Both the position numbers and the translations under genes were made by a program. The notes under the pieces are model-generated. The model searched no databases. It was given only the letters and a program-made list of their open reading frames with translations, and was not told the origin of the DNA. A stretch of DNA of 64,000 nt. It comes from Acidobacteriota bacterium (GTDB taxonomy: Bacteria > Acidobacteriota > UBA890 > WLXD01). Every line of letters starts with the position of its first letter. Positions within the stretch are counted from its first letter, which is position 1. Shown piece after piece: positions 1 to 64,000 of the stretch. The stretch is taken from assembly GCA_965205505.1 (NCBI GenBank), contig CBDBHB010000009.1, positions 800,001 through 864,000 on the forward strand. Reading direction: 5' to 3'.

Positions 1-328
1 GGAGCGCCATGTCGAGCGTTCCGAGTCTGAGTTTCTGCAGCATCACCTCGTCACCGCCGAGCTGGCTGGAGCCGAACACCTGGAGGCGGAGGCGATCGCC
101 CATCTCGGCCTCGGCGCGTCGGGCGAGCTCATTGGCGGTGAGAGCGTATAGCGAACCCGGGGCGCCGACGTGGCCGAAGCTCAGAACCAGGGGGCCGGCC
201 GGCGCGCCGCCGGAACAGGCAATTGCCCCAGCCGTGGCTACGAGCACAGCCAGGGTCGCCAGACGTCTCGCTGCCGGACGCGGCGTCGCCGCGGCACCGA
301 AGCGAGATCCACAGGCGCGGGCGCGCAT
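1..328 (-). CDS. dctP: TRAP transporter substrate-binding protein (DctP family), runs off the window edge
   Basis: Not in the ORF track. Reverse-complement translation from ATG 328 gives a lipoprotein-like signal (LATLAVLVATAGAIAC) then LSFGHVGAPGS...LQVFGSSQLGGDEVMLQKLRLGTLDMAL, typical of DctP. ATGA overlap with the upstream aminotransferase stop. Confidence 0.8.
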   Translation of the reverse strand, partial: MRARACGSRFGAAATPRPAARRLATLAVLVATAGAIACSGGAPAGPLVLSFGHVGAPGSLYALTANELARRAEAEMGDRLRLQVFGSSQLGGDEVMLQKLRLGTLDMAL

Positions 329-1515
329 CAGCCAGTGCCCGCGGCACCGGTCGGTGCCAGTGACTCGAGCGCCGCGGTTACTCCGCCGGAGCGACACGGC
401 ACGCCCGCCAGGCGCAGCCCCATCTCCACTCCGCTGAGGGCACCGGCAAGGGCCAACTCGTTGATCTCCCCCAGGTGGCCGATGCGGAAAACCTTGCCTT
501 GGAGCGGTCCGAGGCCGGTGCCGAGCGACATGTCGAAGTTGTCGAGGATCACCTGGCGCACCTCGTTGGCGTCGACCCCTTCTGGCGTCATGACTGCGGT
601 AAGCGAGCTGCTGGCGTTCGCCGGATCGGCGCAGTACGTCTCCAGCCCCCACGCCTGCACCGCCGCCCGGGTTGCCGATGCCAGGCGATCGTGTCGCGCG
701 AAAACCGCCGCCTCGCCCTCTTCACGCAACATAGCGAGCGCCTCTGACAACCCGAAGAGCAGGTTGGTGGCCGGCGTGTAGGGAAAGAAGCCCCGGGCGT
801 TCTGGGTGCGCAGTGCGGCCCAGTCCCAGTACGCACGCGGCAGGCGGGCATTGTCGTTGGCGGCGAGCGCCTTGGCGCTGACCGAGTTGAACGACATGCC
901 TGGTGGGAGCATGAGCCCTTTCTGGGATCCGGTTACCACCACGTCGACGCCCCACTCGTCTTGCGGCAGTGGCATCGACGCCAGCGACGACACCGCATCC
1001 ACTAGCAACAGCGCGCTGTGCCCGGCGGCGTCGATTGCGGCCCGGATGGCAGCCAGGTCCGACCGCACACCGGTGGATGTCTCGCTGTGGACGACGGCGA
1101 TCGCCGCGTAGGAACTGTCGGCCTCGGCTCGGAGCCGCTCCTCAACCGAGGACGGATCAACGGGCTGGCGCCAGTTACCCGGCACCATGTCGACGTCGAG
1201 CCCGAGGCGCTCGGCGATGCCACACCAGCCACGGGCGAAGAAGCCGTGATCGAACATCAGCACGCGGTCACCCGGCGACAGAGTGTTGGCGAGCGCCGCC
1301 TCCCAGGCGCCGCTGCCCGATGCGGGGAAGATCATCACCTCGCCGTTGGGGTTGTGGAAGAGCTCCTTCAGACCGTCGAGGATTTCGCCGGTGAGGCGCG
1401 CGAACTCGGAGCCGCGATGGTCGATCGTGGGGCGGGCCACGGCTCGCAGCACCCGCTCGGGCACGTTCGTGGGTCCGGGGATCTGAAGAAAATGTCGTCC
1501 GCCGGCAAAGCTCAC
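328..1515 (-). CDS. Class V PLP aminotransferase (serine/alanine-glyoxylate aminotransferase)
   Basis: GRHFLQIPGPTNVP start, VDAVSSL, TGSQKGLMLPPG (PLP Lys), FRIGHLG. Probable GTG start at 1515. Confidence 0.9.
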   Translation of the reverse strand: MSFAGGRHFLQIPGPTNVPERVLRAVARPTIDHRGSEFARLTGEILDGLKELFHNPNGEVMIFPASGSGAWEAALANTLSPGDRVLMFDHGFFARGWCGIAERLGLDVDMVPGNWRQPVDPSSVEERLRAEADSSYAAIAVVHSETSTGVRSDLAAIRAAIDAAGHSALLLVDAVSSLASMPLPQDEWGVDVVVTGSQKGLMLPPGMSFNSVSAKALAANDNARLPRAYWDWAALRTQNARGFFPYTPATNLLFGLSEALAMLREEGEAAVFARHDRLASATRAAVQAWGLETYCADPANASSSLTAVMTPEGVDANEVRQVILDNFDMSLGTGLGPLQGKVFRIGHLGEINELALAGALSGVEMGLRLAGVPCRSGGVTAALESLAPTGAAGTG

Positions 1516-1676
1516 CCGAGATCCTCTGGTTGCGCCCGACTTATCGTGGGAGCGTCGTTTCCTGAAGTGCGCCGCGATCGGCGGCACAATGGTACCGCTC
1601 CGGTCCGCGTGACACGGACGCGGGCGGCCCGGAAGCACGGCCTGCTAGACTCCCGAGCGCGACGACACTACGGAAG

Positions 1677-4600
1677 ATGAGCGCGACCATCCGACCTCGA
1701 GCACCCTACGACGACGCCAGTCGTCGACGAGCCGCCGGCACGCGGGCGTCGCGCATTGGCGACTCTGCGCTGGCGGCGCGGCTGCGTAGCGAGCTGCAGG
1801 GCGAGGTGCGCTTCGGCGCGCTCGATCGTGGGCTCTACTCCACCGACGCTTCGATCTACCAGATCGAGCCGGTCGGCGTGGTGGTGCCCAAGAGCGCCGA
1901 CGACGTGACTGCGACGCTGTCGATCGCCCGCGACGAAGGTGTACCGGTATTGCCGCGCGGCGCAGGCACATCACAGGGAGGACAGGCGATTGGCGAAGCG
2001 ATCATCATCGATACCAGCAAGTATCTGTGCGCCGTCCGGCGACTCGACACCGATGGCCGGCGGGTGGTGGTTGAACCCGGTGTCGTGCTCGATGAGCTGA
2101 ACCGGGCGCTACGTCCGTCCGGTCTGTTCTTCCCGGTGGATGTTGCTACCTCGAGCCGGGCGACCCTCGGCGGCATGGCGGGCAACAACAGCGCCGGCGC
2201 ACGGTCGATCCGCTACGGGCTGATGGTCGACAACGTGCGCGCCATCGAAGCCACTCTCGCCGATGGCGCGCCTGCCTGGTTTGGCCCCTCGGGCTCGAGT
2301 CCGGCGAGCGATCGCGGCGCCGGCGTTCCGCCCGCCGCCCGCCGCACCGACCCGCGCCACACCGCGCCGGTCGAGCTGACTCGCGCCATTGCGGCCGTCC
2401 ACCAGAGCCACGCCGCCTCCATCGAGCGCGTTGCGCCGCGCGTGCTGCGCCACGTGGCGGGCTACAACCTGACGCGCATCGATGACCAGGCCTCGAACAT
2501 GGCGCCGTTGCTCATCGGATCCGAGGGCACCCTGGCCTTCTTCACCCGGCTGGAGCTCGAGCTACAACCGATTCCGGCCCACAAGGTTCTGGGCGTATGT
2601 CATTTCGCGACATTTCGTTCCGCAATGCAGGCGGTGCAGCACCTCGTCGAGCTGGGGCCTGCGGCTGTGGAGCTGCTCGATCACAAGCTCATCGAGCTGG
2701 CGCGTGCACGCCCGGCCTTCCGCGGCCCGCTGTCGCGCTTCGTGCACGGGGAGCCCGGAGCGTTGCTGCTCGTCGAGCTCTCCGGCGACGACCTCGACGA
2801 GCTGCGGCGCAGCCTCGATCGGCTCGACGACCTCATGGGACAGCTTGGCCACCCCGACGCTGTGCACCGGGCGATCGAGCCCGCCGCGCAGGCCGAGATC
2901 TGGAGCGTGCGCAAGGCGGGCCTGAACATCGCGATGTCGATGAAGGGCGACGCCAAGCCGGTGTCGTTCGTCGAGGATTGCGCCGTGCCTCTGGAGCACC
3001 TCGATGACTACACTGCCGAGCTCGGCGAGATCTTCGAGCGTCACGGTGTCGAGGGCACCTGGTACGCGCATGCCTCGGTGGGCTGCCTGCACGTGCGGCC
3101 GACGTTGAACCTCAAGGAGGCCGCCGGGGTGGCGAAAATGCGCAGCATCGCCGAGGCCACCCATGCGCTGGTGCGCAAGTTCGGTGGCTCGCACTCCGGC
3201 GAGCACGGCGACGGGCTGGTGCGTAGCGAGTTCCTCGGCTCGATGCTCGGGCAGGAGGCGGTGGATGCCTTCGAACAGGTGAAGTCTGCCTTCGACCCCA
3301 CTGGACTGTTCAATCCTGGCAAGATCGTGCATCCGCCACGCATGGACGATCGGCGTCTGTTCCGTTACCGGCCGGAGTACACCACCGTCTCGCCGGCGAC
3401 GGCGATGCAATGGCCCGACGCCGGCGGCCTGCCCGGCGCTGTCGAGATGTGCAACAACAACGGCGCCTGTCGTCAGCTGGTGGGGTCGATGTGCCCTTCG
3501 TATCAGGCGACGCTCGACGAAACCCACACCACGCGTGGACGCGCCAATGCGCTCCGCCTCGCGCTCAGCGGGCAGCTGGGCGTGCCGGGGCTCGACTCGC
3601 GATCTCTCTACGAGGCGCTCGATCTGTGCGTTGGCTGCAAGGCATGTCGCCGCGAGTGCCCCACCGGGGTCGACATGGCGCGCATGAAGATCGAGTTCCT
3701 GAGCACTTACCGCGCTCGTCACGGCGTGCCGGGGCGCGAGCGTCTGTTCGCCTACCTACCGCGCTACGCACCGATCGCATCCCGACTCGGTGCGGTCTGC
3801 CGTACGGCCGACTGGCGACCGGCCCGCTGGCTGATGGAGAAGCTCATCGGAGTCTCTGCCCAGCGGCGGTTGCCAGTGTTCAAGCGCGAGCCGCTGTGCT
3901 CGGGTGGCCGCACGACCAGTACGTCGACGCGACGCGCCGCCCTGTTCGTCGATACGTTCAGCAGACACTTCGAGCCTGAGAATGCACGTGCGGCGGTGCG
4001 CGTGCTGCGCGCCGCCGGCTACGACGTGGAGCTGATCGAGCCGCCGCCCGGTGAGCGGCCGCTGTGCTGTGGGCGTACGTTCCTGAGCGCCGGCCTCACC
4101 GACGAGGCGCGCGTCGAGGGTGAACGGCTGCTTGCGGCCACCATGCCGTTGGTTCGCGACGGGGTGCCGGTGGTAGGCATCGAGCCGTCCTGTTTGCTGA
4201 CCCTTCGCGACGAGCTTCCGGCTCTGGTTCCCGGCGCCGAGAGCGAGTCGCTGAGCGCCTCCGCCGTGCTCTTCGAGGAGCTGCTGATGGCCGGAATTGC
4301 TGCCGGCGATGTCGCGTTACAGCTCCGAACGCAGCCTGTGCGGCGCGCCCTGGTGCACGGCCATTGCCATCGCAAGGCGTTTGGCGCCCTGCAGCCGATG
4401 ATCGAGGCGCTGCGTCTGGTACCCGATTTGCGCGTCGATCCGATCGTCGCCGGTTGTTGCGGCATGGCGGGCTCGTTCGGCTACGAGGCCGAGCACGTCG
4501 ACGTGTCGCTACGCATGGCGGAGCTGGCGTTGTTGCCCCAGATTCGGCAGGCTGAGCCCGACACCTGGATCGTCGCCGACGGCACCAGCTGCCGCCGACA

Positions 4601-4679
4601 GATACTCGACGGCACGGGCCGCGAGGCTATCCACCCAGCGGTGGCGTTGGAGCGCGCCCTGCCCATCAACCAAGCCTGA
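1677..4679 (+). CDS. FAD-binding / 4Fe-4S 2-hydroxyacid oxidoreductase (GlcD-GlcF fusion, YdiJ-like)
   Basis: PRGAGTSQGGQ FAD motif, GSEGTL, SGEHGDG, CNNNGAC/MCPS, CVGCKACRRECP, and C-terminal CCG domains (LCCGR, HGHCH, GCCGMAGSFG). Confidence 0.9.
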   Translation: MSATIRPRAPYDDASRRRAAGTRASRIGDSALAARLRSELQGEVRFGALDRGLYSTDASIYQIEPVGVVVPKSADDVTATLSIARDEGVPVLPRGAGTSQGGQAIGEAIIIDTSKYLCAVRRLDTDGRRVVVEPGVVLDELNRALRPSGLFFPVDVATSSRATLGGMAGNNSAGARSIRYGLMVDNVRAIEATLADGAPAWFGPSGSSPASDRGAGVPPAARRTDPRHTAPVELTRAIAAVHQSHAASIERVAPRVLRHVAGYNLTRIDDQASNMAPLLIGSEGTLAFFTRLELELQPIPAHKVLGVCHFATFRSAMQAVQHLVELGPAAVELLDHKLIELARARPAFRGPLSRFVHGEPGALLLVELSGDDLDELRRSLDRLDDLMGQLGHPDAVHRAIEPAAQAEIWSVRKAGLNIAMSMKGDAKPVSFVEDCAVPLEHLDDYTAELGEIFERHGVEGTWYAHASVGCLHVRPTLNLKEAAGVAKMRSIAEATHALVRKFGGSHSGEHGDGLVRSEFLGSMLGQEAVDAFEQVKSAFDPTGLFNPGKIVHPPRMDDRRLFRYRPEYTTVSPATAMQWPDAGGLPGAVEMCNNNGACRQLVGSMCPSYQATLDETHTTRGRANALRLALSGQLGVPGLDSRSLYEALDLCVGCKACRRECPTGVDMARMKIEFLSTYRARHGVPGRERLFAYLPRYAPIASRLGAVCRTADWRPARWLMEKLIGVSAQRRLPVFKREPLCSGGRTTSTSTRRAALFVDTFSRHFEPENARAAVRVLRAAGYDVELIEPPPGERPLCCGRTFLSAGLTDEARVEGERLLAATMPLVRDGVPVVGIEPSCLLTLRDELPALVPGAESESLSASAVLFEELLMAGIAAGDVALQLRTQPVRRALVHGHCHRKAFGALQPMIEALRLVPDLRVDPIVAGCCGMAGSFGYEAEHVDVSLRMAELALLPQIRQAEPDTWIVADGTSCRRQILDGTGREAIHPAVALERALPINQA

Positions 4680-4689
4680 GGAGGGTTCC

Positions 4690-5658
4690 ATGAGACTGAC
4701 GATCGCCGTGCTTGCGCTGGCGTTGAGTGCCTGCGCGCCTGCCCCCGCCCCCCAGCAGAATGAACCCGAGGGCCCAGCACCGTGGGACTGGACCGAGGAG
4801 TACATACGCGAGGGAGTCAACCGGGTGCGTGCCGGCCGCGACTTGACTCCGAGCGAGTGGCCCGGTGGTGCGCGCGTTGCCGTGCTGCTGTCGTTCGACG
4901 TCGACAACGAGACGGTCGAGGGCCTGCGCGACGGTACATTCAGCGTCGGCCCCCTGTCGCAGGGTGAGTACGGGTCGCGGGTGGCCCTGCCGCGCGTCGT
5001 CACGCTGATGGATCGCGAGGAGATTCCGGCAACGTTCTTCTTCCCCGCCTGGAGCCTGAAGCTGGCGCCCGAGCAGGCCGAGCTGATCCAAGCCTCCGGC
5101 CGCCACGAGATCGGCGTGCACGGCTGGATACACGAGCGCAACACACAGCTCGACGCCGCCACCGAGCGCCGTCTGCTCGAGCAAGCCATCGACGCGATCA
5201 CCGAGATCACCGGCAAGCGCCCGGTCGGTTACCGGGCTCCGTCGTGGAACTTGAGCCCGGCAACACTCGATATCGTGCGCGATCTGGGCCTGCTGTACGA
5301 GAGCTCGCTGATGGCCGACGATCGGCCCTACGAGCTCATGGCCAACGGCGAACCCACCGGCATGGTCGAGCTGCCGGTGGAGTGGATACTCGACGACGCG
5401 CCGCTGTTCGATCCGCTCGGTGGTGGCTACAGCCCGCCGCGCGAGGTCATGCAGGTGTGGATCGACGAGTTCGACGTCGCCTGGGAGGAGGGCACCATGC
5501 TGCTGCTCACCATGCACCCGCACATCACCGCCCACCGGTCGCGAATCGTCGCCCTCAAGGGCCTGATCGAACACATCAAGGCGCGCGGCGGCGCCTGGTT
5601 CGGTACCCACGAGGCAGCGGCGCGGTATGTCAGACAGCAGGCAGGAATGGACAGCTAG
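4690..5658 (+). CDS. Polysaccharide deacetylase family lipoprotein (PuuE/PgdA-like)
   Basis: Lipobox LALSAC; SFDVD, HEIGVHGWIH, GYRAPSW, TMHPH motifs. Confidence 0.85.
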   Translation: MRLTIAVLALALSACAPAPAPQQNEPEGPAPWDWTEEYIREGVNRVRAGRDLTPSEWPGGARVAVLLSFDVDNETVEGLRDGTFSVGPLSQGEYGSRVALPRVVTLMDREEIPATFFFPAWSLKLAPEQAELIQASGRHEIGVHGWIHERNTQLDAATERRLLEQAIDAITEITGKRPVGYRAPSWNLSPATLDIVRDLGLLYESSLMADDRPYELMANGEPTGMVELPVEWILDDAPLFDPLGGGYSPPREVMQVWIDEFDVAWEEGTMLLLTMHPHITAHRSRIVALKGLIEHIKARGGAWFGTHEAAARYVRQQAGMDS

Positions 5659-5686
5659 TCGGACGGCCAGCTGGCAGCCCTGGGGT

Positions 5687-6103
5687 CTACAGTCCGAGTA
5701 CCGAAAAGCTGTTGGCCCGGGCGGCGAGGCCCTGTCGCGCATCATGGGTCGCGAACACCAGGGCTACGTCGCGCTGCTCTCGAAACAGCAGCGCGCTCCA
5801 CAGGTGAAGCGCGTCGAGCGTCCCCAGCGAGGTCGCCATTGGTTGGCCGGCGCGACGAAGCACCGATGGCGTGATGCGAATCCAACCCAGCGACTGCTCG
5901 ATCCAGCCGAGTTGTTCATGCGCTTGGGCGACGCCCTCGTCGTCGAGTGCCCCCTGGAGCCGCAACCGATCGATTACCCGACGTGACTCCACGCCGAGGA
6001 GCTCGCTAGAGTAGGCGGTCTCCCACTCCTCGAAGTCGTTGATCGCACGAGGTTGACCGAGAACGACGCGGAGAATGACGCTCGTATCGACGTAGACGTT
6101 CAC
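5687..6103 (-). CDS. vapC: PIN-domain toxin (VapC family)
   Basis: VYVDTSVILR...LGTLDALHL...FATHD. GTG start overlaps the antitoxin stop. Confidence 0.85.
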   Translation of the reverse strand: MNVYVDTSVILRVVLGQPRAINDFEEWETAYSSELLGVESRRVIDRLRLQGALDDEGVAQAHEQLGWIEQSLGWIRITPSVLRRAGQPMATSLGTLDALHLWSALLFREQRDVALVFATHDARQGLAARANSFSVLGL

Positions 6104-6357
6104 CGTCGATCGCGATCTTCCCGGAGCATCTCGATCGGATCGACCGCCGTCAGCAAGCGCACCGGCTTGCAGTCCGCGATCTTGGCCGGCCTCCGTTTCG
6201 GATCGTCGACGTCGAGATCGGTTGCTCTTGAATCCAGCGGAACCAGGCGAGCGATCGGGGTGCGTCGATCGCATACCACTATCGTCTCGCCGCGGCGAAC
6301 GGCGGCCAGGTAGGCGCTGAGTTTGGCCTTGAGCTCCGAGGTGTTTACCATCGTCAT
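6100..6357 (-). CDS. Phd/YefM-family antitoxin
   Basis: VNTSELKAKLSAYLAAVRRGETIVVCDRRTPIARLVP; directly upstream of the PIN toxin. Confidence 0.88.
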   Translation of the reverse strand: MTMVNTSELKAKLSAYLAAVRRGETIVVCDRRTPIARLVPLDSRATDLDVDDPKRRPAKIADCKPVRLLTAVDPIEMLREDRDRR

Positions 6358-6408
6358 GACTAGATGATGACTATATTAAGTCTACTCATGCAAGCCCTCG
6401 CCGACGGG

Positions 6409-7128
6409 TCAGGCTCCGAGCAAGCTATATGCGACGGCCGCCAGCACCCCGCCTGCCACCGGGCCGACTACCGGAATCCAGGCGTAGCCCCAGTCGCTGT
6501 CGCGCTTGCCGGGGATAGGCAGTAGCGCGTGCATGATGCGCGGCGCCAGGTCGCGGGCCGGGTTGATGGCGTAGCCGGTGGTGCCGCCGAGCGAAAGCCC
6601 TATCGCCAGCACCACCAGGCCGACGGGGAGGGCATCGAGGGCGCCGAGTCCCACGTCCGCGCTGGTCATGTAGAGCACCGCAAACACCAGCGCGAACGTG
6701 CCGATCACCTCCGAGATGAAGTTCGACAGAGGATTGCGAATCTCCGGCCCGGTGCAGAAGACCGCGAGCTTCAGATCGGCGCTCTCGGTGACTGCAAAAT
6801 GGTCACGGTACTGGAGCCACACGAGCGCGGCGCCGATGGCCGCACCGATCATCTGCGCTGCAACATAGCCGGGTACGTCTGCCCAGGCGAAGTTGCCGGC
6901 TGCGGCCATCCCGAGCGTCACCGCCGGGTTGATGTGCGCGCCGCTGAATCGCCCGACCACAAACACGGCCACGAATACCGCCATGCCCCAGCCCATGCTG
7001 ATGACCATCCAGCCAGACTCGGCGCCCTTGGTGCGTTTCAGGATGACGTTGGCTACTACGCCGTCGCCCAGTAGCAGCAGCAGCGCGGTTCCGACGATCT
7101 CGGCGGGTAGTGGGCTCATGCGGCTCAT
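6409..7128 (-). CDS. glpF: MIP channel, glycerol facilitator type
   Basis: SGAHINPAVT and GYAINPARDLAPR motifs; hydrophobic helices. Confidence 0.9.
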   Translation of the reverse strand: MSRMSPLPAEIVGTALLLLLGDGVVANVILKRTKGAESGWMVISMGWGMAVFVAVFVVGRFSGAHINPAVTLGMAAAGNFAWADVPGYVAAQMIGAAIGAALVWLQYRDHFAVTESADLKLAVFCTGPEIRNPLSNFISEVIGTFALVFAVLYMTSADVGLGALDALPVGLVVLAIGLSLGGTTGYAINPARDLAPRIMHALLPIPGKRDSDWGYAWIPVVGPVAGGVLAAVAYSLLGA

Positions 7129-7307
7129 CTCGGGTTGGGCGGCGAGGCGCGGATGTGTCGGGAGTGTATTGGAAGTGCTGGCGGCGCAAGGAGAAGGCGA
7201 GGCGACCGTCGCCGAGCCTGGGCGCAGCGCCAGGCAACAGCGTCCGGGAGCGCCTCATCGGGGCCTGGTAGACTCTGGCCCCGAAATTCCAGGCACGAGG
7301 GAGTGGA

Positions 7308-8453
7308 GTGATGAAGATCGAACAGTTCGAGATGGAGCGCATGCAGTCGCTCTACGAGCACGCGGTGGATCACAACCTCGCCGAGAGCGGCGTGTCGCCC
7401 TTGAGCGTGAACGACCTACTGTCGCCTGAGACGCTGGCGGAGCTCGCCTCGACCCCGCTGTGCTATCCGGAGGGTATGGGATCGGAGCTGCTACGCGAGC
7501 GCATCGGGCTGTTCTACGACAACGCCACCGCTGACAACATCGTGGTCACCAACGGCGGCTCCGAGGCCAACTACATTACCCTTCAGGCGCTGCTTGAACC
7601 GGGGGACCGCGTCGCCTGTATGATCCCCAACTACCTGCAGACCTGGGGTTTGGCGCGTGCCTATTCGGAGCGCACAGACGCCTTTCACATGGTCGAATCC
7701 AGGGACGGCGACGGCGCCCGTTGGGCCCTCGACCTCGACAGCCTGGCCGCGGCGGTCTCGCCTGCCACCGGGATGATCACCGTCACCAACCCCAACAACC
7801 CAACCGGGGCGCTGCTCAACGAGGCCGAGCTCGAAGCGCTCGTCGAGGCGGCGCGGCGAGCCGACGCCTGGCTGGTGTTCGACGAGATCTATCGCGGTAC
7901 CGAGCTGGAGGGTGACACAGGGCCGAGCATCTGGGACCGGTACGACAAGGCGATCGTCACCTCGGGGTTGTCAAAGGCGTTCGCGATGCCGGGGCTGCGT
8001 ATCGGCTGGACGGTGGCCCCGGAAGACGCGACCCAGCAGCTGATGCGCTACCGCGACTACACTACCCTCACCCTGAACTTGCTCGCCGATCGCCTGGCGC
8101 GGATCGCCATGGAGCCCACCAAGCGCGATGAGATTCTCGACCGCAGCAAGTCAATCGTACGGTCGCAGCTTCCACGTCTGGTGGAGTGGGTGGATCGCCA
8201 CGAGGAGCTGAGCATGATCCCACCGGCGGCGGCGGCCATCGGGATGATCGCCTACGATCTGCCGATCGAATCCGGGGAGCTCTGCGAGAAGCTCCGAACC
8301 GAGCGCTCGGTGCTCATCACCCCGGGGTCGCATTTCGGGGTCGGCGACTATATCCGCGTTGGTTACGGCTACGACATCGACAAGGCGTGCCAGGGGCTGG
8401 CGCTGATCAGCGAGGCGATGGCGCAGCTGCGGCCGGTGACCGCGACTCCATGA
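7308..8453 (+). CDS. Class I/II PLP aminotransferase
   Basis: [37 protein letters not shown]. Confidence 0.9.
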
Positions 8454-9232
8454 AAATCGCCGGCAAGGTCGTCGTCGTTACCGGTGGGGCGAGCGGCATC
8501 GGGCGCGCGCTGTGCCGGCGCTTCGCCGCCGAGGGAGCGCGCGGCGTTGTTGTCGCCGACCGTTCCGCCGATGGTGCCGTCGAGGTGGCGGCGGAGATCG
8601 GTGGTCTGGCAGTGGAGGCGGACGTAGCTGTCGAGAAGCAGGTGCAGCGCGTCGTCGCCGAAGCTCGCGAGCGCTACGGCGAGATCGACTTGTTCTGCTG
8701 CAACGCCGGCGTGTTCAGCGAAGGCGGAGTGGAGGTCAGCAACGAAGAGTGGAAGCGCGTCTGGGACGTTAACTTCATGTCGATCGTCTACGCCGCGCGG
8801 GCGCTCTTACCGTCGATGCTCGAGCGCGGCAACGGAGCGTTCTTGATTACAGCTTCGGCTGCCGGGCTGCTCACCCAGGTTGGCTCGGCGCCCTACTCGG
8901 TGACCAAGCACGCCGCTCTGTCGCTGGCGGAGTGGCTGTCGATGACCCATGCCGACGACGGTATCGAGGTATTCTGCCTGTGCCCGCAGGGGGTAAACAC
9001 GGCCATGATGAACGAGTTCGAGGCCGACTCCGCGATCGGCGGTTATCTGAGGAGCGTGGCCCTGGAGCCCGATGATGTGGCTGGCGCCGTGATCGACGCC
9101 ATGGCCGCCGGACAGTTCCTGGTGTTGCCACACCCCGAGGTCGCCGATTTCTTTCAACGCAAGGCAGCCGACTACGACCGTTGGCTTGGCGGCATGCGTC
9201 GCTTCCAGGCCAGCGTAGGGTCGAACGCCTGA
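8450..9232 (+). CDS. Short-chain dehydrogenase/reductase
   Basis: [27 protein letters not shown] (YxxxK). ATG 8450 overlaps the upstream stop. Confidence 0.9.
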
Positions 9233-9306
9233 CCCCGAGACCCGAAGCCTGGAAATACTCGAACCAAACAAGCTCGAAGCGTCACACGCGAGCGAACGGA
9301 GCGAAC

Positions 9307-10581
9307 GTGAAGCTGACACGCGTCCTTGCAGGAACCTTGCTACTGGCCCTGGTCGCCATGCCCGTCTGGGCGCAGGGGCTACCGATGTCTTCGCCGGAAG
9401 ATGTGGGGCTGTCGAGCGAGCGGCTCGAGCGCATCGGTCCGTTCCTTCAGCGGCATATCGACTCGGAGCTGATCTCCGGATCCGTGGTGATGGTTGCCCG
9501 TAACGGACGGGTCGCCTACCACGAGGCGTTCGGTGAGCTCGACATGGATGCCGACACGCCCATGGCGAAGGACTCGATCTTCCGCATCTACTCGATGACC
9601 AAGCCCATTACCTCGTTGGCGGTGATGATGCTCTGGGAGGAGGGCCTGTTCCTGCTCAACGATCCGGTGTCGAAGTACATTCCCGAGCTCGGTGGGCTGC
9701 AGGTGGGTACGGATGGAGTCGGCGCCGATGGTCGGCCCGAGTTCGCCACCATGCGCTCGAGCCGCGACATGACCATTCGCGATCTACTGCGCCACACCTC
9801 CGGCTTGACCTACGGGATCTTTGGCGCCTCCACCGTCGACAAGATGTACAACGAGCAGGAGCTGCTCAATTCGGGGTCGTTGGCCGAGTTCGTCAACACG
9901 CTGAGCAAGTTGCCGCTGCGCTACGACCCGGGCACTACGTGGAACTACAGCGTGTCCACCGATGTGCTGGGTCGTTTCGTCGAGGTGATCTCGGGCATGC
10001 CGTTTGATCAGTTCCTCGAAGAGCGCATTTTCCTGCCCTTGGAGATGAACGACACCGCGTTTTGGGTGCCGGAGAGCAAGGCCCACCGGCTGACGACGCT
10101 TTATACGCCGAACGGTGTCGACGACCTCACGCTGAAGGAAATGGAGACTGACGCTGTTGCACGCGACTATCGCGAGCCTCCTCCGGCGCCCTCGGGGGGC
10201 GGGGGGCTGCTGTCGACCGCGACCGACTACGTGCGCTTTTGCCAGATGCTGCTCAACGGCGGCGAGCTCGGTGGCGTCAGGCTGCTAGGTACGCATACCG
10301 TAGAGATGATGACGCGAGATCATCTCGGCGACATCGAGATGGGCCTGGGCGCGGAAGGCCACGGCTTCGGTCTCGGCTTCATGATCAACGCCGACCTGGG
10401 CACGATGGGTGCAACTGCACACGAGGGTACGTTCTCGTGGGGCGGCTACGCCCACACGCGCTTCTGGGTCGACCCGGTAGACGATCTGATCGGCATCTTC
10501 ATGATCCAGATCCTACCGTCTTCGGCGGTGGACTACGGCGACAAGTTCAAGAGCCTCGTGTACCAATCGATTCTGGAGTAG
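9307..10581 (+). CDS. Secreted serine hydrolase (beta-lactamase class C-like fold)
   Basis: Signal peptide, FRIYSMTK (SxxK), LLRHTSG, WNYS, WGG. Confidence 0.88.
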   Translation: MKLTRVLAGTLLLALVAMPVWAQGLPMSSPEDVGLSSERLERIGPFLQRHIDSELISGSVVMVARNGRVAYHEAFGELDMDADTPMAKDSIFRIYSMTKPITSLAVMMLWEEGLFLLNDPVSKYIPELGGLQVGTDGVGADGRPEFATMRSSRDMTIRDLLRHTSGLTYGIFGASTVDKMYNEQELLNSGSLAEFVNTLSKLPLRYDPGTTWNYSVSTDVLGRFVEVISGMPFDQFLEERIFLPLEMNDTAFWVPESKAHRLTTLYTPNGVDDLTLKEMETDAVARDYREPPPAPSGGGGLLSTATDYVRFCQMLLNGGELGGVRLLGTHTVEMMTRDHLGDIEMGLGAEGHGFGLGFMINADLGTMGATAHEGTFSWGGYAHTRFWVDPVDDLIGIFMIQILPSSAVDYGDKFKSLVYQSILE

Positions 10582-10713
10582 CGCAGCGGCGGCCCGCGAC
10601 GCGATGGCCCGCGACGCGATGGCCGGCGTTGCGCCCACCTCGACGTAGCGGATCTACGTCTGCGTCGGCGCGCCTTGGCCCCCGCGCCGCGTACTCGGCC
10701 GGCTGTGGTCTAG
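10582..10713. repeat. Palindromic intergenic element with ERIC-like structured core (10626-10677) and a 15-bp tandem duplication
   Basis: Minus strand reads CAAGGCGCGCCGACGCAG-ACGTAG-ATCCG-CTACGT-CGAGGTGGGCGCAACGC. GGCCCGCGACGCGAT occurs twice. Fills the gap between convergent genes and ends at CTAG. Confidence 0.65.
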
Positions 10714-11855
10714 CCAGCAGATTTCTTGCGCGGTACGAACGGGGTCGGAATGACCGTCGCCTGAGCCTCGCCGAACGGGCCTCGGACGGTGAAGGTCGAG
10801 CCCTCATCGGCAAGCGCGACAGGGATGTTGGCGAAGCCGATGTTCTTGTCGAGCCGCGGCGAGTGGATGCAGCGGGTGATGCGGCCGATCTGCTCGTCGC
10901 CGTCGACGATCGGCAGCCATTCCTCGTTGAGGCGAGGCAGTGGGTCACAGTCGATCTCTACCCCCACCAGCCGGCGCTTCACCCCCTTCGCCGCGATGCG
11001 CTTCAGAGCTTCCTTGCCGATGAAGTCGGCCTCCTGCTCCAGGTCGACGAGACGCTCGTAGCCCAACGTGAACGGGTTGTCGTCGAGCGTGATGTCGGAG
11101 CGGTAGTCGAGGTTGCCGGCCTCGATGCTGCGGATCGCCGAGGGACAGATGGCGGCGATGTCCCACTCGGCGCCGGCCGCCATGATCATCTCCCACAGCT
11201 CGTCGCCGCGATCACTGCTGTGCGGCAGAATCTCGAACCCGAACTCGCCGCTCCAGCCTGTACGCGTGAGCACCAACGGGATGCCTTCGAGCTCGGTCTC
11301 GCGCAGGCGGTAGAAGCCCAGCTCCTCGACCCAGTCTCCGAACAGCCTTCGTGCCACATGGATCGAGCTCGGGCCCTGCAGCTGCATCGGCCACACGTCT
11401 GGCTCGCGCACGGTCACGTCCATGCCTGAGCTGACGGCAGCGCCCATTGCCCACAGCAATGTGTCGCCGTCACCGGGCGAGAACCAAAAGCGATCCTCCG
11501 CCAATCGATACAGCACCGCATCGTTGACGATGCCGCCGGCCTCGTTGGTGAGCAGCACGTACTTGCACTGCCCGACTGCGCAGCTCGCCAGGTTGCGCGG
11601 CGTCAGGTACTGGGTGAAGCGCGCCGCCTCAGGGCCGCTGATCTCGACCTGACGCTGGCAGCCGACGTCCCAGAGGGTCACCGTCTTGAGCAGCTTCCAG
11701 TACTCATCGACGCTGTCGGTGTACCAGATGGGCAGTAAGGTGTGGTTGTAGATCGAGAAGCCCTTGGCTCCCCAGCGCCGGGTGGCATCGAAGTACGGTG
11801 ACTTCCGGACCCGTGGTCCGATGGCAATCTGTGCGGCAAAGCCATCGTCGGTCAT
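10710..11855 (-). CDS. GcvT-family aminomethyltransferase/demethylase (DmdA-like)
   Basis: RVRKSPYF...YNHTLLP...LWDVGCQRQVEISGP, TRTGWSGEFGFEI, RSIEAG. Confidence 0.85.
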   Translation of the reverse strand: MTDDGFAAQIAIGPRVRKSPYFDATRRWGAKGFSIYNHTLLPIWYTDSVDEYWKLLKTVTLWDVGCQRQVEISGPEAARFTQYLTPRNLASCAVGQCKYVLLTNEAGGIVNDAVLYRLAEDRFWFSPGDGDTLLWAMGAAVSSGMDVTVREPDVWPMQLQGPSSIHVARRLFGDWVEELGFYRLRETELEGIPLVLTRTGWSGEFGFEILPHSSDRGDELWEMIMAAGAEWDIAAICPSAIRSIEAGNLDYRSDITLDDNPFTLGYERLVDLEQEADFIGKEALKRIAAKGVKRRLVGVEIDCDPLPRLNEEWLPIVDGDEQIGRITRCIHSPRLDKNIGFANIPVALADEGSTFTVRGPFGEAQATVIPTPFVPRKKSAG

Positions 11856-11867
11856 GGTGCTCTCCTT

Positions 11868-11909
11868 CAGCAGGCAGTGGTGGAAGTGTGATAGGTAACT
11901 GCCTGCTAG
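11868..11909 (-). repeat. Mini inverted-repeat element, family A
   Basis: CAGCAGGCAGTGGTGGAAGTGTG-ATAGGTA-ACTGCCTGCTAG is the reverse orientation of the CACACTTCCACCACGGCCTGCTAG family. Confidence 0.75.
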
Positions 11910-11915
11910 ACAGCG

Positions 11916-12335
11916 CTACTCGAGCGCCCCGGGCGGTCCCGGATCGGTAATCATGAAGCTGGCGTAGCACTGGGCAACCAGGCTGCCATCGTCGGCGCGC
12001 AGGGCGCGTCCCTCCAGCTGTGCCAGCTTGCCCCTCAACTTGGTCAGTCGCCCCTCGAGCAACACGTCGGTACCGGTTGGCAGTGGCTGCCGATAGCGCA
12101 TCTCGCAACGTGCCGTGTGGCCGCGCGCACCGCGCAGGAACAGCCAGTTCGCCATGACGTCGTCGAGTGCGCTGTAGAGAATGCCACCGTGCGTCTGGCC
12201 GTCGAATCCGCAGTGGTTGTCGCCAGGGGTGAACTCGCCGCGGCAGACTTCGTCGTCGAGACGAAAACGGATCCCGAGCCCGATCGGATTGTCGGGGCCG
12301 CAAACGAAGCAGCGTGGCGCGTCGGCTCTGGACAC
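11916..12335 (-). CDS. PaaI-family thioesterase
   Basis: CFVCGPDNPIGL, HGGILYSALDDVM hotdog-fold motif. Confidence 0.88.
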   Translation of the reverse strand: MSRADAPRCFVCGPDNPIGLGIRFRLDDEVCRGEFTPGDNHCGFDGQTHGGILYSALDDVMANWLFLRGARGHTARCEMRYRQPLPTGTDVLLEGRLTKLRGKLAQLEGRALRADDGSLVAQCYASFMITDPGPPGALE

Positions 12336-12811
12336 TACCCTTTGGCCGGCGGCGCGTACATCGTCAGCTGCTCGTAGAGCATGGCGGGTTTATCCGCGCC
12401 TTCGACGCGGATCTCCACCTCGTGGATCAGCACGGTTCCCTTGGGCTTGGCAACGACGTCGGTAAGGCGCTGCCGTAGGCGCACGCGACTGCCGACGGGA
12501 ACGGGATCGATGAACCGCAGCCGATTGGCCCCGTAGTTGATCGTCATCTCCGCACCGGTGAGCTCCAGCTCGGATCCGTCGCGCAGCGAGGCGGTCAGGC
12601 TGAGCATCAGGAACCCATGGGCGATCGTCGTGCCGAACGGCCCTGCCTCAGCGCGCGCGATGTCTTCGTGGATCCACTGGTGATCGTCGGTGACGTCGGC
12701 GAAGGTGTTGATGCGTTCCTGGGTGATCTCCAGCGCCGGGCCATAGTTGCCGAACTCATCGCTGATGAGTTCGCGGAGCCCGTCGATATCGTCGAAACGG
12801 ACTTGAGTCAT
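12335..12811 (-). CDS. MaoC-family dehydratase
   Basis: FADVTDDHQWIH, TIAHGFL, NYGANRLRFIDPV. Likely start MTQVRF at 12811. Confidence 0.88.
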   Translation of the reverse strand: MTQVRFDDIDGLRELISDEFGNYGPALEITQERINTFADVTDDHQWIHEDIARAEAGPFGTTIAHGFLMLSLTASLRDGSELELTGAEMTINYGANRLRFIDPVPVGSRVRLRQRLTDVVAKPKGTVLIHEVEIRVEGADKPAMLYEQLTMYAPPAKG

Positions 12812-12901
12812 CGAGGTACTCGGTTTCTGAGCTGGTGGCCTGCGTGGCGGCCAGCCATAATGCCATCCCTTCCATACAGGTTCCATCTGCGGGTGTTGAC
12901 G

Positions 12902-14641
12902 ATGAACGAGAATGACCGAGCGGCAAGCGGGCGTTGGCGAGCCCATCATGAGGGTCGAAACCTGCTGACTAGCGCCGCACCGTGGTCGAGACCGTGGCTG
13001 TCGGTAGCGGCCGTGGCGCTGGCGTTGGCGCTGCCGGTGGCCTGCGGCCCGGCTTCACCGGCGGCAGCCGAGGGCGAAGGGTCGGTCGCCACCAGTGTGT
13101 CCATCGCCACGCCCCCGCGGGTCGAGGCCGACGGCGAGACCCTCGAGGGCGACTACTTCGGCTCCGACGCAAGCCAGGCGGTGTTCAAGGGAATTCCGTA
13201 TGCGCTGCCGCCGATCGGCGAGCTTCGATGGCGACCGCCGCAACTGCGCGAGCCGCGCGAGGGGCTGCAGTCGGCCACTACCTTTCCGCCCGCCTGCCCG
13301 CAGACCGACGGCAACCTGAGCTGGTATCGGTCGCAGGCCACCGCGCTAGGCCAGGATCCGAGCGTCGTCTTCGGTATGCCGCCGGTCAGCGAGGACTGTC
13401 TCTATGTCAACGTCTGGACCACGAACTGGCAGGGCGATACGCCACAGCCGGTGATGGTGTGGATATACGGTGGTGGCAACACCGTCGGGTGGTCCACGGA
13501 GCCGCCGTATCTCGGCCACCGCCTGGCGCGCCGCGGGGTGGTGGTGGTGTCGCTGAACTACCGCGTCAACAACTTCGGCTTCATGGCGCACCCGGAGCTC
13601 ACCGCGGAGTCGGAGAACGATGCTTCGGGTAACTACGGTCTGCTCGACCAGATCGCCGCCTTGGAGTGGGTGCAGCGCAACATCGCTCAGTTCGGTGGCG
13701 ACCCTGATCGAGTCACCGTCTTCGGCGAATCGGCCGGCGGAGCCAACGTGGCTTTCTTGCTGGCGTCGCCGCTTTCCGAAGGGTTGTTCCACCGGGCCAT
13801 CTCCCAGAGCGGCGGCTATCCCGTGCGCTCGTTCTATGACCTCGAGCAGGCCGAGGAGAGAGGGCGGCAGCTCGGCAAAGTGCTGGGCGGTGCGGCGGCG
13901 AGCGAGGACCCGGCCGCATCGCTGGCGGCCATGCGAGCCGCCAGCATTGAGGAGATCCTCGAAGCCAGGCTGCCTCGAGGTAGCGGCGGGGGCGGACCGA
14001 ATGTCGACGGCTGGGTCGTGCCGCGCTCGCTGGCGGAGACGTTCGCGTCCGGCGAGCAGCACGCCATCCCGCTGCTGATCGGCTTCAATGCCAATGAGGG
14101 TGCCATGGGGGCGCAGCGCGAGCTCGATGCGCAGCGGGTTGAGCAAACCATCCGCGACACCTACGGCTCGCTTGCTGATCGGGCCATGGAGATCTATCCG
14201 GTGGACGGCGACGAGGAGCTCGCCGACGTTCTCGATCGGTACAGCACCAACACGACGTTCGGCTGCAGCTCCAAGTACGTCACCGCGGCGACCCCGCAGA
14301 CCGGCGCCAACGCCTGGCTGTATTTCTTCACCCGCGTGCAGCCGGCCGGAAAGCTCGGCGCCTACCACGGGGCCGAGATTCCCTACGTGTTCAATACCCC
14401 GGATTCGTGGATGCCATGGGATACCACCGACGCGGCGCTGGCCGATGCGGTCGGTGGGTACTGGACACAGTTCGCTGCCACCGGTGATCCGAACCGTGAT
14501 GGGCTTCCGCAGTGGCCGGCCTGGGAAGAATCGACCGACGCCTACATGGAGCTCGGCGATCGGGTCAGGGCCGGTGAGGAATTGCGTCAGGACGCCTGCG
14601 CGCTCTACAACGAGGCGCTGGCGATGTGGGCACAGGAGTAA
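12902..14641 (+). CDS. Type-B carboxylesterase/lipase
   Basis: FKGIPYA, SEDCLYVNVW, IYGGG, GNYGLLDQ, FGESAGG, GAYHGAEI. Start uncertain. Confidence 0.9.
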   Translation: MNENDRAASGRWRAHHEGRNLLTSAAPWSRPWLSVAAVALALALPVACGPASPAAAEGEGSVATSVSIATPPRVEADGETLEGDYFGSDASQAVFKGIPYALPPIGELRWRPPQLREPREGLQSATTFPPACPQTDGNLSWYRSQATALGQDPSVVFGMPPVSEDCLYVNVWTTNWQGDTPQPVMVWIYGGGNTVGWSTEPPYLGHRLARRGVVVVSLNYRVNNFGFMAHPELTAESENDASGNYGLLDQIAALEWVQRNIAQFGGDPDRVTVFGESAGGANVAFLLASPLSEGLFHRAISQSGGYPVRSFYDLEQAEERGRQLGKVLGGAAASEDPAASLAAMRAASIEEILEARLPRGSGGGGPNVDGWVVPRSLAETFASGEQHAIPLLIGFNANEGAMGAQRELDAQRVEQTIRDTYGSLADRAMEIYPVDGDEELADVLDRYSTNTTFGCSSKYVTAATPQTGANAWLYFFTRVQPAGKLGAYHGAEIPYVFNTPDSWMPWDTTDAALADAVGGYWTQFAATGDPNRDGLPQWPAWEESTDAYMELGDRVRAGEELRQDACALYNEALAMWAQE

Positions 14642-14707
14642 TGGTCCGGGTTTCCAACACGGGCCACCAATCCACGGCGTGGCGCGAGCTACTGCCCGTA
14701 CTCGGAG

Positions 14708-16174
14708 CTAGCGCCTCTCGAATACGATGCCCCGCTCTGAGCCCGAGCTCAGGCCGAAACCGGTGACGTTGCCGGCACGGTTGCGGTTGAACTCCAGGCT
14801 CGCCGGCTGCGGCCCCGACAGTCCCTGATCGCGGAACCTGATCTCGAAGCGGTCATCGGCCACCGGCGTGACCTGCAGCGGCGGCTCCTGCTCGATGCGC
14901 ACCACCAGGCCACCGTCGGCCACCGCGAAACGGTAGGTGGCGTCGAGCTCGGGCGCGAAGAAGGTACCGGCGTACTCCGCGAGCCGGTCGGATGTCAGAG
15001 CCGGTGGCGCGGAGGTCTCGGCGACAGCTTGCCGGCCGCTCGAGCGGTCGTCGTCGACCTCTTCGGGCCCCAACCGGTCAGCCAGGTAGTGGTCGGCGAC
15101 ACGCTGCGCGAAGCGCCCGGGGGTGGCGTCGTCGTCGTTGCACGAGACGGCGATCGACAGGCCGGGCTCGACGAAGCGCACGAGCTGCGTGCGGAATCCC
15201 CAGGAGCTACCGCTGTGCCCCACCGTGCTCAGGCCTCGGTAATCAGCGAGCACGAGTCCCTGCGCGTAGCCTAGCGGATCGCCGTTGTTGAGGTGCCCCT
15301 CGGTGAGCATCAGTGGATGAATGGCGGGCTTGTCGTCGCCGTGCAGGTAGTCGTCCCAGCGCAGCAGGTCCTCCATCGTTGCGTAGAGCTGCCCGTCGCC
15401 GGCGACGTCGAAGTTGTAGTTGTGCACGATGCGCAGGCGGCCCTGATCATCGCGCGCATAGCCGGTGGCGCGGCGCGGGACGATCCTCTCGAGGTTCTCG
15501 TACATGAAGCTGCCTTCCATCCCCAGCGGATCGAAGATGCGCTCCTGCGCCATCTCGCCCAGCGACTGGCCACCGGCGCGTTCGATCACCTGCGATAGCA
15601 GCATGAAGGCGGTATTGCTGTACCGGTAGCGCTCGCCGGGTTGGAAGATCAGGGCGCGCTGTCGCGACATCATTGCCCGGATCTGCGCGTGCGAGATGGG
15701 GTAGTAGTCACCGCGCCCGGCGAGCGGGAACAGGTTCAGATAGTTACGCAGGCCGCTGGTGTGGTGCAGCATGTGCCGCAGGGTGATCGGCCAGTCGTAC
15801 TCGGGGATCTCGGAGAGCCACGTCTGGATCGTGTCGTCGAGCGACAGCTTGCCTTCCAGCGCCAGCATGCTGAGGGCGGCGGCGGTGAACTGCTTGGTCA
15901 CCGAACCGACGTCGAACACCGTCTGCGGCGTGATGGGGATGTCGTAGTCGAGGTTGGCGTAACCGTAGCCGCGCGAGTAGATCAGGTCGCCATTTTGCGC
16001 CACCGCGATCGCGCAGCCTGCCGATCCCGGCTGCTCCCAGGAAGCGAAGACAGCATCGATCGCGGCATTGTCGGCGCCGGTCTCGACACCGGCATGCGGG
16101 TCATCCGGGGTGGCGCAGGCGCCGGTGAGGGCAAGGCACACGACGAGAGCTGCCAAGCGAGGGGAGGGAATCAT
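14708..16174 (-). CDS. Lipoprotein serine hydrolase (beta-lactamase family) with C-terminal DUF3471-like domain
   Basis: Lipobox LTGAC, GSVTK, HHTSG, YSN, GHSGS. Confidence 0.88.
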   Translation of the reverse strand: MIPSPRLAALVVCLALTGACATPDDPHAGVETGADNAAIDAVFASWEQPGSAGCAIAVAQNGDLIYSRGYGYANLDYDIPITPQTVFDVGSVTKQFTAAALSMLALEGKLSLDDTIQTWLSEIPEYDWPITLRHMLHHTSGLRNYLNLFPLAGRGDYYPISHAQIRAMMSRQRALIFQPGERYRYSNTAFMLLSQVIERAGGQSLGEMAQERIFDPLGMEGSFMYENLERIVPRRATGYARDDQGRLRIVHNYNFDVAGDGQLYATMEDLLRWDDYLHGDDKPAIHPLMLTEGHLNNGDPLGYAQGLVLADYRGLSTVGHSGSSWGFRTQLVRFVEPGLSIAVSCNDDDATPGRFAQRVADHYLADRLGPEEVDDDRSSGRQAVAETSAPPALTSDRLAEYAGTFFAPELDATYRFAVADGGLVVRIEQEPPLQVTPVADDRFEIRFRDQGLSGPQPASLEFNRNRAGNVTGFGLSSGSERGIVFERR

Positions 16175-17460
16175 GGTCTCTCCGTGAGCGCCTGGTAGGC
16201 GAGGATGCGGATCTCGGCGCGGAGCGGGTAACGATCCGATGGCGATATCTGGGTCAGCAGCAACCCGACGAGCTCCTCGGTTCGGTCTACCCAGAAATAG
16301 GTACTGCGAGCGCCGCCCCAGGAGAACGAGCCGGCGGAGCCCATCAACGACGATTGCGCTACGTCGGTGATCACCGCACCGGTGAGCCCGTACCCCACAC
16401 CGCGTGGGCTCGATTGCAGCGAGGTGGCCATCGCCGCCATCGGCTCCGGGCCGAGCGACGGGTCGAGGTGGTTCATCATCATCAGGTCGACGGTCTTGCG
16501 GCCGAGAATGCGCACTCCGTCGAGCTCGCCGCTGTTGGCGAGCATCTGAGCGAAACGAAGGTAGTCGGCAGCGGTCGACACCGAGCCACTGCCGCCGTAG
16601 GGCACGCGGTCCGGATCATGAATCCCCGGTCGGCTCGGCGCCCGCTCCATGCCGCGTTCCGGGGTAGCCCGGTAGCTGGCGGCCAGGCGGTCGGCGTTTT
16701 GCTCAGGAACATAGAAGGCGGTGTCGGTCATTCCGAGCGGTTCGAAGACGCGCTCGGCGAGGAACTCGTCGAATGGTTGTCCCGACAGCACCTCCACTAG
16801 CCGCCCGAGAACGTCCTGCGAGATGCTGTACACCCACTTGCTGCCGGGCTGGCGCGCCAGCGGTATCGACGCGACACGCTCGACGAAATTCGCCAGCGAC
16901 GGCGCCGCAAACAGCTGTGCCTCACTGTACAGCTCTCCGACCGGAGTCTCGTCACCGCCGTAGATCAGGCCCGAGGTGTGGGTCAGCAGATCCTTGACCG
17001 TCATTGTACGGGCCGGCTCGGTTTGCGGGTTTGCGGCGGTGCCGCCGATCCATACCTCGGTGTCGGCAAACTCCGGCAGGTACTGAGATACTGGATCGGT
17101 GAGCAGATAATGCCCCTCCTCGTAGAGGATCATCATCGCCACGCCGGTCATCGGCTTGGTCATCGACGCCATCCGAAAGATGGTGTCCTCGCGCAGCGCC
17201 TTGCCCTGCTCGACGTCCATCATGCCGACCTGGTCGAAGTGGACCAGTTTGCCGCGACGGGCGACGGCGGTGATCACTCCCGGCAGCGTGCCGGCGTCGA
17301 CGTAGCGCTGCATGGCCGGCCGGATGCGGGCCAGGCGCTCGCTCGACATACCCACCTCTTCGGGAGCGGCGCGCGGCAAGCCCTGCGCTGAAGCGGTGAG
17401 CGTTGCACCTGCCACCAATAGCGTCGTCGTTGTCGCGATGACGGAGATCTGTTTGTTCAT
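16171..17460 (-). CDS. Secreted serine hydrolase (beta-lactamase family)
   Basis: Start MNKQISV with RBS GAGGA; FRMASMTK, LLTHTSG, WVYS, WGG. Paralog of 9307-10581. Confidence 0.88.
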   Translation of the reverse strand: MNKQISVIATTTTLLVAGATLTASAQGLPRAAPEEVGMSSERLARIRPAMQRYVDAGTLPGVITAVARRGKLVHFDQVGMMDVEQGKALREDTIFRMASMTKPMTGVAMMILYEEGHYLLTDPVSQYLPEFADTEVWIGGTAANPQTEPARTMTVKDLLTHTSGLIYGGDETPVGELYSEAQLFAAPSLANFVERVASIPLARQPGSKWVYSISQDVLGRLVEVLSGQPFDEFLAERVFEPLGMTDTAFYVPEQNADRLAASYRATPERGMERAPSRPGIHDPDRVPYGGSGSVSTAADYLRFAQMLANSGELDGVRILGRKTVDLMMMNHLDPSLGPEPMAAMATSLQSSPRGVGYGLTGAVITDVAQSSLMGSAGSFSWGGARSTYFWVDRTEELVGLLLTQISPSDRYPLRAEIRILAYQALTERP

Positions 17461-17608
17461 CCGGTTCCTCCAGCAAACACGGCAGTCTAATCGCCGTGCA
17501 ATGCTGTCTAGATGAGATGAGAAGGCCAACCTCCTGAACGCAGTAGCCTGACGGCTCTGCAAACGTTTCTTCAAACGTAACGGGCTCGAAGCCCAAGGAG
17601 GTTGGCCG

Positions 17609-18654
17609 ATGACAAGTGTAACGATTGGACTGGACGTAAGCGACCGGTACAGCCGTATGTGCGTGCTCGACAGTAAGGGCAGGGTGATGGAGGAAGGGCG
17701 GGTGAGGACGAGCCCGGAGGGGCTGGCGAGGCGGTTCGGGTGCGAGGAGCCCGCTCGAGTAGTGCTGGAGGTTGGAACGCACTCGCCGTGGATGAGTGAG
17801 CAGTTGAAGCAACTGGGTCATGAGGTGCTGGTGGCTAACCCGAGGCGGCTGAAGCTGATCTATGGCGAGCACGACAAGACCGACCGGTTGGATGCCGAGC
17901 ACCTGGCACGAGTGGGCAGAATGGACCCAAAGCTGCTTAAGACGGTGCAGCATCGAGGCAGACAAGCGCGAGCGGATCTAGCCGTGATTCGGAGCCGAGA
18001 TGCTCTGGTAAAGAGCCCACGCAGTTGGTGAGCCATGTGCGTGGTGCGGTCAAGTCGGCCGGTTGTCGTATTCCCAGGTGCTCGACGCCGGCGTTCGCGC
18101 GCACCGCGCCAGAGCACATACCGGAGCGGCTCAAGGGAGCGCTCGAGCCGGTGCTTGAAACGATCGCCATGCTGACGGGCAACATCCAGCAATACGAGCG
18201 TCAGATCGCGCAGCTGTGCCAGGGGCGATACCCGGAGACACAGCAGCTCCAGCAAGTGGCCGGGGTCGGAGCTCTGACCGCACTGGCGTATGTGCTGACG
18301 CTTGAGGAGCCGGAACGGTTCAATACCTCCAGAGCCGTGGGCCCGTACCTGGGACTGAGACCGAAGAAACGGCAGTCGGGGGACAAGGACCCTGCGCTAC
18401 GAATAACCAAGGCGGGCGACAAAATGCTCCGACGCCTGTTGGTGGGCTCGGCGCATTACATCCTGGGCCCCTTCGGGCCCGATACTGAGCTCAGACGCTG
18501 GGGGCTCAAGCTGGCCGGACGCGGTGGTCCTCATGGCAACAAAAAGGCAGCAGTTGCTGTCGCCCGTAAGCTCGCCGTTGTGCTGCACCGACTGTGGCTG
18601 AGTGGAGACGAGTACGAACCGTTGCGCGCACCTGTAGAGGTTTCAGCAGCATGA
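17609..18654 (+). pseudogene. IS110 transposase/recombinase split by an apparent 1-bp deletion near 18017
   Basis: ORF1 has the RuvC-like DEDD residues (IGLDVS, VVLEVG, KTDRLDA). ORF2 has YLGLRPKKRQSG and AVARKLAV. AAG AGC C-C ACG CAG would read KSRTQ with one extra base. Confidence 0.88.
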
Positions 18655-18701
18655 ACTAACCCGCAACCAGGAGGTCGGTAGGGCGACGCGACCCAACGGT
18701 T

Positions 18702-18864
18702 ATCGATCTGACCGCCCGGTCCGGGCGACTGCGAAGGTCACTACGAGCTTCGAGCTCGGCAGCTAGATTGCAGCGCCTCGAATCGGGACGGACCCCAGAA
18801 TGCACCGGACGACCTGAATCCTCGTCCACCAGAGTGCGAATAGGAGCATGGCGTGCAGATCGAT
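18702..18864 (+). ncRNA. Candidate bridge/seek RNA in the IS 3' non-coding end
   Basis: Closing stem ATCGATCTG/CAGATCGAT; internal stem-loop-stem at 18724-18777 whose loop strands match the insertion site (see findings). Confidence 0.65.
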
Positions 18865-18897
18865 TCTTCGCTGGGCACCACATTGCCCTTGACCGAA

Positions 18898-19541
18898 CTA
18901 CGCCTTCTCATAGAAGTGGCCTCTGAGAAGTTCCATCGGGTCGCTGCGTAGGGCTCGCCAGGCGGGGACCGCACAGGCAAGAACCGCCATTCCGACCAGC
19001 ACCAGCAACGCCAACAGGTAGGTGAGCGCGTCGAGCGGACCGACGCCGAAGAGAGCGCCGCGCGCCAGATTCGACCCGAGCGTTGCAATCGAAATTCCGA
19101 CGATCAGGCCCAAGCCGAGTCGCTTCGCCCATGGCGACAGGGCACCGCGCAGCAGGTCGTGCCGACCCGCACCGAGTGCTCTGCGGATGCCGAACTCGCC
19201 CATCCTACGGCCCACCGAGATAGAGACCACGGCGTAGGTACCGACTGCCGCCAGCAGGTAGGCGACGACCGCGAAGGCGGTCATCAGCTGGGTGGCGAAA
19301 CGCGGCCGCGCGATTCGCAGATCGAGCATTCGCCGCATCGTACGGGAATCTACCGGCAAGCCAACGAAATGTCGCCGGATCTCGTCGCGTGCGCTGGCGA
19401 CATAGTCGATAGGCGAGCCACTGACTCGCAGGATAGTGCTGGTCCACGCGTTGGTTCCGTATCCCGCGCTGACGCCCTGCGCGGGTGTCGAAGTCGCCGA
19501 ACGCCGTGGCGTACATCCGTCAGCAAGGAGGCGAATCGCAT
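18898..19541 (-). pseudogene. ADOP/MacB-type ABC permease remnant with a large internal deletion
   Basis: N-terminus MRFASLLTDVRHGVRRLR in one frame; last FtsX domain (RRMGEFGIRRALGA...VPAWRALRSDPMELLR) in another; total only about 0.65 kb. Confidence 0.8.
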
Positions 19542-19698
19542 GGGCCTCGACCAAGGGTACAGTGGGACCGAGCTCCCGACCTCAATACGCCCGGGCGCAT
19601 CGCTTGAACTCTATAGCAGTGCTCGGCACCATAGCCCATCTGGGCACACGCCCCGCCCGTTGGTGGCGTGTCTTCCCGCCCCTGGTGAGGAGTTGATC

Positions 19699-21216
19699 AT
19701 GCGTCGTTCCGTGTCCCGAATCACCCTCGTGGTCGTGGCGATTGCAGCCGTCGCCTGCGCGCCGTCAATCGACCCACCAAGCGCCGTCAACGGCGTTCGC
19801 GAGATCGATCTCGACGTACTACGCGACAAGGTGCGCGGTGGTTGGGCTGGCCAGATGATCGGCGTCAGCTACGGGGCACCGACGGAGTTCCGCTACCTGG
19901 AGAGGCTCATTCCCGAGGCCGACCTGCCGGAGTGGATCCCGGAGATGGTGCGCGGTGCGCTCGATCAGGACGACCTATACGTGGAGATGACCTTCGCGCA
20001 GGTGCTCGACGAGGTCGGCCTCGACGCCACCGCCGACGACTTCGGCGCCATGTTCCGCAAGGCCGACTACCGGCTGTGGCACGCCAACGACATCGACTTC
20101 CAGATCGAAGCCGACTTCGTCGGCCTGATGACCCCCGGAATGCCGAACGCGGGAATCGACCTGTGCTGGCGCGCCGGCCAGGTGATGAACTACGGCGACG
20201 GCATCTACGGCGGCATGTTCGTTACCGGTATGTACTCCGCGGCGTTCTTCGAGACGGACGCGCGCGCCGTCGTCGAGGCCGGCCTGGCGACGTTGCCGGC
20301 CGGAAGCCCCTACGCCATGGTGATCTCCGACGTGTTGGCCTGGTCTCGGGAGCATCCCGGCGACTGGGAAGCCGTCTGGCAGCTGATCGAGGACAAGTGG
20401 AACGATCGCGAGCCCTGCCCGGCGGGCGCCATGCGCGCGTTCAATATCGACGCCAAGCTCAACGGCGCCTACATCGCGCTCGGGCTGCTGTACGGTGAAG
20501 GCGACCTCGATCGCACCCTCGATGTCTCCACCCGCGCCGGCCAGGACTCTGACTGCAACCCGTCGAACGCACTCGGGGTTCTCGGCGTCATGCTCGGGTA
20601 CGATGCGCTGCCGACGCGCTGGACCAGTGGCATCCCCGCCATCGCCGATGAGAAGTTCTCGTACACCGAGTTTTCCTTCAACGGCATCATCGACAGCACC
20701 ATTGAGCGCGCCATCGCCATGGCCGAGCGTCACGGCGGTGGCGTGGAGGAGGGCGTATTACGGGTGCCGATGCAAGAGGCTGAGGCCGCCGAGCTCGTCG
20801 TCTGGGACGACTACGGGAGCCCGGTTGAACGCGTCAACACCGACGACGCGCGGTTCAGCTTCAACGAGGCGTGGCAGCGCGATGTACGTCAGTCCTGGCG
20901 TGCTGGCGACCGCCCGTTTCGTGTGTCGGCCGAGCAGGGAGCCGAGATGACGGTGACCTTCGAGGGCACCGGCGCCATCCTCGTCGGCCCCTGGCTGCCG
21001 GACGGCGGCATGGCCGACGTATATCTCGACGACGAGCCGGTGCGCACCATCGACGTGTATTCCGACGAGGTTGACGCCAAGGGGTCCGAGACCGTCTGGC
21101 ACGCCTTCGGGCTCGAGGACGCCGGCCACACGGTGCGGCTCGTAGTGCGCGGCGAGCCTTACGGCGAGTCCGCCGGAGCCCAAGTGGTGATCGAGGACCT
21201 CGTGATCTTCCGATGA
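19699..21216 (+). CDS. ADP-ribosylglycohydrolase-family lipoprotein with C-terminal beta-sandwich domain
   Basis: Lipobox AAVAC; DKVRGGWAGQMIGV.YG.PTEF, QDDLYVEMTF, DIDFQIEAD, GQDSDCNPS. Confidence 0.82.
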   Translation: MRRSVSRITLVVVAIAAVACAPSIDPPSAVNGVREIDLDVLRDKVRGGWAGQMIGVSYGAPTEFRYLERLIPEADLPEWIPEMVRGALDQDDLYVEMTFAQVLDEVGLDATADDFGAMFRKADYRLWHANDIDFQIEADFVGLMTPGMPNAGIDLCWRAGQVMNYGDGIYGGMFVTGMYSAAFFETDARAVVEAGLATLPAGSPYAMVISDVLAWSREHPGDWEAVWQLIEDKWNDREPCPAGAMRAFNIDAKLNGAYIALGLLYGEGDLDRTLDVSTRAGQDSDCNPSNALGVLGVMLGYDALPTRWTSGIPAIADEKFSYTEFSFNGIIDSTIERAIAMAERHGGGVEEGVLRVPMQEAEAAELVVWDDYGSPVERVNTDDARFSFNEAWQRDVRQSWRAGDRPFRVSAEQGAEMTVTFEGTGAILVGPWLPDGGMADVYLDDEPVRTIDVYSDEVDAKGSETVWHAFGLEDAGHTVRLVVRGEPYGESAGAQVVIEDLVIFR

Positions 21217-21350
21217 AGCACCGCACCGTTCTGTCGACGACATGCCTGCTGGCGCTGCTGACCGTCTCGTCGACTAGCCGGTTGCGACGGACCATCCACG
21301 AGCATTCGATGATCGACACGGCAGACGTGAGTCCGGAGACTGAGGCATGA
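21213..21350 (+). pseudogene. 45-codon chimeric remnant (orphan signal peptide fused at CTAG to an unrelated tail)
   Basis: MKHRTVLSTTCLLALLTVSST then CTAG at 21274; ATGA overlaps with both neighbours. Confidence 0.45.
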
Positions 21351-21829
21351 GGTTTGGTCGTTGGATGCGAAATCGTCCTCGCGCGCTCGAGTGGTCGTAT
21401 CGGCTGATGCTGGCGCTCATGAAGCCGGCTCGCGGCCTGGCCTCGGGCGGCGAGCTGCGCTGGCTCGATCGGCTGCTGCGCCCGGTGGAGCGCCTGAGCA
21501 AGGGGCTGGTGTTCGACTGCCGCATGTGCGGTCAGTGCGTGCTGCACTCCACCGGCATGACCTGCCCGATGAGCTGCCCGAAGAACTTGCGCAACGGCCC
21601 CTGCGGCGGCGTGCGGCTCAACGGTAACTGCGAGGTACTGCCCGACGAGCCCTGCGTATGGGTCGAGGCCTGGGAGCGCTCGAAGAAGATGAGCCACTAC
21701 GGCCCCGCCATCCACGAGCTGCGCCCACCTCTGGACTGGGCCCGGCAGGGGAGCGCTGCTTGGGTCAACGAGATGAAGGGGATGGGCGAGCCCGAGCCTG
21801 AGGGCTGGTCGACCGGAGCAGATCAATGA
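21347..21829 (+). CDS. metV: Methylene-THF reductase accessory Cys-rich protein (MetV / MTHFR_C)
   Basis: FDCRMCGQC...CPMSCPKNLRNGPCGG...CE...CVW; upstream of metF. Confidence 0.85.
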   Translation: MRFGRWMRNRPRALEWSYRLMLALMKPARGLASGGELRWLDRLLRPVERLSKGLVFDCRMCGQCVLHSTGMTCPMSCPKNLRNGPCGGVRLNGNCEVLPDEPCVWVEAWERSKKMSHYGPAIHELRPPLDWARQGSAAWVNEMKGMGEPEPEGWSTGADQ

Positions 21830-21839
21830 GTACCGGACA

Positions 21840-22769
21840 ATGAGCCCCTCGAGGTTCGAAGAACGCCTTCGGTCTGGCAAGTTCTGCGTCACCGCCGAGC
21901 TGAGCCCGCGTGACAGCGCCGATCCCGAGGTCATCCTGGCGCCGGCCCGCACGCTCGCCGCGGTCGTCGACGCCATCAACGTGCCCGATTCCACCGGCGC
22001 CAATGTGCACATGTCGCCGCTGGCCTGCTCGATCATGCTGCACCATGCCGGTATGGAGCCGATCATGCAGCTGGGCTGCCGCGATCGGAACCGCATCGGC
22101 CTGCAGGGTGACCTGCTTGGAGCGGCGGCCAGCGGCATCCGTAACGTCTTCCTGATCACCGGTGATGACACCAGCGTCGGCAATCAGCCGGACGCCAAGC
22201 GCGTGTTCGACCTCGACTCGGCGCAGCTGCTGCACACCGCCGAGATGATGTGCGACCAGGGGCAGTTCCTGAACGCTACTCGGCTCGATCCGCCACCGAG
22301 CTTCTTCATCGGCGCCGCCGCCAACCCGTTCGTTCCTCCCTACGACTGGCGCCCGCACCGCCTCGGCAAGAAGGTCGAGGCCGGCGCGCGCTTCATTCAG
22401 ACGCAGTTCTGCTTCGACGTTCCGCGCTTCGTGAGCTTCATGGAGCGAGTGCGCGATCTCGGTCTGCACGAGCGCGCCTTCATTCTGATCGGGGTGGGGC
22501 CATTGCCCTCGGCGCGAGTGGCGGACGTCATCCGCACCCGGGTTCCCGGCGTGGTGATCCCGGATGCCATCGTCGACCGCATGGCCGGTGTGCCCGGAGC
22601 GGTTCAGGGAGAGGAGGGCATTAGGATCTGTCTGGAGATCATCGAACAGGTCCGACAGATCGAGGGGATTGCCGGGGTTCACCTGATGGCACACCGGCGC
22701 GAAGATCTGGTTGCCGAGGTTGTGCGTAGAGCCGGCTTGCACGATGAGCCGGTGCAGGACGCCGGCTGA
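21840..22769 (+). CDS. metF: Methylenetetrahydrofolate reductase
   Basis: VTAELSP, AINVPD, CRDRNRIGLQ, ITGDD, KKVEAGARFIQTQ, GVHLM. Confidence 0.9.
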   Translation: MSPSRFEERLRSGKFCVTAELSPRDSADPEVILAPARTLAAVVDAINVPDSTGANVHMSPLACSIMLHHAGMEPIMQLGCRDRNRIGLQGDLLGAAASGIRNVFLITGDDTSVGNQPDAKRVFDLDSAQLLHTAEMMCDQGQFLNATRLDPPPSFFIGAAANPFVPPYDWRPHRLGKKVEAGARFIQTQFCFDVPRFVSFMERVRDLGLHERAFILIGVGPLPSARVADVIRTRVPGVVIPDAIVDRMAGVPGAVQGEEGIRICLEIIEQVRQIEGIAGVHLMAHRREDLVAEVVRRAGLHDEPVQDAG

Positions 22770-22788
22770 CAACAAGAACGAGGAGCGT

Positions 22789-23700
22789 ATGGCCGCGAAG
22801 ATCGTCGTCGTCGGAAGCTTCAACACCGATCTGACCGCCTATGTGCAGCGCATGCCGCGGCCGGGTGAGACGGTTGCGGGCGATCGTTTCGTCACCGGTC
22901 CGGGCGGCAAGGGGTCGAACCAGGCCGTTGCGGCGGCGCGGCTGGGGGCCGAGGTCACCTTCGTGGGGCGGATCGGCGACGACGTGTTCGCCCCGGTGGG
23001 GCTCGATCTGTGGCGCGCCGAGGGCATCAACACCGACCATGTGGTGCAGGATCCGGATGTCGCCACCGGCGTGGCGCCGATCGTGGTTGACTCAACCGGC
23101 GAGAACAGCATCTGCGTGATCTTGGGGGCGAACCTACGGATCAGCCTGGACGATATCGATGCGGTGGCGGAGGCTATTGCCAGCGCCGATGTCCTGCTGA
23201 CGCAGCTGGAAACCAATCACGACGCCGTTGTCCGCGCGCTGCAGCTGGCGCGCAGCAGCGGCGTGCGGACGATCCTCAACCCGGCTCCGGCGAGCGTGTT
23301 GCCACCCGGGATGCTGGCACTCGCTGACTACCTAACCCCCAACGAGACCGAGCTGGAGGTCATCAGCGGTCTCCAAGGAGGCTCCCTCGACGACGCCATC
23401 GCTGCCGTTCGGATCGACGACCAGCAGGTGGTGGTGGTGACACTCGGCTCCAAGGGAGCGCGCTTCGTGCAGCGCGCCGATGAGGGGTTCGTCGGCGGGT
23501 TCGAGGTCGACGTGGTCGATACCACCGGCGCCGGCGATGCCTTCAACGCCGGGCTGGCCGTTGCCCTGGCCGAGGGCAACGCGCTGCCGGACTCGATTCG
23601 CTTCGCCAACGCCGCGGCGGCGCTCAGCGTCACCAAGCCGGGGACCGCAGCGTCGATGCCGAGGCGCCGAGAGGTAGAGTCGTTGCTGGAGACTGCGTAG
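22789..23700 (+). CDS. rbsK: Ribokinase
   Basis: VVGSFNTDL, GGKGSNQAVAAARLG, TPNETE, DTTGAGDAF. Confidence 0.92.
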   Translation: MAAKIVVVGSFNTDLTAYVQRMPRPGETVAGDRFVTGPGGKGSNQAVAAARLGAEVTFVGRIGDDVFAPVGLDLWRAEGINTDHVVQDPDVATGVAPIVVDSTGENSICVILGANLRISLDDIDAVAEAIASADVLLTQLETNHDAVVRALQLARSSGVRTILNPAPASVLPPGMLALADYLTPNETELEVISGLQGGSLDDAIAAVRIDDQQVVVVTLGSKGARFVQRADEGFVGGFEVDVVDTTGAGDAFNAGLAVALAEGNALPDSIRFANAAAALSVTKPGTAASMPRRREVESLLETA

Positions 23701-23708
23701 CGGCGGCC

Positions 23709-24244
23709 ATGGCCGACTCGCGGAACATCCTCGTCGTGTGCTATGGCAACCTCTGTCGCAGCCCCATGGCGGAGGGGCTGTTGCGCGATCGGTTGCCCCT
23801 CGAGTACGAGGTTCGTTCGGCCGGCACGCACGCTTACGGTGGCGACCCGCCTATGGGCACCGCGCGCGAGGTCATGCAGCGCGAAGCGGGCATCAGCGCT
23901 CGCGTAGGCTCGACGTGGAGATCATCGAGTGGGCCGGCCACATTTTCACGATGTCGGCGCAGCAGGCTCAGCTCGTTGCGGCGCTCGATACTCGCGCCAG
24001 CGATCGGACGCGTCTGTTCGGGGCGTTCGCCCCGGACACGAGCTGCAGTGGAATGAGCGCTGATCCGGGTGGTGGCGCAGCGAGCTTGCTCGAAGTAACT
24101 GATCCGATGGGCGGTAGCTACGGCGAGTACCTCACGTGCATGCGGCGGTTGGAAGAGGCGACGGAGCGTTGTGTGGCGTGGCTGGTGGCGGGCGCCGATC
24201 CAGCAGCCGGACCGCCCTTGGCCCGCTCGAGAGCGGGCGAGTAG
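23709..24244 (+). pseudogene. Low-molecular-weight protein tyrosine phosphatase, frameshifted
   Basis: VCYGNLCRSPMAE P-loop in one frame; HQRSRRL...IFTM...VTDPMGG in another; switch at about 23890. Confidence 0.82.
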
Positions 24245-24280
24245 ATGTCGGTCGGCTGGCGCTTCCTCTTCCTGCGTGAG

Positions 24281-25528
24281 TCAGAGATCGCCAGCATTCC
24301 CGACCGCTTCACCGCCAGCGGCTACTTCCGCGGATCGCTGCAGCCTTCCGTGGATTGGCCGCGCCCGGAGGCCTCCGCTTCGTTCTGGACCGACTCGCCT
24401 TGCCGAGGCTGCACGCCCACCGACTAGCGCCCGGATCCCGTGTACCAACAGCCGTGGGCGTCGTCGGAGCAGGTGCCAGAGCAGCCGCACAGTGTCGTCG
24501 CGGCTGTAGCGCGCCAGCGAGCCGCGTGCCGTAGCGTCGAGCTCTTCCAGCAGCACCCGGTAGTCGGTCTCGTCGAAGCAACTGAGCACCGTGCGAATGA
24601 GGCGATGCAATCCGAGCTCGACACGTAACCCGGGCAACGCACGCCGGCTGCCTCCGAGGATCGCGTCGGCCACGCCCTGCGCCCCCCACAGGCCGTTGAC
24701 CACGCCGCCGACGGTCGTCACCTTCGCCTGTCCAGCCGCATCGCCAACCAGGTAGACGTAACCGGGGCCGAATCGGCGCCGCGGTGGGATCCAGCGCCGG
24801 TACTCCGGGATCCGCGCCCCCTGATATCCCAATACCTCGAGCTCCTGGCGGCCGGCGAAGCGGTCGAGCGCGGCGCGGGAGTTGATCCTCTCGGTACCAA
24901 TGATCCCCAACGCTCCGAGGCTCTCTGACTCCGGTATCAGCCAGTAGAAATACGGCGTGTCGGCAGGTACGAAGCAGACGCGCGCCGTTTGCGGCGACAG
25001 CTCACGGGGCCATCGCACGATCGCCTGCACCAGCGGTACCAGCGGCTGCCGGGGCCACCCGGCTTCGCGCGCGACCGTGCTGACCGCGCCATCGGCACCG
25101 ATCACCGAGCCCACGCAGACATTGACTTCGCCGTTGTTGCGGAACCTCAGATCCAACCCGCGATCGGTGGCCACAATGCGCTCGAGCCGATGACCGAAGA
25201 CAATTTGGGCCCCGGCATCGGAGGCGGCACGGGCCAGCTCCCGCACCAGAACAGCGCGCTCGATGATCAGGTCCGGGCGGTCGATGGGGACCTCGAGCAC
25301 CTGACCACCGGCGTGCAGCTCGAAGCGGTCGACCTCGTTGCGCACCGCGGGCTCGACTCGGTCACCGAGCAGGTCGCGGATCGCTCCGGTGACGATCAAG
25401 CAGCGCGGTACCGGATCGAACCGGGGACTGGACTCGTACACGCGCACGTCGCGCCCGCCGCGTGCGAGCAACCAGGCGGCGTGCAGGCCTGCAACCGAGG
25501 CACCGATGACACCAATCGAGTCAGACAC
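24281..25528 (-). CDS. FAD-dependent oxidoreductase (geranylgeranyl reductase-like)
   Basis: VIGASVAGLHAA, IGADG, YWLIP, LVGDAAGQAKVTTVGGV. Confidence 0.8.
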   Translation of the reverse strand: MSDSIGVIGASVAGLHAAWLLARGGRDVRVYESSPRFDPVPRCLIVTGAIRDLLGDRVEPAVRNEVDRFELHAGGQVLEVPIDRPDLIIERAVLVRELARAASDAGAQIVFGHRLERIVATDRGLDLRFRNNGEVNVCVGSVIGADGAVSTVAREAGWPRQPLVPLVQAIVRWPRELSPQTARVCFVPADTPYFYWLIPESESLGALGIIGTERINSRAALDRFAGRQELEVLGYQGARIPEYRRWIPPRRRFGPGYVYLVGDAAGQAKVTTVGGVVNGLWGAQGVADAILGGSRRALPGLRVELGLHRLIRTVLSCFDETDYRVLLEELDATARGSLARYSRDDTVRLLWHLLRRRPRLLVHGIRALVGGRAASARRVGPERSGGLRARPIHGRLQRSAEVAAGGEAVGNAGDL

Positions 25529-25664
25529 GTTCGATCGCAGCGGCAAAGACGGGTACGACGGGACAAAAGCGTGGGCCCGAGCCAGAGCCGGGCCATTATA
25601 TCCAGCGGCCCGTGTCCACGCCCCCGCGGAGGCGGCGCCGGCGGCCGCAGATGGAGGCAGGATC

Positions 25665-26876
25665 TCAGCCGCGCCAGTCGCCCTGGGCCACCGGGCCCGG
25701 GTTGTCGTTCCGGAACGAGCTGAACACCAGCCCCCGTACCGGGTCGCGGCGCACCAGATCGGCCTCCCCGTGCGATGAGCGATCGTCCCACTGCCGGGCG
25801 ACGAACAGCTCGACCGCCGCGTCGGCGAGCTGCGGCCGGTAGTCGCGTTCCAGTTGCTCGTGCAACCCTGCCATGCCGGAGCCGTCGAGGTAGCTCTGCA
25901 GGTATCCCGTACCCCGGTGCATAGGCCACAGGTCGTGCCACATCGACGGGCAGCGCGACGAGCTCTGGTTGATGATCAGCTGATCGATGAGGCCTTCGGA
26001 CACCCATGTGCGCCACTGTAGCGTCGCGTTGCCGAGCGGCGGCCCGATGACATCGCCGCGAGGTGCGCCCACAGCCAGCCGCAGCCCGCGGTGGGTGAGC
26101 GCTTCGCGCAGCTGGCGCAACAGCATGGTGAAGTAGTCGCCGCACAGATCGCGCCAGGCCTGCAGGCCCGGATCCGTGCTCAACGTTTCGCGGTCGGTAG
26201 GGATAACCGGGAGGCTCTCGAGCGGGTGCCCACACCGGGCACTGTAGTCGCGCCGTATGGGCTCGTTGAAGCCATACTGATCGCCAAACGCCGCCGACCG
26301 CGATTGCGAGCGCAGGCACACGAACATGCGGTCGAAGTCGCCGTGTCCGAGCAATTCCACGAAGCGTTCCACCAGATGCTCGCGCACCTCGGGATAGGCC
26401 AGGCACAGCACCCCGAGCTGCGGGTTGCCGTCGCGGTCGATGACGAGCAGGTGCGGACGGTCGCGTGCGAAGCTCGTTTGCCAGGCGACGTGCTGGCAAT
26501 GCATCGCATTGTGGTAGCTGCGCTGGCGCTCGGCGGCCGTGGCCAGCGGCCAGCCGTCGTCGAAGACCGACGCATACAGGTAGGCATGTAGCCCGGCCGC
26601 GTGCGCCAACCGCGGAGCCGTTTCCAGATCATCCCAGTCGACCCCGTGAGCAGCTCGGAGGGTCGGATGCTGGTAGCCGGGGGCGGCGAAGAACTCCGAC
26701 GCAAGATGGGTTCGCAGCAGTCGCCAGTGGATCGTGCCAGCGCCGAGTTGGTCGCGCCAGGCATCGAGCCGGCGCGCCAGGGCATCGGGCGTCAGCAGGC
26801 CCCCGTCGCCCTCGCCGAAGCTCAGATGGTCAGGCCAGGAGACGCTGGCGATGTTGCCCCCGACACTTCCACTCAA
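25665..26876 (-). CDS. Hypothetical protein, possibly glycoside hydrolase-like TIM barrel
   Basis: Co-oriented, 3-bp gap after the sugar transferase; LAHAAGL, LCLAYPEVREH..ELL...FD pattern reminiscent of GHL10-like barrels. Confidence 0.55.
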   Translation of the reverse strand: MSGSVGGNIASVSWPDHLSFGEGDGGLLTPDALARRLDAWRDQLGAGTIHWRLLRTHLASEFFAAPGYQHPTLRAAHGVDWDDLETAPRLAHAAGLHAYLYASVFDDGWPLATAAERQRSYHNAMHCQHVAWQTSFARDRPHLLVIDRDGNPQLGVLCLAYPEVREHLVERFVELLGHGDFDRMFVCLRSQSRSAAFGDQYGFNEPIRRDYSARCGHPLESLPVIPTDRETLSTDPGLQAWRDLCGDYFTMLLRQLREALTHRGLRLAVGAPRGDVIGPPLGNATLQWRTWVSEGLIDQLIINQSSSRCPSMWHDLWPMHRGTGYLQSYLDGSGMAGLHEQLERDYRPQLADAAVELFVARQWDDRSSHGEADLVRRDPVRGLVFSSFRNDNPGPVAQGDWRG

Positions 26877-26879
26877 TCC

Positions 26880-28415
26880 TCACCGGCCCTCGAGACCCAC
26901 GCTGTGCAGAACCGTCTTGAGGATGATGACGATGTCCAGCGGGATGGACTGATGCTTGATGTAGTACAGGTCGTACTGCAGCTTGCGCAGGGCGTCGGCC
27001 ACGGAGGAGCCGTAGCCGCAGTTCACCAGCGCCCAGCCCGCCATTCCCGGCTTGACCGCGTGCCGAACTGCGTAGAAGGGAATGTCGGCCGCCAGCTGCT
27101 CGAGGAACTCCGGCCGTTCGGGGCGCGGCCCGACGGCGCTCATCTCGCCGCGCAAGATGTTGACGAACTGCGGGAACTCGTCCACGTGCGTGGCGCGCAG
27201 GGCCTTGCCCACCCTGGTGACCCGCGGGTCGCCGGCCCGCGACCAAACCGCGTCGCCCTCCTCGGCATCGCGCCGCATCGAGCGAAACGTGAAGACCCGG
27301 AACACGCGGCCTCCCTTGCCGATTCGGGCCTGCGTGTAGAAGATCGGGCCGGGCGACTCGAGCTGGATCGCCAGCGCGATAAGCGGCACGAACGGCGCCA
27401 GCAGCAGTACACCGAAGCTGGCCATGAGAATGTCGAACCCACGCTTGAGCATCGGTTGCAGGGTGCCCGTGCCAGGGTGTTCGAGCGGCATCGCTAGATG
27501 CCAGTCGCCGCCAACGTGCTCCACCGGAACCCGGCCGGTCAAGCGCTCGTACAGACTGCTCATCGGCACGATCTCCACGCCAAGCTCCAGGCAGTCCGTA
27601 AGGATCCGGAACAGCTCGGGATCTAGCTCATCGGTAACCGCCAAGACCAGAGTCCGAATCCCGTGTCGCCGGACCAACGACTTGAGATCGTTCCGTGTAC
27701 CGAGCACGCGAGAGGCCTGCGCATCGATCGGGGCCACGTGCGCCCCGCCGAGCCCGGTGACCGGGGTCGGCACCCGTCGGCCCAGCATCTCCGGATCGTC
27801 GTCGACGAAGCCCACGATGCGATGGGTCCCGTCGTCGCTCTCGAGCAGTACCTGGGCGATTGTCTGCCCTGCCCACCCAGCACCGACGATCAACGCCGGG
27901 CGCCGGAAGACAGCCCGACCGAGCGTCAGAACGTACAAGCCGCGCGCTGCCAACAGCAGGCCGAGGGTGGTGCCGAACAGGATCAGCCAGTAGCGGCGCG
28001 ACGGGGGCAGCGTCGGGGTCAGATACGGAATTGCCACGTACAGCAGCAGCACCACCACGACGCTCTTGAGCGCTGCGGCGGCCGACCGCAGATACCGTCT
28101 GGCGATCTGCAACCGGTACGCATCGAAGGCCTGTGCAACGATCAGCCAGAGCGCCGTCGGAACCAGGAACCACAGCGGTCGTAACCACAACAGGGCGCCG
28201 AACGGTGCACTAGCCGAAAGCCCGAGTCCTGCTATGTCGCGCGTTTGCAGGTATAGAAGCAACGCTGTGTTCAGCGCGATCAGATCCACCGCCACCAGGA
28301 GCAGCCGCCGCTCGGTACGATGCAGGCCGAATTTTGACACGCGCGGTGCAGGCGCGGGATGTGTGGATCCGGTCCGGTCGTGGGTCACATCGTCAGCAAT
28401 GCGCTCGGTAGGCAT
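26880..28415 (-). CDS. Priming undecaprenyl-phosphate glycosyl-1-P transferase (WcaJ-like)
   Basis: N-terminal TM helices, IVGAG/GFVDDD domain, KRGFDI, FRSM, DEFPQ, GEMSAVGPRPE, YDLYY. Confidence 0.92.
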   Translation of the reverse strand: MPTERIADDVTHDRTGSTHPAPAPRVSKFGLHRTERRLLLVAVDLIALNTALLLYLQTRDIAGLGLSASAPFGALLWLRPLWFLVPTALWLIVAQAFDAYRLQIARRYLRSAAAALKSVVVVLLLYVAIPYLTPTLPPSRRYWLILFGTTLGLLLAARGLYVLTLGRAVFRRPALIVGAGWAGQTIAQVLLESDDGTHRIVGFVDDDPEMLGRRVPTPVTGLGGAHVAPIDAQASRVLGTRNDLKSLVRRHGIRTLVLAVTDELDPELFRILTDCLELGVEIVPMSSLYERLTGRVPVEHVGGDWHLAMPLEHPGTGTLQPMLKRGFDILMASFGVLLLAPFVPLIALAIQLESPGPIFYTQARIGKGGRVFRVFTFRSMRRDAEEGDAVWSRAGDPRVTRVGKALRATHVDEFPQFVNILRGEMSAVGPRPERPEFLEQLAADIPFYAVRHAVKPGMAGWALVNCGYGSSVADALRKLQYDLYYIKHQSIPLDIVIILKTVLHSVGLEGR

Positions 28416-28418
28416 CGC

Positions 28419-29384
28419 TCAGAGGTCGCTGGAGTCAGGCGGCTCGTTGGCCGGGGCGGAAGATGCCGTCGGGGTGTCCTCGGGTCGGAACCGCTGCGCC
28501 CCCTTGCGGGTGCCGGCGCGGCGCTTCCCTGCCAGTAGCAAGGCCGAAGACAAGCCTAATCGCGCCCCCAGCATCAGGAGCACGAACCAGGAATACAGGT
28601 GGAACACACGACTCGTATTGTAACGCCGGAAAATCAGCCACAGGGAACGGTGGAAGTAGTAGATCGACCGCACGACACGGATGTTGGTGCCGCCCTGCCC
28701 GCCGTGATGGACAATCCGTGCCTGCGGGTCGTACACTAGCTCCCAGCCGGCGTTGCCGACGCGATAGCACAGATCGAGATCCTCGCCGTACTGGTGCAGG
28801 CTCTCGTCCAGGCCACCGTGCTGCTCGAGAACAGTGCGCCGGAACATCATGCAGCATCCCGACAGGGCACGAACCGGCTGGACCTCATTGTGGTCGGTGT
28901 ATCGCATCAAGTACTCGGCTACCGTGCGATGGTGTGGAAACATCCGGTCGAGGCGCAGCGAATAAGTCAGGCCTGTCAGCGGCGTGAGACGACCGCGCCG
29001 ACATTGAGGCTGGAAGCTGCCGTCGGTATTGAGCACCATCGTCCCGACGGCTCCGGCCTCCGGGTGCGCATCCAGATAGCCGACCAGCTCATCGAGAGCA
29101 CCCGGCAGGACATTCGTGTCGCTGTTGAGAAACAGCATGTGCTCACCGGCCGATTGCTCCCAGGCAACGTTGTTGGCGCCGGCGAATCCGAGGTTGACGG
29201 CGTTGCGAATGACGCGGGCGGAGGGGAAGATTTCCGCCACCGCGGACCCGTATGGGTGCGAAGAGGCATCGTCGACGATTATCACCTCGTACTCGCACCC
29301 TGGGGGGTTGGCGGCGATCGACTCGAGGCACTCGAGCAGGGGCTCGAGCGCGTTGTAGTAGGTCAGACAGATCGACAGCTTCAT
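28419..29384 (-). CDS. Glycosyltransferase family 2
   Basis: IIVDDAS, NLGFAGANN, FLNSD, SGCCMM, YGEDLDLC. Confidence 0.92.
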   Translation of the reverse strand: MKLSICLTYYNALEPLLECLESIAANPPGCEYEVIIVDDASSHPYGSAVAEIFPSARVIRNAVNLGFAGANNVAWEQSAGEHMLFLNSDTNVLPGALDELVGYLDAHPEAGAVGTMVLNTDGSFQPQCRRGRLTPLTGLTYSLRLDRMFPHHRTVAEYLMRYTDHNEVQPVRALSGCCMMFRRTVLEQHGGLDESLHQYGEDLDLCYRVGNAGWELVYDPQARIVHHGGQGGTNIRVVRSIYYFHRSLWLIFRRYNTSRVFHLYSWFVLLMLGARLGLSSALLLAGKRRAGTRKGAQRFRPEDTPTASSAPANEPPDSSDL

Positions 29385-29387
29385 CGC

Positions 29388-29910
29388 TCAGAGCACCGCC
29401 TGGTGCGGGTCCGGCTCATCCGCCCCGGGTCGAAGTCGACCGATGTCGCGCTCCGCCGGATAGATGAAATCATCGCCCTCGAGGATCCCGGCACAGATGA
29501 CGTCGAGGCCCAGGTGGTGCCCTGGTCGCAGCTCCTCGAGGTCGTCGATCTTCAGATCGAAGGCAAGCGAGCGATTCGATCCCTGATGCACGAACTGCAA
29601 CGGGATCATGCGGCGAAAGAAGTAGTGAAATGCATACTTGCGCGCCCTGCTGATTTGCTCCGCCGGCATCCGCTCCCCCAACGGCAACCGCTCGAGGATT
29701 CGCCGATACTGTTCCGGCGAGCCGGCATCGAGACTGAATCCCTTGCCCCGAATCCAGGCCTCGCCGGCTACCACCGTGGGGATGCCAGTGGCGGTGAGCT
29801 CGATTCCCATCTTGGTGGCGTAGATAAGCGCCGCGTCGCAGTTCGCGAGCACGACGTAGCTACTGATCGTGCTGGCAGCCGGTATCACCACCACGTTGGC
29901 TGGCAGACCT
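29388..29910 (-). pseudogene. C-terminal fragment of a capsule polysaccharide biosynthesis protein
   Basis: GLPANVVVIP...YATKMGIELTATGIPTVVAGEAWIRGKGF...ARKYAFHYFFRRMIP; in-frame stop immediately upstream, N-terminus absent. Confidence 0.7.
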
Positions 29911-29922
29911 CATGTGGACGCC

Positions 29923-30318
29923 ATGCTCGAGGAGCTCGAGCGCAGCTATGCCGCCATGGACGCAGATGGCTTCTTGGCGCTGTTCACTGAGGACGTCGTG
30001 CAGCACGACGTCAACCGGCGAGTGCTGATCGAGGGTATCGACGCCTGGCGGGAGCAAACGGAGACCATCAACTCGGCACATCGCGCCATGACCCGGATAC
30101 ACCATGGGCGCGTGCTCACCGGCCAATGGCTCATCGTTGAGATCGAATGGACCGGAACCGTGATCGGAGCGGCGGTCGGGGCGAAAGAGGACCGTGACTA
30201 CAACTATCAAGGGATGCGGCTGCTGGAGCTCGCCGATGGCCGAATCCGGCGTCAGCTCATCTACAGCGACTATGTGACCCTGGCCGAACAGCTCGGGCTC
30301 GGTGGCCAACCGCGGTGA
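29923..30318 (+). CDS. SnoaL/NTF2-like protein, possibly N-terminally truncated
   Basis: YAAMDADGFLALFTEDVV.HD...EWTGT...LELADGRIRR pattern. Confidence 0.7.
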   Translation: MLEELERSYAAMDADGFLALFTEDVVQHDVNRRVLIEGIDAWREQTETINSAHRAMTRIHHGRVLTGQWLIVEIEWTGTVIGAAVGAKEDRDYNYQGMRLLELADGRIRRQLIYSDYVTLAEQLGLGGQPR

Positions 30319-30371
30319 TGAGACGGGTCTGGCTGCTCCTGTTCGCGACGATCCGCGGGTGAGAGTTGATC

Positions 30372-30590
30372 TCAGGGTAGCAAGGGGTTGGTTACCTTCA
30401 GCTCCGGGAACCTGCCGAAGTCGCGGTCTGCGCTCCAGAGCTCGCTGACCCAATTGCTATCCACCGCGATCAAGCGCCGCGGCCCTCGTAGGCCAGCTCC
30501 ATCAAGGGCGGCGCGAAGGCCTTCGTCGATGAGTGCGCGGAGCGTAGTTCTCTCGTCGGCAGCTACTTTCTTGGCGCGTTTCAGGAGATC
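30372..30590 (-). pseudogene. Collapsed VapBC toxin-antitoxin module
   Basis: Antitoxin piece DLLKRAKKVAADERTTLRALIDEGLR, toxin start LIAVDSN joined directly to toxin end SELWSADRDFGRFPELKVTNPL. Confidence 0.75.
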
Positions 30591-30601
30591 AGGAGCACTA
30601 G
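30587..30601 (+). repeat. Solo terminus of MITE family B
   Basis: GATCAGGAGCACTAG, identical to the end of the 33151-33429 element. Confidence 0.75.
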
Positions 30602-30736
30602 TCGGGATGAGACGGACCCGGGTCGCGACGAAGTCGGCCGGAGTCGCCATCGGACCGGCAGGGGGGTATCCTGTGATCGCCCATCTGACCGGCCGTGATC
30701 GCGGCCCCCAACCCGTGTATCTGACGAGGTTCGTCG

Positions 30737-33154
30737 ATGGGCTCGCCCGACGGTCTCTACGTAATCGGCCTGGACCAGCTGGACCGCACGGATGTCGACC
30801 GGGTGGGCGGCAAGAGCGCGTCGCTCGGCGAGATGGTGCGCCTGCTGTCAGGGTCGCCCGTTGGCGTTCCACCGGGGTTCGCGGTGACAACGGCGGCGTT
30901 CACACGCATCCTCGACGCGGCGCCCGGCACCCGCCGGCAGATCGTGAGCGAGCTAATGGCGATCGACTACGACAACTTCGAGAGCCTGTTCCGCGGCGCC
31001 AGCCACTGCCGCGACTTGGTGATTAACCTCGACATCCCCGGCGACGTCGCCGAGGCGGTCACCGAGGCCTACGCGGCACTCGAAGAGACGGCCGACATGA
31101 AGAACGTCGACGTGGCGGTGTGTTCGAGCGCGGTGTCGGAAGACTCAGCCGAAGCCTCGTTCGCCGGTCAATACGAGTCGTTCTTGGGCGTGCGCGGGCG
31201 CAGCAATGTGCTCAGCGCCTGCCGTGACTGTTTCACCTCGTTCTTCACCAGCCGCGGCGTCGATTACCGGCATCGCTGTGGCTTGCCCGACGATACCTTC
31301 GACTTCGCGGTGACGGTGCAGCGCATGGCGCGCAGCGACCAGGCGTGCTCTGGGGTGATGTTCACCATGGACCCCGACAGCGGCGCTCGCGACTTCCTCC
31401 TGCTGACCGCTAGTTGGGGGCTCGGCGAGCCCATCGTCCAGGGTCAGGTGAGCCCGGACGAAGTCTTGATCTTCAAACCCACGCTGCTCAAGGGCCCGCC
31501 GCTGGACCCGGTGATCTCGCACGAACGCGGTGCCAAAGAGGTCAAGATGGTTTATGCCTGGGGCGGTACGGCCACCACAGAGATCATCGAGACTACGCCG
31601 GAGGAGCGCGACGTGTTCAGCATCGAGCGATCAGACGTGCTCGAGTTTGCCACGGCCGCTTGCCGACTCGAGGAGGCCTACGGAGTCCCGCTCGACATCG
31701 AGTGGGCCAGGGACGGCGTGGTCGATCGCCTGTTCTTGGTGCAGGCGCGCCCCATAACCGTGCACCGCGAGCAAGTGCAGACGACCCTCGAGCGCTACCG
31801 GATCGGCGACAACGGACCTCCGCTGGTCATCGGTCAGGCGGTGGGCAACAAAGTGGCGGCGGGGGCGACGCGCGTAATCCATGACATCCATGGGATCGAT
31901 GCCTTCCACGAGGGCGAGGTGTTGGTGACCGAGCGCACCGATCCGGACTGGGAGCCGGTGATGAAGCTGGCCGCGGCCATCGTTACGGATACCGGCGGAC
32001 GCACCTCGCACGCGGCGATCGTGGCGCGCGAGATCGGTGTGCCATGCGTGGTTGGCGCCGCCGATGCCACCACCGTGCTCGCTGAGCACGAAGAGATCAC
32101 CGTGAGCTGCATCGAAGAGCAGGGTTTCGTCTATTCGGGGCTGCGGAGCTTCGAGCACGAGGTGATCGATCTCGCCGCGATCCCGCAGACACGCACCGAC
32201 GTGATGGTGATTGTTGGCAACCCGTCGCGCGCCATTCAGCAGGCGCGGCTTCCGACTCGAGGCGTGGGCCTGGCGCGACTGGAGTTCATCATCGCCAGCC
32301 AGATCGGCATCCATCCACGAGCGCTGCTGGAGCCCGAGCAGCTGAGCGACGAGGAGCGCGTGGCCATCGGCGAGCGCACCAGGGCCTACGAGTCGGGCCG
32401 CGAGTACTTTATCGATCGGCTCGCCGACGGTGTGGCGATGATCGGTGCCGCCTTCCACCCTCACGACGTCATCGTGCGGCTGTCGGATTTCAAGTCCAAT
32501 GAGTACCGAGGTTTGCTCGGCGGCCGTCACTTCGAGCCGCATGGGGAGAACCCGATGCTCGGATGGCGTGGTGCCTGCCGCTACATCAGCCCCGAGTATC
32601 GCGAAGCGTTTCGCCTGGAGTGTGAGGCGCTCAAGCGCGCCCGCGAGCAGATGGGCCTGCCCGACATCAAGGTGATGGTGCCCTTCGCCCGCACCGTGCC
32701 CGAACTCGAGGCAACGATCGAGCTGCTGGCCGAATTCGGCCTCCGTCGCGGCGATGCCGGCCTGGAGATCTACATGATGGTCGAGGTGCCCTCCAACGTG
32801 ATCCTGTTGCGCGATTTCGCCCAGCACGTCGACGGGCTGAGCATCGGCAGCAACGACCTGACGCAGTTGGCACTCGGGCTGGATCGCGACGCCGGCGGTG
32901 CTGTGGCCCAGATCGGCGACGAGCGCGACCCGGCGGTTCAGGCGATGTTGCGCATGGCGCTTCGCACGGTTCGCGAGTTGCGCGAGGAAGGCCAGCAGAT
33001 CCGCATCGGTATCTGCGGGCAGGCACCGTCGGACTTTCCCGAAATCACCCGTCTCTTGGTAGCGGAGGGCATCGACAGCATCTCGGTGACTCCCGATGCG
33101 GTGGTGCAGACGATTCTCACGGTTGCCGAGGTCGAGGACGCGGATTACTCCTAG
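30737..33154 (+). CDS. ppsA: Phosphoenolpyruvate synthase
   Basis: VGGKSASLGEM, SFAGQYES, DIEWA, GGRTSHAAIVARE (phospho-His), SIGSNDLTQ, GICGQAPSD. Confidence 0.95.
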   Translation: MGSPDGLYVIGLDQLDRTDVDRVGGKSASLGEMVRLLSGSPVGVPPGFAVTTAAFTRILDAAPGTRRQIVSELMAIDYDNFESLFRGASHCRDLVINLDIPGDVAEAVTEAYAALEETADMKNVDVAVCSSAVSEDSAEASFAGQYESFLGVRGRSNVLSACRDCFTSFFTSRGVDYRHRCGLPDDTFDFAVTVQRMARSDQACSGVMFTMDPDSGARDFLLLTASWGLGEPIVQGQVSPDEVLIFKPTLLKGPPLDPVISHERGAKEVKMVYAWGGTATTEIIETTPEERDVFSIERSDVLEFATAACRLEEAYGVPLDIEWARDGVVDRLFLVQARPITVHREQVQTTLERYRIGDNGPPLVIGQAVGNKVAAGATRVIHDIHGIDAFHEGEVLVTERTDPDWEPVMKLAAAIVTDTGGRTSHAAIVAREIGVPCVVGAADATTVLAEHEEITVSCIEEQGFVYSGLRSFEHEVIDLAAIPQTRTDVMVIVGNPSRAIQQARLPTRGVGLARLEFIIASQIGIHPRALLEPEQLSDEERVAIGERTRAYESGREYFIDRLADGVAMIGAAFHPHDVIVRLSDFKSNEYRGLLGGRHFEPHGENPMLGWRGACRYISPEYREAFRLECEALKRAREQMGLPDIKVMVPFARTVPELEATIELLAEFGLRRGDAGLEIYMMVEVPSNVILLRDFAQHVDGLSIGSNDLTQLALGLDRDAGGAVAQIGDERDPAVQAMLRMALRTVRELREEGQQIRIGICGQAPSDFPEITRLLVAEGIDSISVTPDAVVQTILTVAEVEDADYS

Positions 33155-33429
33155 TGCTCCTGATCATAAGTACGGTGACGTTTGTGGCGCGCGCGAGCGG
33201 GGCGAATTGTAGGAGCGGCGACGAGGGCGATGCTGGGTGTATCGTCGAGGCGCCGCGACGCCCAAGGTGGCCGGTCCCGCGGCCACCCGGAGGGCAGGAG
33301 CGATATGCGGGCGATCTCGGCGTCAGGGCTCGTCGAGGATGGCTAAGGCATCGCCTTCCTCACCCTTCCTTGATCTCGCCCGCATCTCGCTCCTGCAAAC
33401 GTCACCGTACTTATGATCAGGAGCACTAG
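33151..33429. mobile_element. MITE (family B), 279 bp, with perfect 34-bp terminal inverted repeats including CTAG
   Basis: CTAGTGCTCCTGATCATAAGTACGGTGACGTTTG (33151-33184) is the exact reverse complement of 33396-33429; no credible coding content. Confidence 0.92.
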
Positions 33430-33435
33430 TCCGAG

Positions 33436-33459
33436 CACACTTCCACCACGGCCCGCTAG
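33436..33459 (+). repeat. Family A element end
   Basis: CACACTTCCACCACGGCCCGCTAG, abutting the MITE. Confidence 0.8.
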
Positions 33460-33491
33460 GGGAGGGATGGCCTGGGAGGGCCTGAGTTCAC

Positions 33492-36400
33492 GTGCCGCTG
33501 AAGCTGATTCGCGCCCCCTCCACCCGCACCCTGTGGGATACCTGTGTCGATCGCTTTCTCGACGAGGTGGGGGATAACCCCGGTCCCTCGGGCTTCGCGG
33601 CGCACCTCTGGGTAACGCACCGCAATCAGCGGGACCTGCTGCTGGAGCGCGCCGCGGCACGTGGCGTGAACGGGTGGCTGGGGCCGCCGATCACAGACTT
33701 CCGTGATCTGCATCGGCGCTTCGATATCCGCGGCAAGCCCGTCGGGCTGCTGACGCGCCGGCGATTGATCAGCCGCGTGGCCAGGCGGATCGGTCGGCAG
33801 GTTGGGCTGACCGACCCGAGCCACACCGACGGGGTGGTTCGCGGCCACATGCTCGATGCGCTGTTCGGTGAGTTGTTGCCAGAGGGCGTCGACCCAGTGC
33901 GGTTGGAGGGTGCTTTGGCGAGCGTCGGCGACGACGCCTTCGCGCGTCGGCGCAACGAGTGGATCGTCAGCGCCTACTCCACCTACCTGGCAGAGCTAAG
34001 CGAGCGTGAGTTGTTCGACATGCGCTCCAGCTGGGCGGCGATTGCTGCTCGTGTCGACGAGGGCGCCCTGGTGGAGGCGCTGGGCGGTGCAACACGTCTT
34101 TATCTGTACGGGCTCTACATGACGCGATCGCGTCGGCGCCTTCTAACGTCGCTGGCGGTGCAAGGTGATGTGGATGTTCAGCTCTTCGTGCTCGGGGAGC
34201 CGGAGGCCGAGGAGCTGTGCGAGCTGAGCGACGATCTCGAGGACATCCCCGGCGCCGCGTCACCTCCTGCTTGTGTCCAACCGGCTCCCGACACGCAGCG
34301 CGAGCTCGCCTGGATCGCCCGCGAAGTGAAGAGCTTGCTGGTGCGCGGCGACGTTCGCCCGCACCAGATCGCGGTCGTCGCACGCAGCGGACACGAAGAC
34401 ACCGGTCGAGCCTACAACGCGCTACGAAGCGCCGGTGTTCCGTGTACGGCGGTGATCCGGTCGCGCCTGACGGAGATCGGCGCGCTCAAGGCGCTGCTGT
34501 TGGCGTTCCGGGGCGCCGCCTCGGGATGGAGCTACCGTGCCCTGCGCGCCGTTCTTGACAACGCCTACTACGAGATCGATATCGACCTGCGCCCGATCGA
34601 CCACATCGCCACGCAGCGCCGCGTCGCCGGCCTCGATGCCTGGCAACGGCGGCTCAGCGAGCTCGCCGAGAACGTGCCGCACGCTAAGCGATCCACCTGG
34701 GGTACGGGGTTGGCGCGGCAGCGCTTGCGACAGGACGTGGTGCGGTTCGCGTCGCTGCGTGTCGTGCTCGAGGAGCTCAGCACGCCGCGCAGCGAGGGGG
34801 CATGGATCGAGCTGACGCTGACCTTGTTGCGCCACGGACTGTTCGAGCTGCGTCGCCGCGTATGTGAGCCGGTGGCTGGACGCTGGGACGTGGTTCGCCT
34901 GGACCAGCGGGGCCTGGTGCAGACCGAGAATCTACTGCGCGAATGGGCGACGCTCGATCACCCTGATACTCCGCTCGGCGCCGACGAATGGTACGAGCTA
35001 CTGCAAAGACTGCTAGAGGCGAACGAGCTCAGCATCACCACCCCGATGCACAAGGGCGTGCAGGTGCTCGAGGCGCACGATGCAGCGCTCACGCCGTTCC
35101 GTCAGGTGTTCGTGATGCATGCCAACGACGGCGCCTTCCCACAGCGTGCCTCTGCTGGCGGCGTGCTGTCGAACGAGGAACGCCTGCAGTTGCGCGAGCA
35201 GCAGGGGCTGCCGCTGGCGCATCGCGAGCTTGCGTTGCGGCGCGAGCGGGCGTTATGGCGTGCCGTCACCGGAGCAGGAGACGTGCGGATCACCTATCGA
35301 AGCGCCGACCCGACGGGTACGCCGTTGATGCCGTCGCTGATGGTGCCGCCACACGATCCCGGGTCTGGGCTGCCGCGTACACGCGACCTCTGGGACGACC
35401 CGGCTACCGCGGCGCAAGCGAATCGGCTCGCGGCGCACCGCTTGTTCGATGGTCGCACCGAAGGTTCGATCGCGCCGGCCTCGGAGGAGCTCGTCCGCCA
35501 TGCGGTTCTCGTTGCGGTGGCGGAGTCGCATCGCGACACTGGCCATGAGGCGCTGCATTCAGCGCACCCGGCGTATCGGCCCAACGCGTGGAATGGCGAG
35601 TTGCGCGATCCGCGTGTGCTGGACTGGCTGGCGTCGCGTTTCAACGAGCAGACCATGTGGTCGGCCAGCGCGCTGGAGACCTACGCGAGGAACCCATTCA
35701 TGTTTCTCGTCAAGAGGATCCTTCGTCTCGACGAGGTCGTTGAGGCCGAAGAGGAGACCACGCCGCTGGTGTTCGGCGCCGTGGCGCACGATCTGCTCGA
35801 ACGCTTCTACAGCCTGTTGAAGGACGATGTGCCGCCTAGCTTCGACCGCCGCGCGGAAGCTGCGTTCACCGAGGCGGCTGCCGAAGTCATTGTCGATCGT
35901 GAGATCAGCGATGAATGGACCGGCGCGCCGCTTCTCTGGCGCCAGGAGTGCGAGGCGATCCTTGTTCGCGTTCGCGAGTATCTCGCCTGGGAGCTTGGCC
36001 ACTTGGCAGAGAAAGGCGAGCGGCCGTTCCTCATCGAGTACAACTTCGGTGACGACGGCGGGGTGCTCATAGAAGGTATGGATGTGGAGGACCGGCCGGC
36101 CTGGCTGCGGCTGCGCGGGCGCATCGATCGCGTCGACCTTACCGGGGCCGGTCCGCCGGGTCCGGAGGGCCCCGCCACGTCGAACGTCCTGGACTACAAG
36201 AGCGGCAAGACTCCCAGCGCCAACGACTTCGTCGACGGCACCGCGCTCCAGGCGCCCCTCTACATGCAGGCGCTCGAGAACGCCGGTCATCACGTCGGCA
36301 TCGGATTCTACCGGTCGCTCAAGAAGGGCGGCGGCAAGTACACGCAGTACGCTGGCAAGATCCGCCGCAACGAAGCCAAGTACGACGTGGCGCTGCAGTT

Positions 36401-36548
36401 TGCGCTTAGCATCCCGGGCCGTATCCGCGCCGGAATGTTCGAGCCGGTGCGTTCGCTGCGGGCAGGCCGTTGGCCGGCATACGAGCCCGATCGCGGCATC
36501 GCGCGAAGCGCGGCGCAGCTTCCCGAGGGAAGCCGCTTCGATGCCTGA
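33492..36548 (+). CDS. addB: AddB-like subunit (inactive helicase body plus PD-(D/E)XK nuclease)
   Basis: QIAVVAR, SASALETY, FGAVAHDLLERF, LRGRIDRVD, VLDYKSG, LQAPLY; directly upstream of the UvrD helicase-nuclease. Confidence 0.8.
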   Translation: MPLKLIRAPSTRTLWDTCVDRFLDEVGDNPGPSGFAAHLWVTHRNQRDLLLERAAARGVNGWLGPPITDFRDLHRRFDIRGKPVGLLTRRRLISRVARRIGRQVGLTDPSHTDGVVRGHMLDALFGELLPEGVDPVRLEGALASVGDDAFARRRNEWIVSAYSTYLAELSERELFDMRSSWAAIAARVDEGALVEALGGATRLYLYGLYMTRSRRRLLTSLAVQGDVDVQLFVLGEPEAEELCELSDDLEDIPGAASPPACVQPAPDTQRELAWIAREVKSLLVRGDVRPHQIAVVARSGHEDTGRAYNALRSAGVPCTAVIRSRLTEIGALKALLLAFRGAASGWSYRALRAVLDNAYYEIDIDLRPIDHIATQRRVAGLDAWQRRLSELAENVPHAKRSTWGTGLARQRLRQDVVRFASLRVVLEELSTPRSEGAWIELTLTLLRHGLFELRRRVCEPVAGRWDVVRLDQRGLVQTENLLREWATLDHPDTPLGADEWYELLQRLLEANELSITTPMHKGVQVLEAHDAALTPFRQVFVMHANDGAFPQRASAGGVLSNEERLQLREQQGLPLAHRELALRRERALWRAVTGAGDVRITYRSADPTGTPLMPSLMVPPHDPGSGLPRTRDLWDDPATAAQANRLAAHRLFDGRTEGSIAPASEELVRHAVLVAVAESHRDTGHEALHSAHPAYRPNAWNGELRDPRVLDWLASRFNEQTMWSASALETYARNPFMFLVKRILRLDEVVEAEEETTPLVFGAVAHDLLERFYSLLKDDVPPSFDRRAEAAFTEAAAEVIVDREISDEWTGAPLLWRQECEAILVRVREYLAWELGHLAEKGERPFLIEYNFGDDGGVLIEGMDVEDRPAWLRLRGRIDRVDLTGAGPPGPEGPATSNVLDYKSGKTPSANDFVDGTALQAPLYMQALENAGHHVGIGFYRSLKKGGGKYTQYAGKIRRNEAKYDVALQFALSIPGRIRAGMFEPVRSLRAGRWPAYEPDRGIARSAAQLPEGSRFDA

Positions 36549-39500
36549 GCTGCGCTGGACTCCGCAGCAGGCGCGCGCCATCACCGCCGCCGGAAGCACG
36601 TTGTTGGAAGCCAACGCTGGCACCGGTAAGACCGCCACCGTGATCGGCAAGATCCAGTGGCTGCTGGGACTCGCCCTGCCACCGGATCGGGAGGGCAAGA
36701 TGCTGCCGCCGTGCGCGCAGCCCTGCGACCTACATGAGATTGCCGCCATCACGTTCACCGAGAAAGCAGCCTACGATCTCAAGCGCAAGCTGCGCGAGGT
36801 GATCGAGGAGTCGGAGCGCGCCGACGAGCTACGCTGGCAGATCGACCGCGCCTCCATCGGCACCATTCACTCGTTTTGTGCCGAGCTGTTGCGCGACCAT
36901 GCGCTGCGCCTCGGCATCGATCCGACATTCGGCGTGCTGGATTCGCGCCAGTCATGGGCCGCCCAGGACGACATCATCCGCGGGGTGATCTACGAAGCGT
37001 TAGAGGCCGAGGATCCCGGAACTGGCGATCTGTTGCGCATCCACAAGTTGAGCGGCTGGCAGCACACGAACGGAGCCATCGACCACGTGCGCAAGCTGAT
37101 GAGCGACCTTCGCTGGCATGGCGACCGTTACACGGCGTGGAAAAGTGATGGCCGCCTCGATCGTCAAGCGCTACGCGCCCTCGCAGGCGTCTGGGACGAC
37201 GCCACCGACGAGGCGGTGCTTGCCCACTGCGATTCCCTACTGCGCTTGGCGAGCAGCGCCCTGACACGCTGGGAGGCACACCTGGTAGGCGAGAATGTGC
37301 GCGACTTCGATTCGCTCATTCTCGATGCTCGTACGCTGCTCACCGGCGACGATGGTGGGGCGGCGCTCGAGAGCATCCGGCGTCGATATCGGATCCTTGT
37401 CATCGACGAGCTCCAGGACACCGATTTCGCACAACGCGACATCGCGTTCGCCATTGCCGGGCTGGACCGAGGGCATGCTTTGCCGCGGCCGCAGCTGTTT
37501 CTTGTGGGCGACCCGAAGCAGAGCATTTACCGGTTTCGCGGCGCTGATATCTCGGTGTGGAACGGGGTGCGGGAGGCGATTCGTACCGAGGGAGAGGTGA
37601 TGCAACTGTCGGAGAACTTCCGCTGTGCGCCGCCCATCATCGGCCTGGTGAACGACGTGTCGGCCGCCGCCATGGCCGACGTCGGGCTTGCTCTTCAGGT
37701 CGAGAGTCCGGGGAGCGTGATCGCCTACAGCGAGCTGGTCGCAGCTCGCGCGGAGACGCCCACGGCTCGGCTCGAGTGGTTGGTGGCGGACAAGACCGGT
37801 GGCCGCGGCAAGAACGATCCGCAAGCCGAGGCAGCGCAGGTGGCCGCCCGCATCGAGGAGATGGTTGGGGTCGAGACCGTGTTGGAGGGAGGCTCGGAGG
37901 CGGAGCGCCCCATTGCCTATCGCGACATCGCCGTGCTGTATCGGAGCCGCGCAACGCTGCGTTACTTCGAGGCGGCGCTGGGACGCCGGCGGATTCCCTA
38001 CACCATTGCCGGGGCGCCGCACCTCGGCGACCGGCAAGAGATTCTCGACCTCCTGAACGCTCTGCGCTTGATCCGCAACCCGCACGACGATCTGCGGGCA
38101 TTCGGGTTCCTGCGCTCGCCGTTCGTATGCCTGCGCGATGAGGTTGTAGCTCACATTCGGCTCGAGGCGCGCGGGCCCGATTTGCTCCGCCAGTGTGAGC
38201 AATACCTGCGCCAAGGGGAGTGGTACGAGGCCCCTGAGCACGACCAGATCAGCAGCCTCGAGCGCCGAGCGCTGGAGCGTGGTCTCCAGGCGTTGCGCCA
38301 GGCCCGCGCGCTGGTGCATCGCGCGCCGCTGGACGAGGTGCTGTCGCGCTTGCTCGACGACACTGGCTACCGTCTGCACCTGCACATGCGTCGGCGTCGC
38401 GAAGAGCAGCTGGCCAACATCCAGAGCTTTATCCAGTTCACCGAGGCGTACCGAGATCTCGACATCGGGACGTTCCTCGAGGTCTGGGACCGCTGGGACG
38501 AGCAGGACAATGGCCTGCCGCAGGCGCCGCTCTACAGCAACGAGGATGACGTCGTGACGCTGACGACCATCCACCGCGCCAAGGGGCTGGAATGGCCGGT
38601 GGTCTTCCTGGTGGGCATCGGCCGGAAGCTGGGCCACGATCCTTGGGGAAGGTTCTGGAGCGACCGCGAGCTCGGCCCGCTGCTCAACCCTCCCAGGTCC
38701 GATCGCGGCGCGCGCGCGCAGCGAATACACGATCGCGAGCGACTCGAGGATCGGGCCGAGGAGGCGCGACTGCTCTACGTGGCCATCACCCGCGCGCGCG
38801 ATCGACTGTTGGTGGTTGGGGCACACGAGGACAACAGCTATGCCGCCTGGCTGCGGCACGGTATTGACCGCAATCCGGTGTTCGTCCGCGAGGAGCCTGC
38901 CTCCGAGCCGCCGCTCGACCCAGCTTCGTTGGTCAGCCTCGGTTGGCTCGACGGCATGCGCGTTGAAGAGCCCGATCACCTGGTAGCGCCGATCGCCGAG
39001 CCTCCGCCTCGCTTCGTGCAGTCGGCCACTGAGCTCATGATGCGCGAACGGGACGAAGACGAGTGGGAGCGCCGCTATCGACATGGTGTACAGGCGTCGA
39101 GCGAGTTCGTGATGCAGCCGGCCGACGGAGAGCCGGCGCTAAAGCCAACTGTGCGCGGCACTTTGATCCACGGGGTGCTCGAGCGCATCCAGCAGGAAGA
39201 CGAGCTGGCCGCCATTCTCGAAGAAACCATCGGCGGGCTCGACGATCCCGAGCTCGAACGGTTCATGAGCTCCCACTCGCGCTACCGGGCGGCGCTCGAA
39301 GACGAGATCCGCAGAATCGTACGTTCCGACGCCTGGAAGTGGTACGTCGAGGGCGAGAACTACCGGGAGCTGAGCTTCTTGCACCTACGCGCGGCACGCG
39401 ACTGGCGAGTCGGGGCCTTCGATCTGTATCGCCCCGGCGACCCCGACACCTGGGTGGTCGACTTCAAGACCCACGAGATCGGTGCCGACGAGGTGGCCGC

Positions 39501-39663
39501 GGTCGCTGCGGGTTATCGGATTCAGGCGCAGGTCTATCGACAGGCGGCGCAGGTTGCCGGGCCGGCGCGGGTCCGGTTGCACTTCACCGAGCCCGGCAAG
39601 CTCATCGACGATCTCGGCGTCGAGTCGTCCCGCGACGGGAAGGAGCAGGGAACGCTCTTCTAA
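36541..39663 (+). CDS. addA: AddA-like UvrD helicase/nuclease
   Basis: EANAGTGKT, ITFTEKAA, TIHSF, IDELQDT, VGDPKQSIYRFRGAD, TIHRAKGLEW, LYVAITRARD, GTLIHGVLE, VVDFKT. Start MPELRW at 36541. Confidence 0.88.
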   Translation: MPELRWTPQQARAITAAGSTLLEANAGTGKTATVIGKIQWLLGLALPPDREGKMLPPCAQPCDLHEIAAITFTEKAAYDLKRKLREVIEESERADELRWQIDRASIGTIHSFCAELLRDHALRLGIDPTFGVLDSRQSWAAQDDIIRGVIYEALEAEDPGTGDLLRIHKLSGWQHTNGAIDHVRKLMSDLRWHGDRYTAWKSDGRLDRQALRALAGVWDDATDEAVLAHCDSLLRLASSALTRWEAHLVGENVRDFDSLILDARTLLTGDDGGAALESIRRRYRILVIDELQDTDFAQRDIAFAIAGLDRGHALPRPQLFLVGDPKQSIYRFRGADISVWNGVREAIRTEGEVMQLSENFRCAPPIIGLVNDVSAAAMADVGLALQVESPGSVIAYSELVAARAETPTARLEWLVADKTGGRGKNDPQAEAAQVAARIEEMVGVETVLEGGSEAERPIAYRDIAVLYRSRATLRYFEAALGRRRIPYTIAGAPHLGDRQEILDLLNALRLIRNPHDDLRAFGFLRSPFVCLRDEVVAHIRLEARGPDLLRQCEQYLRQGEWYEAPEHDQISSLERRALERGLQALRQARALVHRAPLDEVLSRLLDDTGYRLHLHMRRRREEQLANIQSFIQFTEAYRDLDIGTFLEVWDRWDEQDNGLPQAPLYSNEDDVVTLTTIHRAKGLEWPVVFLVGIGRKLGHDPWGRFWSDRELGPLLNPPRSDRGARAQRIHDRERLEDRAEEARLLYVAITRARDRLLVVGAHEDNSYAAWLRHGIDRNPVFVREEPASEPPLDPASLVSLGWLDGMRVEEPDHLVAPIAEPPPRFVQSATELMMRERDEDEWERRYRHGVQASSEFVMQPADGEPALKPTVRGTLIHGVLERIQQEDELAAILEETIGGLDDPELERFMSSHSRYRAALEDEIRRIVRSDAWKWYVEGENYRELSFLHLRAARDWRVGAFDLYRPGDPDTWVVDFKTHEIGADEVAAVAAGYRIQAQVYRQAAQVAGPARVRLHFTEPGKLIDDLGVESSRDGKEQGTLF

Positions 39664-39666
39664 CTC

Positions 39667-39698
39667 CCGCCACGGTTCCACCACGGCCTGCTAGCTAG
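39667..39698 (+). repeat. Family A element end with tandem CTAGCTAG
   Basis: CCGCCACGGTTCCACCACGGCCTGCTAGCTAG between convergent addA and vapC. Confidence 0.8.
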
Positions 39699-39704
39699 CG
39701 GCGC

Positions 39705-40082
39705 CTACCAGAGTGTGGTGACGCGGTACTCGCCAAACTCCGCGTCGCCGGTGATGCAAACGAGCCCCTCGGTCTGCGACTGCGCGATCAGCATCCGATC
39801 GAACGGGTCGGGGTGATGCGGTGGCAGGTCGGCGGCGCGCTGCGCGTGTCGCGCTTCCATCGGCAGCTCCAGGAAGTCATTCTCGGCGATCTCCGCCTCC
39901 AGGTCGGCGTCGTCGACCCTGAGTCGTCCGAGTCGTCGTTTGATCGCCAGCTCCCAGATGGTGGCGGCGCTGACAAACACCACCGAGTGGGGCTCGGCGA
40001 TCGCTTGGCGTGCCGCGGGCGGCAGCGAGCGATGGTCCATCAACCACCACAGGTAGGCACGACTGTCGAGCAACAACCTCAA
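39705..40082 (-). CDS. vapC: PIN-domain toxin (VapC family)
   Basis: LLLDSRAYLWW, VSAATIWELAIK, HHPDPFDRMLIAQ. Confidence 0.88.
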   Translation of the reverse strand: MRLLLDSRAYLWWLMDHRSLPPAARQAIAEPHSVVFVSAATIWELAIKRRLGRLRVDDADLEAEIAENDFLELPMEARHAQRAADLPPHHPDPFDRMLIAQSQTEGLVCITGDAEFGEYRVTTLW

Positions 40083-40085
40083 GGA

Positions 40086-40316
40086 TCAATCCGCGCGAAA
40101 CGGTTTCTCGATGTCGTCCGGGAGCGGATCGTCGAAATCCAGCCCGATGTGAATCTTGTCCTGAAGCCGGCCCGGTCTACGTGGCGGCCCCCCGATCGGT
40201 ACGAGGCGGGCAATCGGCTCGCCGTTCTTTGCGATGATGATGTCCTCGCCCGCCACTACCCGTTCGAGAACACGCGAAAGGTGGGTCTTGGCCTCGTGAA
40301 TGTTGACGATCCGCAT
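40086..40316 (-). CDS. Phd/YefM-family antitoxin
   Basis: VNIHEAKTHLSRVLERVVAGEDIIIAKNGEPIARLVP...DFDDPLP. Confidence 0.9.
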   Translation of the reverse strand: MRIVNIHEAKTHLSRVLERVVAGEDIIIAKNGEPIARLVPIGGPPRRPGRLQDKIHIGLDFDDPLPDDIEKPFRAD

Positions 40317-40420
40317 CGCTGGTCTCCCGCGTCTGCGTCGCGTCGGGGGCGGGGTCCAACGCGTAGAGCCCGGGTCACCCTGGCTGCAGAGTGCCCCGGA
40401 CTCTCGAAAGGGGCATGAAT

Positions 40421-40465
40421 CGTTGGTTAGCTTAGCTAAGTCGACTTAGTCAATCAAGACCAACG
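40421..40465 (-). promoter_or_regulatory. Candidate sigma70 promoter with palindromic operator for the TA operon
   Basis: Minus strand TTGATT-N17-TAAGCT (40457-40429); overlapping perfect palindromes CTTAGCTAAG (40431-40440) and CTAAGTCGACTTAG (40436-40449). Confidence 0.6.
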
Positions 40466-40557
40466 CCCCGATTTGTCGAGGGGGGCCCCATTCCGTTCGC
40501 AGCGCATCGTCAGAACGTTCTAGGATCTGCGCTCGGAGCACCCGTAGAATCCGTCCC

Positions 40558-41406
40558 ATGGACGGATCGATGCCAGACACCAAGCTCGCGACCCAGCCGG
40601 TGGGACTCCCCGGCTGGGCGCGGCGTCTGAAGGACTCCCGTCAGCGGCGTCGGTCCGAGCGACGGGCGGCGCGCCGGTGGGAACGTTCTGGTTCCGAGCG
40701 TCAGATCTCGCCAGCCGCTGGTACGGAAGCTTCTAGCAGAGTTATTCAGCACCCTGCTAGCCTCTGGCGCGAGCTTCTGACCGAGGTGCCAGAGGACGTG
40801 CATGTTGCCGGCGTCGTTGCCCGCGGCCTGCTCGTCCTGTTGCTCGCCAAGACTACGTGGTGGATGATCGGCAACTTCGAGATGGCCGCCATCGGGGCCA
40901 TCAGTCCGAATGCAGATCCTCCGACGCTCGTTTTTCGAGTTCTGTCGGGCGCTAACCTGATCTTCCACGAGGCGGGTCACGCGCTGTTCAGCGCCTGCGG
41001 CCGTTTCCTGCAGGTGCTCGGTGGCTCGTTGATGGAGATCTCGTTGCCGTGGATATGCGGCATGGCGCTGCTGTTCTCGCGCCGCGACACCTTCGGGGCC
41101 GCGGTAACGGCTTGGTGGGGCGGCGAGGCGCTCGTCGGGTTGGGTCCCTATATCTACGACGCGAGCGAGCAAGTGCAGCCGTTGCTCGGTGGTGTCATCG
41201 GGCAGGATCGCCCCGGCTATCACGACTGGAACAACCTGCTGTCGTGGACCGGGTTGCTGCGCTATGACCATGCCATCGCCGGGCTGGCGACGACAATCGG
41301 CTACGGGGTCATGTTGCTGGGACTTGCCTGGAGCTGCTGGCTGCTGCAGCGGCAGTTTCTGGCCAGCCGGGTGCCGTCAGTGGACGGTCTTGGAGCTCTC
41401 GACTGA
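40558..41406 (+). CDS. Membrane protein with HExxH (M50-like metalloprotease motif); true start uncertain
   Basis: NLIFHEAGHALF, LGGSLME, YIYDA, HDWNNLL; several TM helices. The N-terminal third does not look like native coding sequence. Confidence 0.7.
   Translation: MDGSMPDTKLATQPVGLPGWARRLKDSRQRRRSERRAARRWERSGSERQISPAAGTEASSRVIQHPASLWRELLTEVPEDVHVAGVVARGLLVLLLAKTTWWMIGNFEMAAIGAISPNADPPTLVFRVLSGANLIFHEAGHALFSACGRFLQVLGGSLMEISLPWICGMALLFSRRDTFGAAVTAWWGGEALVGLGPYIYDASEQVQPLLGGVIGQDRPGYHDWNNLLSWTGLLRYDHAIAGLATTIGYGVMLLGLAWSCWLLQRQFLASRVPSVDGLGALD
40733..40760. repeat. 28-bp CTAG-bounded IS-end footprint
   Basis: CTAGCAGAGTTATTCAGCACCCTGCTAG. Confidence 0.7.
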
Positions 41407-41760
41407 CGCGCCGTTCAGGAAGATGCGGCGCACCCGCGAGGTCATCAGCTCGCCCTCGGGCAAGCGCAACACCAGCTTGAAGCCCGGCATCACGAAGGCG
41501 CGTCGTAGCGCCGTTCCGGTTCCCGACAGGGTCGTTCCGAGTAGCCGCGCGGCAACGTGCTCGTTGATGAAGTTGCCACTGCCGCTGGCCTCGACCTCGC
41601 CGAGTTCCGGATCTACGAACGCCAGCGTGTAAACGCTGTGCGCCGTCTGTACCACCAGCTCGTCACCGGCGCGCAGCACGCGCGTGTCGAGGCCGTCGCG
41701 GTCATCGACCACGTCGAGCCCGTGCTCGGTTCCGAGCGAAGTGTGGATGCCAGTGTCCAT
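41377..41760 (-). CDS. Hypothetical protein
   Basis: Protein-like beta-rich ORF (LVVQTAHSVY...ARLLGTTL...LMTSRVRRI) with GC3-biased codons. Confidence 0.6.
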   Translation of the reverse strand: MDTGIHTSLGTEHGLDVVDDRDGLDTRVLRAGDELVVQTAHSVYTLAFVDPELGEVEASGSGNFINEHVAARLLGTTLSGTGTALRRAFVMPGFKLVLRLPEGELMTSRVRRIFLNGASVESSKTVH

Positions 41761-41866
41761 AAGCCCCAGCTTAACCCGTGGCGCCGGTCCAGTGCTAAAG
41801 TCGGCCCTCACCGCCCCCGTGTTGTGAGACGGTCAGCCGCCGTATTCTGAACCGAACGGGCTGAAG

Positions 41867-43105
41867 ATGAAACACCTTACCGTGGTCGTCCTCGTGCTAG
41901 CCGCCGTCGGTAGCGGCGCTCCGATGGCGCGCGCCGACACGTTGATCGGTGGACAAACGGCCGGCGGCGCACATTACCTAATCACCGTTCCGGACAACTG
42001 GAACGGCAAGCTGGTGATCTGGAATCACGCCTTCACCTTGGAAGCGCCAGCGGCGTTCCCAGATCTCGGGCCGCTGGTCCAGGTACAGACCGGGCAGGGA
42101 TACGCGATCGCCGCCTCGAGCTACCGGTTGACCGGCTGGGCGGTATTCAAGACCGTGAAGGATCTGCGGGCCATGGTCGATGTGTTCCGCGCCAACTTCG
42201 GCGAGCCTAGCGAGATCATCGTCTACGGTGCCTCCCTCGGTGGCGTCGTCACCGCGCAGGCGATCGAGAAGGGGATCGGCGGCAACGTCGTGGCGGCCGG
42301 AATCTTGTGCGGGGCCGTCGCCGGTAGCCGTAATTGGGACGGTGCGCTCGACCTCCGACTCCTGTACGACAACATCTGCGGGGGCGTCGATGGTGCCGCG
42401 ATTCCCGGCGGTGCCGAGGGTCTCCCGAGCGTCACTACGCTGACGGAGATGGATGTCGAGGACCGACTCAACGCCTGTACTGGGCTGGACAAGAAGCCTT
42501 CGAAGCGCACCGCTGCCCAGAAGGCACGGCTGCGGGCGCTCCTCGACGCTGCTCAGTTGCCCACGGAGTTTATTTGGATCGGCCTGCGGTTATCGACCTT
42601 CGGGCTGGCCGATCTGACCCACGACCGCCAGAAAATGAAGGGCAAGGTGGGAGTCGGCAACGCCGCTGTGGACTACGACGACGCCGCCATCAACGCCTCG
42701 ATCGAGCGCGTCGACCCCAAGGGCGGCGCCGTACGCCGGCTCGCCAGGAACTACACCCCGACAGGTCGCGTCGACGATACCAAAGTCCTGGTGCTGCACA
42801 CTGACCTCGACGGCCAGGTAATCGTCGAGAATGCCGGTGAGTACGCCAAGGTCGTGCCCGCTGCGAGCCTGACCACACTGATCGTCGTCGAGGAGGAGCC
42901 CAGCCACTGTGGCTTCACGGCGGCCGAGGGTCTCGCATCGTGGGAGGCGCTACGCAACTGGGTGGATCTGGGAATCAAGCCGACCCCGACATCGGTGCAG
43001 TCGGAGTGCGAGGTGATCGTTAGCCTCGGTCTCGCCGAAGGTCCGTGTCGGATCGATCCAGACTTCGTGATCCCCGACATGGACGGGCGCATCCGGCCGC
43101 GTTGA
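41867..43105 (+). CDS. Secreted alpha/beta hydrolase
   Basis: Signal peptide, VPDNWNGKLVIWNH, YGASLGG nucleophile elbow, SHCGF. Confidence 0.8.
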   Translation: MKHLTVVVLVLAAVGSGAPMARADTLIGGQTAGGAHYLITVPDNWNGKLVIWNHAFTLEAPAAFPDLGPLVQVQTGQGYAIAASSYRLTGWAVFKTVKDLRAMVDVFRANFGEPSEIIVYGASLGGVVTAQAIEKGIGGNVVAAGILCGAVAGSRNWDGALDLRLLYDNICGGVDGAAIPGGAEGLPSVTTLTEMDVEDRLNACTGLDKKPSKRTAAQKARLRALLDAAQLPTEFIWIGLRLSTFGLADLTHDRQKMKGKVGVGNAAVDYDDAAINASIERVDPKGGAVRRLARNYTPTGRVDDTKVLVLHTDLDGQVIVENAGEYAKVVPAASLTTLIVVEEEPSHCGFTAAEGLASWEALRNWVDLGIKPTPTSVQSECEVIVSLGLAEGPCRIDPDFVIPDMDGRIRPR

Positions 43106-43186
43106 GCTTTCGAACCGGCGGGTCGGGCGCGGCACGGTCGGCTGATCCCGGAACGGCTGATCGGAGCGCGGCTGTCAGCCCGTCAC

Positions 43187-43481
43187 TCAGCGTGGTGGCG
43201 CTAGGCGACGCAGCTCCTCGAAGCAGTTCACCACCACCTGCGCCAGCTCGACGTTGGGGGCATCCTCGGCGTCGCTGTCGGGAAACATCAGGAAGCGGCC
43301 GTCGGCGGTGACGTCGTAGTCGGTAAAGCCGCCGCCCGAGAGCGCCAACGCCGCCGGCAAGCAACTTGATGGCCACCTCGCGCTTGAGCGTCTCGTCGAG
43401 GGCGCGGAACACCTGTCCCATGCCGCCCTCGCCGAGCTTGGCGATGATGCGGTAGTGGTTCAGCTTGGAATCGATCCGCAT
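43187..43481 (-). pseudogene. Ser/Thr kinase-beta-propeller gene collapsed to its two ends
   Basis: HYRIIAKLGEGGMGQVFRALDETLKREVAIKL joined, with frame changes, to DYDVTADGRFLM and VVVNCFEELRRLAP. Confidence 0.82.
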
Positions 43482-43535
43482 GTGACCTTGTAGGCTCGCG
43501 CCGCGTAAGTTCCGTTCGTGTGCGCTGGCTGCATG

Positions 43536-45752
43536 CTACTCGCTGAAGATTCTGCCGAACAGCGCCCGCACCGGCTCGTGCCGCTTCACCACGATCACCG
43601 AGCACTTCGACCGGCGTGCCACCTCTTCGGGCATCGTCCCGAACAGTACCCTGGTGGTGAAGCTCTGGTGGGTCGCGCCCACGAAGATGGCGCCGTAGTT
43701 GGTGGACTCCGCGATAATCGCTCGGCTGGGCGAGCGGTGTCGAAGCACCTTGGTAGTCACTTCCTGCCCCTGATCCAGTCGCGCCTTGGCGTCCTCGAGG
43801 CGGGCGGTCTCTTGCTCCACGCGCGCCTCGGACTCGTCCGGAGACACCACCGCGCAGAGCGTCATCGAGGCGCCCTTAGAAGACGCGACCAACGCTGCGT
43901 AGTCCTCGGCGCGGGTCGCATGAATGCCGCCGTCGGTGGCCACCAGGATGGCCTCCTTCGGTCGCCGATCGGGTCCCAAGCGCACCATAATGATGTCGGT
44001 GGTGGCATGGTTGACGACATGATCTGTTATCTCGCCGAGGATGCGGCGTGCGGTCGACGTGCGGCCCTTCCAGCCGAGCACGATGAGCTTGGCGTTGCCC
44101 TGGTGCGCCGCCTCGAGGATTGCTCGTCCGGCATTGCGGCCGACCCTGACCTGCGAGCTCACCGGGATATCGAACGCCAGCGCCCGCTTGCGGCTAGCAG
44201 CCAGGATCTTCTCCTCGTGCTGCACGTACGCCTCGGCCAGGCGGGGTTGTAGCTGGTCGGGCACCAGCACCACTCGTAGTAGTACGATCTCGCCTTGTCG
44301 CGGTGCGGCAATCGCTCCGGCAAGGTCCACTAGGGCGTTCGCGGTGCCAGGGTTGGCGATTGGAACCAGCACCCGGAATGCCGACTCTTCCGGAGCCGAC
44401 CGTTCTGCGAGCAAGCGCGACGGCGTTTCCTCCGGGGCCTCGGTGACGAACTCGGTGCCCTTCCAAATCAGGAACCCGACGATTCCCGCCAACAGGGCCG
44501 CCCCGGCGAGCGCCACCGGGACGATGTGCCCCTGCAGCGGAATCTGCACCAGCAGATAGATGTTGGCGGCGATCCCGAGTGCTGGCAGCAGTGGCACGAG
44601 CGGAACCCGAAAAGGGCGCTCCAGGTCGGGGAACTGGCGTCGGTGGCGGATCAGCGCCACGTTGACCAGGGTGAGCGCGATCAACAGCACACAGTCGGCG
44701 AAATGCGCCAGGCTCTCGAGCGGCAGCGCCAACGCGAAGCCACCGATCGCCGCCCCCACCAGCACCAGGGCCACAATCGGCGTGCCGGTGCGGGCGTTGA
44801 TTGAGCCGATGCGGTGCGGCAGGTGGCGGCGGCGGCTCATTGACATGGCCACCCGGGAGCCGGCAATGATCGACGCGTTGGAGGCGGAGATCATCGAAAA
44901 AAGTGCGCCGAGTACGATCACCATGCCGCCTACCGGACCGAGAAACGCGCGTGCCGCGACGCCCATGGCCGATTCCGTGTACTCGGTCAGGTTCGCGGTC
45001 ACGATGACCAGGACTACGGCCGAGTACAGCACCGTGACGAAGATCATCGAGATGAAGATCGCGCGCGGCACGGTCTTGGTCGGATTGCGAACTTCGCCGG
45101 CTGATGCCGCAATGGCCGAGAAGCCGAAGAACGTGATGAACACCAGCGCGGCGGTGCTGGTGATCGCTCCCGGGTCGGTGCTGAACCGATCGCCGATCGT
45201 CTGCGTTTCGATCTGTGGCAGGCCTCCGGAGACGAACCACAGCAGCAGGATGATCTTGGCGGCGGTCACCACCACCTGGAACGTACCGCTCTCCTTGGTG
45301 CCCTTCAGGTTCAGCAACGTGAGGGCGGCGAGGAAGATCAGCCCGGCGAGCCTTTCGTAGGGCAGGTGCCAGATGAACTCGTTGAAATAGGTCGACAGGC
45401 TGGCGATGTAGAAGCCGCACGATGAGGTGTAACCGAGCAGCAGGCACCAGCCGACGAAATATGCTGTCGGCGGCGAGAACGTCTTGCGAGCGTAGAGGTA
45501 GCCTTCGCCCGACTGCGGGTAGATGGAGGCCAACTCGCAGTAGCTCAGCGCCGTCAGGCTGGCCACCAGGGCGGCCAGCAGAAACGACGCTATGGCGGCA
45601 GATCCGACGTAGCTGATCGCCAGGCCGGAGAGCGTGAAGATGCCCGCCGCGATCATCGTACCGGTGCCGATCGCCAGCGCGCTGATCAGCCCTAGATCGC
45701 GGCTCAGCTCGGCGTGAACTTGCCCATCGAGATGCGTGTCAGCTTCATCCAC
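43536..45752 (-). CDS. APC amino-acid permease fused to two universal stress protein domains
   Basis: LSRDLGL, GTMIAAGIF, FFGF..IA..AGEVRNP, RPFRVP; then VLVPIANP, ILGEITDHV, LFGTMPEEVA. Confidence 0.9.
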   Translation of the reverse strand: MDEADTHLDGQVHAELSRDLGLISALAIGTGTMIAAGIFTLSGLAISYVGSAAIASFLLAALVASLTALSYCELASIYPQSGEGYLYARKTFSPPTAYFVGWCLLLGYTSSCGFYIASLSTYFNEFIWHLPYERLAGLIFLAALTLLNLKGTKESGTFQVVVTAAKIILLLWFVSGGLPQIETQTIGDRFSTDPGAITSTAALVFITFFGFSAIAASAGEVRNPTKTVPRAIFISMIFVTVLYSAVVLVIVTANLTEYTESAMGVAARAFLGPVGGMVIVLGALFSMISASNASIIAGSRVAMSMSRRRHLPHRIGSINARTGTPIVALVLVGAAIGGFALALPLESLAHFADCVLLIALTLVNVALIRHRRQFPDLERPFRVPLVPLLPALGIAANIYLLVQIPLQGHIVPVALAGAALLAGIVGFLIWKGTEFVTEAPEETPSRLLAERSAPEESAFRVLVPIANPGTANALVDLAGAIAAPRQGEIVLLRVVLVPDQLQPRLAEAYVQHEEKILAASRKRALAFDIPVSSQVRVGRNAGRAILEAAHQGNAKLIVLGWKGRTSTARRILGEITDHVVNHATTDIIMVRLGPDRRPKEAILVATDGGIHATRAEDYAALVASSKGASMTLCAVVSPDESEARVEQETARLEDAKARLDQGQEVTTKVLRHRSPSRAIIAESTNYGAIFVGATHQSFTTRVLFGTMPEEVARRSKCSVIVVKRHEPVRALFGRIFSE

Positions 45753-45784
45753 GGCGGCAAATCCTACAACTTCAGGGTATGAGG

Positions 45785-45797
45785 CACGGCCTGCTAG
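45785..45797 (+). repeat. Family A short end
   Basis: CACGGCCTGCTAG; its CTAG supplies the mscS stop. The same 13-mer occurs at 1636-1648. Confidence 0.6.
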
Positions 45798-46873
45798 CTC
45801 GCGTCCGCGCTCGCTTCGACCGGCTGCGTGTAGATCGTCTGCGTGGGGAAGGCAAACTCGAGGCCTTCAGCGTTGAACCGCTCCAGGATGGCGAGGTTCA
45901 TCCGGGTCTGTGTCTCCGTCACATCGGCGCCGGCAAGGATGTAGTACTGAAACAGGATGTTCATGGCGAAGTCGCCGAAGGCGTTGAATGCGATCACTGG
46001 CTCACGGGCTTGCAGATCGGCGTTCTCGGCGGCGATCTCGCGCAGGATATCCATGGCGCGCTGCATCGCTTCCGGCCTGGTGTCGTAGGTGAGGCCGAGG
46101 TCGAGCTTGACGCGGCGCGACGGCTCTCGGCTGACGTTCTCCACTGGCGAGTTGGCGATCGTGGAGTTGGGGATCGTTACCTCGCGGCCGGCGAACGTCT
46201 GGATGCGCGTGCTGCGTAACCCGATCTCACGCACCGTGCCTTCGAAGCCACCCGCCTTGATCCAGTCGTTTGTACCGAAGGGCCGGTCGGTGAAGATCGT
46301 GAAGCCGCCGAAGACGTTCTTGACCGTGTCCTGCGCTGCCATCGCCAGCGCGAGGCCGCCGATGCCGAGGCCAGCGATCAACGCCGCCACGTCGTAGCCG
46401 GCGTTGTTGAGCGCCACGATGATGCCCAGCGACCAGATAATTGCTCTGCCGCCTTTGCGCACGATCGGCAGGAGCTGATCGTCGAGGTCGCTGTCGGTAT
46501 CCTGCACCAGAGGTTCGAGTGCCATGCGGATGAGGGTGTCGTAGATCCTCGCCGCCATCGCTGCGACCGACAGCATCATGACGATCTGGACGATGTTCCA
46601 CGCGGGCCCGAGCATGGCCTCGGGCAGCGTCAGGGTGCGGATTGCCACCCAGAGCCCCACGGCGGTTATCAGCACGACGACAGGCTTGTCGAGGATGTCG
46701 ACGAGCGCGTCGTCGAGCTCGGTGGCCGTGCGACGCGTTAGTCGCCGGACAACGTTGCCGAAGATCCAGTACACGACCTTGCCCACGACAAACGTCCCCA
46801 CCATGATGGTAAGCGCCATCGTCCACTGGTTGACGGTGTTGCCGTAGTAGGTCTGCGAGAGGAGGTCCTGCAT
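45794..46873 (-). CDS. mscS: Small-conductance mechanosensitive channel
   Basis: LIAGLGIGGLALAMAAQDTVKN, DRPF, GTVREIGLRSTRI, IPNS, GLEFAFPTQT. Confidence 0.92.
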   Translation of the reverse strand: MQDLLSQTYYGNTVNQWTMALTIMVGTFVVGKVVYWIFGNVVRRLTRRTATELDDALVDILDKPVVVLITAVGLWVAIRTLTLPEAMLGPAWNIVQIVMMLSVAAMAARIYDTLIRMALEPLVQDTDSDLDDQLLPIVRKGGRAIIWSLGIIVALNNAGYDVAALIAGLGIGGLALAMAAQDTVKNVFGGFTIFTDRPFGTNDWIKAGGFEGTVREIGLRSTRIQTFAGREVTIPNSTIANSPVENVSREPSRRVKLDLGLTYDTRPEAMQRAMDILREIAAENADLQAREPVIAFNAFGDFAMNILFQYYILAGADVTETQTRMNLAILERFNAEGLEFAFPTQTIYTQPVEASADAS

Positions 46874-46995
46874 GGCTGTGCTCCGGGGGTCAGGCGCGGA
46901 TACGGCGGCGAGCCCACGCCGAGTTGTTCAAAGTGGTTTCAGCGCGACTCTAACCCGGAGCCTGCGGGGTCGTTGGTGTCTCGGCCGATGCGCTT

Positions 46996-47592
46996 TCAGG
47001 AAAGCGGACGGAGGAGGAACTGCTCCATGACGAAGCTCTCCAGCGGCGTGCCGGAAGGAGCGTAGCGCGCCACGTTTCGGAACTTCGGCCGGCCACCGCG
47101 CAACACTTGCGCTAACCAGCTGGGGCGTATTGCGGCGCGGTGTACCAGGTCGCCCGCCACATCCGCGTCCTTGGTGGCGTAGAGCTGGAACCAGGCCCGC
47201 GGGCCTGGCAGCTCGCCGATCTCTTCCATCTCCACAGTCGAAAGTGTGCTCAGGCAATACGGAATGCCGGCCCGCGCCGCTGCCGCCGCCAGAATCAGCT
47301 CGGCGCCGGGCCACATGAGCCCGCTGAGCCCGACCGGCGCGATACGGAATGGCAGCTCGTAGCGCTGTCCGAACAACTCCGTAGACAGCTCCAACGAGGT
47401 CACGTCGACCATGAACCGCGGTGTCAAGGTCACGGCGTCCAAGCGAGCGCGGTTGCGCGCGAGACACACCTCGCGCCCGGTGGCCCCCTGTAAGTAATCG
47501 AACGCGAAGCGCGGAATTCGCCGTTCGGCCGTGCGCGCCAGGTCCTCGATCGAGGGGTGACGCCGCATCAGGGGGCTGGGCGAGTAGTCCAT
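46996..47592 (-). pseudogene. FMN-dependent alpha-hydroxy-acid oxidase (LldD-like), internally deleted and truncated
   Basis: FAFDYLQG, IAPVG, WFQLY are present; the TVD motif and the C-terminal SNHGGRQ half are absent. Confidence 0.82.
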
Positions 47593-47602
47593 CAGGCCAC
47601 CG

Positions 47603-48871
47603 CTACTCACCCCGCTTGACGACCGTACCGGCGAGCATGACGAACGAGACGTGTTCCGTCGCGCGAATGTCCTCCAGGGGGTTCCCCGGTACCGCGATCA
47701 GGTCGGCCAGTCGCCCGACTTGGATTGCACCGCGGTCGCTCACCCCGAGCACCGCGGCTGCTTCGATGGTGGCCGACTGTAACGCTGCCATCGGCTCCAT
47801 GCCACGCTCCACCAACACCGCGAACTCGCCGGCGTTGTCGCCGTGCGGGTATACGCCAGCATCGGTTCCGAAGCCGATCTTCACTCCGGCGGCGATCGCC
47901 TGGGCGAGGCTCTCGCGTGCCAGCGGCAAGATGCGCTCGGCCTTGGAGCGCAGCAGTGGTGGCAACGCGTCTAGATCGATGGCATCGATGAGGTAGGTGG
48001 TCGGTACGAGGTACGTACCCCGCGCCTTCATCAGCTCGATGGTCTCCGTATCGAGGATCGAGCCGTGCTCGATCGACGCCACGCCGGCCTGCACTGCGGC
48101 GCGGATTCCCTCGGTGCCGTGGGCGTGAGCTGCCACCTTGATATCGTGCCGCGCCGCCTCCTGCACCATCGCCTGCAGCTCTGCCAGGCTGTACTGCTGC
48201 GCGCCGACCGATTCCTCGAACGACAGTACGCCGGCGGTGGCGCACGTCTTGATGACCTTGGCGCCATGCTTGATCTGGTAGCGGACCGCCTTGACGACCT
48301 CGTCGGGACCATCGGCGATACCGTCCTTCCATGTGGTCTCGAGCACTCCCGGGGCGAAGCCGGTGACGTCGCAATGCCCGCCGGTGATGCCGATGGGATT
48401 ACGCGACGGAAACACGTGCGGTCCCGTCACCATGCCGGTCTCGACGGCGCGGGCGAGCGCCACGGTCACTTCGCCGCCGAAGTCGCGCACGGTGGTGAAG
48501 CCGGCGAGAACCGTCTTGCGTGCATTGGACGTGGCGCGGAAGGCCGCATCGACATCGGTTTCTCTTACCGCACGATTGAACGAGTCCGCGTCGATGTCGC
48601 CGCCTAGATGGGTGTGTAAGTCGATGAAGCCTGGCAGGAGCGTGACATCGCCGAGATCGATCACCTGCGCATCGGGAGGCAGCTGGCCGACCGCACTGAT
48701 GCGGCCGTTGACGATGGCGACAATGCCCGGTTCCACCATGCGTCCCTGTACGACGTCGAGCATGCGGGCGGCGCGCAGCACGACGGTTGTGTTGTCCTGT
48801 GCCAGGCCGACGCTGGGATGGACCAGCAGCGGCAATGTGATCAGCAGTACGAGGCGGCTCAAGAAACGCAT
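47603..48871 (-). CDS. Secreted amidohydrolase (Xaa-Pro dipeptidase-like)
   Basis: LPGFIDLHTH, AGFTTVRD, VAAHAHG, SIEHG, FGTDAG. Confidence 0.9.
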   Translation of the reverse strand: MRFLSRLVLLITLPLLVHPSVGLAQDNTTVVLRAARMLDVVQGRMVEPGIVAIVNGRISAVGQLPPDAQVIDLGDVTLLPGFIDLHTHLGGDIDADSFNRAVRETDVDAAFRATSNARKTVLAGFTTVRDFGGEVTVALARAVETGMVTGPHVFPSRNPIGITGGHCDVTGFAPGVLETTWKDGIADGPDEVVKAVRYQIKHGAKVIKTCATAGVLSFEESVGAQQYSLAELQAMVQEAARHDIKVAAHAHGTEGIRAAVQAGVASIEHGSILDTETIELMKARGTYLVPTTYLIDAIDLDALPPLLRSKAERILPLARESLAQAIAAGVKIGFGTDAGVYPHGDNAGEFAVLVERGMEPMAALQSATIEAAAVLGVSDRGAIQVGRLADLIAVPGNPLEDIRATEHVSFVMLAGTVVKRGE

Positions 48872-49045
48872 CAGATCTCCTAGGAGACGGCAGGGCATGG
48901 ATGTTTGACCCGGAAGCATACTCCCGTGCGACGCGGTCGAGGCTCCCTGCGGTGTTGCCATGGCCCGAGGCCTCAGACTACCGTTGGCTCCGCCTTCGCC
49001 AGGCGCTCTGTCCTCCACCCCGCGGAACGAAACTCGGTAGGAACG

Positions 49046-49543
49046 ATGATGAAACGACTCCGTATGTCCGGTCTGTGCTCAATCCTGGCGGGCATCGCGG
49101 TCATCCTTCCCGCCAGCGCCCAGGAAGCGCTCGATGACCACGCCCGGGTGCAGGCGATCGCCGAGGCCGCGCTCGAGGCAATCAGCAACGAGGACATGAT
49201 CGCCTTCACGGATCTCATGGTCGACGACGCGATCACGGTCAGCATCGCCGAGCGCGACGGCGAGGTTCGCTACTCGGTGCGGAGCCGGGCCGAGTCGCGG
49301 GCCAGGAACCCGCAGGCCGACATTCTCGAGCGCGGCTTCGACCCGGAAATCTCGATCTCGGGGCCCGTCGCCATGGTCTGGCTGCCCTATGACCTGTACG
49401 TCGACGGGGAGTGGTCCCATTGCGGTGTGGACACGTTTACCCTCGTACATACCGAGGCCGGCTGGCGCATCGCTTCGATGGCTTGGAGCGTCGAACAACC
49501 ACCGGCCTGCCAGCCGCATCCGGACGGCCCACCCGGAAACTAG
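49046..49543 (+). CDS. Secreted NTF2-like protein
   Basis: Signal peptide; AMVWLPYD..VDGEWSHCGVDTFTL...GWRI. Confidence 0.78.
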   Translation: MMKRLRMSGLCSILAGIAVILPASAQEALDDHARVQAIAEAALEAISNEDMIAFTDLMVDDAITVSIAERDGEVRYSVRSRAESRARNPQADILERGFDPEISISGPVAMVWLPYDLYVDGEWSHCGVDTFTLVHTEAGWRIASMAWSVEQPPACQPHPDGPPGN

Positions 49544-49553
49544 GAGGGAGCGC

Positions 49554-51497
49554 GTGTCGCGTGTAAAGAGGTTACTCGGAGCAGTCGTCGTCGCCGTGCT
49601 CACAATGCCCGGTAGCGCGGTGGTCCAGGCACAGGACGAGACGTCGAGAGGGGAGTGGCGGTCGTCCGGAGGCGACAGCGCCTACACGCGGTATTCGCCG
49701 CTCGATCAGATCACCCGCGACAACGTGAAGGATCTGCGGATCGTCTGGCGTCGCCCGGGTCTCGACCCCGAGTTCGCAGAGAAGTACCCGAGGCTACGAA
49801 CCGGCAATTATCTGCGCGCCACGCCGACGATGCTCGACGGGGTGCTGTACACACCCAACGCCGCCGGCCTGGTCGAGGCTGTCGACGCGGCCACCGGCGA
49901 GACCATCTGGCGCCAGGAGCCACCGCCGGAGATGGCGCAGGAGCGAAACTCGCAGAGCACACGGGGCGTGGATTACTGGGAGGGCGATTCGCAACGTCGG
50001 CTGTTCTCGAATCGGAACGGCTACCTGTATTCGCTTGATCTGCGCACCGGCGAGCCGTTTGCCGGGTTCGGTGACAACGGTCGGGTAAGCCTCACGCCGA
50101 CCGAGGCGCGCAACTTCCGCTGGACCTCCGGCCCGATCGTGGTGGGTGATGTCGTCGTTATCGCCGGCAACGTCGATGGCGCCGGCGACGGCGGCATGCG
50201 GTGGAAAGACAGCATGCCGGAGGACGTGCGCGGCTTCGATGTTCTCACCGGCCGGCTGTTGTGGACCTTTCACGTGGTGCCGCGCGAGGGCGAGTACGGT
50301 GCTGAGACCTGGGGCGACGACTCCCGAGCGCACTCGGGTGATCTGGGCTCCTGGTGTTGCCTGTCCGCCGACGAGGAGCTCGGCTATGTGTACGTTCCGC
50401 TGACTGCTCCGACAGCGGCGTACTACGGCGGACACCGGCCTGGCGACAACCTCTTCTCCAATGCTCTCGTGGCGCTCGATGCCAAGACCGGCAAGCGCGT
50501 CTGGCATTTCCAGATGGTGCATCACGACCTGTGGGAGTACGACACCGTCGGACCGGCGACCTTGGGAGATCTCACGGTCGACGGAAGGCGGATCAAGGCG
50601 GTCATGCAGCCCAGCAAGACCGGCTACTTGTACGTCTTCGATCGTGCCACGGGCACACCGGTGTGGCCTATCGAGGAGCGCCCTGTGCCGCCCTCGACCG
50701 TGCCGGGAGAGCAAGCGTCGCCGACGCAACCTATCCCCACCAAGCCACCGCCGTTCGCGCGTATCGGCCTGACCGAGGACGACTTCATCGATTTCACGCC
50801 GGAGTTACGGGCGCGGGCACAGGAGCTTGCCGCTCAGTTCGTTATTGGTCCCATCTTCACGCCGCCCTCGCTGGTCAGCGACGAGCCGGGTGGCACCCAG
50901 GGCACCCTCATGGTGCCGGGGTCGTGGGGCTCCGGGAACTGGAACACCGGTGCGTTCGATCCGGAGACCGGCTTCTACTACGCCGTCTCGCACGCGATTC
51001 CACGCGTCTACCGCATCGCCGAGGCCGACGACGAAGACACCGAGATGGATTACTGGAGTCCCAATCGCGAAGCCCCGTACATCGACGGCTTGCCCCTTAT
51101 CAAGCCTCCCTGGGGACGCGTCGTGGCGCTGGATCTCAACCGCGGCGAACACGTGTGGACGATCGCCAACGGCGATGGTCCTCGGGACCACCCACTCCTC
51201 GAAGGCCTCGACCTGCCACCGCTGGGGATTGCCAGTCGACCGACGCCGCTGGTGACCAAGACCCTGCTGTTCATCGGTGACGGCAGCGACGTATTCGGCG
51301 GCATCCCGGAGCTGATGCATGGTCGCAAGTTCCGTGCCCTCGACAAGGCTACCGGCGAGGTGCTTTGGGAAACCGAGCTGCCGGCGGCGCAGACGGGTGG
51401 TCCGATGACCTATCTGGTCGGAGGCAAGCAGTTCATCGTAGTGGCCATCGGGGAGCGGGATTGGCCCTCGGAGTGGGTGGCGCTGGCGCTGCCATGA
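49554..51497 (+). CDS. PQQ-dependent (glucose/quinate-type) dehydrogenase
   Basis: RYSPLDQITRDNV, WHFQMVHHDLWEYD, VFDRATGTPVWPIEERPVP, PMTY..GGKQFIVVA. Confidence 0.9.
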   Translation: MSRVKRLLGAVVVAVLTMPGSAVVQAQDETSRGEWRSSGGDSAYTRYSPLDQITRDNVKDLRIVWRRPGLDPEFAEKYPRLRTGNYLRATPTMLDGVLYTPNAAGLVEAVDAATGETIWRQEPPPEMAQERNSQSTRGVDYWEGDSQRRLFSNRNGYLYSLDLRTGEPFAGFGDNGRVSLTPTEARNFRWTSGPIVVGDVVVIAGNVDGAGDGGMRWKDSMPEDVRGFDVLTGRLLWTFHVVPREGEYGAETWGDDSRAHSGDLGSWCCLSADEELGYVYVPLTAPTAAYYGGHRPGDNLFSNALVALDAKTGKRVWHFQMVHHDLWEYDTVGPATLGDLTVDGRRIKAVMQPSKTGYLYVFDRATGTPVWPIEERPVPPSTVPGEQASPTQPIPTKPPPFARIGLTEDDFIDFTPELRARAQELAAQFVIGPIFTPPSLVSDEPGGTQGTLMVPGSWGSGNWNTGAFDPETGFYYAVSHAIPRVYRIAEADDEDTEMDYWSPNREAPYIDGLPLIKPPWGRVVALDLNRGEHVWTIANGDGPRDHPLLEGLDLPPLGIASRPTPLVTKTLLFIGDGSDVFGGIPELMHGRKFRALDKATGEVLWETELPAAQTGGPMTYLVGGKQFIVVAIGERDWPSEWVALALP

Positions 51498-51512
51498 CCC
51501 TCCATAGACTCC

Positions 51513-51529
51513 ATGATCAGGAGCACTAG
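51513..51529 (+). repeat. Solo terminus of MITE family B
   Basis: ATGATCAGGAGCACTAG between convergent genes. Confidence 0.78.
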
Positions 51530-51550
51530 CCGCCGCGCCGAGCCGTGTGG

Positions 51551-52804
51551 CTACTGCACCGCCGGGATCACGTGGTCGATGATTACCGACTGCGCCGAGT
51601 ACGACTGCTCGTAGATGTTCCATGAGTTAACCACCGCCACGAGGTCGAGCTCGGGGACGATGATCAGCGACTGGCCCCCGTACCCCGATCCGCCGTACTG
51701 CTTCGGGGCGTCGCCGCTGCCGTCGTTCATGATCCACCACTGAAAGCCGTAGCCGCGTTTGCTGTCGGGGTTCTCGGGGGTAGCGAACGACACCCACGGA
51801 CGTGCCGATCTCTCTACCCAGCCTTCCGGGAGAAGGCGGACGCCGTCCCAGACCCCGTCCCGCATGAACAGATAGCCGATCTTCGCGAGATCTTCCGGCT
51901 TGAGGTACAGGCCGCCCTCGGTGTCTTGGAGGCCGTCGGGAATCGCCTTCCAGTAGTAATCGGTGATGCCCAGCGGGCCGAAGAGGTATTGCTCGGCGTA
52001 CTCCCCGACGTTGAGGCCGGTGGTGGCTTCGAGAATCGCCGCCATGATCATCGAGTTGCCGCTGTTGTAGACGAACGTCTCTCCCGGCACCGCCGCCATC
52101 GGCTTGTCGAGCACGAACTGCACCCAGTCTTCCGAGGCTTCGAGCTGCGCCGCGTCGTTGCCCATATCTGTATAGGGCAGCGTGAACTCGTCCCACTCGA
52201 AGCCCGGTCGCATAGTGAGCACATGTTCGAGCGTGATCGTCGCCTTCACCCCGTCGGGGTCGTCGATCTCCCGATCCGAGAGGTAGGAAAGCGCCGCAAC
52301 GTCGGTGCCTTCGATCTCGCCCCGGTAGATGGCGATGCCGATCAGCGCCGAGGTCACGCTCTTGGTGATCGACTGGATGGTGTGTACGTCGGATCCTTCA
52401 CGAAACGGGTGGTAGTCGGGATTGTAATAGTTGTACTGGTGCGGCTCCTGCTCGTAGCCGGAGTTGATCTCCACGTAGTCGTGCTCATAGCGGAAATCGG
52501 CGATGACCCGCCCGTGGCGCGTCACCACCAACGCATCGACATTGCCGTAGGCTCCGGCGGCCAGTTGGGCGTCGAGCGCGGTCAGCGCGGCGCCGTCGAC
52601 GCCTTCGTCCTCGGGAGCCGAACGACTCCAGCCGTTGGTTGGCCAAGAAGTGGCTTCCGGCATCTCCACGTCGTTCGCATCGCCGCCGGCGCATGCGACC
52701 ATCGCCGTGCAGGCGAGGGCGGCGAGCAGCCGCGCGAGGGCTGGCTGGCGTTCGATACGGTGTCGGCCGGAGAAGGTGTGTGATGGGGTGAGGCGCTCTC
52801 GCAT
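51551..52804 (-). CDS. Lipoprotein serine hydrolase (NylB-like beta-lactamase family)
   Basis: Lipobox-like MVAC, QSITKS, FVYNSG, LAKIGYL, GYGGQ. Confidence 0.88.
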   Translation of the reverse strand: MRERLTPSHTFSGRHRIERQPALARLLAALACTAMVACAGGDANDVEMPEATSWPTNGWSRSAPEDEGVDGAALTALDAQLAAGAYGNVDALVVTRHGRVIADFRYEHDYVEINSGYEQEPHQYNYYNPDYHPFREGSDVHTIQSITKSVTSALIGIAIYRGEIEGTDVAALSYLSDREIDDPDGVKATITLEHVLTMRPGFEWDEFTLPYTDMGNDAAQLEASEDWVQFVLDKPMAAVPGETFVYNSGNSMIMAAILEATTGLNVGEYAEQYLFGPLGITDYYWKAIPDGLQDTEGGLYLKPEDLAKIGYLFMRDGVWDGVRLLPEGWVERSARPWVSFATPENPDSKRGYGFQWWIMNDGSGDAPKQYGGSGYGGQSLIIVPELDLVAVVNSWNIYEQSYSAQSVIIDHVIPAVQ

Positions 52805-52860
52805 GGGTGATCTCGCTGGTCTGTTGGCAGGAAGGCGTGCACCTTAGCATTCGGCCGGAG

Positions 52861-52997
52861 GGTTACGACGATTCGGGGCCATCTGCTGCGTTGGCCTTCC
52901 TCGACGATGGCTAGAGCATCGCCAGCGTCAGGCCGCCTTCCAACTGGCCCCAACTCGCCGTAACCAGGCCCGCCACACTTCCACCACGGCCTGCTAG
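52861..52997. repeat. Family A element carrying the ERIC-like core in a long hairpin
   Basis: GGTTACG..CGA..GGGGCCA pairs with TGGCCCC..TCG..CGTAACC around core 52888-52940; followed by CCGCCACACTTCCACCACGGCCTGCTAG. Confidence 0.78.
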
Positions 52998-53013
52998 TAT
53001 CCAGCCGTCGACG

Positions 53014-54807
53014 ATGGATACGCGGGAGGAGAGCATGACGCACGACCGAGATGACGACGAGAGGCGGTTTACTCGAGGCGAGTTTCTCGGGATAGGAGCT
53101 GGCTGGGCGGCGGGAATCGGTGCCGCGTCGGCGGGCCTGGCCGCCGCCAGCTCGAGCGCTGCTGCTGCTAGCCTGAGTACCTCGCCCCACCACGTCGCGG
53201 TCGCTCGCTCGAAGCGGCGCGCCAGTGCGCCTGTGGACATGATTGTGCGCAACGCCCGCGTCCACACCGTCGACGACGCCATGCCAGCCGCCGAGGCCTT
53301 CGCAGTGTCGGGCGACCGCTTCGTGGCGGTTGGCAGCAACGCCGATGTCGACAACCTCGGTGGACCCGGGGTCGAGGTGATCGACGCCGTCGGCATGACC
53401 GTGGTGCCCGGCTTCATCGATGCGCACTCGCATCCCGGCAGCGGTGGGCTGCGCGAGCTCAAGAGCGTGAACGTCGATTTGCGGAGCATCCGCGCCATCC
53501 AGGACGCCTTGCGCCAACGCTCCGAACAGACGCCGGCGGGCGAGTGGGTGATCGGCTTCAAGTACGACGACACCAAAGTGAGCGACGGGCGCCAGCTGCA
53601 TCGCCGCGATATCGATGAGGCGGTGCCCGATCATCCGGTGCGCATTACCCACAGAGGTGGCCATACCTCCTGGTACAACTCGAAGGCGCTGGATCTTGCC
53701 GGGATCACCGCTGCGACGCCCGATCCGGAGCACGGGCGGTTCTTCCGGGAGGGCGGCGAGCTCACCGGCCGGGTAGCCGAGCGCGCCAACGCGGTATTCA
53801 GTGGTCTGATCACCAACGATGCGACGCGCCAAGACAGGCAAGCCGGCGTGGCGTTGATCACCCGGTTGATGGCGCGGTCGGGCCTGACATCGGTTCACGA
53901 CGCGGGCTCGGGTGCCGCCGGCGCTACCGCCTACCGCGACGCATACCGGGCCGGCGAGCTGCGCTGTCGCGTCTACATGCTCATGCGAGGCGGAATCTAC
54001 GAGGATGTCAAGGCGGCCGGGTTGTACTCCGGGTTCGGCGACGAGTGGTTCCGCCTGGGGGCGGTGAAATTCGGTGCCGACGGCTCGGCGTCGGAGCGCA
54101 CCATGGCCATGAGCACGCCGTATGTGGGCCGCCCCGACGACTACGGCATCTTGACGATGACGCAGGAAGATATCCACGAGGCGGTGGAGGATTGCCACCG
54201 CCACGACTTCCAGGTCGGGATCCACGCCAATGGCGACATCGCCATCGACATGGTGCTCAATGCATACGAGCGCGTGCAGAGGCTGTGGCCGCGCCCGGAT
54301 CCCCGCCATCGCCTCGAGCACTGCTCGCTGGTGAATCCCGAGTTGCTCGGTCGGATCAAGGCCACCGGCTCGATTCCGACGCCCTTCTATACGTACGTGC
54401 ATTACCACGGCAACAAGTGGGTGGAGTACGGCGCGGAGAAGATGCGGTGGATGTTCGCGCACCGCTCGTTCCTCGACTACGACATCCCGGTGGCAGGAGC
54501 GTCGGACTACGTGCCGGGTCCGTACGAGCCGCTGATGGCGATTCAGTCGTTGGTTACGCGCAAGGACTTCGACGGGCGCATCTGGGGCCCGAATCAGCGC
54601 GTCAGCGTCGAGGAGGCATTGCGCATCTGTACCATCAACGGTGCCCACGCCTCGTTCGAGGAGACCCTCAAGGGCTCGATCACCGCCGGCAAGCTAGCCG
54701 ATTTCGTGATGCTGGGGGAGGATCCCCACGACGCCGATCCCGATTCGATCAAGGAGATCGAGGTGGCGCGAACTGTCGCCGGCGGCCGGACGACGCATGA
54801 GGCGTGA
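53014..54807 (+). CDS. Amidohydrolase 3 (YtcJ-like) with Tat-like signal
   Basis: RRFTRGEFL leader, PGFIDAHSH, VKFGADGS, IHANGD, RLEHC, GKLADFV. Confidence 0.9.
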   Translation: MDTREESMTHDRDDDERRFTRGEFLGIGAGWAAGIGAASAGLAAASSSAAAASLSTSPHHVAVARSKRRASAPVDMIVRNARVHTVDDAMPAAEAFAVSGDRFVAVGSNADVDNLGGPGVEVIDAVGMTVVPGFIDAHSHPGSGGLRELKSVNVDLRSIRAIQDALRQRSEQTPAGEWVIGFKYDDTKVSDGRQLHRRDIDEAVPDHPVRITHRGGHTSWYNSKALDLAGITAATPDPEHGRFFREGGELTGRVAERANAVFSGLITNDATRQDRQAGVALITRLMARSGLTSVHDAGSGAAGATAYRDAYRAGELRCRVYMLMRGGIYEDVKAAGLYSGFGDEWFRLGAVKFGADGSASERTMAMSTPYVGRPDDYGILTMTQEDIHEAVEDCHRHDFQVGIHANGDIAIDMVLNAYERVQRLWPRPDPRHRLEHCSLVNPELLGRIKATGSIPTPFYTYVHYHGNKWVEYGAEKMRWMFAHRSFLDYDIPVAGASDYVPGPYEPLMAIQSLVTRKDFDGRIWGPNQRVSVEEALRICTINGAHASFEETLKGSITAGKLADFVMLGEDPHDADPDSIKEIEVARTVAGGRTTHEA

Positions 54808-54831
54808 GCCTCCACAACCCTGTCGGCCGCC

Positions 54832-54859
54832 CCGCTACACTCCCACCACGGCCTGCTAG
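54832..54859 (+). repeat. Family A element end
   Basis: CCGCTACACTCCCACCACGGCCTGCTAG; its CTAG is the stop of the convergent lipoprotein gene. Confidence 0.8.
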
Positions 54860-55893
54860 GACGGCGGAATAGGATCTTCGGTGTGCGTCTCCGCGTCGTC
54901 TTCGTGCGTCAGCTCGATATCGATGCCGTACCAGAGCCACTCGGGGGTTAGCTTCAGCCCTGCCGGCGATGCCGCCACGTCGAGCACGTGACCGCCCAGC
55001 TCGAGCGTCTCGCTGACGCTCAAGGGCATGGTGATCGGGCGCAGCACGCTGTCGGGCAGACCGAAGCGGAAGCCCGTGTGCAGGATCTCCCGCAGCTTGG
55101 TCTCCATGCTGTCGGCGTTGAGCGCCAGGCCGCAGCGGAACATCTTGTCCTGTGCCGCGAGGATCTCGCGCACGTGCGCCCACGATTCCTCGGTGGGCTC
55201 CGGTTGTACGTCGAGTCGCTGGGGGAAGCTGGGGTCGAGCACGAGGCTGCCGTCGACGGGTGTGATCTGGAAGTGTCCGTTGAGATCGTAGTTGCGCGTG
55301 CGGATCGTGGCCGAGAATGACTCATCCACCTGGAAGTCCCGGCACACGACGCTGATGACGGTGGCGGCGTCCCATTCGAACTTGATGCGCGCCGTACCCG
55401 TGCCGTTTACCACCTGCGCCGGCAGGCGCAGCGCGAAACGGTCATAGCTGTCTACGGTGATCGTCGGCTCGCCGGCGCGCAGCGTGGCCCGGATGTCGTT
55501 GATGCTGACGTGCAGCGTCCAGCGCCCGGCGCGGACACGGATCGGTCCGATCCGCGTCCTCACCTCATTGTCTTCCTGGGCCACGGTGCCGGGGCTGAGG
55601 TGCAACTGCACGTCGTCGAGATATTGGGATGAGGCTACCGTCAACAGCTCCTGCAGCATGCCGATCCGCAGCCGCACAACCACGTCGGCGGCCTCGAGCG
55701 CCTCGCCCACCAGCATGATCTCCGGATCGAGCCGAGCGTCAACTACCGATCGCAAGGCGGCTACCTGTTGCTGCAGGGTTGCGAGGGCCTCGTCGGGCTC
55801 GGACCTTGCGCCGCTCGAGCTGCAGCCACCGGCCAGGACGGTAATCGCGAGGCCGGCAACGAGATGCGGGCGCGATTGATGACAGACCCGCAT
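54856..55893 (-). CDS. Hypothetical lipoprotein
   Basis: Lipobox LAGGC, short coiled coil, long beta-rich body; TGATG coupling to the upstream gene. Confidence 0.7.
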   Translation of the reverse strand: MRVCHQSRPHLVAGLAITVLAGGCSSSGARSEPDEALATLQQQVAALRSVVDARLDPEIMLVGEALEAADVVVRLRIGMLQELLTVASSQYLDDVQLHLSPGTVAQEDNEVRTRIGPIRVRAGRWTLHVSINDIRATLRAGEPTITVDSYDRFALRLPAQVVNGTGTARIKFEWDAATVISVVCRDFQVDESFSATIRTRNYDLNGHFQITPVDGSLVLDPSFPQRLDVQPEPTEESWAHVREILAAQDKMFRCGLALNADSMETKLREILHTGFRFGLPDSVLRPITMPLSVSETLELGGHVLDVAASPAGLKLTPEWLWYGIDIELTHEDDAETHTEDPIPPS

Positions 55894-56693
55894 CAGGGAG
55901 TGCCTGGGGCGGCTGGGGCATCGTCGTCGGCTATCGACGGTGGCGCGGCATCCACATCGACGTCGATGACTATCCACAACCGCTCGTCCGCGGCCAGCAC
56001 GCTGCCGACCCGTGCGGCGAGCGGCACGCGGACCGCAGGAATGGTGACGTCGGCGTCGTCGACCGCTGGCAGGTGGATGTCGTGCTCCAGAAGTATCGGC
56101 ACCGGTAGGTTGCCGAACAGCTGGTTGAACTCGTTTGCCTTGCGCGTTGCGAGCTCGGAGGCGAGCCGTGCGGCCGGGGCAGACCAGCCGCCGACGCTCA
56201 CCTCCTGCGCCTTGACAGTGAGGATCTCAACTCGGGCGAGTAGCACGCCCAGGTCCTGATCGAGCCCGACGATCTGGAGCAGCCCGAACACCGTTGCATC
56301 GACGAAAACGTCCGGACGATCGGCGAGCGATACGCGACCGTTGAACTGCACCAGCGCCAGGCCGGTGCGAAAATCGACCTCGGCGGCGCGAAGCTGTACG
56401 TGGAAACGCTCGGCGATCGTTTCCTCGACCGGTAGCGCTGCCGTAAGCAACTCGGCGAGAGTGCGCTCGTGCACCACGACAATCATGTCGGCCTCGCCGA
56501 GCACACGGCCGAAATCCAGGCTCTGATAACTCGACAGGCTGGCGAGCTCGCGCTCCAGCACGATGCGCTCAGCGTCGGGTCCAGGATCTGATTGGCAGGC
56601 GGCTGTCAGTAACGAGGCGGCCAGTGGCAACAGGCAAGCGAGAGCACGCGTCTGCCATCGACTAACGTTTCCCGTTTCCACGCCCACCGTCAC
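55893..56693 (-). CDS. Hypothetical lipoprotein
   Basis: Lipobox LTAAC; similar architecture to the downstream gene. Confidence 0.7.
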   Translation of the reverse strand: MTVGVETGNVSRWQTRALACLLPLAASLLTAACQSDPGPDAERIVLERELASLSSYQSLDFGRVLGEADMIVVVHERTLAELLTAALPVEETIAERFHVQLRAAEVDFRTGLALVQFNGRVSLADRPDVFVDATVFGLLQIVGLDQDLGVLLARVEILTVKAQEVSVGGWSAPAARLASELATRKANEFNQLFGNLPVPILLEHDIHLPAVDDADVTIPAVRVPLAARVGSVLAADERLWIVIDVDVDAAPPSIADDDAPAAPGTP

Positions 56694-56741
56694 ACTTCCT
56701 GCCGGCGAAACCTTCTGCGCTCGATCTGTCCGAGGACCCGT

Positions 56742-59204
56742 TTACTGGATGTACCCGAGGGCCCGAAGCTTCTCCAGCTCCTCGGCAGACATGCTGTCCG
56801 TCGATCCTTCCTCGACGCGCGCCGCCAGCGCCGACTCGAGCCACATGTCGAGCTCCCCGGCGAGCAACTCGACGACGTCGGGGTGGTCGCTGGCAACGTC
56901 GTTCTGGTCGAGCGGGTCGTCATCGTAGTCGAACAGCTCGTACTCCAGGCGGTCGACGGGACGCTCGGTATTGCGAATCAGCTTCCAGCCGTCGGCGACG
57001 ATCACGTAGCTGGCGGCCTCGTCCTCGAACAATTGCTCGCTGCGGATCAGCGCACGCTCGGCGAAAGCAGGTCGCGGGACCCAGCCGAGAGAGGTCGGAG
57101 CGTCTGGGCGTGCCATCAGCGGCACCAGGCTCTGACCTTGCGCCTGTTGCGGTGTCGGAACGCGCGCCAGGTCGAGCAGCGTCGGGTAGACGTCGATCGA
57201 CTGCACCACCGTGTCGATGCGGCGCGTCGGGATCACGCCCGGCCAGGAGAAGAACAAAGGTACGTTGAGCATCTCGCCGTAGGCGGTGACGCCGTGCCAG
57301 TGATGGCCGTGCTCGAGGAACTCCTCTCCGTGATCGCTCATGAACACGATCAGTGTGTCGTCGCGCCGCCCCAGCGCGTCGAGCTTCTCGAGCAACCGTC
57401 CCACCTCCACGTCCATTGCCTTGATCGAGGCGTCGTACCAGTCCATCTCGGCATCGAGGAAAATGTCGGCGTCGATGCCGGCCTCCGCCAGGGTCTCGAC
57501 GCTCGGAAGCCTCTGGCTCTTCATGAGCCCAGGTTCCATGATCTCCACCGCTGCCGCCAGGTTTTCGCGATGCTGCTCGGCCTCGGCGTCGTCCATGTAG
57601 GCGCCGTCATACGGCCCGTAGGGCTCGAACGGGCTATGAGGGTCGAAGACATGCAGGAATGCGAAGAACGGGGTGTCGCGGTGCGTTTCCAGCCACCGCA
57701 GCAGCCGATCCACGAATGTGCGCGCGGTCTTGGAGTCGCTGTGATCGAGGTCGCCGATCGAAGCGGCCTCATGCAACACCTCGACGCCCTGATGGAGGTT
57801 GGTCATGCGTCCGGTGAAGGGCACCGAGGAGGTATGGAAGGTAGCGTAGCCGGCCTGCTGAAAGACCTCGGCGAGCGTCGTCACCGACGACGGCAGGCGG
57901 TCCGGCGTATCGACGATCCCGTGGCTGCTCGGGTACAGGGACGTCAAGATCGACGAGACCGAGACCTTGGTCCAGGTTGCCTGTGAGACGTCCTTGGTGA
58001 ACACGGCGCCCTCCTCGGCCAGCGCCGCCAGGTTGGGAGCGTTGTCGCGCCTGCCACCGTGCCACGGAAGGTGATCGCGCCGCAGCGTGTCAGCGACGAT
58101 CAACAGCACCCCGCGGGGCGCTCGCGTATCGCTGGCGAGCTCGGTGCGCGCCTCCGAGGCGCGCGCCGTGCGGGTGATGTCGTCACGCTGCCGGATCACC
58201 GGGGTTCCCCAGTAGGCGATCGTACGGTCGTCGTCGGCGCTGGCCTGTAGGGCGAAGGTGACAGACTTGCCAGCGAGATCGCTCAAGTCGATGGCGATTG
58301 GTTCCCAACGGTCAGCCGTGGTCACCGTGTGCACGAGCAGCGCCGATTCCTGGGCTCCGGCGGTGACATTGACTCGGAACGTCACCGGGGTGGGTTCAAT
58401 CGTACCCAGGTGGAGCTCGAGCCAGGGTCGGGACGGCAGGTTCACAGCGAAGGAGACGCGCTCCGGGGTTCGCGTTACCAGGGTCTCGCGGAAGACGTTG
58501 CCTTGCCCCTGCCAACCGAGCCCGGACTCGATCGACCGCAGGTGCTCGCGCCGCGAGACGACGCGAACCGACTCGATGGCAAACTCGGCGCCGTCCACAT
58601 CAGTGGGACGAAGCACGAGGTGACGTATGCCCTCCAGGCGCAATGTCGAGTTGAACGAGCTGCGCGTCGACAGCGCGAAACTCTGCAGCTCATCGCCGGG
58701 AATCACTGGCGTGCTCGCCTGTGCGCTTGCAACGCTGGCGGCTGCCCCCAGCGTCTGCTCCTCGTTGAGTGTCTCGTCGGAGGAAAAGCTGGCGCCGGCA
58801 CGAGTTCCCGCCGAAACACGCATGCGTACCTGGATCTCATGAAGCTCGTCGCCGAGTGTCACGTCATCGGGGATGGCGACGACGAGCAGTCCGACATCGT
58901 CGGTGATTCGCCCGACGAGAAGGCCGTCACGCGCCTGCAGACTTCCGATCGCGCCGATGCCCCGCCAGCCTAGAGCTGTGCCGGCGGTCGAGTCTCCAGG
59001 CGAAATGCCCGCGGCGAAGTCCCAGACCACCGGTTCGATCGGCTCGAGCGGCGGCGTCCCTTCGACGGTCGCGTCTGCCATGCGATCGACCAGTCGGATG
59101 CTGACGGGCTCCGACGACGAGTCGGCGCCGCAGCTGCTGATCACCACGTCCGCGAGAGCTAGCGTGAAGTATTTCGGGCTGGGCCGACAGCGGGCCGTCG
59201 TCAT
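56742..59204 (-). CDS. Sulfatase-like hydrolase with large N-terminal beta domains
   Basis: LIVADTLRRDH, FDPHSPF, WYDASI, MSDHGEEF, DVYPTLL, LEKLRALGYIQ. Confidence 0.88.
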   Translation of the reverse strand: MTTARCRPSPKYFTLALADVVISSCGADSSSEPVSIRLVDRMADATVEGTPPLEPIEPVVWDFAAGISPGDSTAGTALGWRGIGAIGSLQARDGLLVGRITDDVGLLVVAIPDDVTLGDELHEIQVRMRVSAGTRAGASFSSDETLNEEQTLGAAASVASAQASTPVIPGDELQSFALSTRSSFNSTLRLEGIRHLVLRPTDVDGAEFAIESVRVVSRREHLRSIESGLGWQGQGNVFRETLVTRTPERVSFAVNLPSRPWLELHLGTIEPTPVTFRVNVTAGAQESALLVHTVTTADRWEPIAIDLSDLAGKSVTFALQASADDDRTIAYWGTPVIRQRDDITRTARASEARTELASDTRAPRGVLLIVADTLRRDHLPWHGGRRDNAPNLAALAEEGAVFTKDVSQATWTKVSVSSILTSLYPSSHGIVDTPDRLPSSVTTLAEVFQQAGYATFHTSSVPFTGRMTNLHQGVEVLHEAASIGDLDHSDSKTARTFVDRLLRWLETHRDTPFFAFLHVFDPHSPFEPYGPYDGAYMDDAEAEQHRENLAAAVEIMEPGLMKSQRLPSVETLAEAGIDADIFLDAEMDWYDASIKAMDVEVGRLLEKLDALGRRDDTLIVFMSDHGEEFLEHGHHWHGVTAYGEMLNVPLFFSWPGVIPTRRIDTVVQSIDVYPTLLDLARVPTPQQAQGQSLVPLMARPDAPTSLGWVPRPAFAERALIRSEQLFEDEAASYVIVADGWKLIRNTERPVDRLEYELFDYDDDPLDQNDVASDHPDVVELLAGELDMWLESALAARVEEGSTDSMSAEELEKLRALGYIQ

Positions 59205-60763
59205 CTGAGCTCTCCGTCCGGCATCGGTCGCGGGCGAATAACGCCGATGTTGGCCTCGATCTCGATTACCGTGCCGAAAGGTGCCGACATCTTGGCCAGC
59301 CTCTGCAGGATTTCCTGTGCCACCTCAGGCTCGGCCAGCCGGGGTACGCCGCTCTCGGTCAGGCGACGGCCATGGCCGAGATCGACCGGGTACAGGCGCA
59401 GCTCGGCGAGCTGTCCGCCCTCGTAACGACTCACCGGCACGACGGTTTGGTACACGAGTTCGTCGCTGAAGCCTGACTTGGGCCCGGCCATCATCAGGAA
59501 CAGCTCTGCGTCGGTGACGTCGTGCCCCGCGCCGAAAGTCGTGTCGAGATCGTCGGCGTAGCGCTCGTAATAGTCATTGCCGAAGGGGCCCTGCATGTCG
59601 CTCCAGAAGAAGTCGCCCAACCCGTAGAAAATCGGTCGACCCTTGTAGATCTCGATTGGGCGCAAGCGGTGGGTGCCGGTGCCCACGAAGGCGTCGGCCC
59701 CGGCGTCGATCGCGGCGCGCGCAAACGTCGGCAGGAAATCGGCCAGCTTGTCGTGGCCGAGCCCGGTCTGGTGCACGTGGATCGATACGACCAGGAAGTC
59801 CGACAACTGCTTACCCTGCCGCACGCTGTGGAGGTTTTCATGCAGGTCGACCTCGTCTATCTCGTACCGGTAGCCCGGTTCGTCGCCCAGACGGAAGCTC
59901 GTGCTGAAGAGATTCAGCTCCTCCGGGAGTCGCGGCTCGCCGCTGCCCGACGGTTCACCGGCCAACCCTTCGTGGTCGTCTGGATCGGAGTCGCTGTCCG
60001 GGCGCGCGGTGCCGACATTGTTGAGTCGCTGTTGCTCGTTGATGGAACTGCGCAGGCGCACCAGCGCCCGCATCATCGGCTCGGTGACGACCGTGTGGCG
60101 GGTCGTCTTCAGAACATTGAGCCCCGGCCGACCTGGAGCGGCGCCGCGCGGCGGGGCCGCTTCCGAGAACTCTGCAAAAGTGGACGCTACCGACACCAGG
60201 CTCACGCGCCCCTTCGGTGTTTCGAGGAAGCGAGGCGCTCGCGCTTCGGCGCGATGCTCGCCCGAGCCAGCGTGCACCAGCCCGGCTCGGTCTAGCCATT
60301 CGCTGGTCTCGCGCATGCCGGCGCGCCCCCAGTCGAGCGCGTGGTTGTTGGCACGCGAGAACATATCGAAACCGAGATCCTTGAGGTCCTGAGCGGTCTG
60401 CGGGGTGGCGATGCACCAACAGCCGCCGTCTTCGGCCTCGGGGTAACCCACAAACCTTCGTATATCGATGAGGCTGGTTTCGAAGTTGCCGAGGCTCACG
60501 TCGGCCTCGTCGATGATTTTCATCACCGCTGCGAAGGCCGGGTCGGTGGCGAGCATCTGCGAGTGTGGTCGGGCGATGATGCAATCGCCGACCGCCGCGA
60601 AGGTGAATCCATCGTCGATGCTGGTAGCGATCTCGGCGCCGAGCGGCCGCTGCGGGTCGAGCAGCTCTTGATCGGCATCGTTGTCCTGGGCCGTTGCGGC
60701 GCTGGCGCCGGGGTTCCAGATGAACGCCAGTGCGAAGGCGACGCACTGGACTCGGGACTTCAT
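59201..60763 (-). CDS. CapA/PGA_cap-family metallophosphoesterase
   Basis: AVGD, GNFET, ANNHALDWG, VSIHVH, GTGTH, IFYGLGDF. Confidence 0.88.
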   Translation of the reverse strand: MKSRVQCVAFALAFIWNPGASAATAQDNDADQELLDPQRPLGAEIATSIDDGFTFAAVGDCIIARPHSQMLATDPAFAAVMKIIDEADVSLGNFETSLIDIRRFVGYPEAEDGGCWCIATPQTAQDLKDLGFDMFSRANNHALDWGRAGMRETSEWLDRAGLVHAGSGEHRAEARAPRFLETPKGRVSLVSVASTFAEFSEAAPPRGAAPGRPGLNVLKTTRHTVVTEPMMRALVRLRSSINEQQRLNNVGTARPDSDSDPDDHEGLAGEPSGSGEPRLPEELNLFSTSFRLGDEPGYRYEIDEVDLHENLHSVRQGKQLSDFLVVSIHVHQTGLGHDKLADFLPTFARAAIDAGADAFVGTGTHRLRPIEIYKGRPIFYGLGDFFWSDMQGPFGNDYYERYADDLDTTFGAGHDVTDAELFLMMAGPKSGFSDELVYQTVVPVSRYEGGQLAELRLYPVDLGHGRRLTESGVPRLAEPEVAQEILQRLAKMSAPFGTVIEIEANIGVIRPRPMPDGELR

Positions 60764-60879
60764 CGCCAGGTCTCAGAGTGACCGGCGAAAAGCACGTCAA
60801 CATGTGGTGCCACGCGTGTCATCATGGCCTACCGCTTCCCTCCAGGCTGAGCGAGGTGCGCACCGTGTTTACCGACCCA

Positions 60880-61024
60880 GCCCTCCGGGTGGCCGCGGGG
60901 CTGGCCGCCTCCGGCGTCGGCTCTCCTCTGCGATACGCTCAGCATCGCTGTCGTCGAGCCTCCTTGGACGCGACTCAATCGCGCGCGCCACAATATGCAA
61001 CGAACCTCTGTTACAGGACACTAG
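60880..61024 (-). repeat. Diverged half-copy of MITE family B
   Basis: Reverse complement CTAGTGTCCTGTAAC...TTGTGGCGCGCGCGA...GCGATGCTGAGCGTATCG...CCCGCGGCCACCCGGAGGGC aligns colinearly with 33151-33295. Confidence 0.82.
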
Positions 61025-61124
61025 TCGCATGAGTGAGCGGAGGCCAGCTCAGAACTGATTGCCATCGTCGTCGTACCATGAAGTCGAGCTCTCCCGCGTC
61101 GCGCGGTAGTCACCGAGGCTTGAG

Positions 61125-63602
61125 ATGAATGCGTTCGTTGCGACCTATGGAGCCCTTGCAGCCATTCCGGTGGCTGCGATGGTCGCGGCAACATGCCTGC
61201 TGGTCCTGGTGCTGGGCTTTCGCGGCGCGCGCCTGCCAATCTGGACGTTCGTCGGTGCGGCGGTGCTTTGGGGACTCGGCGCGCCTATCTGGGCCTGGGT
61301 GTTGTTCGCCGCGTCGGCGCTGGTGTTCAACGTCGGCCCGCTGCGTCGGCCGCTGGCGACGGCGCCGGTCATGGCCATCATTCGTAGGCAGCAGCTGCTG
61401 CCGCGCATCTCCGACACCGAGCGAGTGGCCATCGAGGCGGGCACGGTGTGGGTCGATCGCGAGCTGTTTTCCGGCAAGCCCGATCTCGGCCGCTTGCTCG
61501 GCGAGCCCTATCCGGGACTGACCGCCGAGGAGCAGGCGTTTCTCGACGGGCCCGTCGAGGAGATCTGCCGGCTCACCGATGACTACGAGGTCTCCCGGCA
61601 GCGCGTCCTTCCGAGCAAGGTCTGGGAGCTATACGCGAAACACCGTTTCTTCGGCATGATCATACCGAAGGAATACGGCGGTCTGGGGTTCTCCGCCTCA
61701 GCCAACAGCGCGGTGGTCGGGAAGCTCTCCTCGCGATCGACGCAGCTACAGGTGAACGTCGGCGTAACGAACTCGCTCGGGCCGGCGGAGTTGCTAATCC
61801 GCTACGGCACCGATGAGCAGAAGGACTACTACCTTCCACGCTTGGCGCGCGCCGAAGAGATTCCGTGCTTCGCGCTCACCGAGCCCGGCGCGGGCTCCGA
61901 TGCCGGCTCCATGACGTCCCATGGGACGGTGTTTCGCGACGCTGACGGTGAGTTGCGGCTGCGATTGACCTGGAACAAGCGCTACATCACCCTGGCCCCC
62001 GTTTCGACCCTGCTCGGCCTGGCCTTTCAGCTGCGCGATCCTGAAAACCTGTTGGGCAAGGGAACGGCCCCGGGCATCACTTGTGCGCTGATCCCCACCG
62101 ACACCCCAGGCGTCGACGTTAGCCAGCGGCACGATCCGCTCGGCCCGCCTTTCCACAACGGGCCGACCGTAGGCACGGACGTGGTGGTCGGCATCGACGC
62201 CATCATCGGTGGCGTGGACGGAGCCGGCAGAGGTTGGCAGATGCTCATGGAGTGCCTGGCGGCCGGTCGTGGTATCTCGCTACCGGGGTCGGCGGCCGGG
62301 GGTGCCAAGACCGTGGCCCGAGTGGCCGGCGCCTACGCCTCGGTGCGCCACCAGTTCGGCATGTCGATCGGCAAATTCGAAGGCATCCAGGAACCGCTGG
62401 CGCGGATCGGGGGTATTGTCTATGTGCTGGAGGCGGCCCGCCGCTATACCAACGGGGCGCTGGACGCACATGCCCAACCGGCCGTGATTACCGCGATTGC
62501 CAAGTACAACTTCACCGAGCTGGCGCGCCAGGCGGTGACCGACGGTATGGACATTCTCGGCGGTGCCGCGATCATGCAAGGACCGCGCAACCTTATCGCC
62601 AGCGGTTGGGCAGGCGTTCCGGTCAGCATCACGGTAGAGGGTGCCAACATCCTCACCCGTACGTTGATCGTGTTCGGCCAGGGCGCCATCCGCTCCCATC
62701 CGTTTGCCTACCGCGAGATCAAGGCGGTGGCGGCGAACGATCGGAGAGACTTCGACGCGGCGTTCTGGGGCCACGTCGGCATGGTGGTGCGGAGCCTATG
62801 CCGCGCCATCGTGCTGGGGGTGACGCGCGGGCGCCTGGCCAGCTCACCTGTCGGGGGACCGGCGGCTCGCTACTACCGGAAGTTGGCGTGGACGTCGGCG
62901 ACCTTTGCCTTGCTCGCCGATCTGGCGATGGTCACGCTGGGCGGCCAACTCAAGCGCAAGGGCGCGCTGACCGGCCGCTTCGCCGATGTCTTCTCCTGGA
63001 TGTACCTCGGGAGCGCCGTGCTGAGGCGCTTCGAAGCGGAGGGGCGTCGCCGCGAAGACCTGCCGCTGCTGCACTGGTCGATGATGGACGCCTTCGCACG
63101 GATTCAGGACGCGCTAGAGGGAATCCTTCAGAACCTCGACGTGCCGCTCCTGGGCATGCTCCTACGAGGCCCGGTTGCGGCATTCGCACGCTGGAATCGC
63201 ATCGGCCGACGCCCCGACGATCGCCTCGCCGGCGAGGTAGCCCGTATCCTACAGACGCCTGGCGCACAGCGCGATGCTCTGACTTCGGGCATCTACATGC
63301 CCGACGATGCCAGCCAAGGTCTGGGCCGCCTCGAGCACGCCTTCGAGCTCAGCTTCCAGGCGGAGGGTGTAACGCGGAAGATCAAGTCGGCCGTTCGAAA
63401 GCGCCAGTTGCCGAAGTCCGACCCCGCAACGCTGGTAGGCGATGCGGTGAAGGCGGGTTTGATCACGGCGCAGGAGGCGGAGCTCGTCGCGGCCGCCGAA
63501 GCGGCACGCGACGACGCCATTCAGGTCGACTCGCTTACCAGGGACGAGTACATGGCGATCGCCGCCGGCGATGCGGTGCCTGGGACCGTGGGCGTCAGCT
63601 AG
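61125..63602 (+). CDS. fadE: Long acyl-CoA dehydrogenase (FadE type)
   Basis: N-terminal TM anchor, LPRISDTE, NSLGPAELL, CFALTEPGAGSDAG, QFGMSIGKFEGI, ITVEGANILTR. Confidence 0.93.
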   Translation: MNAFVATYGALAAIPVAAMVAATCLLVLVLGFRGARLPIWTFVGAAVLWGLGAPIWAWVLFAASALVFNVGPLRRPLATAPVMAIIRRQQLLPRISDTERVAIEAGTVWVDRELFSGKPDLGRLLGEPYPGLTAEEQAFLDGPVEEICRLTDDYEVSRQRVLPSKVWELYAKHRFFGMIIPKEYGGLGFSASANSAVVGKLSSRSTQLQVNVGVTNSLGPAELLIRYGTDEQKDYYLPRLARAEEIPCFALTEPGAGSDAGSMTSHGTVFRDADGELRLRLTWNKRYITLAPVSTLLGLAFQLRDPENLLGKGTAPGITCALIPTDTPGVDVSQRHDPLGPPFHNGPTVGTDVVVGIDAIIGGVDGAGRGWQMLMECLAAGRGISLPGSAAGGAKTVARVAGAYASVRHQFGMSIGKFEGIQEPLARIGGIVYVLEAARRYTNGALDAHAQPAVITAIAKYNFTELARQAVTDGMDILGGAAIMQGPRNLIASGWAGVPVSITVEGANILTRTLIVFGQGAIRSHPFAYREIKAVAANDRRDFDAAFWGHVGMVVRSLCRAIVLGVTRGRLASSPVGGPAARYYRKLAWTSATFALLADLAMVTLGGQLKRKGALTGRFADVFSWMYLGSAVLRRFEAEGRRREDLPLLHWSMMDAFARIQDALEGILQNLDVPLLGMLLRGPVAAFARWNRIGRRPDDRLAGEVARILQTPGAQRDALTSGIYMPDDASQGLGRLEHAFELSFQAEGVTRKIKSAVRKRQLPKSDPATLVGDAVKAGLITAQEAELVAAAEAARDDAIQVDSLTRDEYMAIAAGDAVPGTVGVS

Positions 63603-63635
63603 CAGGCCCACCACACTTTCACCACGGCCTGCTAG
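63599..63635. repeat. Complete 37-bp family A mini inverted-repeat element
   Basis: CTAGCAGGCC-CACCACACTTTCACCAC-GGCCTGCTAG; perfect 10-bp arms. Confidence 0.88.
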
Positions 63636-64000
63636 CGAACGATGGCCTGATAGACGAGCGTCTGGAACTTTGGTTGCAGGTCACTGTTGCCCGCGGGAAT
63701 CAGCTGGGTCATGAGCACTGCAACCAGATCCTCGGCCGGGTCGACCCAGTAGGTGGTGTGGTAGGCGCCTCCCCAGCTGAATACGCCGTCGGAACCGTGC
63801 TGCCCGGTCGCGCCGAGGTCGAGGGTCACCTGGAATCCGAGGCCGAACCCCGCCCCTGCTCCCCACGCGAAGCGATCGGCGACATGGTTGACGGTCATCA
63901 GTTCGACTGTCTTCGGGCTCAGGAGACGCTCTCCGTCGAGCGCGCCACCGGCGAGCAGCATCTGCAGAAAGCGCGCGTAGTCGCTGGCGGTCGATAGTAG
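63632..64000 (-). CDS. Serine hydrolase (beta-lactamase family), C-terminal part
   Basis: FCQML-type segment, GFGLGF, FSWGGAYHTTYWVDP; paralog of 9307-10581; begins beyond the window. Confidence 0.85.
   Translation of the reverse strand, partial: LLSTASDYARFLQMLLAGGALDGERLLSPKTVELMTVNHVADRFAWGAGAGFGLGFQVTLDLGATGQHGSDGVFSWGGAYHTTYWVDPAEDLVAVLMTQLIPAGNSDLQPKFQTLVYQAIVR

Follow-up and report, generated by a model that had tools for sequence, protein, structure and literature searches.

As far as the available parts of the cited accounts go, the enterobacterial repeat ERIC is listed as an IS630-type MITE (MITEEc1_IS630; PMC11602168), and elements of the IS630 family insert at TA and duplicate it (PMC2170065). 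ISY100 is active with 30 bp of each end, and duplex TIRs suffice for the DDE transposases of the IS630 family (PMC2170065, available sections). RNAs carrying ERIC or Correia repeats are described, in the accessible part of PMC2229807, as affecting mRNA stability or serving as RNase III substrates. The CGTC families of palindromes have stems of 8–9 bp starting with AT, loops of 4–5 nt and a CCA tail, and they include RPE-4 and RPE-6 of Rickettsia (PMC3733652, available sections).

For the window, that is, the whole 64,000-nt stretch of DNA analysed here, five dispersed copies of an ERIC-like structured core had been predicted, and all five segments were found with coordinates and strands as predicted (c1–c5, Table 1). 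They share one layout: AAGG, stem P1, GA(C/G)G, 2–3 nt, stem P2, a loop, GA(G/C)G, P1′ and RACGC(C). In the five-copy alignment, P1 has 5 bp of variable sequence and P2 has 7 bp. With a hand-written structure, 96.9% of the 65 cells in this alignment were paired and 8 of the 13 pairs had changed on both sides; these values were matched by none of 500 column shuffles, and shifting the 3′ partners by 1–3 columns left pairing at only 29–48%. A covariance model was built from the five copies and, with filters off, used to search the entire window. It returned the five cores at 63.7–72.3 bits (E 1e-13 to 1e-15), while the sixth match reached 14.7 bits (E 0.22). Based on this score gap, the window holds exactly five copies of the core, matched far beyond chance. 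Each copy folds as originally drawn, with modest single-sequence z-scores (−1.0 to −2.9), and all five are intergenic according to GC3-based gene calls.

The 52-nt core had been taken for the dispersed unit itself, but it proved to be an internal module of which an element carries one or two. The dispersed unit is a TA-flanked inverted-repeat element (MITE) of 272–283 bp, roughly 277 bp. From end to end it reads TA, 31-nt TIR, arm A (sense core), centre hairpin, arm B (antisense core), TIR′ and TA. Each arm is a long imperfect hairpin with the 52–55-nt core at its tip, and pairing of the TIRs would close a two-armed fold around the small centre hairpin. Because the two cores are opposed, one sense core stands in the 5′ half of each DNA strand and of a transcript running either way.

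By a pattern scan, the core was also located in MAGs, among them those of Acidobacteriota and Gemmatimonadota, at no fewer than 66 loci. The loci are many and unrelated, belong to at least two phyla by MAG labels, and place the core under at least 12 TIR types, in every one of which the core starts 54–55 nt from the TIR start. When the window is added to these loci, 36 of 71 core clusters contain cores on opposite strands, and in 33 of the 36 the partner lies ~110 nt away, start to start. One-armed copies and copies with a coreless second arm also exist, so two cores per element are not required. An end-to-end alignment holds for 34 full-length copies (the window copy and 33 from other genomes; 272–294 bp, picked by TIR matches). 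RNAalifold predicted 80 pairs for them, 62 with compensatory changes; 95.7% of cells were paired, and none of 500 shuffles matched the observed values. Every helix of the element covaried. Both sides had changed in 15 of 18 pairs of the arm A outer helix and in 29 of 30 pairs of the TIR helix, which was paired at 96.8%. It should be noted that covariation in TIRs is expected of any transposon and is uninformative on folding.

Within the window, there are one complete copy (c2 and c3), two left halves (c4 and c5), one orphan core (c1) and at least five TIR-only remnants. The complete copy is bounded by a perfect 34-nt inverted repeat (33151–33184 and 33396–33429) and was matched by the family profile in nhmmer at 33153–33427 (E 3.9e-50). 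Its fold z-score is −11.9 as RNA and −10.9 as DNA, c2 starts 55 nt past the TIR start, and c3, on the other strand, is 109 nt away from c2. The left TA of this copy makes the TAG stop of a gene for a PEP-utilising enzyme (30737–33154). The half with c4 matched profile positions 1–157 (E 2.2e-35) and shares 92% identity with copies in two other loci (L015 and L033) over 147 nt; the half with c5 matched positions 1–145 (E 3.7e-17) and resembles 33151–33305 at 71%. The orphan core c1, whose P2 is of different sequence, gave a marginal nhmmer match (E 0.074), and no TIR was found around it. It lies between the convergent gene ends of 9181–10581(+) and 10710–11855(−), and a 15-nt unit in two tandem copies (within 10592–10621) adjoins it. 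The remnant beginning at 39664 takes up the 41 nt that separate the convergent genes 36082–39663(+) and 39705–40082(−), and that beginning at 63602 occupies an entire 29-nt gap between convergent genes.

Table 1. Copies, cores and remnants of the MITE in the window
Feature	Position	Strand	Details
Complete MITE copy	33152–33428	+	277 bp including both flanking TA; TIR, arm A, centre hairpin, arm B, TIR′
Left TIR, complete copy	33154–33184	+	
Right TIR, complete copy	33396–33426	−	
Core c2, type I (GACG...GAGG)	33209–33263	+	Arm A tip; covariance model 69.2 bits
Core c3, type II (GAGG...GACG)	33318–33372	− (sense on minus)	Arm B tip; covariance model 69.6 bits
Left-half MITE with core c4	52839–52996	−	TA, TIR (52964–52994), arm A, centre; homology then stops
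Core c4	52886–52940	−	Covariance model 72.3 bits
Left-half MITE with core c5	60879–61023	−	Other TIR type; TA, TIR (60991–61021), arm A, centre
Core c5	60912–60966	−	Covariance model 71.8 bits
Orphan core c1	10624–10677	−	Covariance model 63.7 bits
TIR-only remnant, F1 type	33426–33456	−	Abuts complete copy; 5 mismatches to F1 string
TIR-only remnant, F1 type	39664–39694	−	TA both sides
TIR-only remnant with part of arm B stem	54826–54856	−	Its TA makes the TAG stop of gene 54856–55977(−)
TIR-only remnant, F1 type	63602–63632	−	CTAG both sides; TAG stop of 63632–63961(−)
TIR-like remnant, F1 type	11862–11895	+	79% complementary to 33431–33464; just upstream of gene 10710–11855(−)
Short remnant, F2-type TIR end	40733–40760	−	CTAG both sides; by eye against F2 TIRs, unscored
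Short remnant, complete copy's TIR type	51511–51529	−	Last ~16 nt and TA; by eye

Similarity between copies ends at the TIR ends. Flanks were not found to be alike over 400 nt or more in any pair of the at least 66 loci, and copy-to-copy alignments are of element length, the longest covering 293–308 nt across TIR-bounded elements. Two copies from one MAG (L022 and L037) share 95.9% identity over 294 nt, and near-identical copies occur within single MAGs, with 5 and 4 identical cores. Among the copies listed, TA stands outside 90 of 107 TIR ends, and most of the remaining ends differ from it by one transition (CA in 5, TG in 4); at 32 of the 107 ends, a long high-GC3 ORF takes its TAG or TAA stop from the element. 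The window has few CTAG sites (58 observed against 202 expected). One chimeric copy (L045) lacks a clean junction, and the TA may belong to the repeat instead of being a target duplication. The first bases of several TIR types resemble mariner-type ends.

No IS630-type or Y1 transposase was found in the ORFs of the window or in 176 ORFs lying up to 2 kb from the copies, and on this basis the copies are considered non-autonomous. Since these same ORFs also contained no autonomous partner with matching TIRs, the transposase family is proposed from the TA flanks and TIRs only. Some copies lie inside operons, namely between rplB and the downstream genes of a ribosomal-protein operon (L051) and between gcvH and gcvP (L042); another sits after parB (L046). 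The copies inside operons are certainly transcribed, so that a role of the core in RNA is at least as open as one in DNA.

The predicted covariation of the stems around persistent purine-rich internal loops was confirmed both in the five copies and in 92 distinct copies. The core is a near-continuous helix in which P1 passes into P2 through two tandem G.A/A.G mismatch pairs that flank one covarying C-G/G-C pair. In the 92 distinct cores, 90% of cells were paired, 11 of 13 pairs had changed on both sides and 0 of 500 shuffles matched, a control that takes no account of the relatedness of copies. Each P1 position shows 4–5 pair types, and the C14–G47 pair is swapped to G–C in 27 copies against 61, with 3 unpaired. 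The mismatches G.A at 12/50 and A.G at 13/48 are each present in 84 of 88 copies, and G.A at 15/46 in 86 of 88, while P2 holds a conserved G.T(U) wobble kept in 65 of the 92 cores. At stem positions, G.T outnumbers A.C by 107 to 7, and G.A outnumbers C.T by 50 to 9. Because the pattern used to draw the loci prescribed the loop motifs and part of P2, and the core alignment was fitted to the model, conservation of these columns is overstated. No constraint was placed on P1, on columns 18/19 with 43/44, or on whether 14 and 47 carry C or G. The internal core is better conserved than the TIRs. Selection on an RNA or ssDNA fold had been proposed, and a fold of one strand is indeed the best reading, the G.T and G.A mismatches being strand-asymmetric. 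As strand-specific G.A mismatches and the G.T wobble are kept while the stems covary, selection appears to act on a single-stranded fold, which would work as ssDNA or as RNA.

Also as had been suggested, the element is absent from Rfam, with 0 window matches at gathering thresholds, at which the c1 and c4 regions were scanned. When the search was extended to E ≤ 10, region 33100–33500 gave only chance matches to eukaryotic miRNAs and lncRNAs far below threshold, and region 60750–61130 gave no match. The element had no match in plasmid and phage sequences, and a literature search found no description of it. It is a new family of a known kind of selfish repeat, the bacterial MITE, with an unusually well-kept core fold.

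Based on the above results, we lean towards the following explanation, to which we give somewhat better than even chances: the element is an IS630/Tc1-mariner-type MITE whose core is a cis-acting mobilisation signal carried on one strand. A cut-and-paste DDE transposase of the IS630/Tc1-mariner type would move the element and duplicate the target TA. The core would be read on one strand as a cis-acting signal, which is the least certain step, and would most likely offer a conserved factor, of the transposon or the host, a place to bind on DNA that is extruded or unwound as the element moves. The occurrence of the core in read-through transcripts would then be a side effect or a second use. The argument for a cis-acting signal is that non-autonomous copies decay after insertion, yet the core survives across the TIR types, so that its conservation points to selection on the success of the element itself. 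The DDE transposases of the IS630 family need duplex TIRs only and thus offer no precedent for such a hairpin signal.

The same MITE could instead carry a core that acts as RNA, as a protein-binding, RNase-processing or 3′-end-protecting hairpin in co-transcripts, where it would cut the cost of insertion or benefit the host; we regard this as a possible reading, though distinctly less probable. Tandem G.A pairs are typical protein-binding features of RNA, and their conservation in the cores fits such a role, as do the retained G.U wobble, the stop codons abutted by TIR ends, the copies in operons or after genes, and the two-fold design, by which either transcript receives a sense core. The effects described for ERIC and Correia RNAs speak for it too, by the available text of PMC2229807. 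However, single-core copies show no orientation bias with respect to the genes beside them (7 sense against 3 antisense in 3′-UTRs and 11 against 13 on 5′ sides, small numbers from crude gene calls), and conservation of the core across TIR families in a non-autonomous element is more easily explained by selection for propagation. Disfavoured, and hardly credible, is a family of cis-regulatory RNAs or small RNA genes that stands by itself and serves its neighbours, although c4 and c5 each lie upstream of a gene on their own strand (51551–52804 and 59201–60763, respectively). Neighbouring genes are functionally unrelated across the window and the other loci, genomes hold multiple copies, which are truncated or nested, flanked by TA and found in both orientations, and Rfam has no match.

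REP/REPIN sequences have a similar look: inverted doublets of a hairpin that keeps its unpaired bases, varies its stems and can be read on one strand. Accordingly, the enzyme could be a Y1 (HUH) transposase, RAYT or TIRYT in kind, rather than a DDE transposase; it would recognise the cores as ssDNA, and TA would be part of the repeat. The strand asymmetry of the mismatches fits ssDNA recognition, and Acidobacteria have tyrosine transposases flanked by long TIRs, some with palindromes (PMC3733652, available part). We nevertheless consider this unlikely. The core lacks a terminal GTAG tag and misfits the stems, loops and tail of the CGTC families, and the TIRYT motif GGGGWSAS of the same partial source (PMC3733652) is not evident in the TIRs by eye. 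The element is ~277 bp long with outer 31-nt TIRs and TA on both sides, its insertion exactly at TA(G/A) stops that stay intact fits TA duplication, and the flanking and window ORFs yielded no Y1 transposase. Slightly more improbable still is a core without function, whose hairpins would follow from mutation that maintains palindromes (template switching or arm conversion) and from the recent common descent of the copies. The copies are related, so that the shuffle statistics overstate their independence; MITEs are commonly palindromic over the whole element, and within one MAG many copies are near-identical. Arm-to-arm correction, though, would erase mismatches, and G.A/A.G is kept in 84–86 of 88 cores, across the TIR types and two phyla by MAG label. 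The variety of P1 pair types speaks against it as well, and the excess of G.T over A.C is unexpected of a strand-neutral process.

Returning to the core as a mobilisation signal, a more far-reaching version can be put forward tentatively. The core may be the essential cis signal of a 'chassis' that underwent many TIR swaps, a G.A-zippered ssDNA or RNA hairpin read by a conserved protein of the transposon or the host; equally, it may be a mobile protein-binding RNA module. In the chassis case, the element would be unable to spread without its core hairpin, and this MITE lineage would join DDE-type TA-flanked ends with REP-like structure-specific recognition. In the RNA case, the module would have been sown behind stop codons and inside operons in at least two soil phyla.

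Few members of Acidobacteriota and Gemmatimonadota, both abundant phyla of soil, have been cultured, and to our knowledge little mobile DNA has been described in them. A MITE at stop codons and inside operons affects assembly break points, the gene ends set by ORF callers (the element supplies TAG or TAA) and the way in which intergenic 'motifs' in these genomes should be read. In the window, several repeats that seem promoter- or terminator-like are in fact ends of the MITE. A core hairpin that is better conserved than the TIRs and carries strand-specific G.A pairs is unusual for a MITE, and it gives a concrete starting point for testing which requirements non-autonomous elements have apart from their ends.

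Of the known systems, ERIC provided the original comparison, which stands as to kind, both being TA-flanked inverted-repeat elements, but not by sequence: blastn (word 11) of the complete copy gave no match at E ≤ 0.01 in 5,426 complete E. coli genomes. ERIC (IRU, MITEEc1) is likewise intergenic and non-coding, with terminal TA, inverted-repeat ends and a long stem-loop transcript, but by the available description it has 127 bp, a 7-bp contiguous TIR pairing and one stem-loop (PMC2229807), whereas the soil element has ~277 bp, 31-nt TIRs and two arms with a centre hairpin. The Correia/NEMIS elements of Neisseria are also TA-flanked MITEs with TIRs above 20 bp, co-transcribed and processed as RNA hairpins; however, they measure 107–155 bp, belong to a single genus and have an IHF site as their conserved internal feature, and the available part of PMC2229807 describes for them no covarying mismatch-bearing hairpin kept across TIR types. 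In the same source (PMC2229807, in part), CIR of Caulobacter and Brucella shares terminal TA and a predicted RNA of two long linker-joined arms with a short conserved motif exposed on an arm; CIR has no TIRs, and its motif is a GANTC methylation site in the terminal loop rather than tandem G.A internal loops.

REPs and REPINs resemble the cores in their conserved unpaired bases, variable stems, frequent inverted doublets that fold further, and dispersed extragenic positions, but they are 20–40 nt long, carry a GTAG or CGTC tag at the end and lack both outer 31-nt TIRs and TA flanks (PMC3733652, available part); no RAYT was found near any copy, among the 176 flanking ORFs and the window. A REP/CGTC palindrome was rejected by comparison with that description (PMC3733652, in part), the core having 52–55 nt, two helices with internal loops and no terminal GTAG/CGTC tag. 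The suggested likeness to Rickettsia RPE is not supported by it either, in that the core misfits the CGTC repeats, which include RPE-4 and RPE-6 (PMC3733652, same partial description). A kink-turn, which has a 3-nt bulge in one strand and tandem sheared G.A pairs after it, was also set aside, judging by sequence: tandem G.A/A.G is present, but in the register set by P1 and the 14/47 covariation, 3 nt face 3 nt, all opposed, with no bulge. IS630/Tc1-mariner elements and MITEs such as RUP and Stowaway enter at TA, carry TA on both sides as the soil element does, and have TIRs of 24–31 bp (PMC2170065; for RUP PMC2229807; both in part). In the available text, ISY100 needs only its 24-bp TIRs (PMC2170065), whereas the internal hairpin of the soil element outdoes its own TIRs in conservation.

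The five segments of the original prediction (cores c1 to c5) were found at the predicted places, and all of them had a common layout. From the 5′ side, it includes AAGG, a 5-bp stem of variable sequence (P1), GA(C/G)G, 2–3 free nucleotides and a 7-bp stem (P2), followed by a loop of 5–7 nt, GA(G/C)G, the second strand of P1 and finally RACGC(C). The proposed covariation of the stems was borne out by the five-row alignment, where 96.9% of cells were paired and both sides changed in 8 of 13 pairs. None of 500 shuffles matched the observed pairing values (here and below, the copies are related, so shuffle counts are not probabilities), and sliding the partners by 1–3 columns left only 29–48% pairing. 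A covariance model built from the five cores and run unfiltered on the whole window returned exactly these five, with 64–72 bits; the next match had 14.7 bits. The five-core observation is not chance. The motif had also been supposed to be uncatalogued, and no relevant Rfam family was found in the whole window at gathering thresholds or in two regions at E ≤ 10. No tRNA or tmRNA genes were found within the window.

The 52-nt core was originally taken for the dispersed unit, but the unit proved to be a larger element. A repeat search placed c2 and c3 within a single stretch of 279 bp, delimited by a perfect 34-nt inverted repeat, and the region of c5 was similar to the left half of this stretch. 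A second repeat family, D1 (about 33 nt), had six occurrences in the window, five of them on the same strand. Its reading as an extended −10 promoter was dropped, since D1 turned out to be one type of terminal inverted repeat (TIR) of the element, hereafter the MITE. Other genomes were scanned with a degenerate pattern based on the window copies, which yielded at least 66 loci (L-numbers below); the scan is biased by its pattern, and the copy numbers and the host range given here are minimum values. A core model applied to the at least 66 listed loci and the window gave at least 108 cores, at least 92 of them distinct. Opposite-strand cores were present in 36 of 71 clusters, and the partner core started about 110 nt away in 33 of these 36, as c3 does relative to c2.

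Based on the loci and a search for flanking inverted repeats, the element is organized in the order TA, 31-nt TIR, arm A, small centre hairpin, arm B, TIR′, TA. Arm A consists of a 24-nt stem, the 55-nt core and the return stem, and arm B is built alike with its core on the opposite strand. Thirty-four full-length copies of 272–294 bp (33 from the loci and one from the window), chosen from TIR matches, could be aligned end to end in a single orientation. In addition, there are one-arm-only variants of 154–205 bp and variants with an unrelated hairpin in place of arm B. The window copies were delimited by an nhmmer profile of the 34 full-length copies together with alignment. Besides the features in the table, a few further CTAG sites in the window bear short MITE end fragments, as judged by eye.

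MITE copies, remnants and fragments in the window
Feature	Position	Strand	Remarks
Complete copy	33152–33428		cores c2 and c3
Left half	52839–52996	(-)	core c4; profile positions 1–157; 92% identity with L015 and L033 copies
Left half, different TIR type	60879–61023	(-)	core c5; profile positions 1–145
Orphan core c1	10624–10677	(-)	diverged, without TIR
TIR-only remnant	11862–11895
TIR-only remnant	33426–33456
TIR-only remnant	39664–39694
TIR-only remnant	54826–54856
TIR-only remnant	63602–63632		span 63599–63635; CTAG on each side, own 7-nt inverted ends; looks like a 31-nt micro-element
Shorter end fragment	40733–40760		by eye
Shorter end fragment	51511–51529		by eye

Some other features of the window should be mentioned. 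Two tandem copies of a 15-nt unit (10592–10621) directly adjoin the orphan core c1. Five PF00144 serine beta-lactamase/esterase ORFs lie within the 64 kb (9181–10581, 14708–16174, 16171–17574, 51551–52804 and 63632–63961), two of which are adjacent (14708–17574). Two small PIN-domain ORFs (5687–6274 and 39705–40082), the second ending at a MITE remnant, are possibly toxins of toxin–antitoxin pairs.

At least 12 TIR types were distinguished, and in each type the core starts 54–55 nt after the TIR start. Among the 34 copies the interior was more conserved than the outer repeats, which is unusual for a MITE. By their labels, the loci come from MAGs of Acidobacteriota (Thermoanaerobaculia among them) and Gemmatimonadota, and these two phyla differ in their TIR types. 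The nearest relatives of the window copies among the listed matches were copies from Acidobacteriota MAGs. The loci do not include the genome of the window, which on this basis probably belongs to Acidobacteriota. A few loci were labelled otherwise, namely L001, L010, L011 and L065 as Brocadiaceae and L003 as Akkermansiaceae. Their G+C content of 66–69% is unexpectedly high for these families, and we suspect that the contigs were mis-binned.

Several observations bear on mobility. The genes beside the copies are unrelated housekeeping genes, no two of the at least 66 listed loci and the window share similarity of 400 nt or more, and the longest copy-to-copy alignments equal the element length. 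Two loci of a single MAG (L022 and L037) were 95.9% identical over 294 nt. TA was found directly outside 90 of 107 TIR ends, and most of the non-TA ends differed by one transition (CA in five, TG in four). By eye, the base preceding TA is usually C, so that the junction sequence is CTAG. At 32 of the 107 ends, a long high-GC3 ORF terminates in a TAG or TAA stop codon made up of the TA and the first base of the TIR, and about 20 of these ends hold under a stricter by-eye reading; examples in the window are the gene of a PEP-utilising enzyme and two convergent genes. Both CTAG (58 observed versus 202 expected from base composition) and TA (1104 versus 1862) are strongly depleted in the window, and about a quarter of its CTAG sites belong to MITE ends or remnants, as judged by eye.

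According to passages of PMC2170065, IS630/Tc1-mariner elements insert at TA, which is duplicated. We infer that an enzyme of this type would mobilise the copies. No IS630-type or Y1 transposase was detected among 176 ORFs within 2 kb of the copies or in the window, and the copies are therefore non-autonomous; one IS3-type integrase was found in L034, more than 1 kb from the copy. A search for an empty site revealed no shared flanks among the at least 66 listed loci and the window. The window does contain a split IS110-family transposase (17609–18654), whose domains DEDD_Tnp_IS110 (17609–18031) and Transposase_20 (18025–18654) lie in overlapping ORFs. It is probably frameshifted, and no MITE sequence was seen at its borders. 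One copy, L045:1848–2260, is a chimera in which the left half of one TIR type lies inside a copy of another type. The junction is not clean, as some 11 nt of the surrounding copy are absent there, and the chimera was therefore rejected as a test of target duplication. Its structure suggests recombination between families as a possible route of TIR swapping.

The fold of the whole element was predicted by RNAalifold from the 34 copies. The structure takes in the TIR stem, the centre hairpin, arm A including the core and, of arm B, the outer part. It contains 80 pairs, 62 with compensatory changes. In total, 95.7% of cells were paired, none of 500 shuffles came near this value, and slid partners gave 36–43%. 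For the complete window copy, the z-score of folding was −11.9 for RNA and −10.9 for DNA. It should be noted that covariation in the TIRs is not evidence for a fold, because it is expected in any transposon whose two ends must fit one enzyme; the informative part is the arms and the core. The counts of G.T versus A.C mismatches in the arms varied with the strand used for fold prediction. For pairs predicted from both strands they were 29 to 8 in arm A and 3 to 3 in arm B, the latter being too few. The arm counts were thus rejected as a test of the folding strand, and only the core offers a clean count.

Among the at least 92 distinct cores, P1 showed 4–5 pair types per position. The isolated pair 14/47, at positions which the scan pattern let be either C or G, was C-G in 61 cores and G-C in 27, with 3 failures. 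The bases around it are almost invariant and form opposed purine–purine combinations: G.A at columns 12/50 (84/88), A.G at 13/48 (84/88), G.A at 15/46 (86/88) and A.G at 16/45 (53/88), in an alignment that was fitted to the model and came from a scan pattern with the P2 centre and GA.G motifs fixed. Hence the core comprises two tandem G.A steps with one Watson–Crick pair between them. The 27 type II cores (GAGG...GACG, including c3) often have a third tandem step within P1 (G.A in 18/27, A.G in 17/27), and 65 of 92 cores have kept the G.T(U) wobble of columns 19/43.

Over all core stem positions, G.T exceeded A.C by 107 to 7 and G.A exceeded C.T by 50 to 9. Neither a duplex-DNA site nor a strand-neutral process maintaining palindromes would yield such an excess. 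Furthermore, the conserved bases of the core are not reverse complements of each other, while the variable ones are. The asymmetry and the non-complementary conserved bases together indicate a core shaped for folding as a single strand, in agreement with the selection on a single-strand fold that had been proposed from the window copies. Two more specific readings were rejected. A kink-turn in the internal loop does not fit, as the covariation register leaves no bulge. A bridge-RNA-like reading could be considered owing to the IS110 transposase in the window, but it fails because in this core variation is found in the stems and conservation in the loops. Bridge RNAs show the reverse.

Full copies occur right after rplB in a ribosomal-protein operon (L051:1943–2219), between gcvH and gcvP (L042:1943–2219) and right after parB (L046:1836–2109). 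Based on these operon positions, copies are certainly transcribed, and at such sites inside operons the element cannot act as a strong terminator. Owing to the inverted core pair, a transcript of either direction carries one sense core. Single cores showed no orientation bias: the counts were 8 to 6 in an initial rough assessment, and a stricter one gave sense-to-antisense ratios of 7:3 in 3′-UTR positions and 11:13 on 5′ sides. Glycine-cleavage genes neighboured 3 of 71 clusters (downstream of gcvT at window 10624–10677 and L034:1937–2109, downstream of gcvH at L042:1943–2219), which may be a coincidence.

Non-autonomous copies drift after insertion, and the core is nevertheless kept across many TIR types, in at least two phyla and with constant spacing to the cleavage site. 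This points to selection on the spread or survival of the element. We propose that the core most likely is a cis-acting strand-specific hairpin, in DNA or RNA, to which a conserved factor of the transposon or the host would bind. A role of the core in the transposition chemistry itself is disfavoured by ISY100 of the IS630 family, which, according to passages of PMC2170065, requires only duplex TIRs. Of the whole element, it is this conserved G.A-zippered core that merits experimental study.

Database comparison gave no match for two full elements among plasmids or for one full element among phages (blastn, word size 11). No published description of this MITE was found in full-text searches of the literature on MITEs, IS630 elements, Acidobacteria and Gemmatimonadota; the supplementary MITE catalogue of PMC11602168 may contain it. 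The predicted likeness to ERIC holds at the level of kind but not of membership: a blastn search against E. coli genomes gave no match, while ERIC/MITEEc1, Correia and RUP are, in passages of PMC2229807, bacterial MITEs like this element. CIR repeats, as outlined there, share with it the design of two arms plus a linker. Its features do not fit the GTAG or CGTC repeat families, including CGTC-tagged REPs, as far as these are characterized in sections of PMC3733652. The nearest in logic, based on the same sections, are REP/REPIN sequences, in which hairpins are likewise arranged in inverted pairs and unpaired bases are conserved.

Follow-up and report, generated by a model that had tools for sequence, protein, structure and literature searches.

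An IS1111-type insertion sequence of an Acidobacteriota bacterium and the bridge RNA very probably encoded in its right end

The window, i.e., the whole stretch of 64,000 nucleotides of Acidobacteriota DNA analysed here, carries an insertion sequence between two genes of the minus strand, a beta-lactamase-fold gene and the 3' end of an FtsX-type permease gene. Judged from the sequence, 17512-18914 is an insertion sequence of the IS1111 type, and it has every feature that such elements show at that level (Table 1). The genome (5.98 Mb in 9 contigs) harbours 27 full-length copies with 98.4-100% identity, along with fragments. The copy in the window is 1403 bp long, whereas the intact copies have 1404 bp. 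The inverted repeats, ATGAGAAGGCC pairing with GGCCTTCTCAT, are subterminal and 11 nt in length, with the extensions ATGAG and AGA, which fits the 7-17 bp of the IS1111 group. The repeat ATGAG[A/G]AGGCC is also present in homologs of other genomes. All 27 full-length copies end with ...CATAGA/AG and 25 of them start with CTAG/ATGAG; a further copy of the AG core stands directly after the element body. As in the IS1111 group, the longer non-coding stretch is found 3' of the transposase gene (260 nt, 18655-18914, as against 97 nt on the 5' side, 17512-17608).

Table 1. Features of the element, the putative RNA and the flanking target, with positions counted from the first letter of the window
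Feature	Position	Strand	Details
Left flank CT and left copy of the AG core	17508..17511	+	Target half-site for the 3' strand of the target loop
IS1111-type insertion sequence, body	17512..18914	+	27 full-length copies; ends set by unoccupied sites
Left extension ATGAG; left subterminal inverted repeat ATGAGAAGGCC	17512..17516; 17517..17527	+	Inverted repeat of 18901-11
DEDD transposase gene, broken in the window copy	17609..18654	+	ORFs 17609-18031 and 18025-18654, in different frames
Putative long bridge/seekRNA, 163 nt	18702..18864	+	Closing stem 18702-10/18856-64 plus CGCC 18713-16/GGCG 18850-53
Putative target-binding stem-loop with junction helix	18719..18793	+	Junction helix 18719-22/18790-93; outer stem 18723-32/18770-78, A18728 bulged
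Target loop, 5' strand	18734..18743	+	AGGUCA 18735-40 pairs with top-strand TGGCCT, one G:U; CU 18741-42, core; A18743 next
Target loop, inner hairpin CGAGCU-UCG-AGCUCG	18744..18758	+	
Target loop, 3' strand	18759..18769	+	CU 18763-64, left-flank sense; AG 18765-66, core; AU 18767-68, handshake position
Putative donor-binding loop	18794..18848	+	5' strand CCCAGAA 18794-18800; 3' strand A-AUAGGAG-CA 18839-48
Donor-loop stem and hairpin		+	Stem UGCAC 18801-05/GUGCG 18834-38; hairpin 18807-27
TTGACC, outward-facing -35-like hexamer	18889..18894	+	
Right subterminal inverted repeat	18901..18911	+	CGCCTTCTCAT in the window copy; GGCCTTCTCAT in 24/27 copies
Right extension AGA; right copy of the AG core	18912..18914; 18915..18916	+	
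Right flank TGGCCT	18917..18922	+	Target half-site for the 5' strand of the target loop

The transposase gene of the window copy carries a frameshift, with one G missing after 18017; that G is present in 22 of the 27 copies. The intact form of the protein (P0001) has 348 amino acids, within the 330-350 of the IS1111 group, and scores 206.9 bits against the NCBIfam model NF033542, 'IS110 family RNA-guided transposase', for which the cut-off is 140. Pfam matches were found to DEDD_Tnp_IS110 (PF01548, 1.3e-15) and Transposase_20 (PF02371, 3.2e-17). The protein also reads GLRPKKRQSG, which corresponds to the GL-P----SG motif given for IS1111 transposases by Siddiquee et al. (PMC11187229). The catalytic residues D9, E54, D92, D95 and S257-G258 are invariant across 12 homologs (alignment A1). 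The relatives with solved structures are weak by sequence, namely ISCro4 (4.7e-9) and IS621 (4.5e-8), the similarity to the IS621 protein being limited to the C-terminal domain. An intact 348-aa gene is kept in 10 of the 27 full-length copies and is broken in 17. Five copies, including that of the window, are without one G after 18017, and a 4-bp deletion at 17874-77 is common to twelve; one copy has both defects. Each class of defect is spread over as many left flanks as it has copies, so that the 12 copies with the deletion stand at 12 different sites.

The target of the element is CT-AG-TGGCCT, in which AG is the shared core. CTAG precedes 25 of the 27 full-length copies, while on the right the junction reads AG-TGGCCT in 26 and TGACCT in one. 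Over all the right junctions in the genome, TGGCCT is found 30 times, TGACCT once and another sequence once. In most of the copies, the right flank runs into an abundant repeat, a 14-nt probe of which was found at 145 places. The repeat that hosts these copies forms a non-coding family, with a length of about 380-460 bp and CTAG at its boundaries. Its unoccupied places read CTA-GTGGCCTGTAACAG..., and the empty site can therefore be given as CT-AG-TGGCCT; more than 100 unoccupied CTAGTGGCCT sites are present in the genome. The orthologous locus was sought in genomes of the same genus, where a recognisable site is kept in G118 only. There it is unoccupied and reads GCTGTCTAG-TCGCCTCTGAG, with one base different from the TGGCCT of the window. 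The first-pass annotation, made from the window alone, had proposed the empty site GCTGTCT-AG-TGGCCT, with the AG core once in the target and twice after insertion. Both points are borne out by the junctions of the 27 copies, the unoccupied sites and the orthologous locus of G118.

The same annotation had placed a candidate guide RNA downstream of the transposase gene, and every coordinate and string that it quoted is present in the sequence. Its long-range stem (ATCGATCTG at 18702-10 with CAGATCGAT at 18856-64) and its internal-loop stem-loop, with the outer arms GGCGACTGC (18724-32) and GCAGCGCC (18770-77), were recovered in the minimum-free-energy fold of 18655-18912 (-99.3 kcal/mol, z = -2.40; 3 of 200 shuffles fold as well). 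The hairpin CGAGCT-TCG-AGCTCG lies where it had been drawn. For the internal loop, described as 9x9 (AGGTCACTA at 18735-43 and GCAGCTAGA at 18759-67), the strings were right, but the size is about 10 x 11 nt (18733/34-43 and 18759-69).

The fold is conserved in homologs. Six helices were counted in an alignment of 42 RNA sequences (A3), viz., the closing helix, the junction helix, two helices (outer and inner) in the target loop and two more (stem and hairpin) in the donor loop, with 33 pairs in all. Of the cells in A3, 85.4% are paired, a share that falls to 31-42% when the partners are slid by 1-3 columns. The covariation score of 0.285 compares with at most 0.083 in the slid controls, and none of 500 shuffles comes up to the observed values; the structure was drawn from these very sequences, which gives it an advantage over the slid controls. 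Both sides have changed in 21 of the 33 pairs, and compensatory changes are seen in all six helices. Helix 3, with 9 pairs, is paired in 97.9% of the cells and has 5 pairs changed on both sides; helix 2 is paired in 74.4%. The outermost stem is not column-aligned and was therefore tested by duplex energy. Over 44 elements, the cognate arms gave -19.6 kcal/mol and the non-cognate ones -13.9 kcal/mol, and none of 10000 permutations was as low. Similarly, the inner hairpin keeps its place in the homologs while its sequence and length vary, and it is stabler than its shuffles in 43 of 44 elements. In the donor loop, the hairpin is free to vary, and its changes compensate each other.

A covariance model built from A3 (R1) matches the window at 18711-18855 with 102.5 bits. 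It finds 31 RNA copies in the genome, one per element copy (27 full and 4 partial). When R1 was run on 16 loci without detected ends, the RNA was found in all 9 of the closer relatives and in 4 of the 7 distant ones, the distant loci with no RNA by this model being L056, L060 and L061. It gave no match in four plasmid-borne IS110-family loci (from E. coli, Klebsiella and Sphingomonas, including ISShdy1-like and IS5708-like ones). The transposase of the window is at most 36.7% identical to any plasmid-borne relative, and the non-coding regions of the four relatives tested go undetected by R1. The homology to proven seekRNAs thus rests on architecture and not on sequence. A scan of 17300-19100 with Rfam 15 gave no relevant family and only three sub-threshold, unrelated matches.

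Conserved U-G pairs occur within the helices, in 37 of the 42 sequences at one pair and in 13 at another, which fits an RNA of the + strand. These pairs also bear on an account at the level of DNA, in which the single-stranded DNA of the right end pairs with the target and no RNA takes part. In IS200/IS605 elements, it is indeed the single-stranded DNA of the element end that pairs with the target, and the complementarities described here exist in DNA just as well. However, the G-U pairs of the helices would be C-A mismatches on the other strand, and as G-T they would be weak in DNA; the pairing of guide with target also makes use of G:U. Further, the structure lies 50-210 nt from the end, in a transcribed-sense region downstream of the gene, and the protein is of the DEDD/RuvC type, from a family named RNA-guided, and not an HUH enzyme. 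We consider recognition by DNA alone to be highly improbable.

In the first loop of the putative RNA, the 5' strand AGGUCA-CU-A is the bottom strand of the right flank and core with one G:U, and the 3' strand CU-AG-AU matches the top strand of the left flank and core at 18763-66; the first-pass annotation had pointed out both of these matches. Each of the two strands is complementary to a different strand of the target, with their overlap falling on the core, as is the case for bridge RNAs and seekRNAs. The left guide is short and specifies only about 2 nt along with the core.

For the comparison of loops with targets, relatives of the transposase were collected. A search of 401 genomes of the phylum gave 34 positive ones at E <= 1e-30, with the own genome counted. 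The locus search with a single protein gave one locus, and an alignment-based scan of genome contigs gave 571 relatives, of which the best 80 were fetched. In all, 111 loci were examined; a recognisable pair of inverted repeats was present in 65, and the ends were not detected in 46. A common layout was observed in the 65 loci, flank-AG-ATGGG-[repeat]...[repeat]-(A/G)GA-AG-flank, with differing flanks. Ten of them were dropped (one belonging to an unpublished genome, two in which the loop anchors were missing, two whose flanks were too short, three with right ends lacking the following RGA and two with unequal left and right cores), so that 55 loci remained usable, and these carry 49 distinct loops. 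None of the claims made here depends on the unpublished genomes G152 and G024. Their kinship notwithstanding, the elements compared have highly diverse targets.

Across these 49 elements, both strands of the loop track the flanks of their own element, which is one of the checks that the first-pass annotation had named for its claim. The 6 nt of the 3' strand before the core agree with the cognate left flank at 4.10 of 6 positions on average and with non-cognate ones at 1.54. When 7 nt of the right flank, read on the bottom strand, are set against the 5' strand at the best of 8 offsets, the values are 6.08 and 3.52 of 7. In neither case was the observed match reached in 10000 permutations. The core read by the RNA equals the core of the DNA in 46 of the 49, including all three elements with the core AA. 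In these three (L045, L129 and L134), AA is present in the 3' strand, and UU in the 5' strand of L045 and L134; the change is carried in all three of the core-reading loop positions scored.

The genome itself also offers a view of site choice. CTAG followed by TGGCCT is unoccupied at 109 places and occupied at 30, whereas CTAG with TGTCCT is unoccupied at 87 and occupied at none. For TGGTCT after CTAG, the numbers are 12 and none, and for TGACCT, 2 and one; GA-AG-TGGCCT, with a different left half, is found 49 times and is never occupied. The occupancy of TGGCCT (30/139) differs from that of TGTCCT (0/87) with a Fisher value of 2e-7 and from that of GA-AG-TGGCCT (0/49) with 6e-5, values which, like those of the homolog comparison, are overstated because the sites of one repeat family and the related elements are not independent. 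The contrast for TGGTCT is not significant (0.13). The guide base U18738 can pair with G (as a wobble) or A but not with T, in agreement with this pattern. The occupancy shows that one G:U pair is tolerated and that a U-T mismatch is excluded.

These results bear on two other explanations. According to the first, the match between loop and insertion site in the window would be a chance occurrence in G+C-rich sequence. The left match does consist of only CU and the palindromic CTAG, and the z of the single-sequence fold (-2.4) is modest. Chance would, however, have had to produce in the homologs a match that the permutations failed to reach for either strand, along with sites whose occupancy follows the guide, and this we take to be extremely unlikely. 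According to the second, the 3' non-coding region has its structure for a different purpose, e.g., to control translation, to stabilise the mRNA or to bind the transposase as DNA, and the matches between loops and flanks are by-products of recombination. This explanation can draw on the putative status of the expression and protein binding of the RNA, and on the 5' strand of the donor loop, which covaries only partly. A by-product, on the other hand, would not keep both loop strands in register with the flanks in 49 elements with different targets, nor would it change the core at three loop positions in every core-AA element, nor predict which genomic sites are occupied. Moreover, relatives were experimentally shown to need the RNA (PMC11187229, PMC11208160). 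Another role for the region is, thus, very unlikely.

The evidence is best explained if the bridge RNA (long seekRNA) of the insertion sequence is encoded by 18702-18864, which we hold to be very probable. The reading as an RNA guide, already given in the first-pass annotation, is supported by the family features, the covariation of the target loop, the strand order and the donor guide. The donor guide belongs to the second loop, which shows complementarity to the ends of the element itself, though only partly so in its 5' strand. After a conserved AGUGCG, this loop reads N-AU(R)GA followed by the core. In all 46 of the unique elements, R is the same as the base with which the right extension begins (G in 32, A in 14), and the core agrees in 45 of the 46. 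In the window, AUAGGAG (18840-46) matches the right end and core, with one G where the end has A. Since R and the core track the right end in homologs, ATAGGAG is confirmed as the right-end guide.

The first-pass annotation had offered ATAGGAG as one of two weaker candidates for a donor guide; the other, CTCGTC (18821-26), was rejected because it is the 3' arm of the hairpin of the second loop (GGACGA 18807-12/TCGTCC 18822-27). In its place, CCCA (18794-97) of the 5' strand is the part that matches the left end, and this match is partial. The consensus of this strand, CCCA, matches ATGGG, the usual left extension, as read on the bottom strand. The strand follows the extension in some of the elements, with CCUUA accompanying ATAAGG and CUCA found in 4 of the 7 with ATGAG. 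The element in the window has CCCA where its left extension ATGAG predicts CUCA, a mismatch that is common to 2 of the 6 other ATGAG elements.

According to Hiraizumi et al. (PMC11208158), each loop of the IS621 RNA has two core-adjacent bases that, once the strands are exchanged, pair with the other DNA partner. Handshake-like positions were also observed here. In the target loop, the core is followed by AU in 40 of 46 elements, and the two bases at this place equal the left end of the donor in 39 of 46 and the right flank of the target in 1 of 46. In the donor loop, the two bases after the core equal the first two of the target right flank in 18 of 46; permutation gave a mean of 4.8 and in 10000 rounds never reached 18. 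Among the elements in which the first post-core base of the donor loop is other than C, 13 of 14 match the target right flank. The element in the window has CA (18847-48) at this position against TG in the flank, which is no match. The agreement of the target-loop AU with the donor left end, and of the post-core pair of the donor loop with the start of the target right flank, is the basis for reading the handshake as mirrored with respect to IS621. If so, the first strand exchange would take place on the strand opposite to that of IS621, relative to the transposase gene. A literature search gave no statement on handshake covariation in IS1111-type elements, a subject that the supplementary files of the papers may cover.

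A related question is that of the copies with a broken transposase gene. The target loop is invariant in all the 27 copies, despite the defects in 17 of them. As the own transposase gene of the window copy is broken and its RNA is identical to that of the others, this copy would act only with the transposase of the 10 intact copies. The joint reading, in which the IS1111 clade uses the handshake logic of IS621 in mirrored form and copies with a dead transposase and an intact RNA are mobilised in trans, is put forward tentatively, and we incline slightly towards doubting it.

As for expression, no sigma-70-like promoter site was found in the linear element, and a promoter of its own for the RNA was rejected on this ground. 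In 42 of 49 elements, the conserved sequence TTGAC stands at a distance of 22-23 nt from where the right inverted repeat ends; when joined to the circle junction, it gives TTGACA-17-GAAGAT or a similar arrangement. This outward TTGAC agrees with the junction promoter that was proposed for the IS1111 family (PMC11187229). Contigs from RNA libraries, obtained in two metatranscriptome runs of one study, cover 17692-18922 (X16) and 18200-18909 (X17); they span the transposase gene and the non-coding region contiguously, and being assembled contigs, for which DNA carry-over is possible, they cannot show transcription, strand or ends. The X16 and X17 contigs give no cover of the unique flanks of the window locus. 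A further run (X19) covers only 18422-18577. No joint of a circle or of an excised site is present among the RNA-run matches listed. We infer that the RNA is made and bound by the transposase.

On the bridge RNA reading, the RNA would be transcribed in the sense of the transposase gene, most likely together with it from a promoter that forms upon circularisation. Its closing stem would enclose two internal-loop stem-loops, of which loop 1 would read the insertion site and loop 2 the joined ends of the element itself. By analogy with IS621, transposase dimers on each of the loops may bring the circular donor and the target together, and the strands may then be exchanged at the shared AG/CT core. 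The element would thereby be inserted between CTAG and TGGCCT in one orientation.

The seekRNAs of four IS1111 members were shown experimentally by Siddiquee et al. in 2024 (PMC11187229), and Durrant et al. (PMC11208160) predicted that 93.0% of IS1111 elements have a bridge RNA in their right end. The RNA described here resembles those of ISEc11, ISPa11, ISKpn4 and ISPst6 (PMC11187229) in lying downstream of a DEDD transposase of about 340 aa, in its subterminal inverted repeats, in the expected junction promoter, and in a long form of about 150-170 nt that contains a shorter, target-reading stem-loop. Its two-loop layout also agrees with these reports, and its 163 nt fit within the published range for long seekRNAs of IS1111 members (148-172 nt; PMC13604230, Table 1). 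The order of the strands is likewise that of IS1111 seekRNAs, in which the part matching the top strand stands 5' of the one matching the bottom strand (PMC11187229); here, 18735-42 pairs with the top strand and 18763-66 with the bottom strand, and the homologs are the same in this respect. In contrast to ISEc11, ISPa11, ISKpn4 and ISPst6, the element in the window has its target, CT-AG-TGGCCT, at the end of a genomic repeat and is known from sequence alone.

With the bridge RNA of IS621 (Durrant et al. 2024, PMC11208160; Hiraizumi et al. 2024, PMC11208158), the putative RNA shares the presence of two internal loops, of which the one for the target precedes that for the donor. The guides of either loop differ in length, the 5' guide being the longer and the 3' guide the shorter, and they overlap at the core dinucleotide, which reads CU in the 5' guide; the core-adjacent positions match the other DNA partner, as in handshake guides, and the DEDD and serine catalytic residues are conserved. 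Whereas the RNA of IS621 is in the left end, the putative RNA follows the gene and is in the right end. Its 5' guides pair with the top strand (by the direction of the transposase), whereas those of IS621 pair with the bottom strand, and the inverted repeats are 11-16 nt in place of 2-3 nt.

The first description of the mechanism dates from 2024; the RNA is clearly a new instance of it and leaves the known mechanism unchanged. What the RNA adds is a well-documented case of natural RNA-guided site choice in a little-studied IS1111-type clade, found mostly in metagenome-assembled genomes from soil. The genome amounts to a natural experiment in specificity, in which the 31 RNA copies are accompanied by about 140 sites that match and about 90 that nearly do. 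R1, the 42-RNA alignment and the paired target and donor sequences can be reused for annotation and for the choice of compact orthologues for recombination assays. The within-genome specificity, the handshake-like covariation in the IS1111 clade and the spread of transposase-dead copies go slightly beyond routine annotation, and the published supplements of the cited papers may already contain the clade or an analysis of the handshake.

The preference for the terminus of another repeated sequence also has a parallel. IS4321 and IS5075 are said to be members of the IS1111 family that have the terminal repeats of Tn21-type transposons as their insertion sites. The element described here is like them in preferring the terminus of a repeated or mobile sequence, and it differs in that its host repeat is the non-coding, CTAG-bounded family described above. 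The copy in the window stands outside this repeat, on the stop codon of the permease gene, where 18917-22 overlaps the last codons of that minus-strand gene. The insertion alters the predicted end of the permease from ...LRGH to ...LRGHFYEKA.

A non-coding repeat that is abundant in the element's own genome, G000, has a length of ~380-460 bp and CTAG as its boundary; it starts with CTAGTGGCCTGTAACAGATGATCGTTGC and ends with ...CACGGCCTGCTAG. The first bases of this repeat are the preferred target of the insertion sequence, and the repeat forms the right flank of most of its copies in G000. A variant of the repeat starting with CTAGTGTCCT was found at 87 unoccupied sites and at no occupied one in the same genome. 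In the sequencing run X4, possibly a DNA run, the word depth was ~187 over the insertion sequence as against ~8 on the unique flanks of the window locus. The resulting ratio of ~23 agrees with the number of copies seen in the assembly.

Many of these copies are no longer able to encode an active transposase. Among the 27 copies of G000, a 4-bp deletion is common to 12, each with a different left flank, and a 1-bp deletion is shared by five, again with five different flanks; the RNA regions of these copies are intact. Transposase-dead copies have spread in G000. As the same deletions recur at different flanks alongside intact RNA regions, mobilisation in trans is suggested, or else gene conversion among the copies.

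In homologous elements, the core itself can be altered. Three of them (L045, L129 and L134) carry AA in place of AG, and the change is present in both DNA copies of the core as well as in the 3' strands of both RNA loops; the target loop's 5' strand, read for L045 and L134, shows it in both. Other elements are less regular. L086 has GG as its left core, GA as its right core and GG in its RNA, L107 has AG on the left against AC on the right, and in L137 no left end can be recognised; imperfect recombination or decay may have given rise to such forms. The right flank of L049 repeats ~30 nt of the element's own 3' non-coding region, thus suggesting a nested or tandem partial copy. This locus was left out of the counts because it lacks the loop anchors.

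A conserved, outward-facing -35-like TTGAC is present at the right end of the insertion sequence. Together with a -10-like GAAGAT, it would form a predicted promoter solely across the joined ends of a circular form; no promoter-like site was found when the linear insertion sequence was searched.

At the window locus, an FtsX-type permease gene has the insertion at its stop codon, by which the C-terminus of the predicted protein is changed from ...LRGH-stop to ...LRGHFYEKA-stop. The orthologous site in the same-genus genome G118 is unoccupied, and its guide-matched hexamer differs by one base.

Coordinates of the features described (window positions unless a locus or contig is named)
Feature	Position	Strand
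4-bp deletion	17874-77	
1-bp deletion	18017	
Predicted promoter across the joined ends	18889-18916 taken with 17512-17513	
FtsX-type permease gene	18898-19554	minus
Unoccupied site in G118	L143:1493-1512	
Example of CTAG-bounded repeat	G000:C8:1284671-1285130
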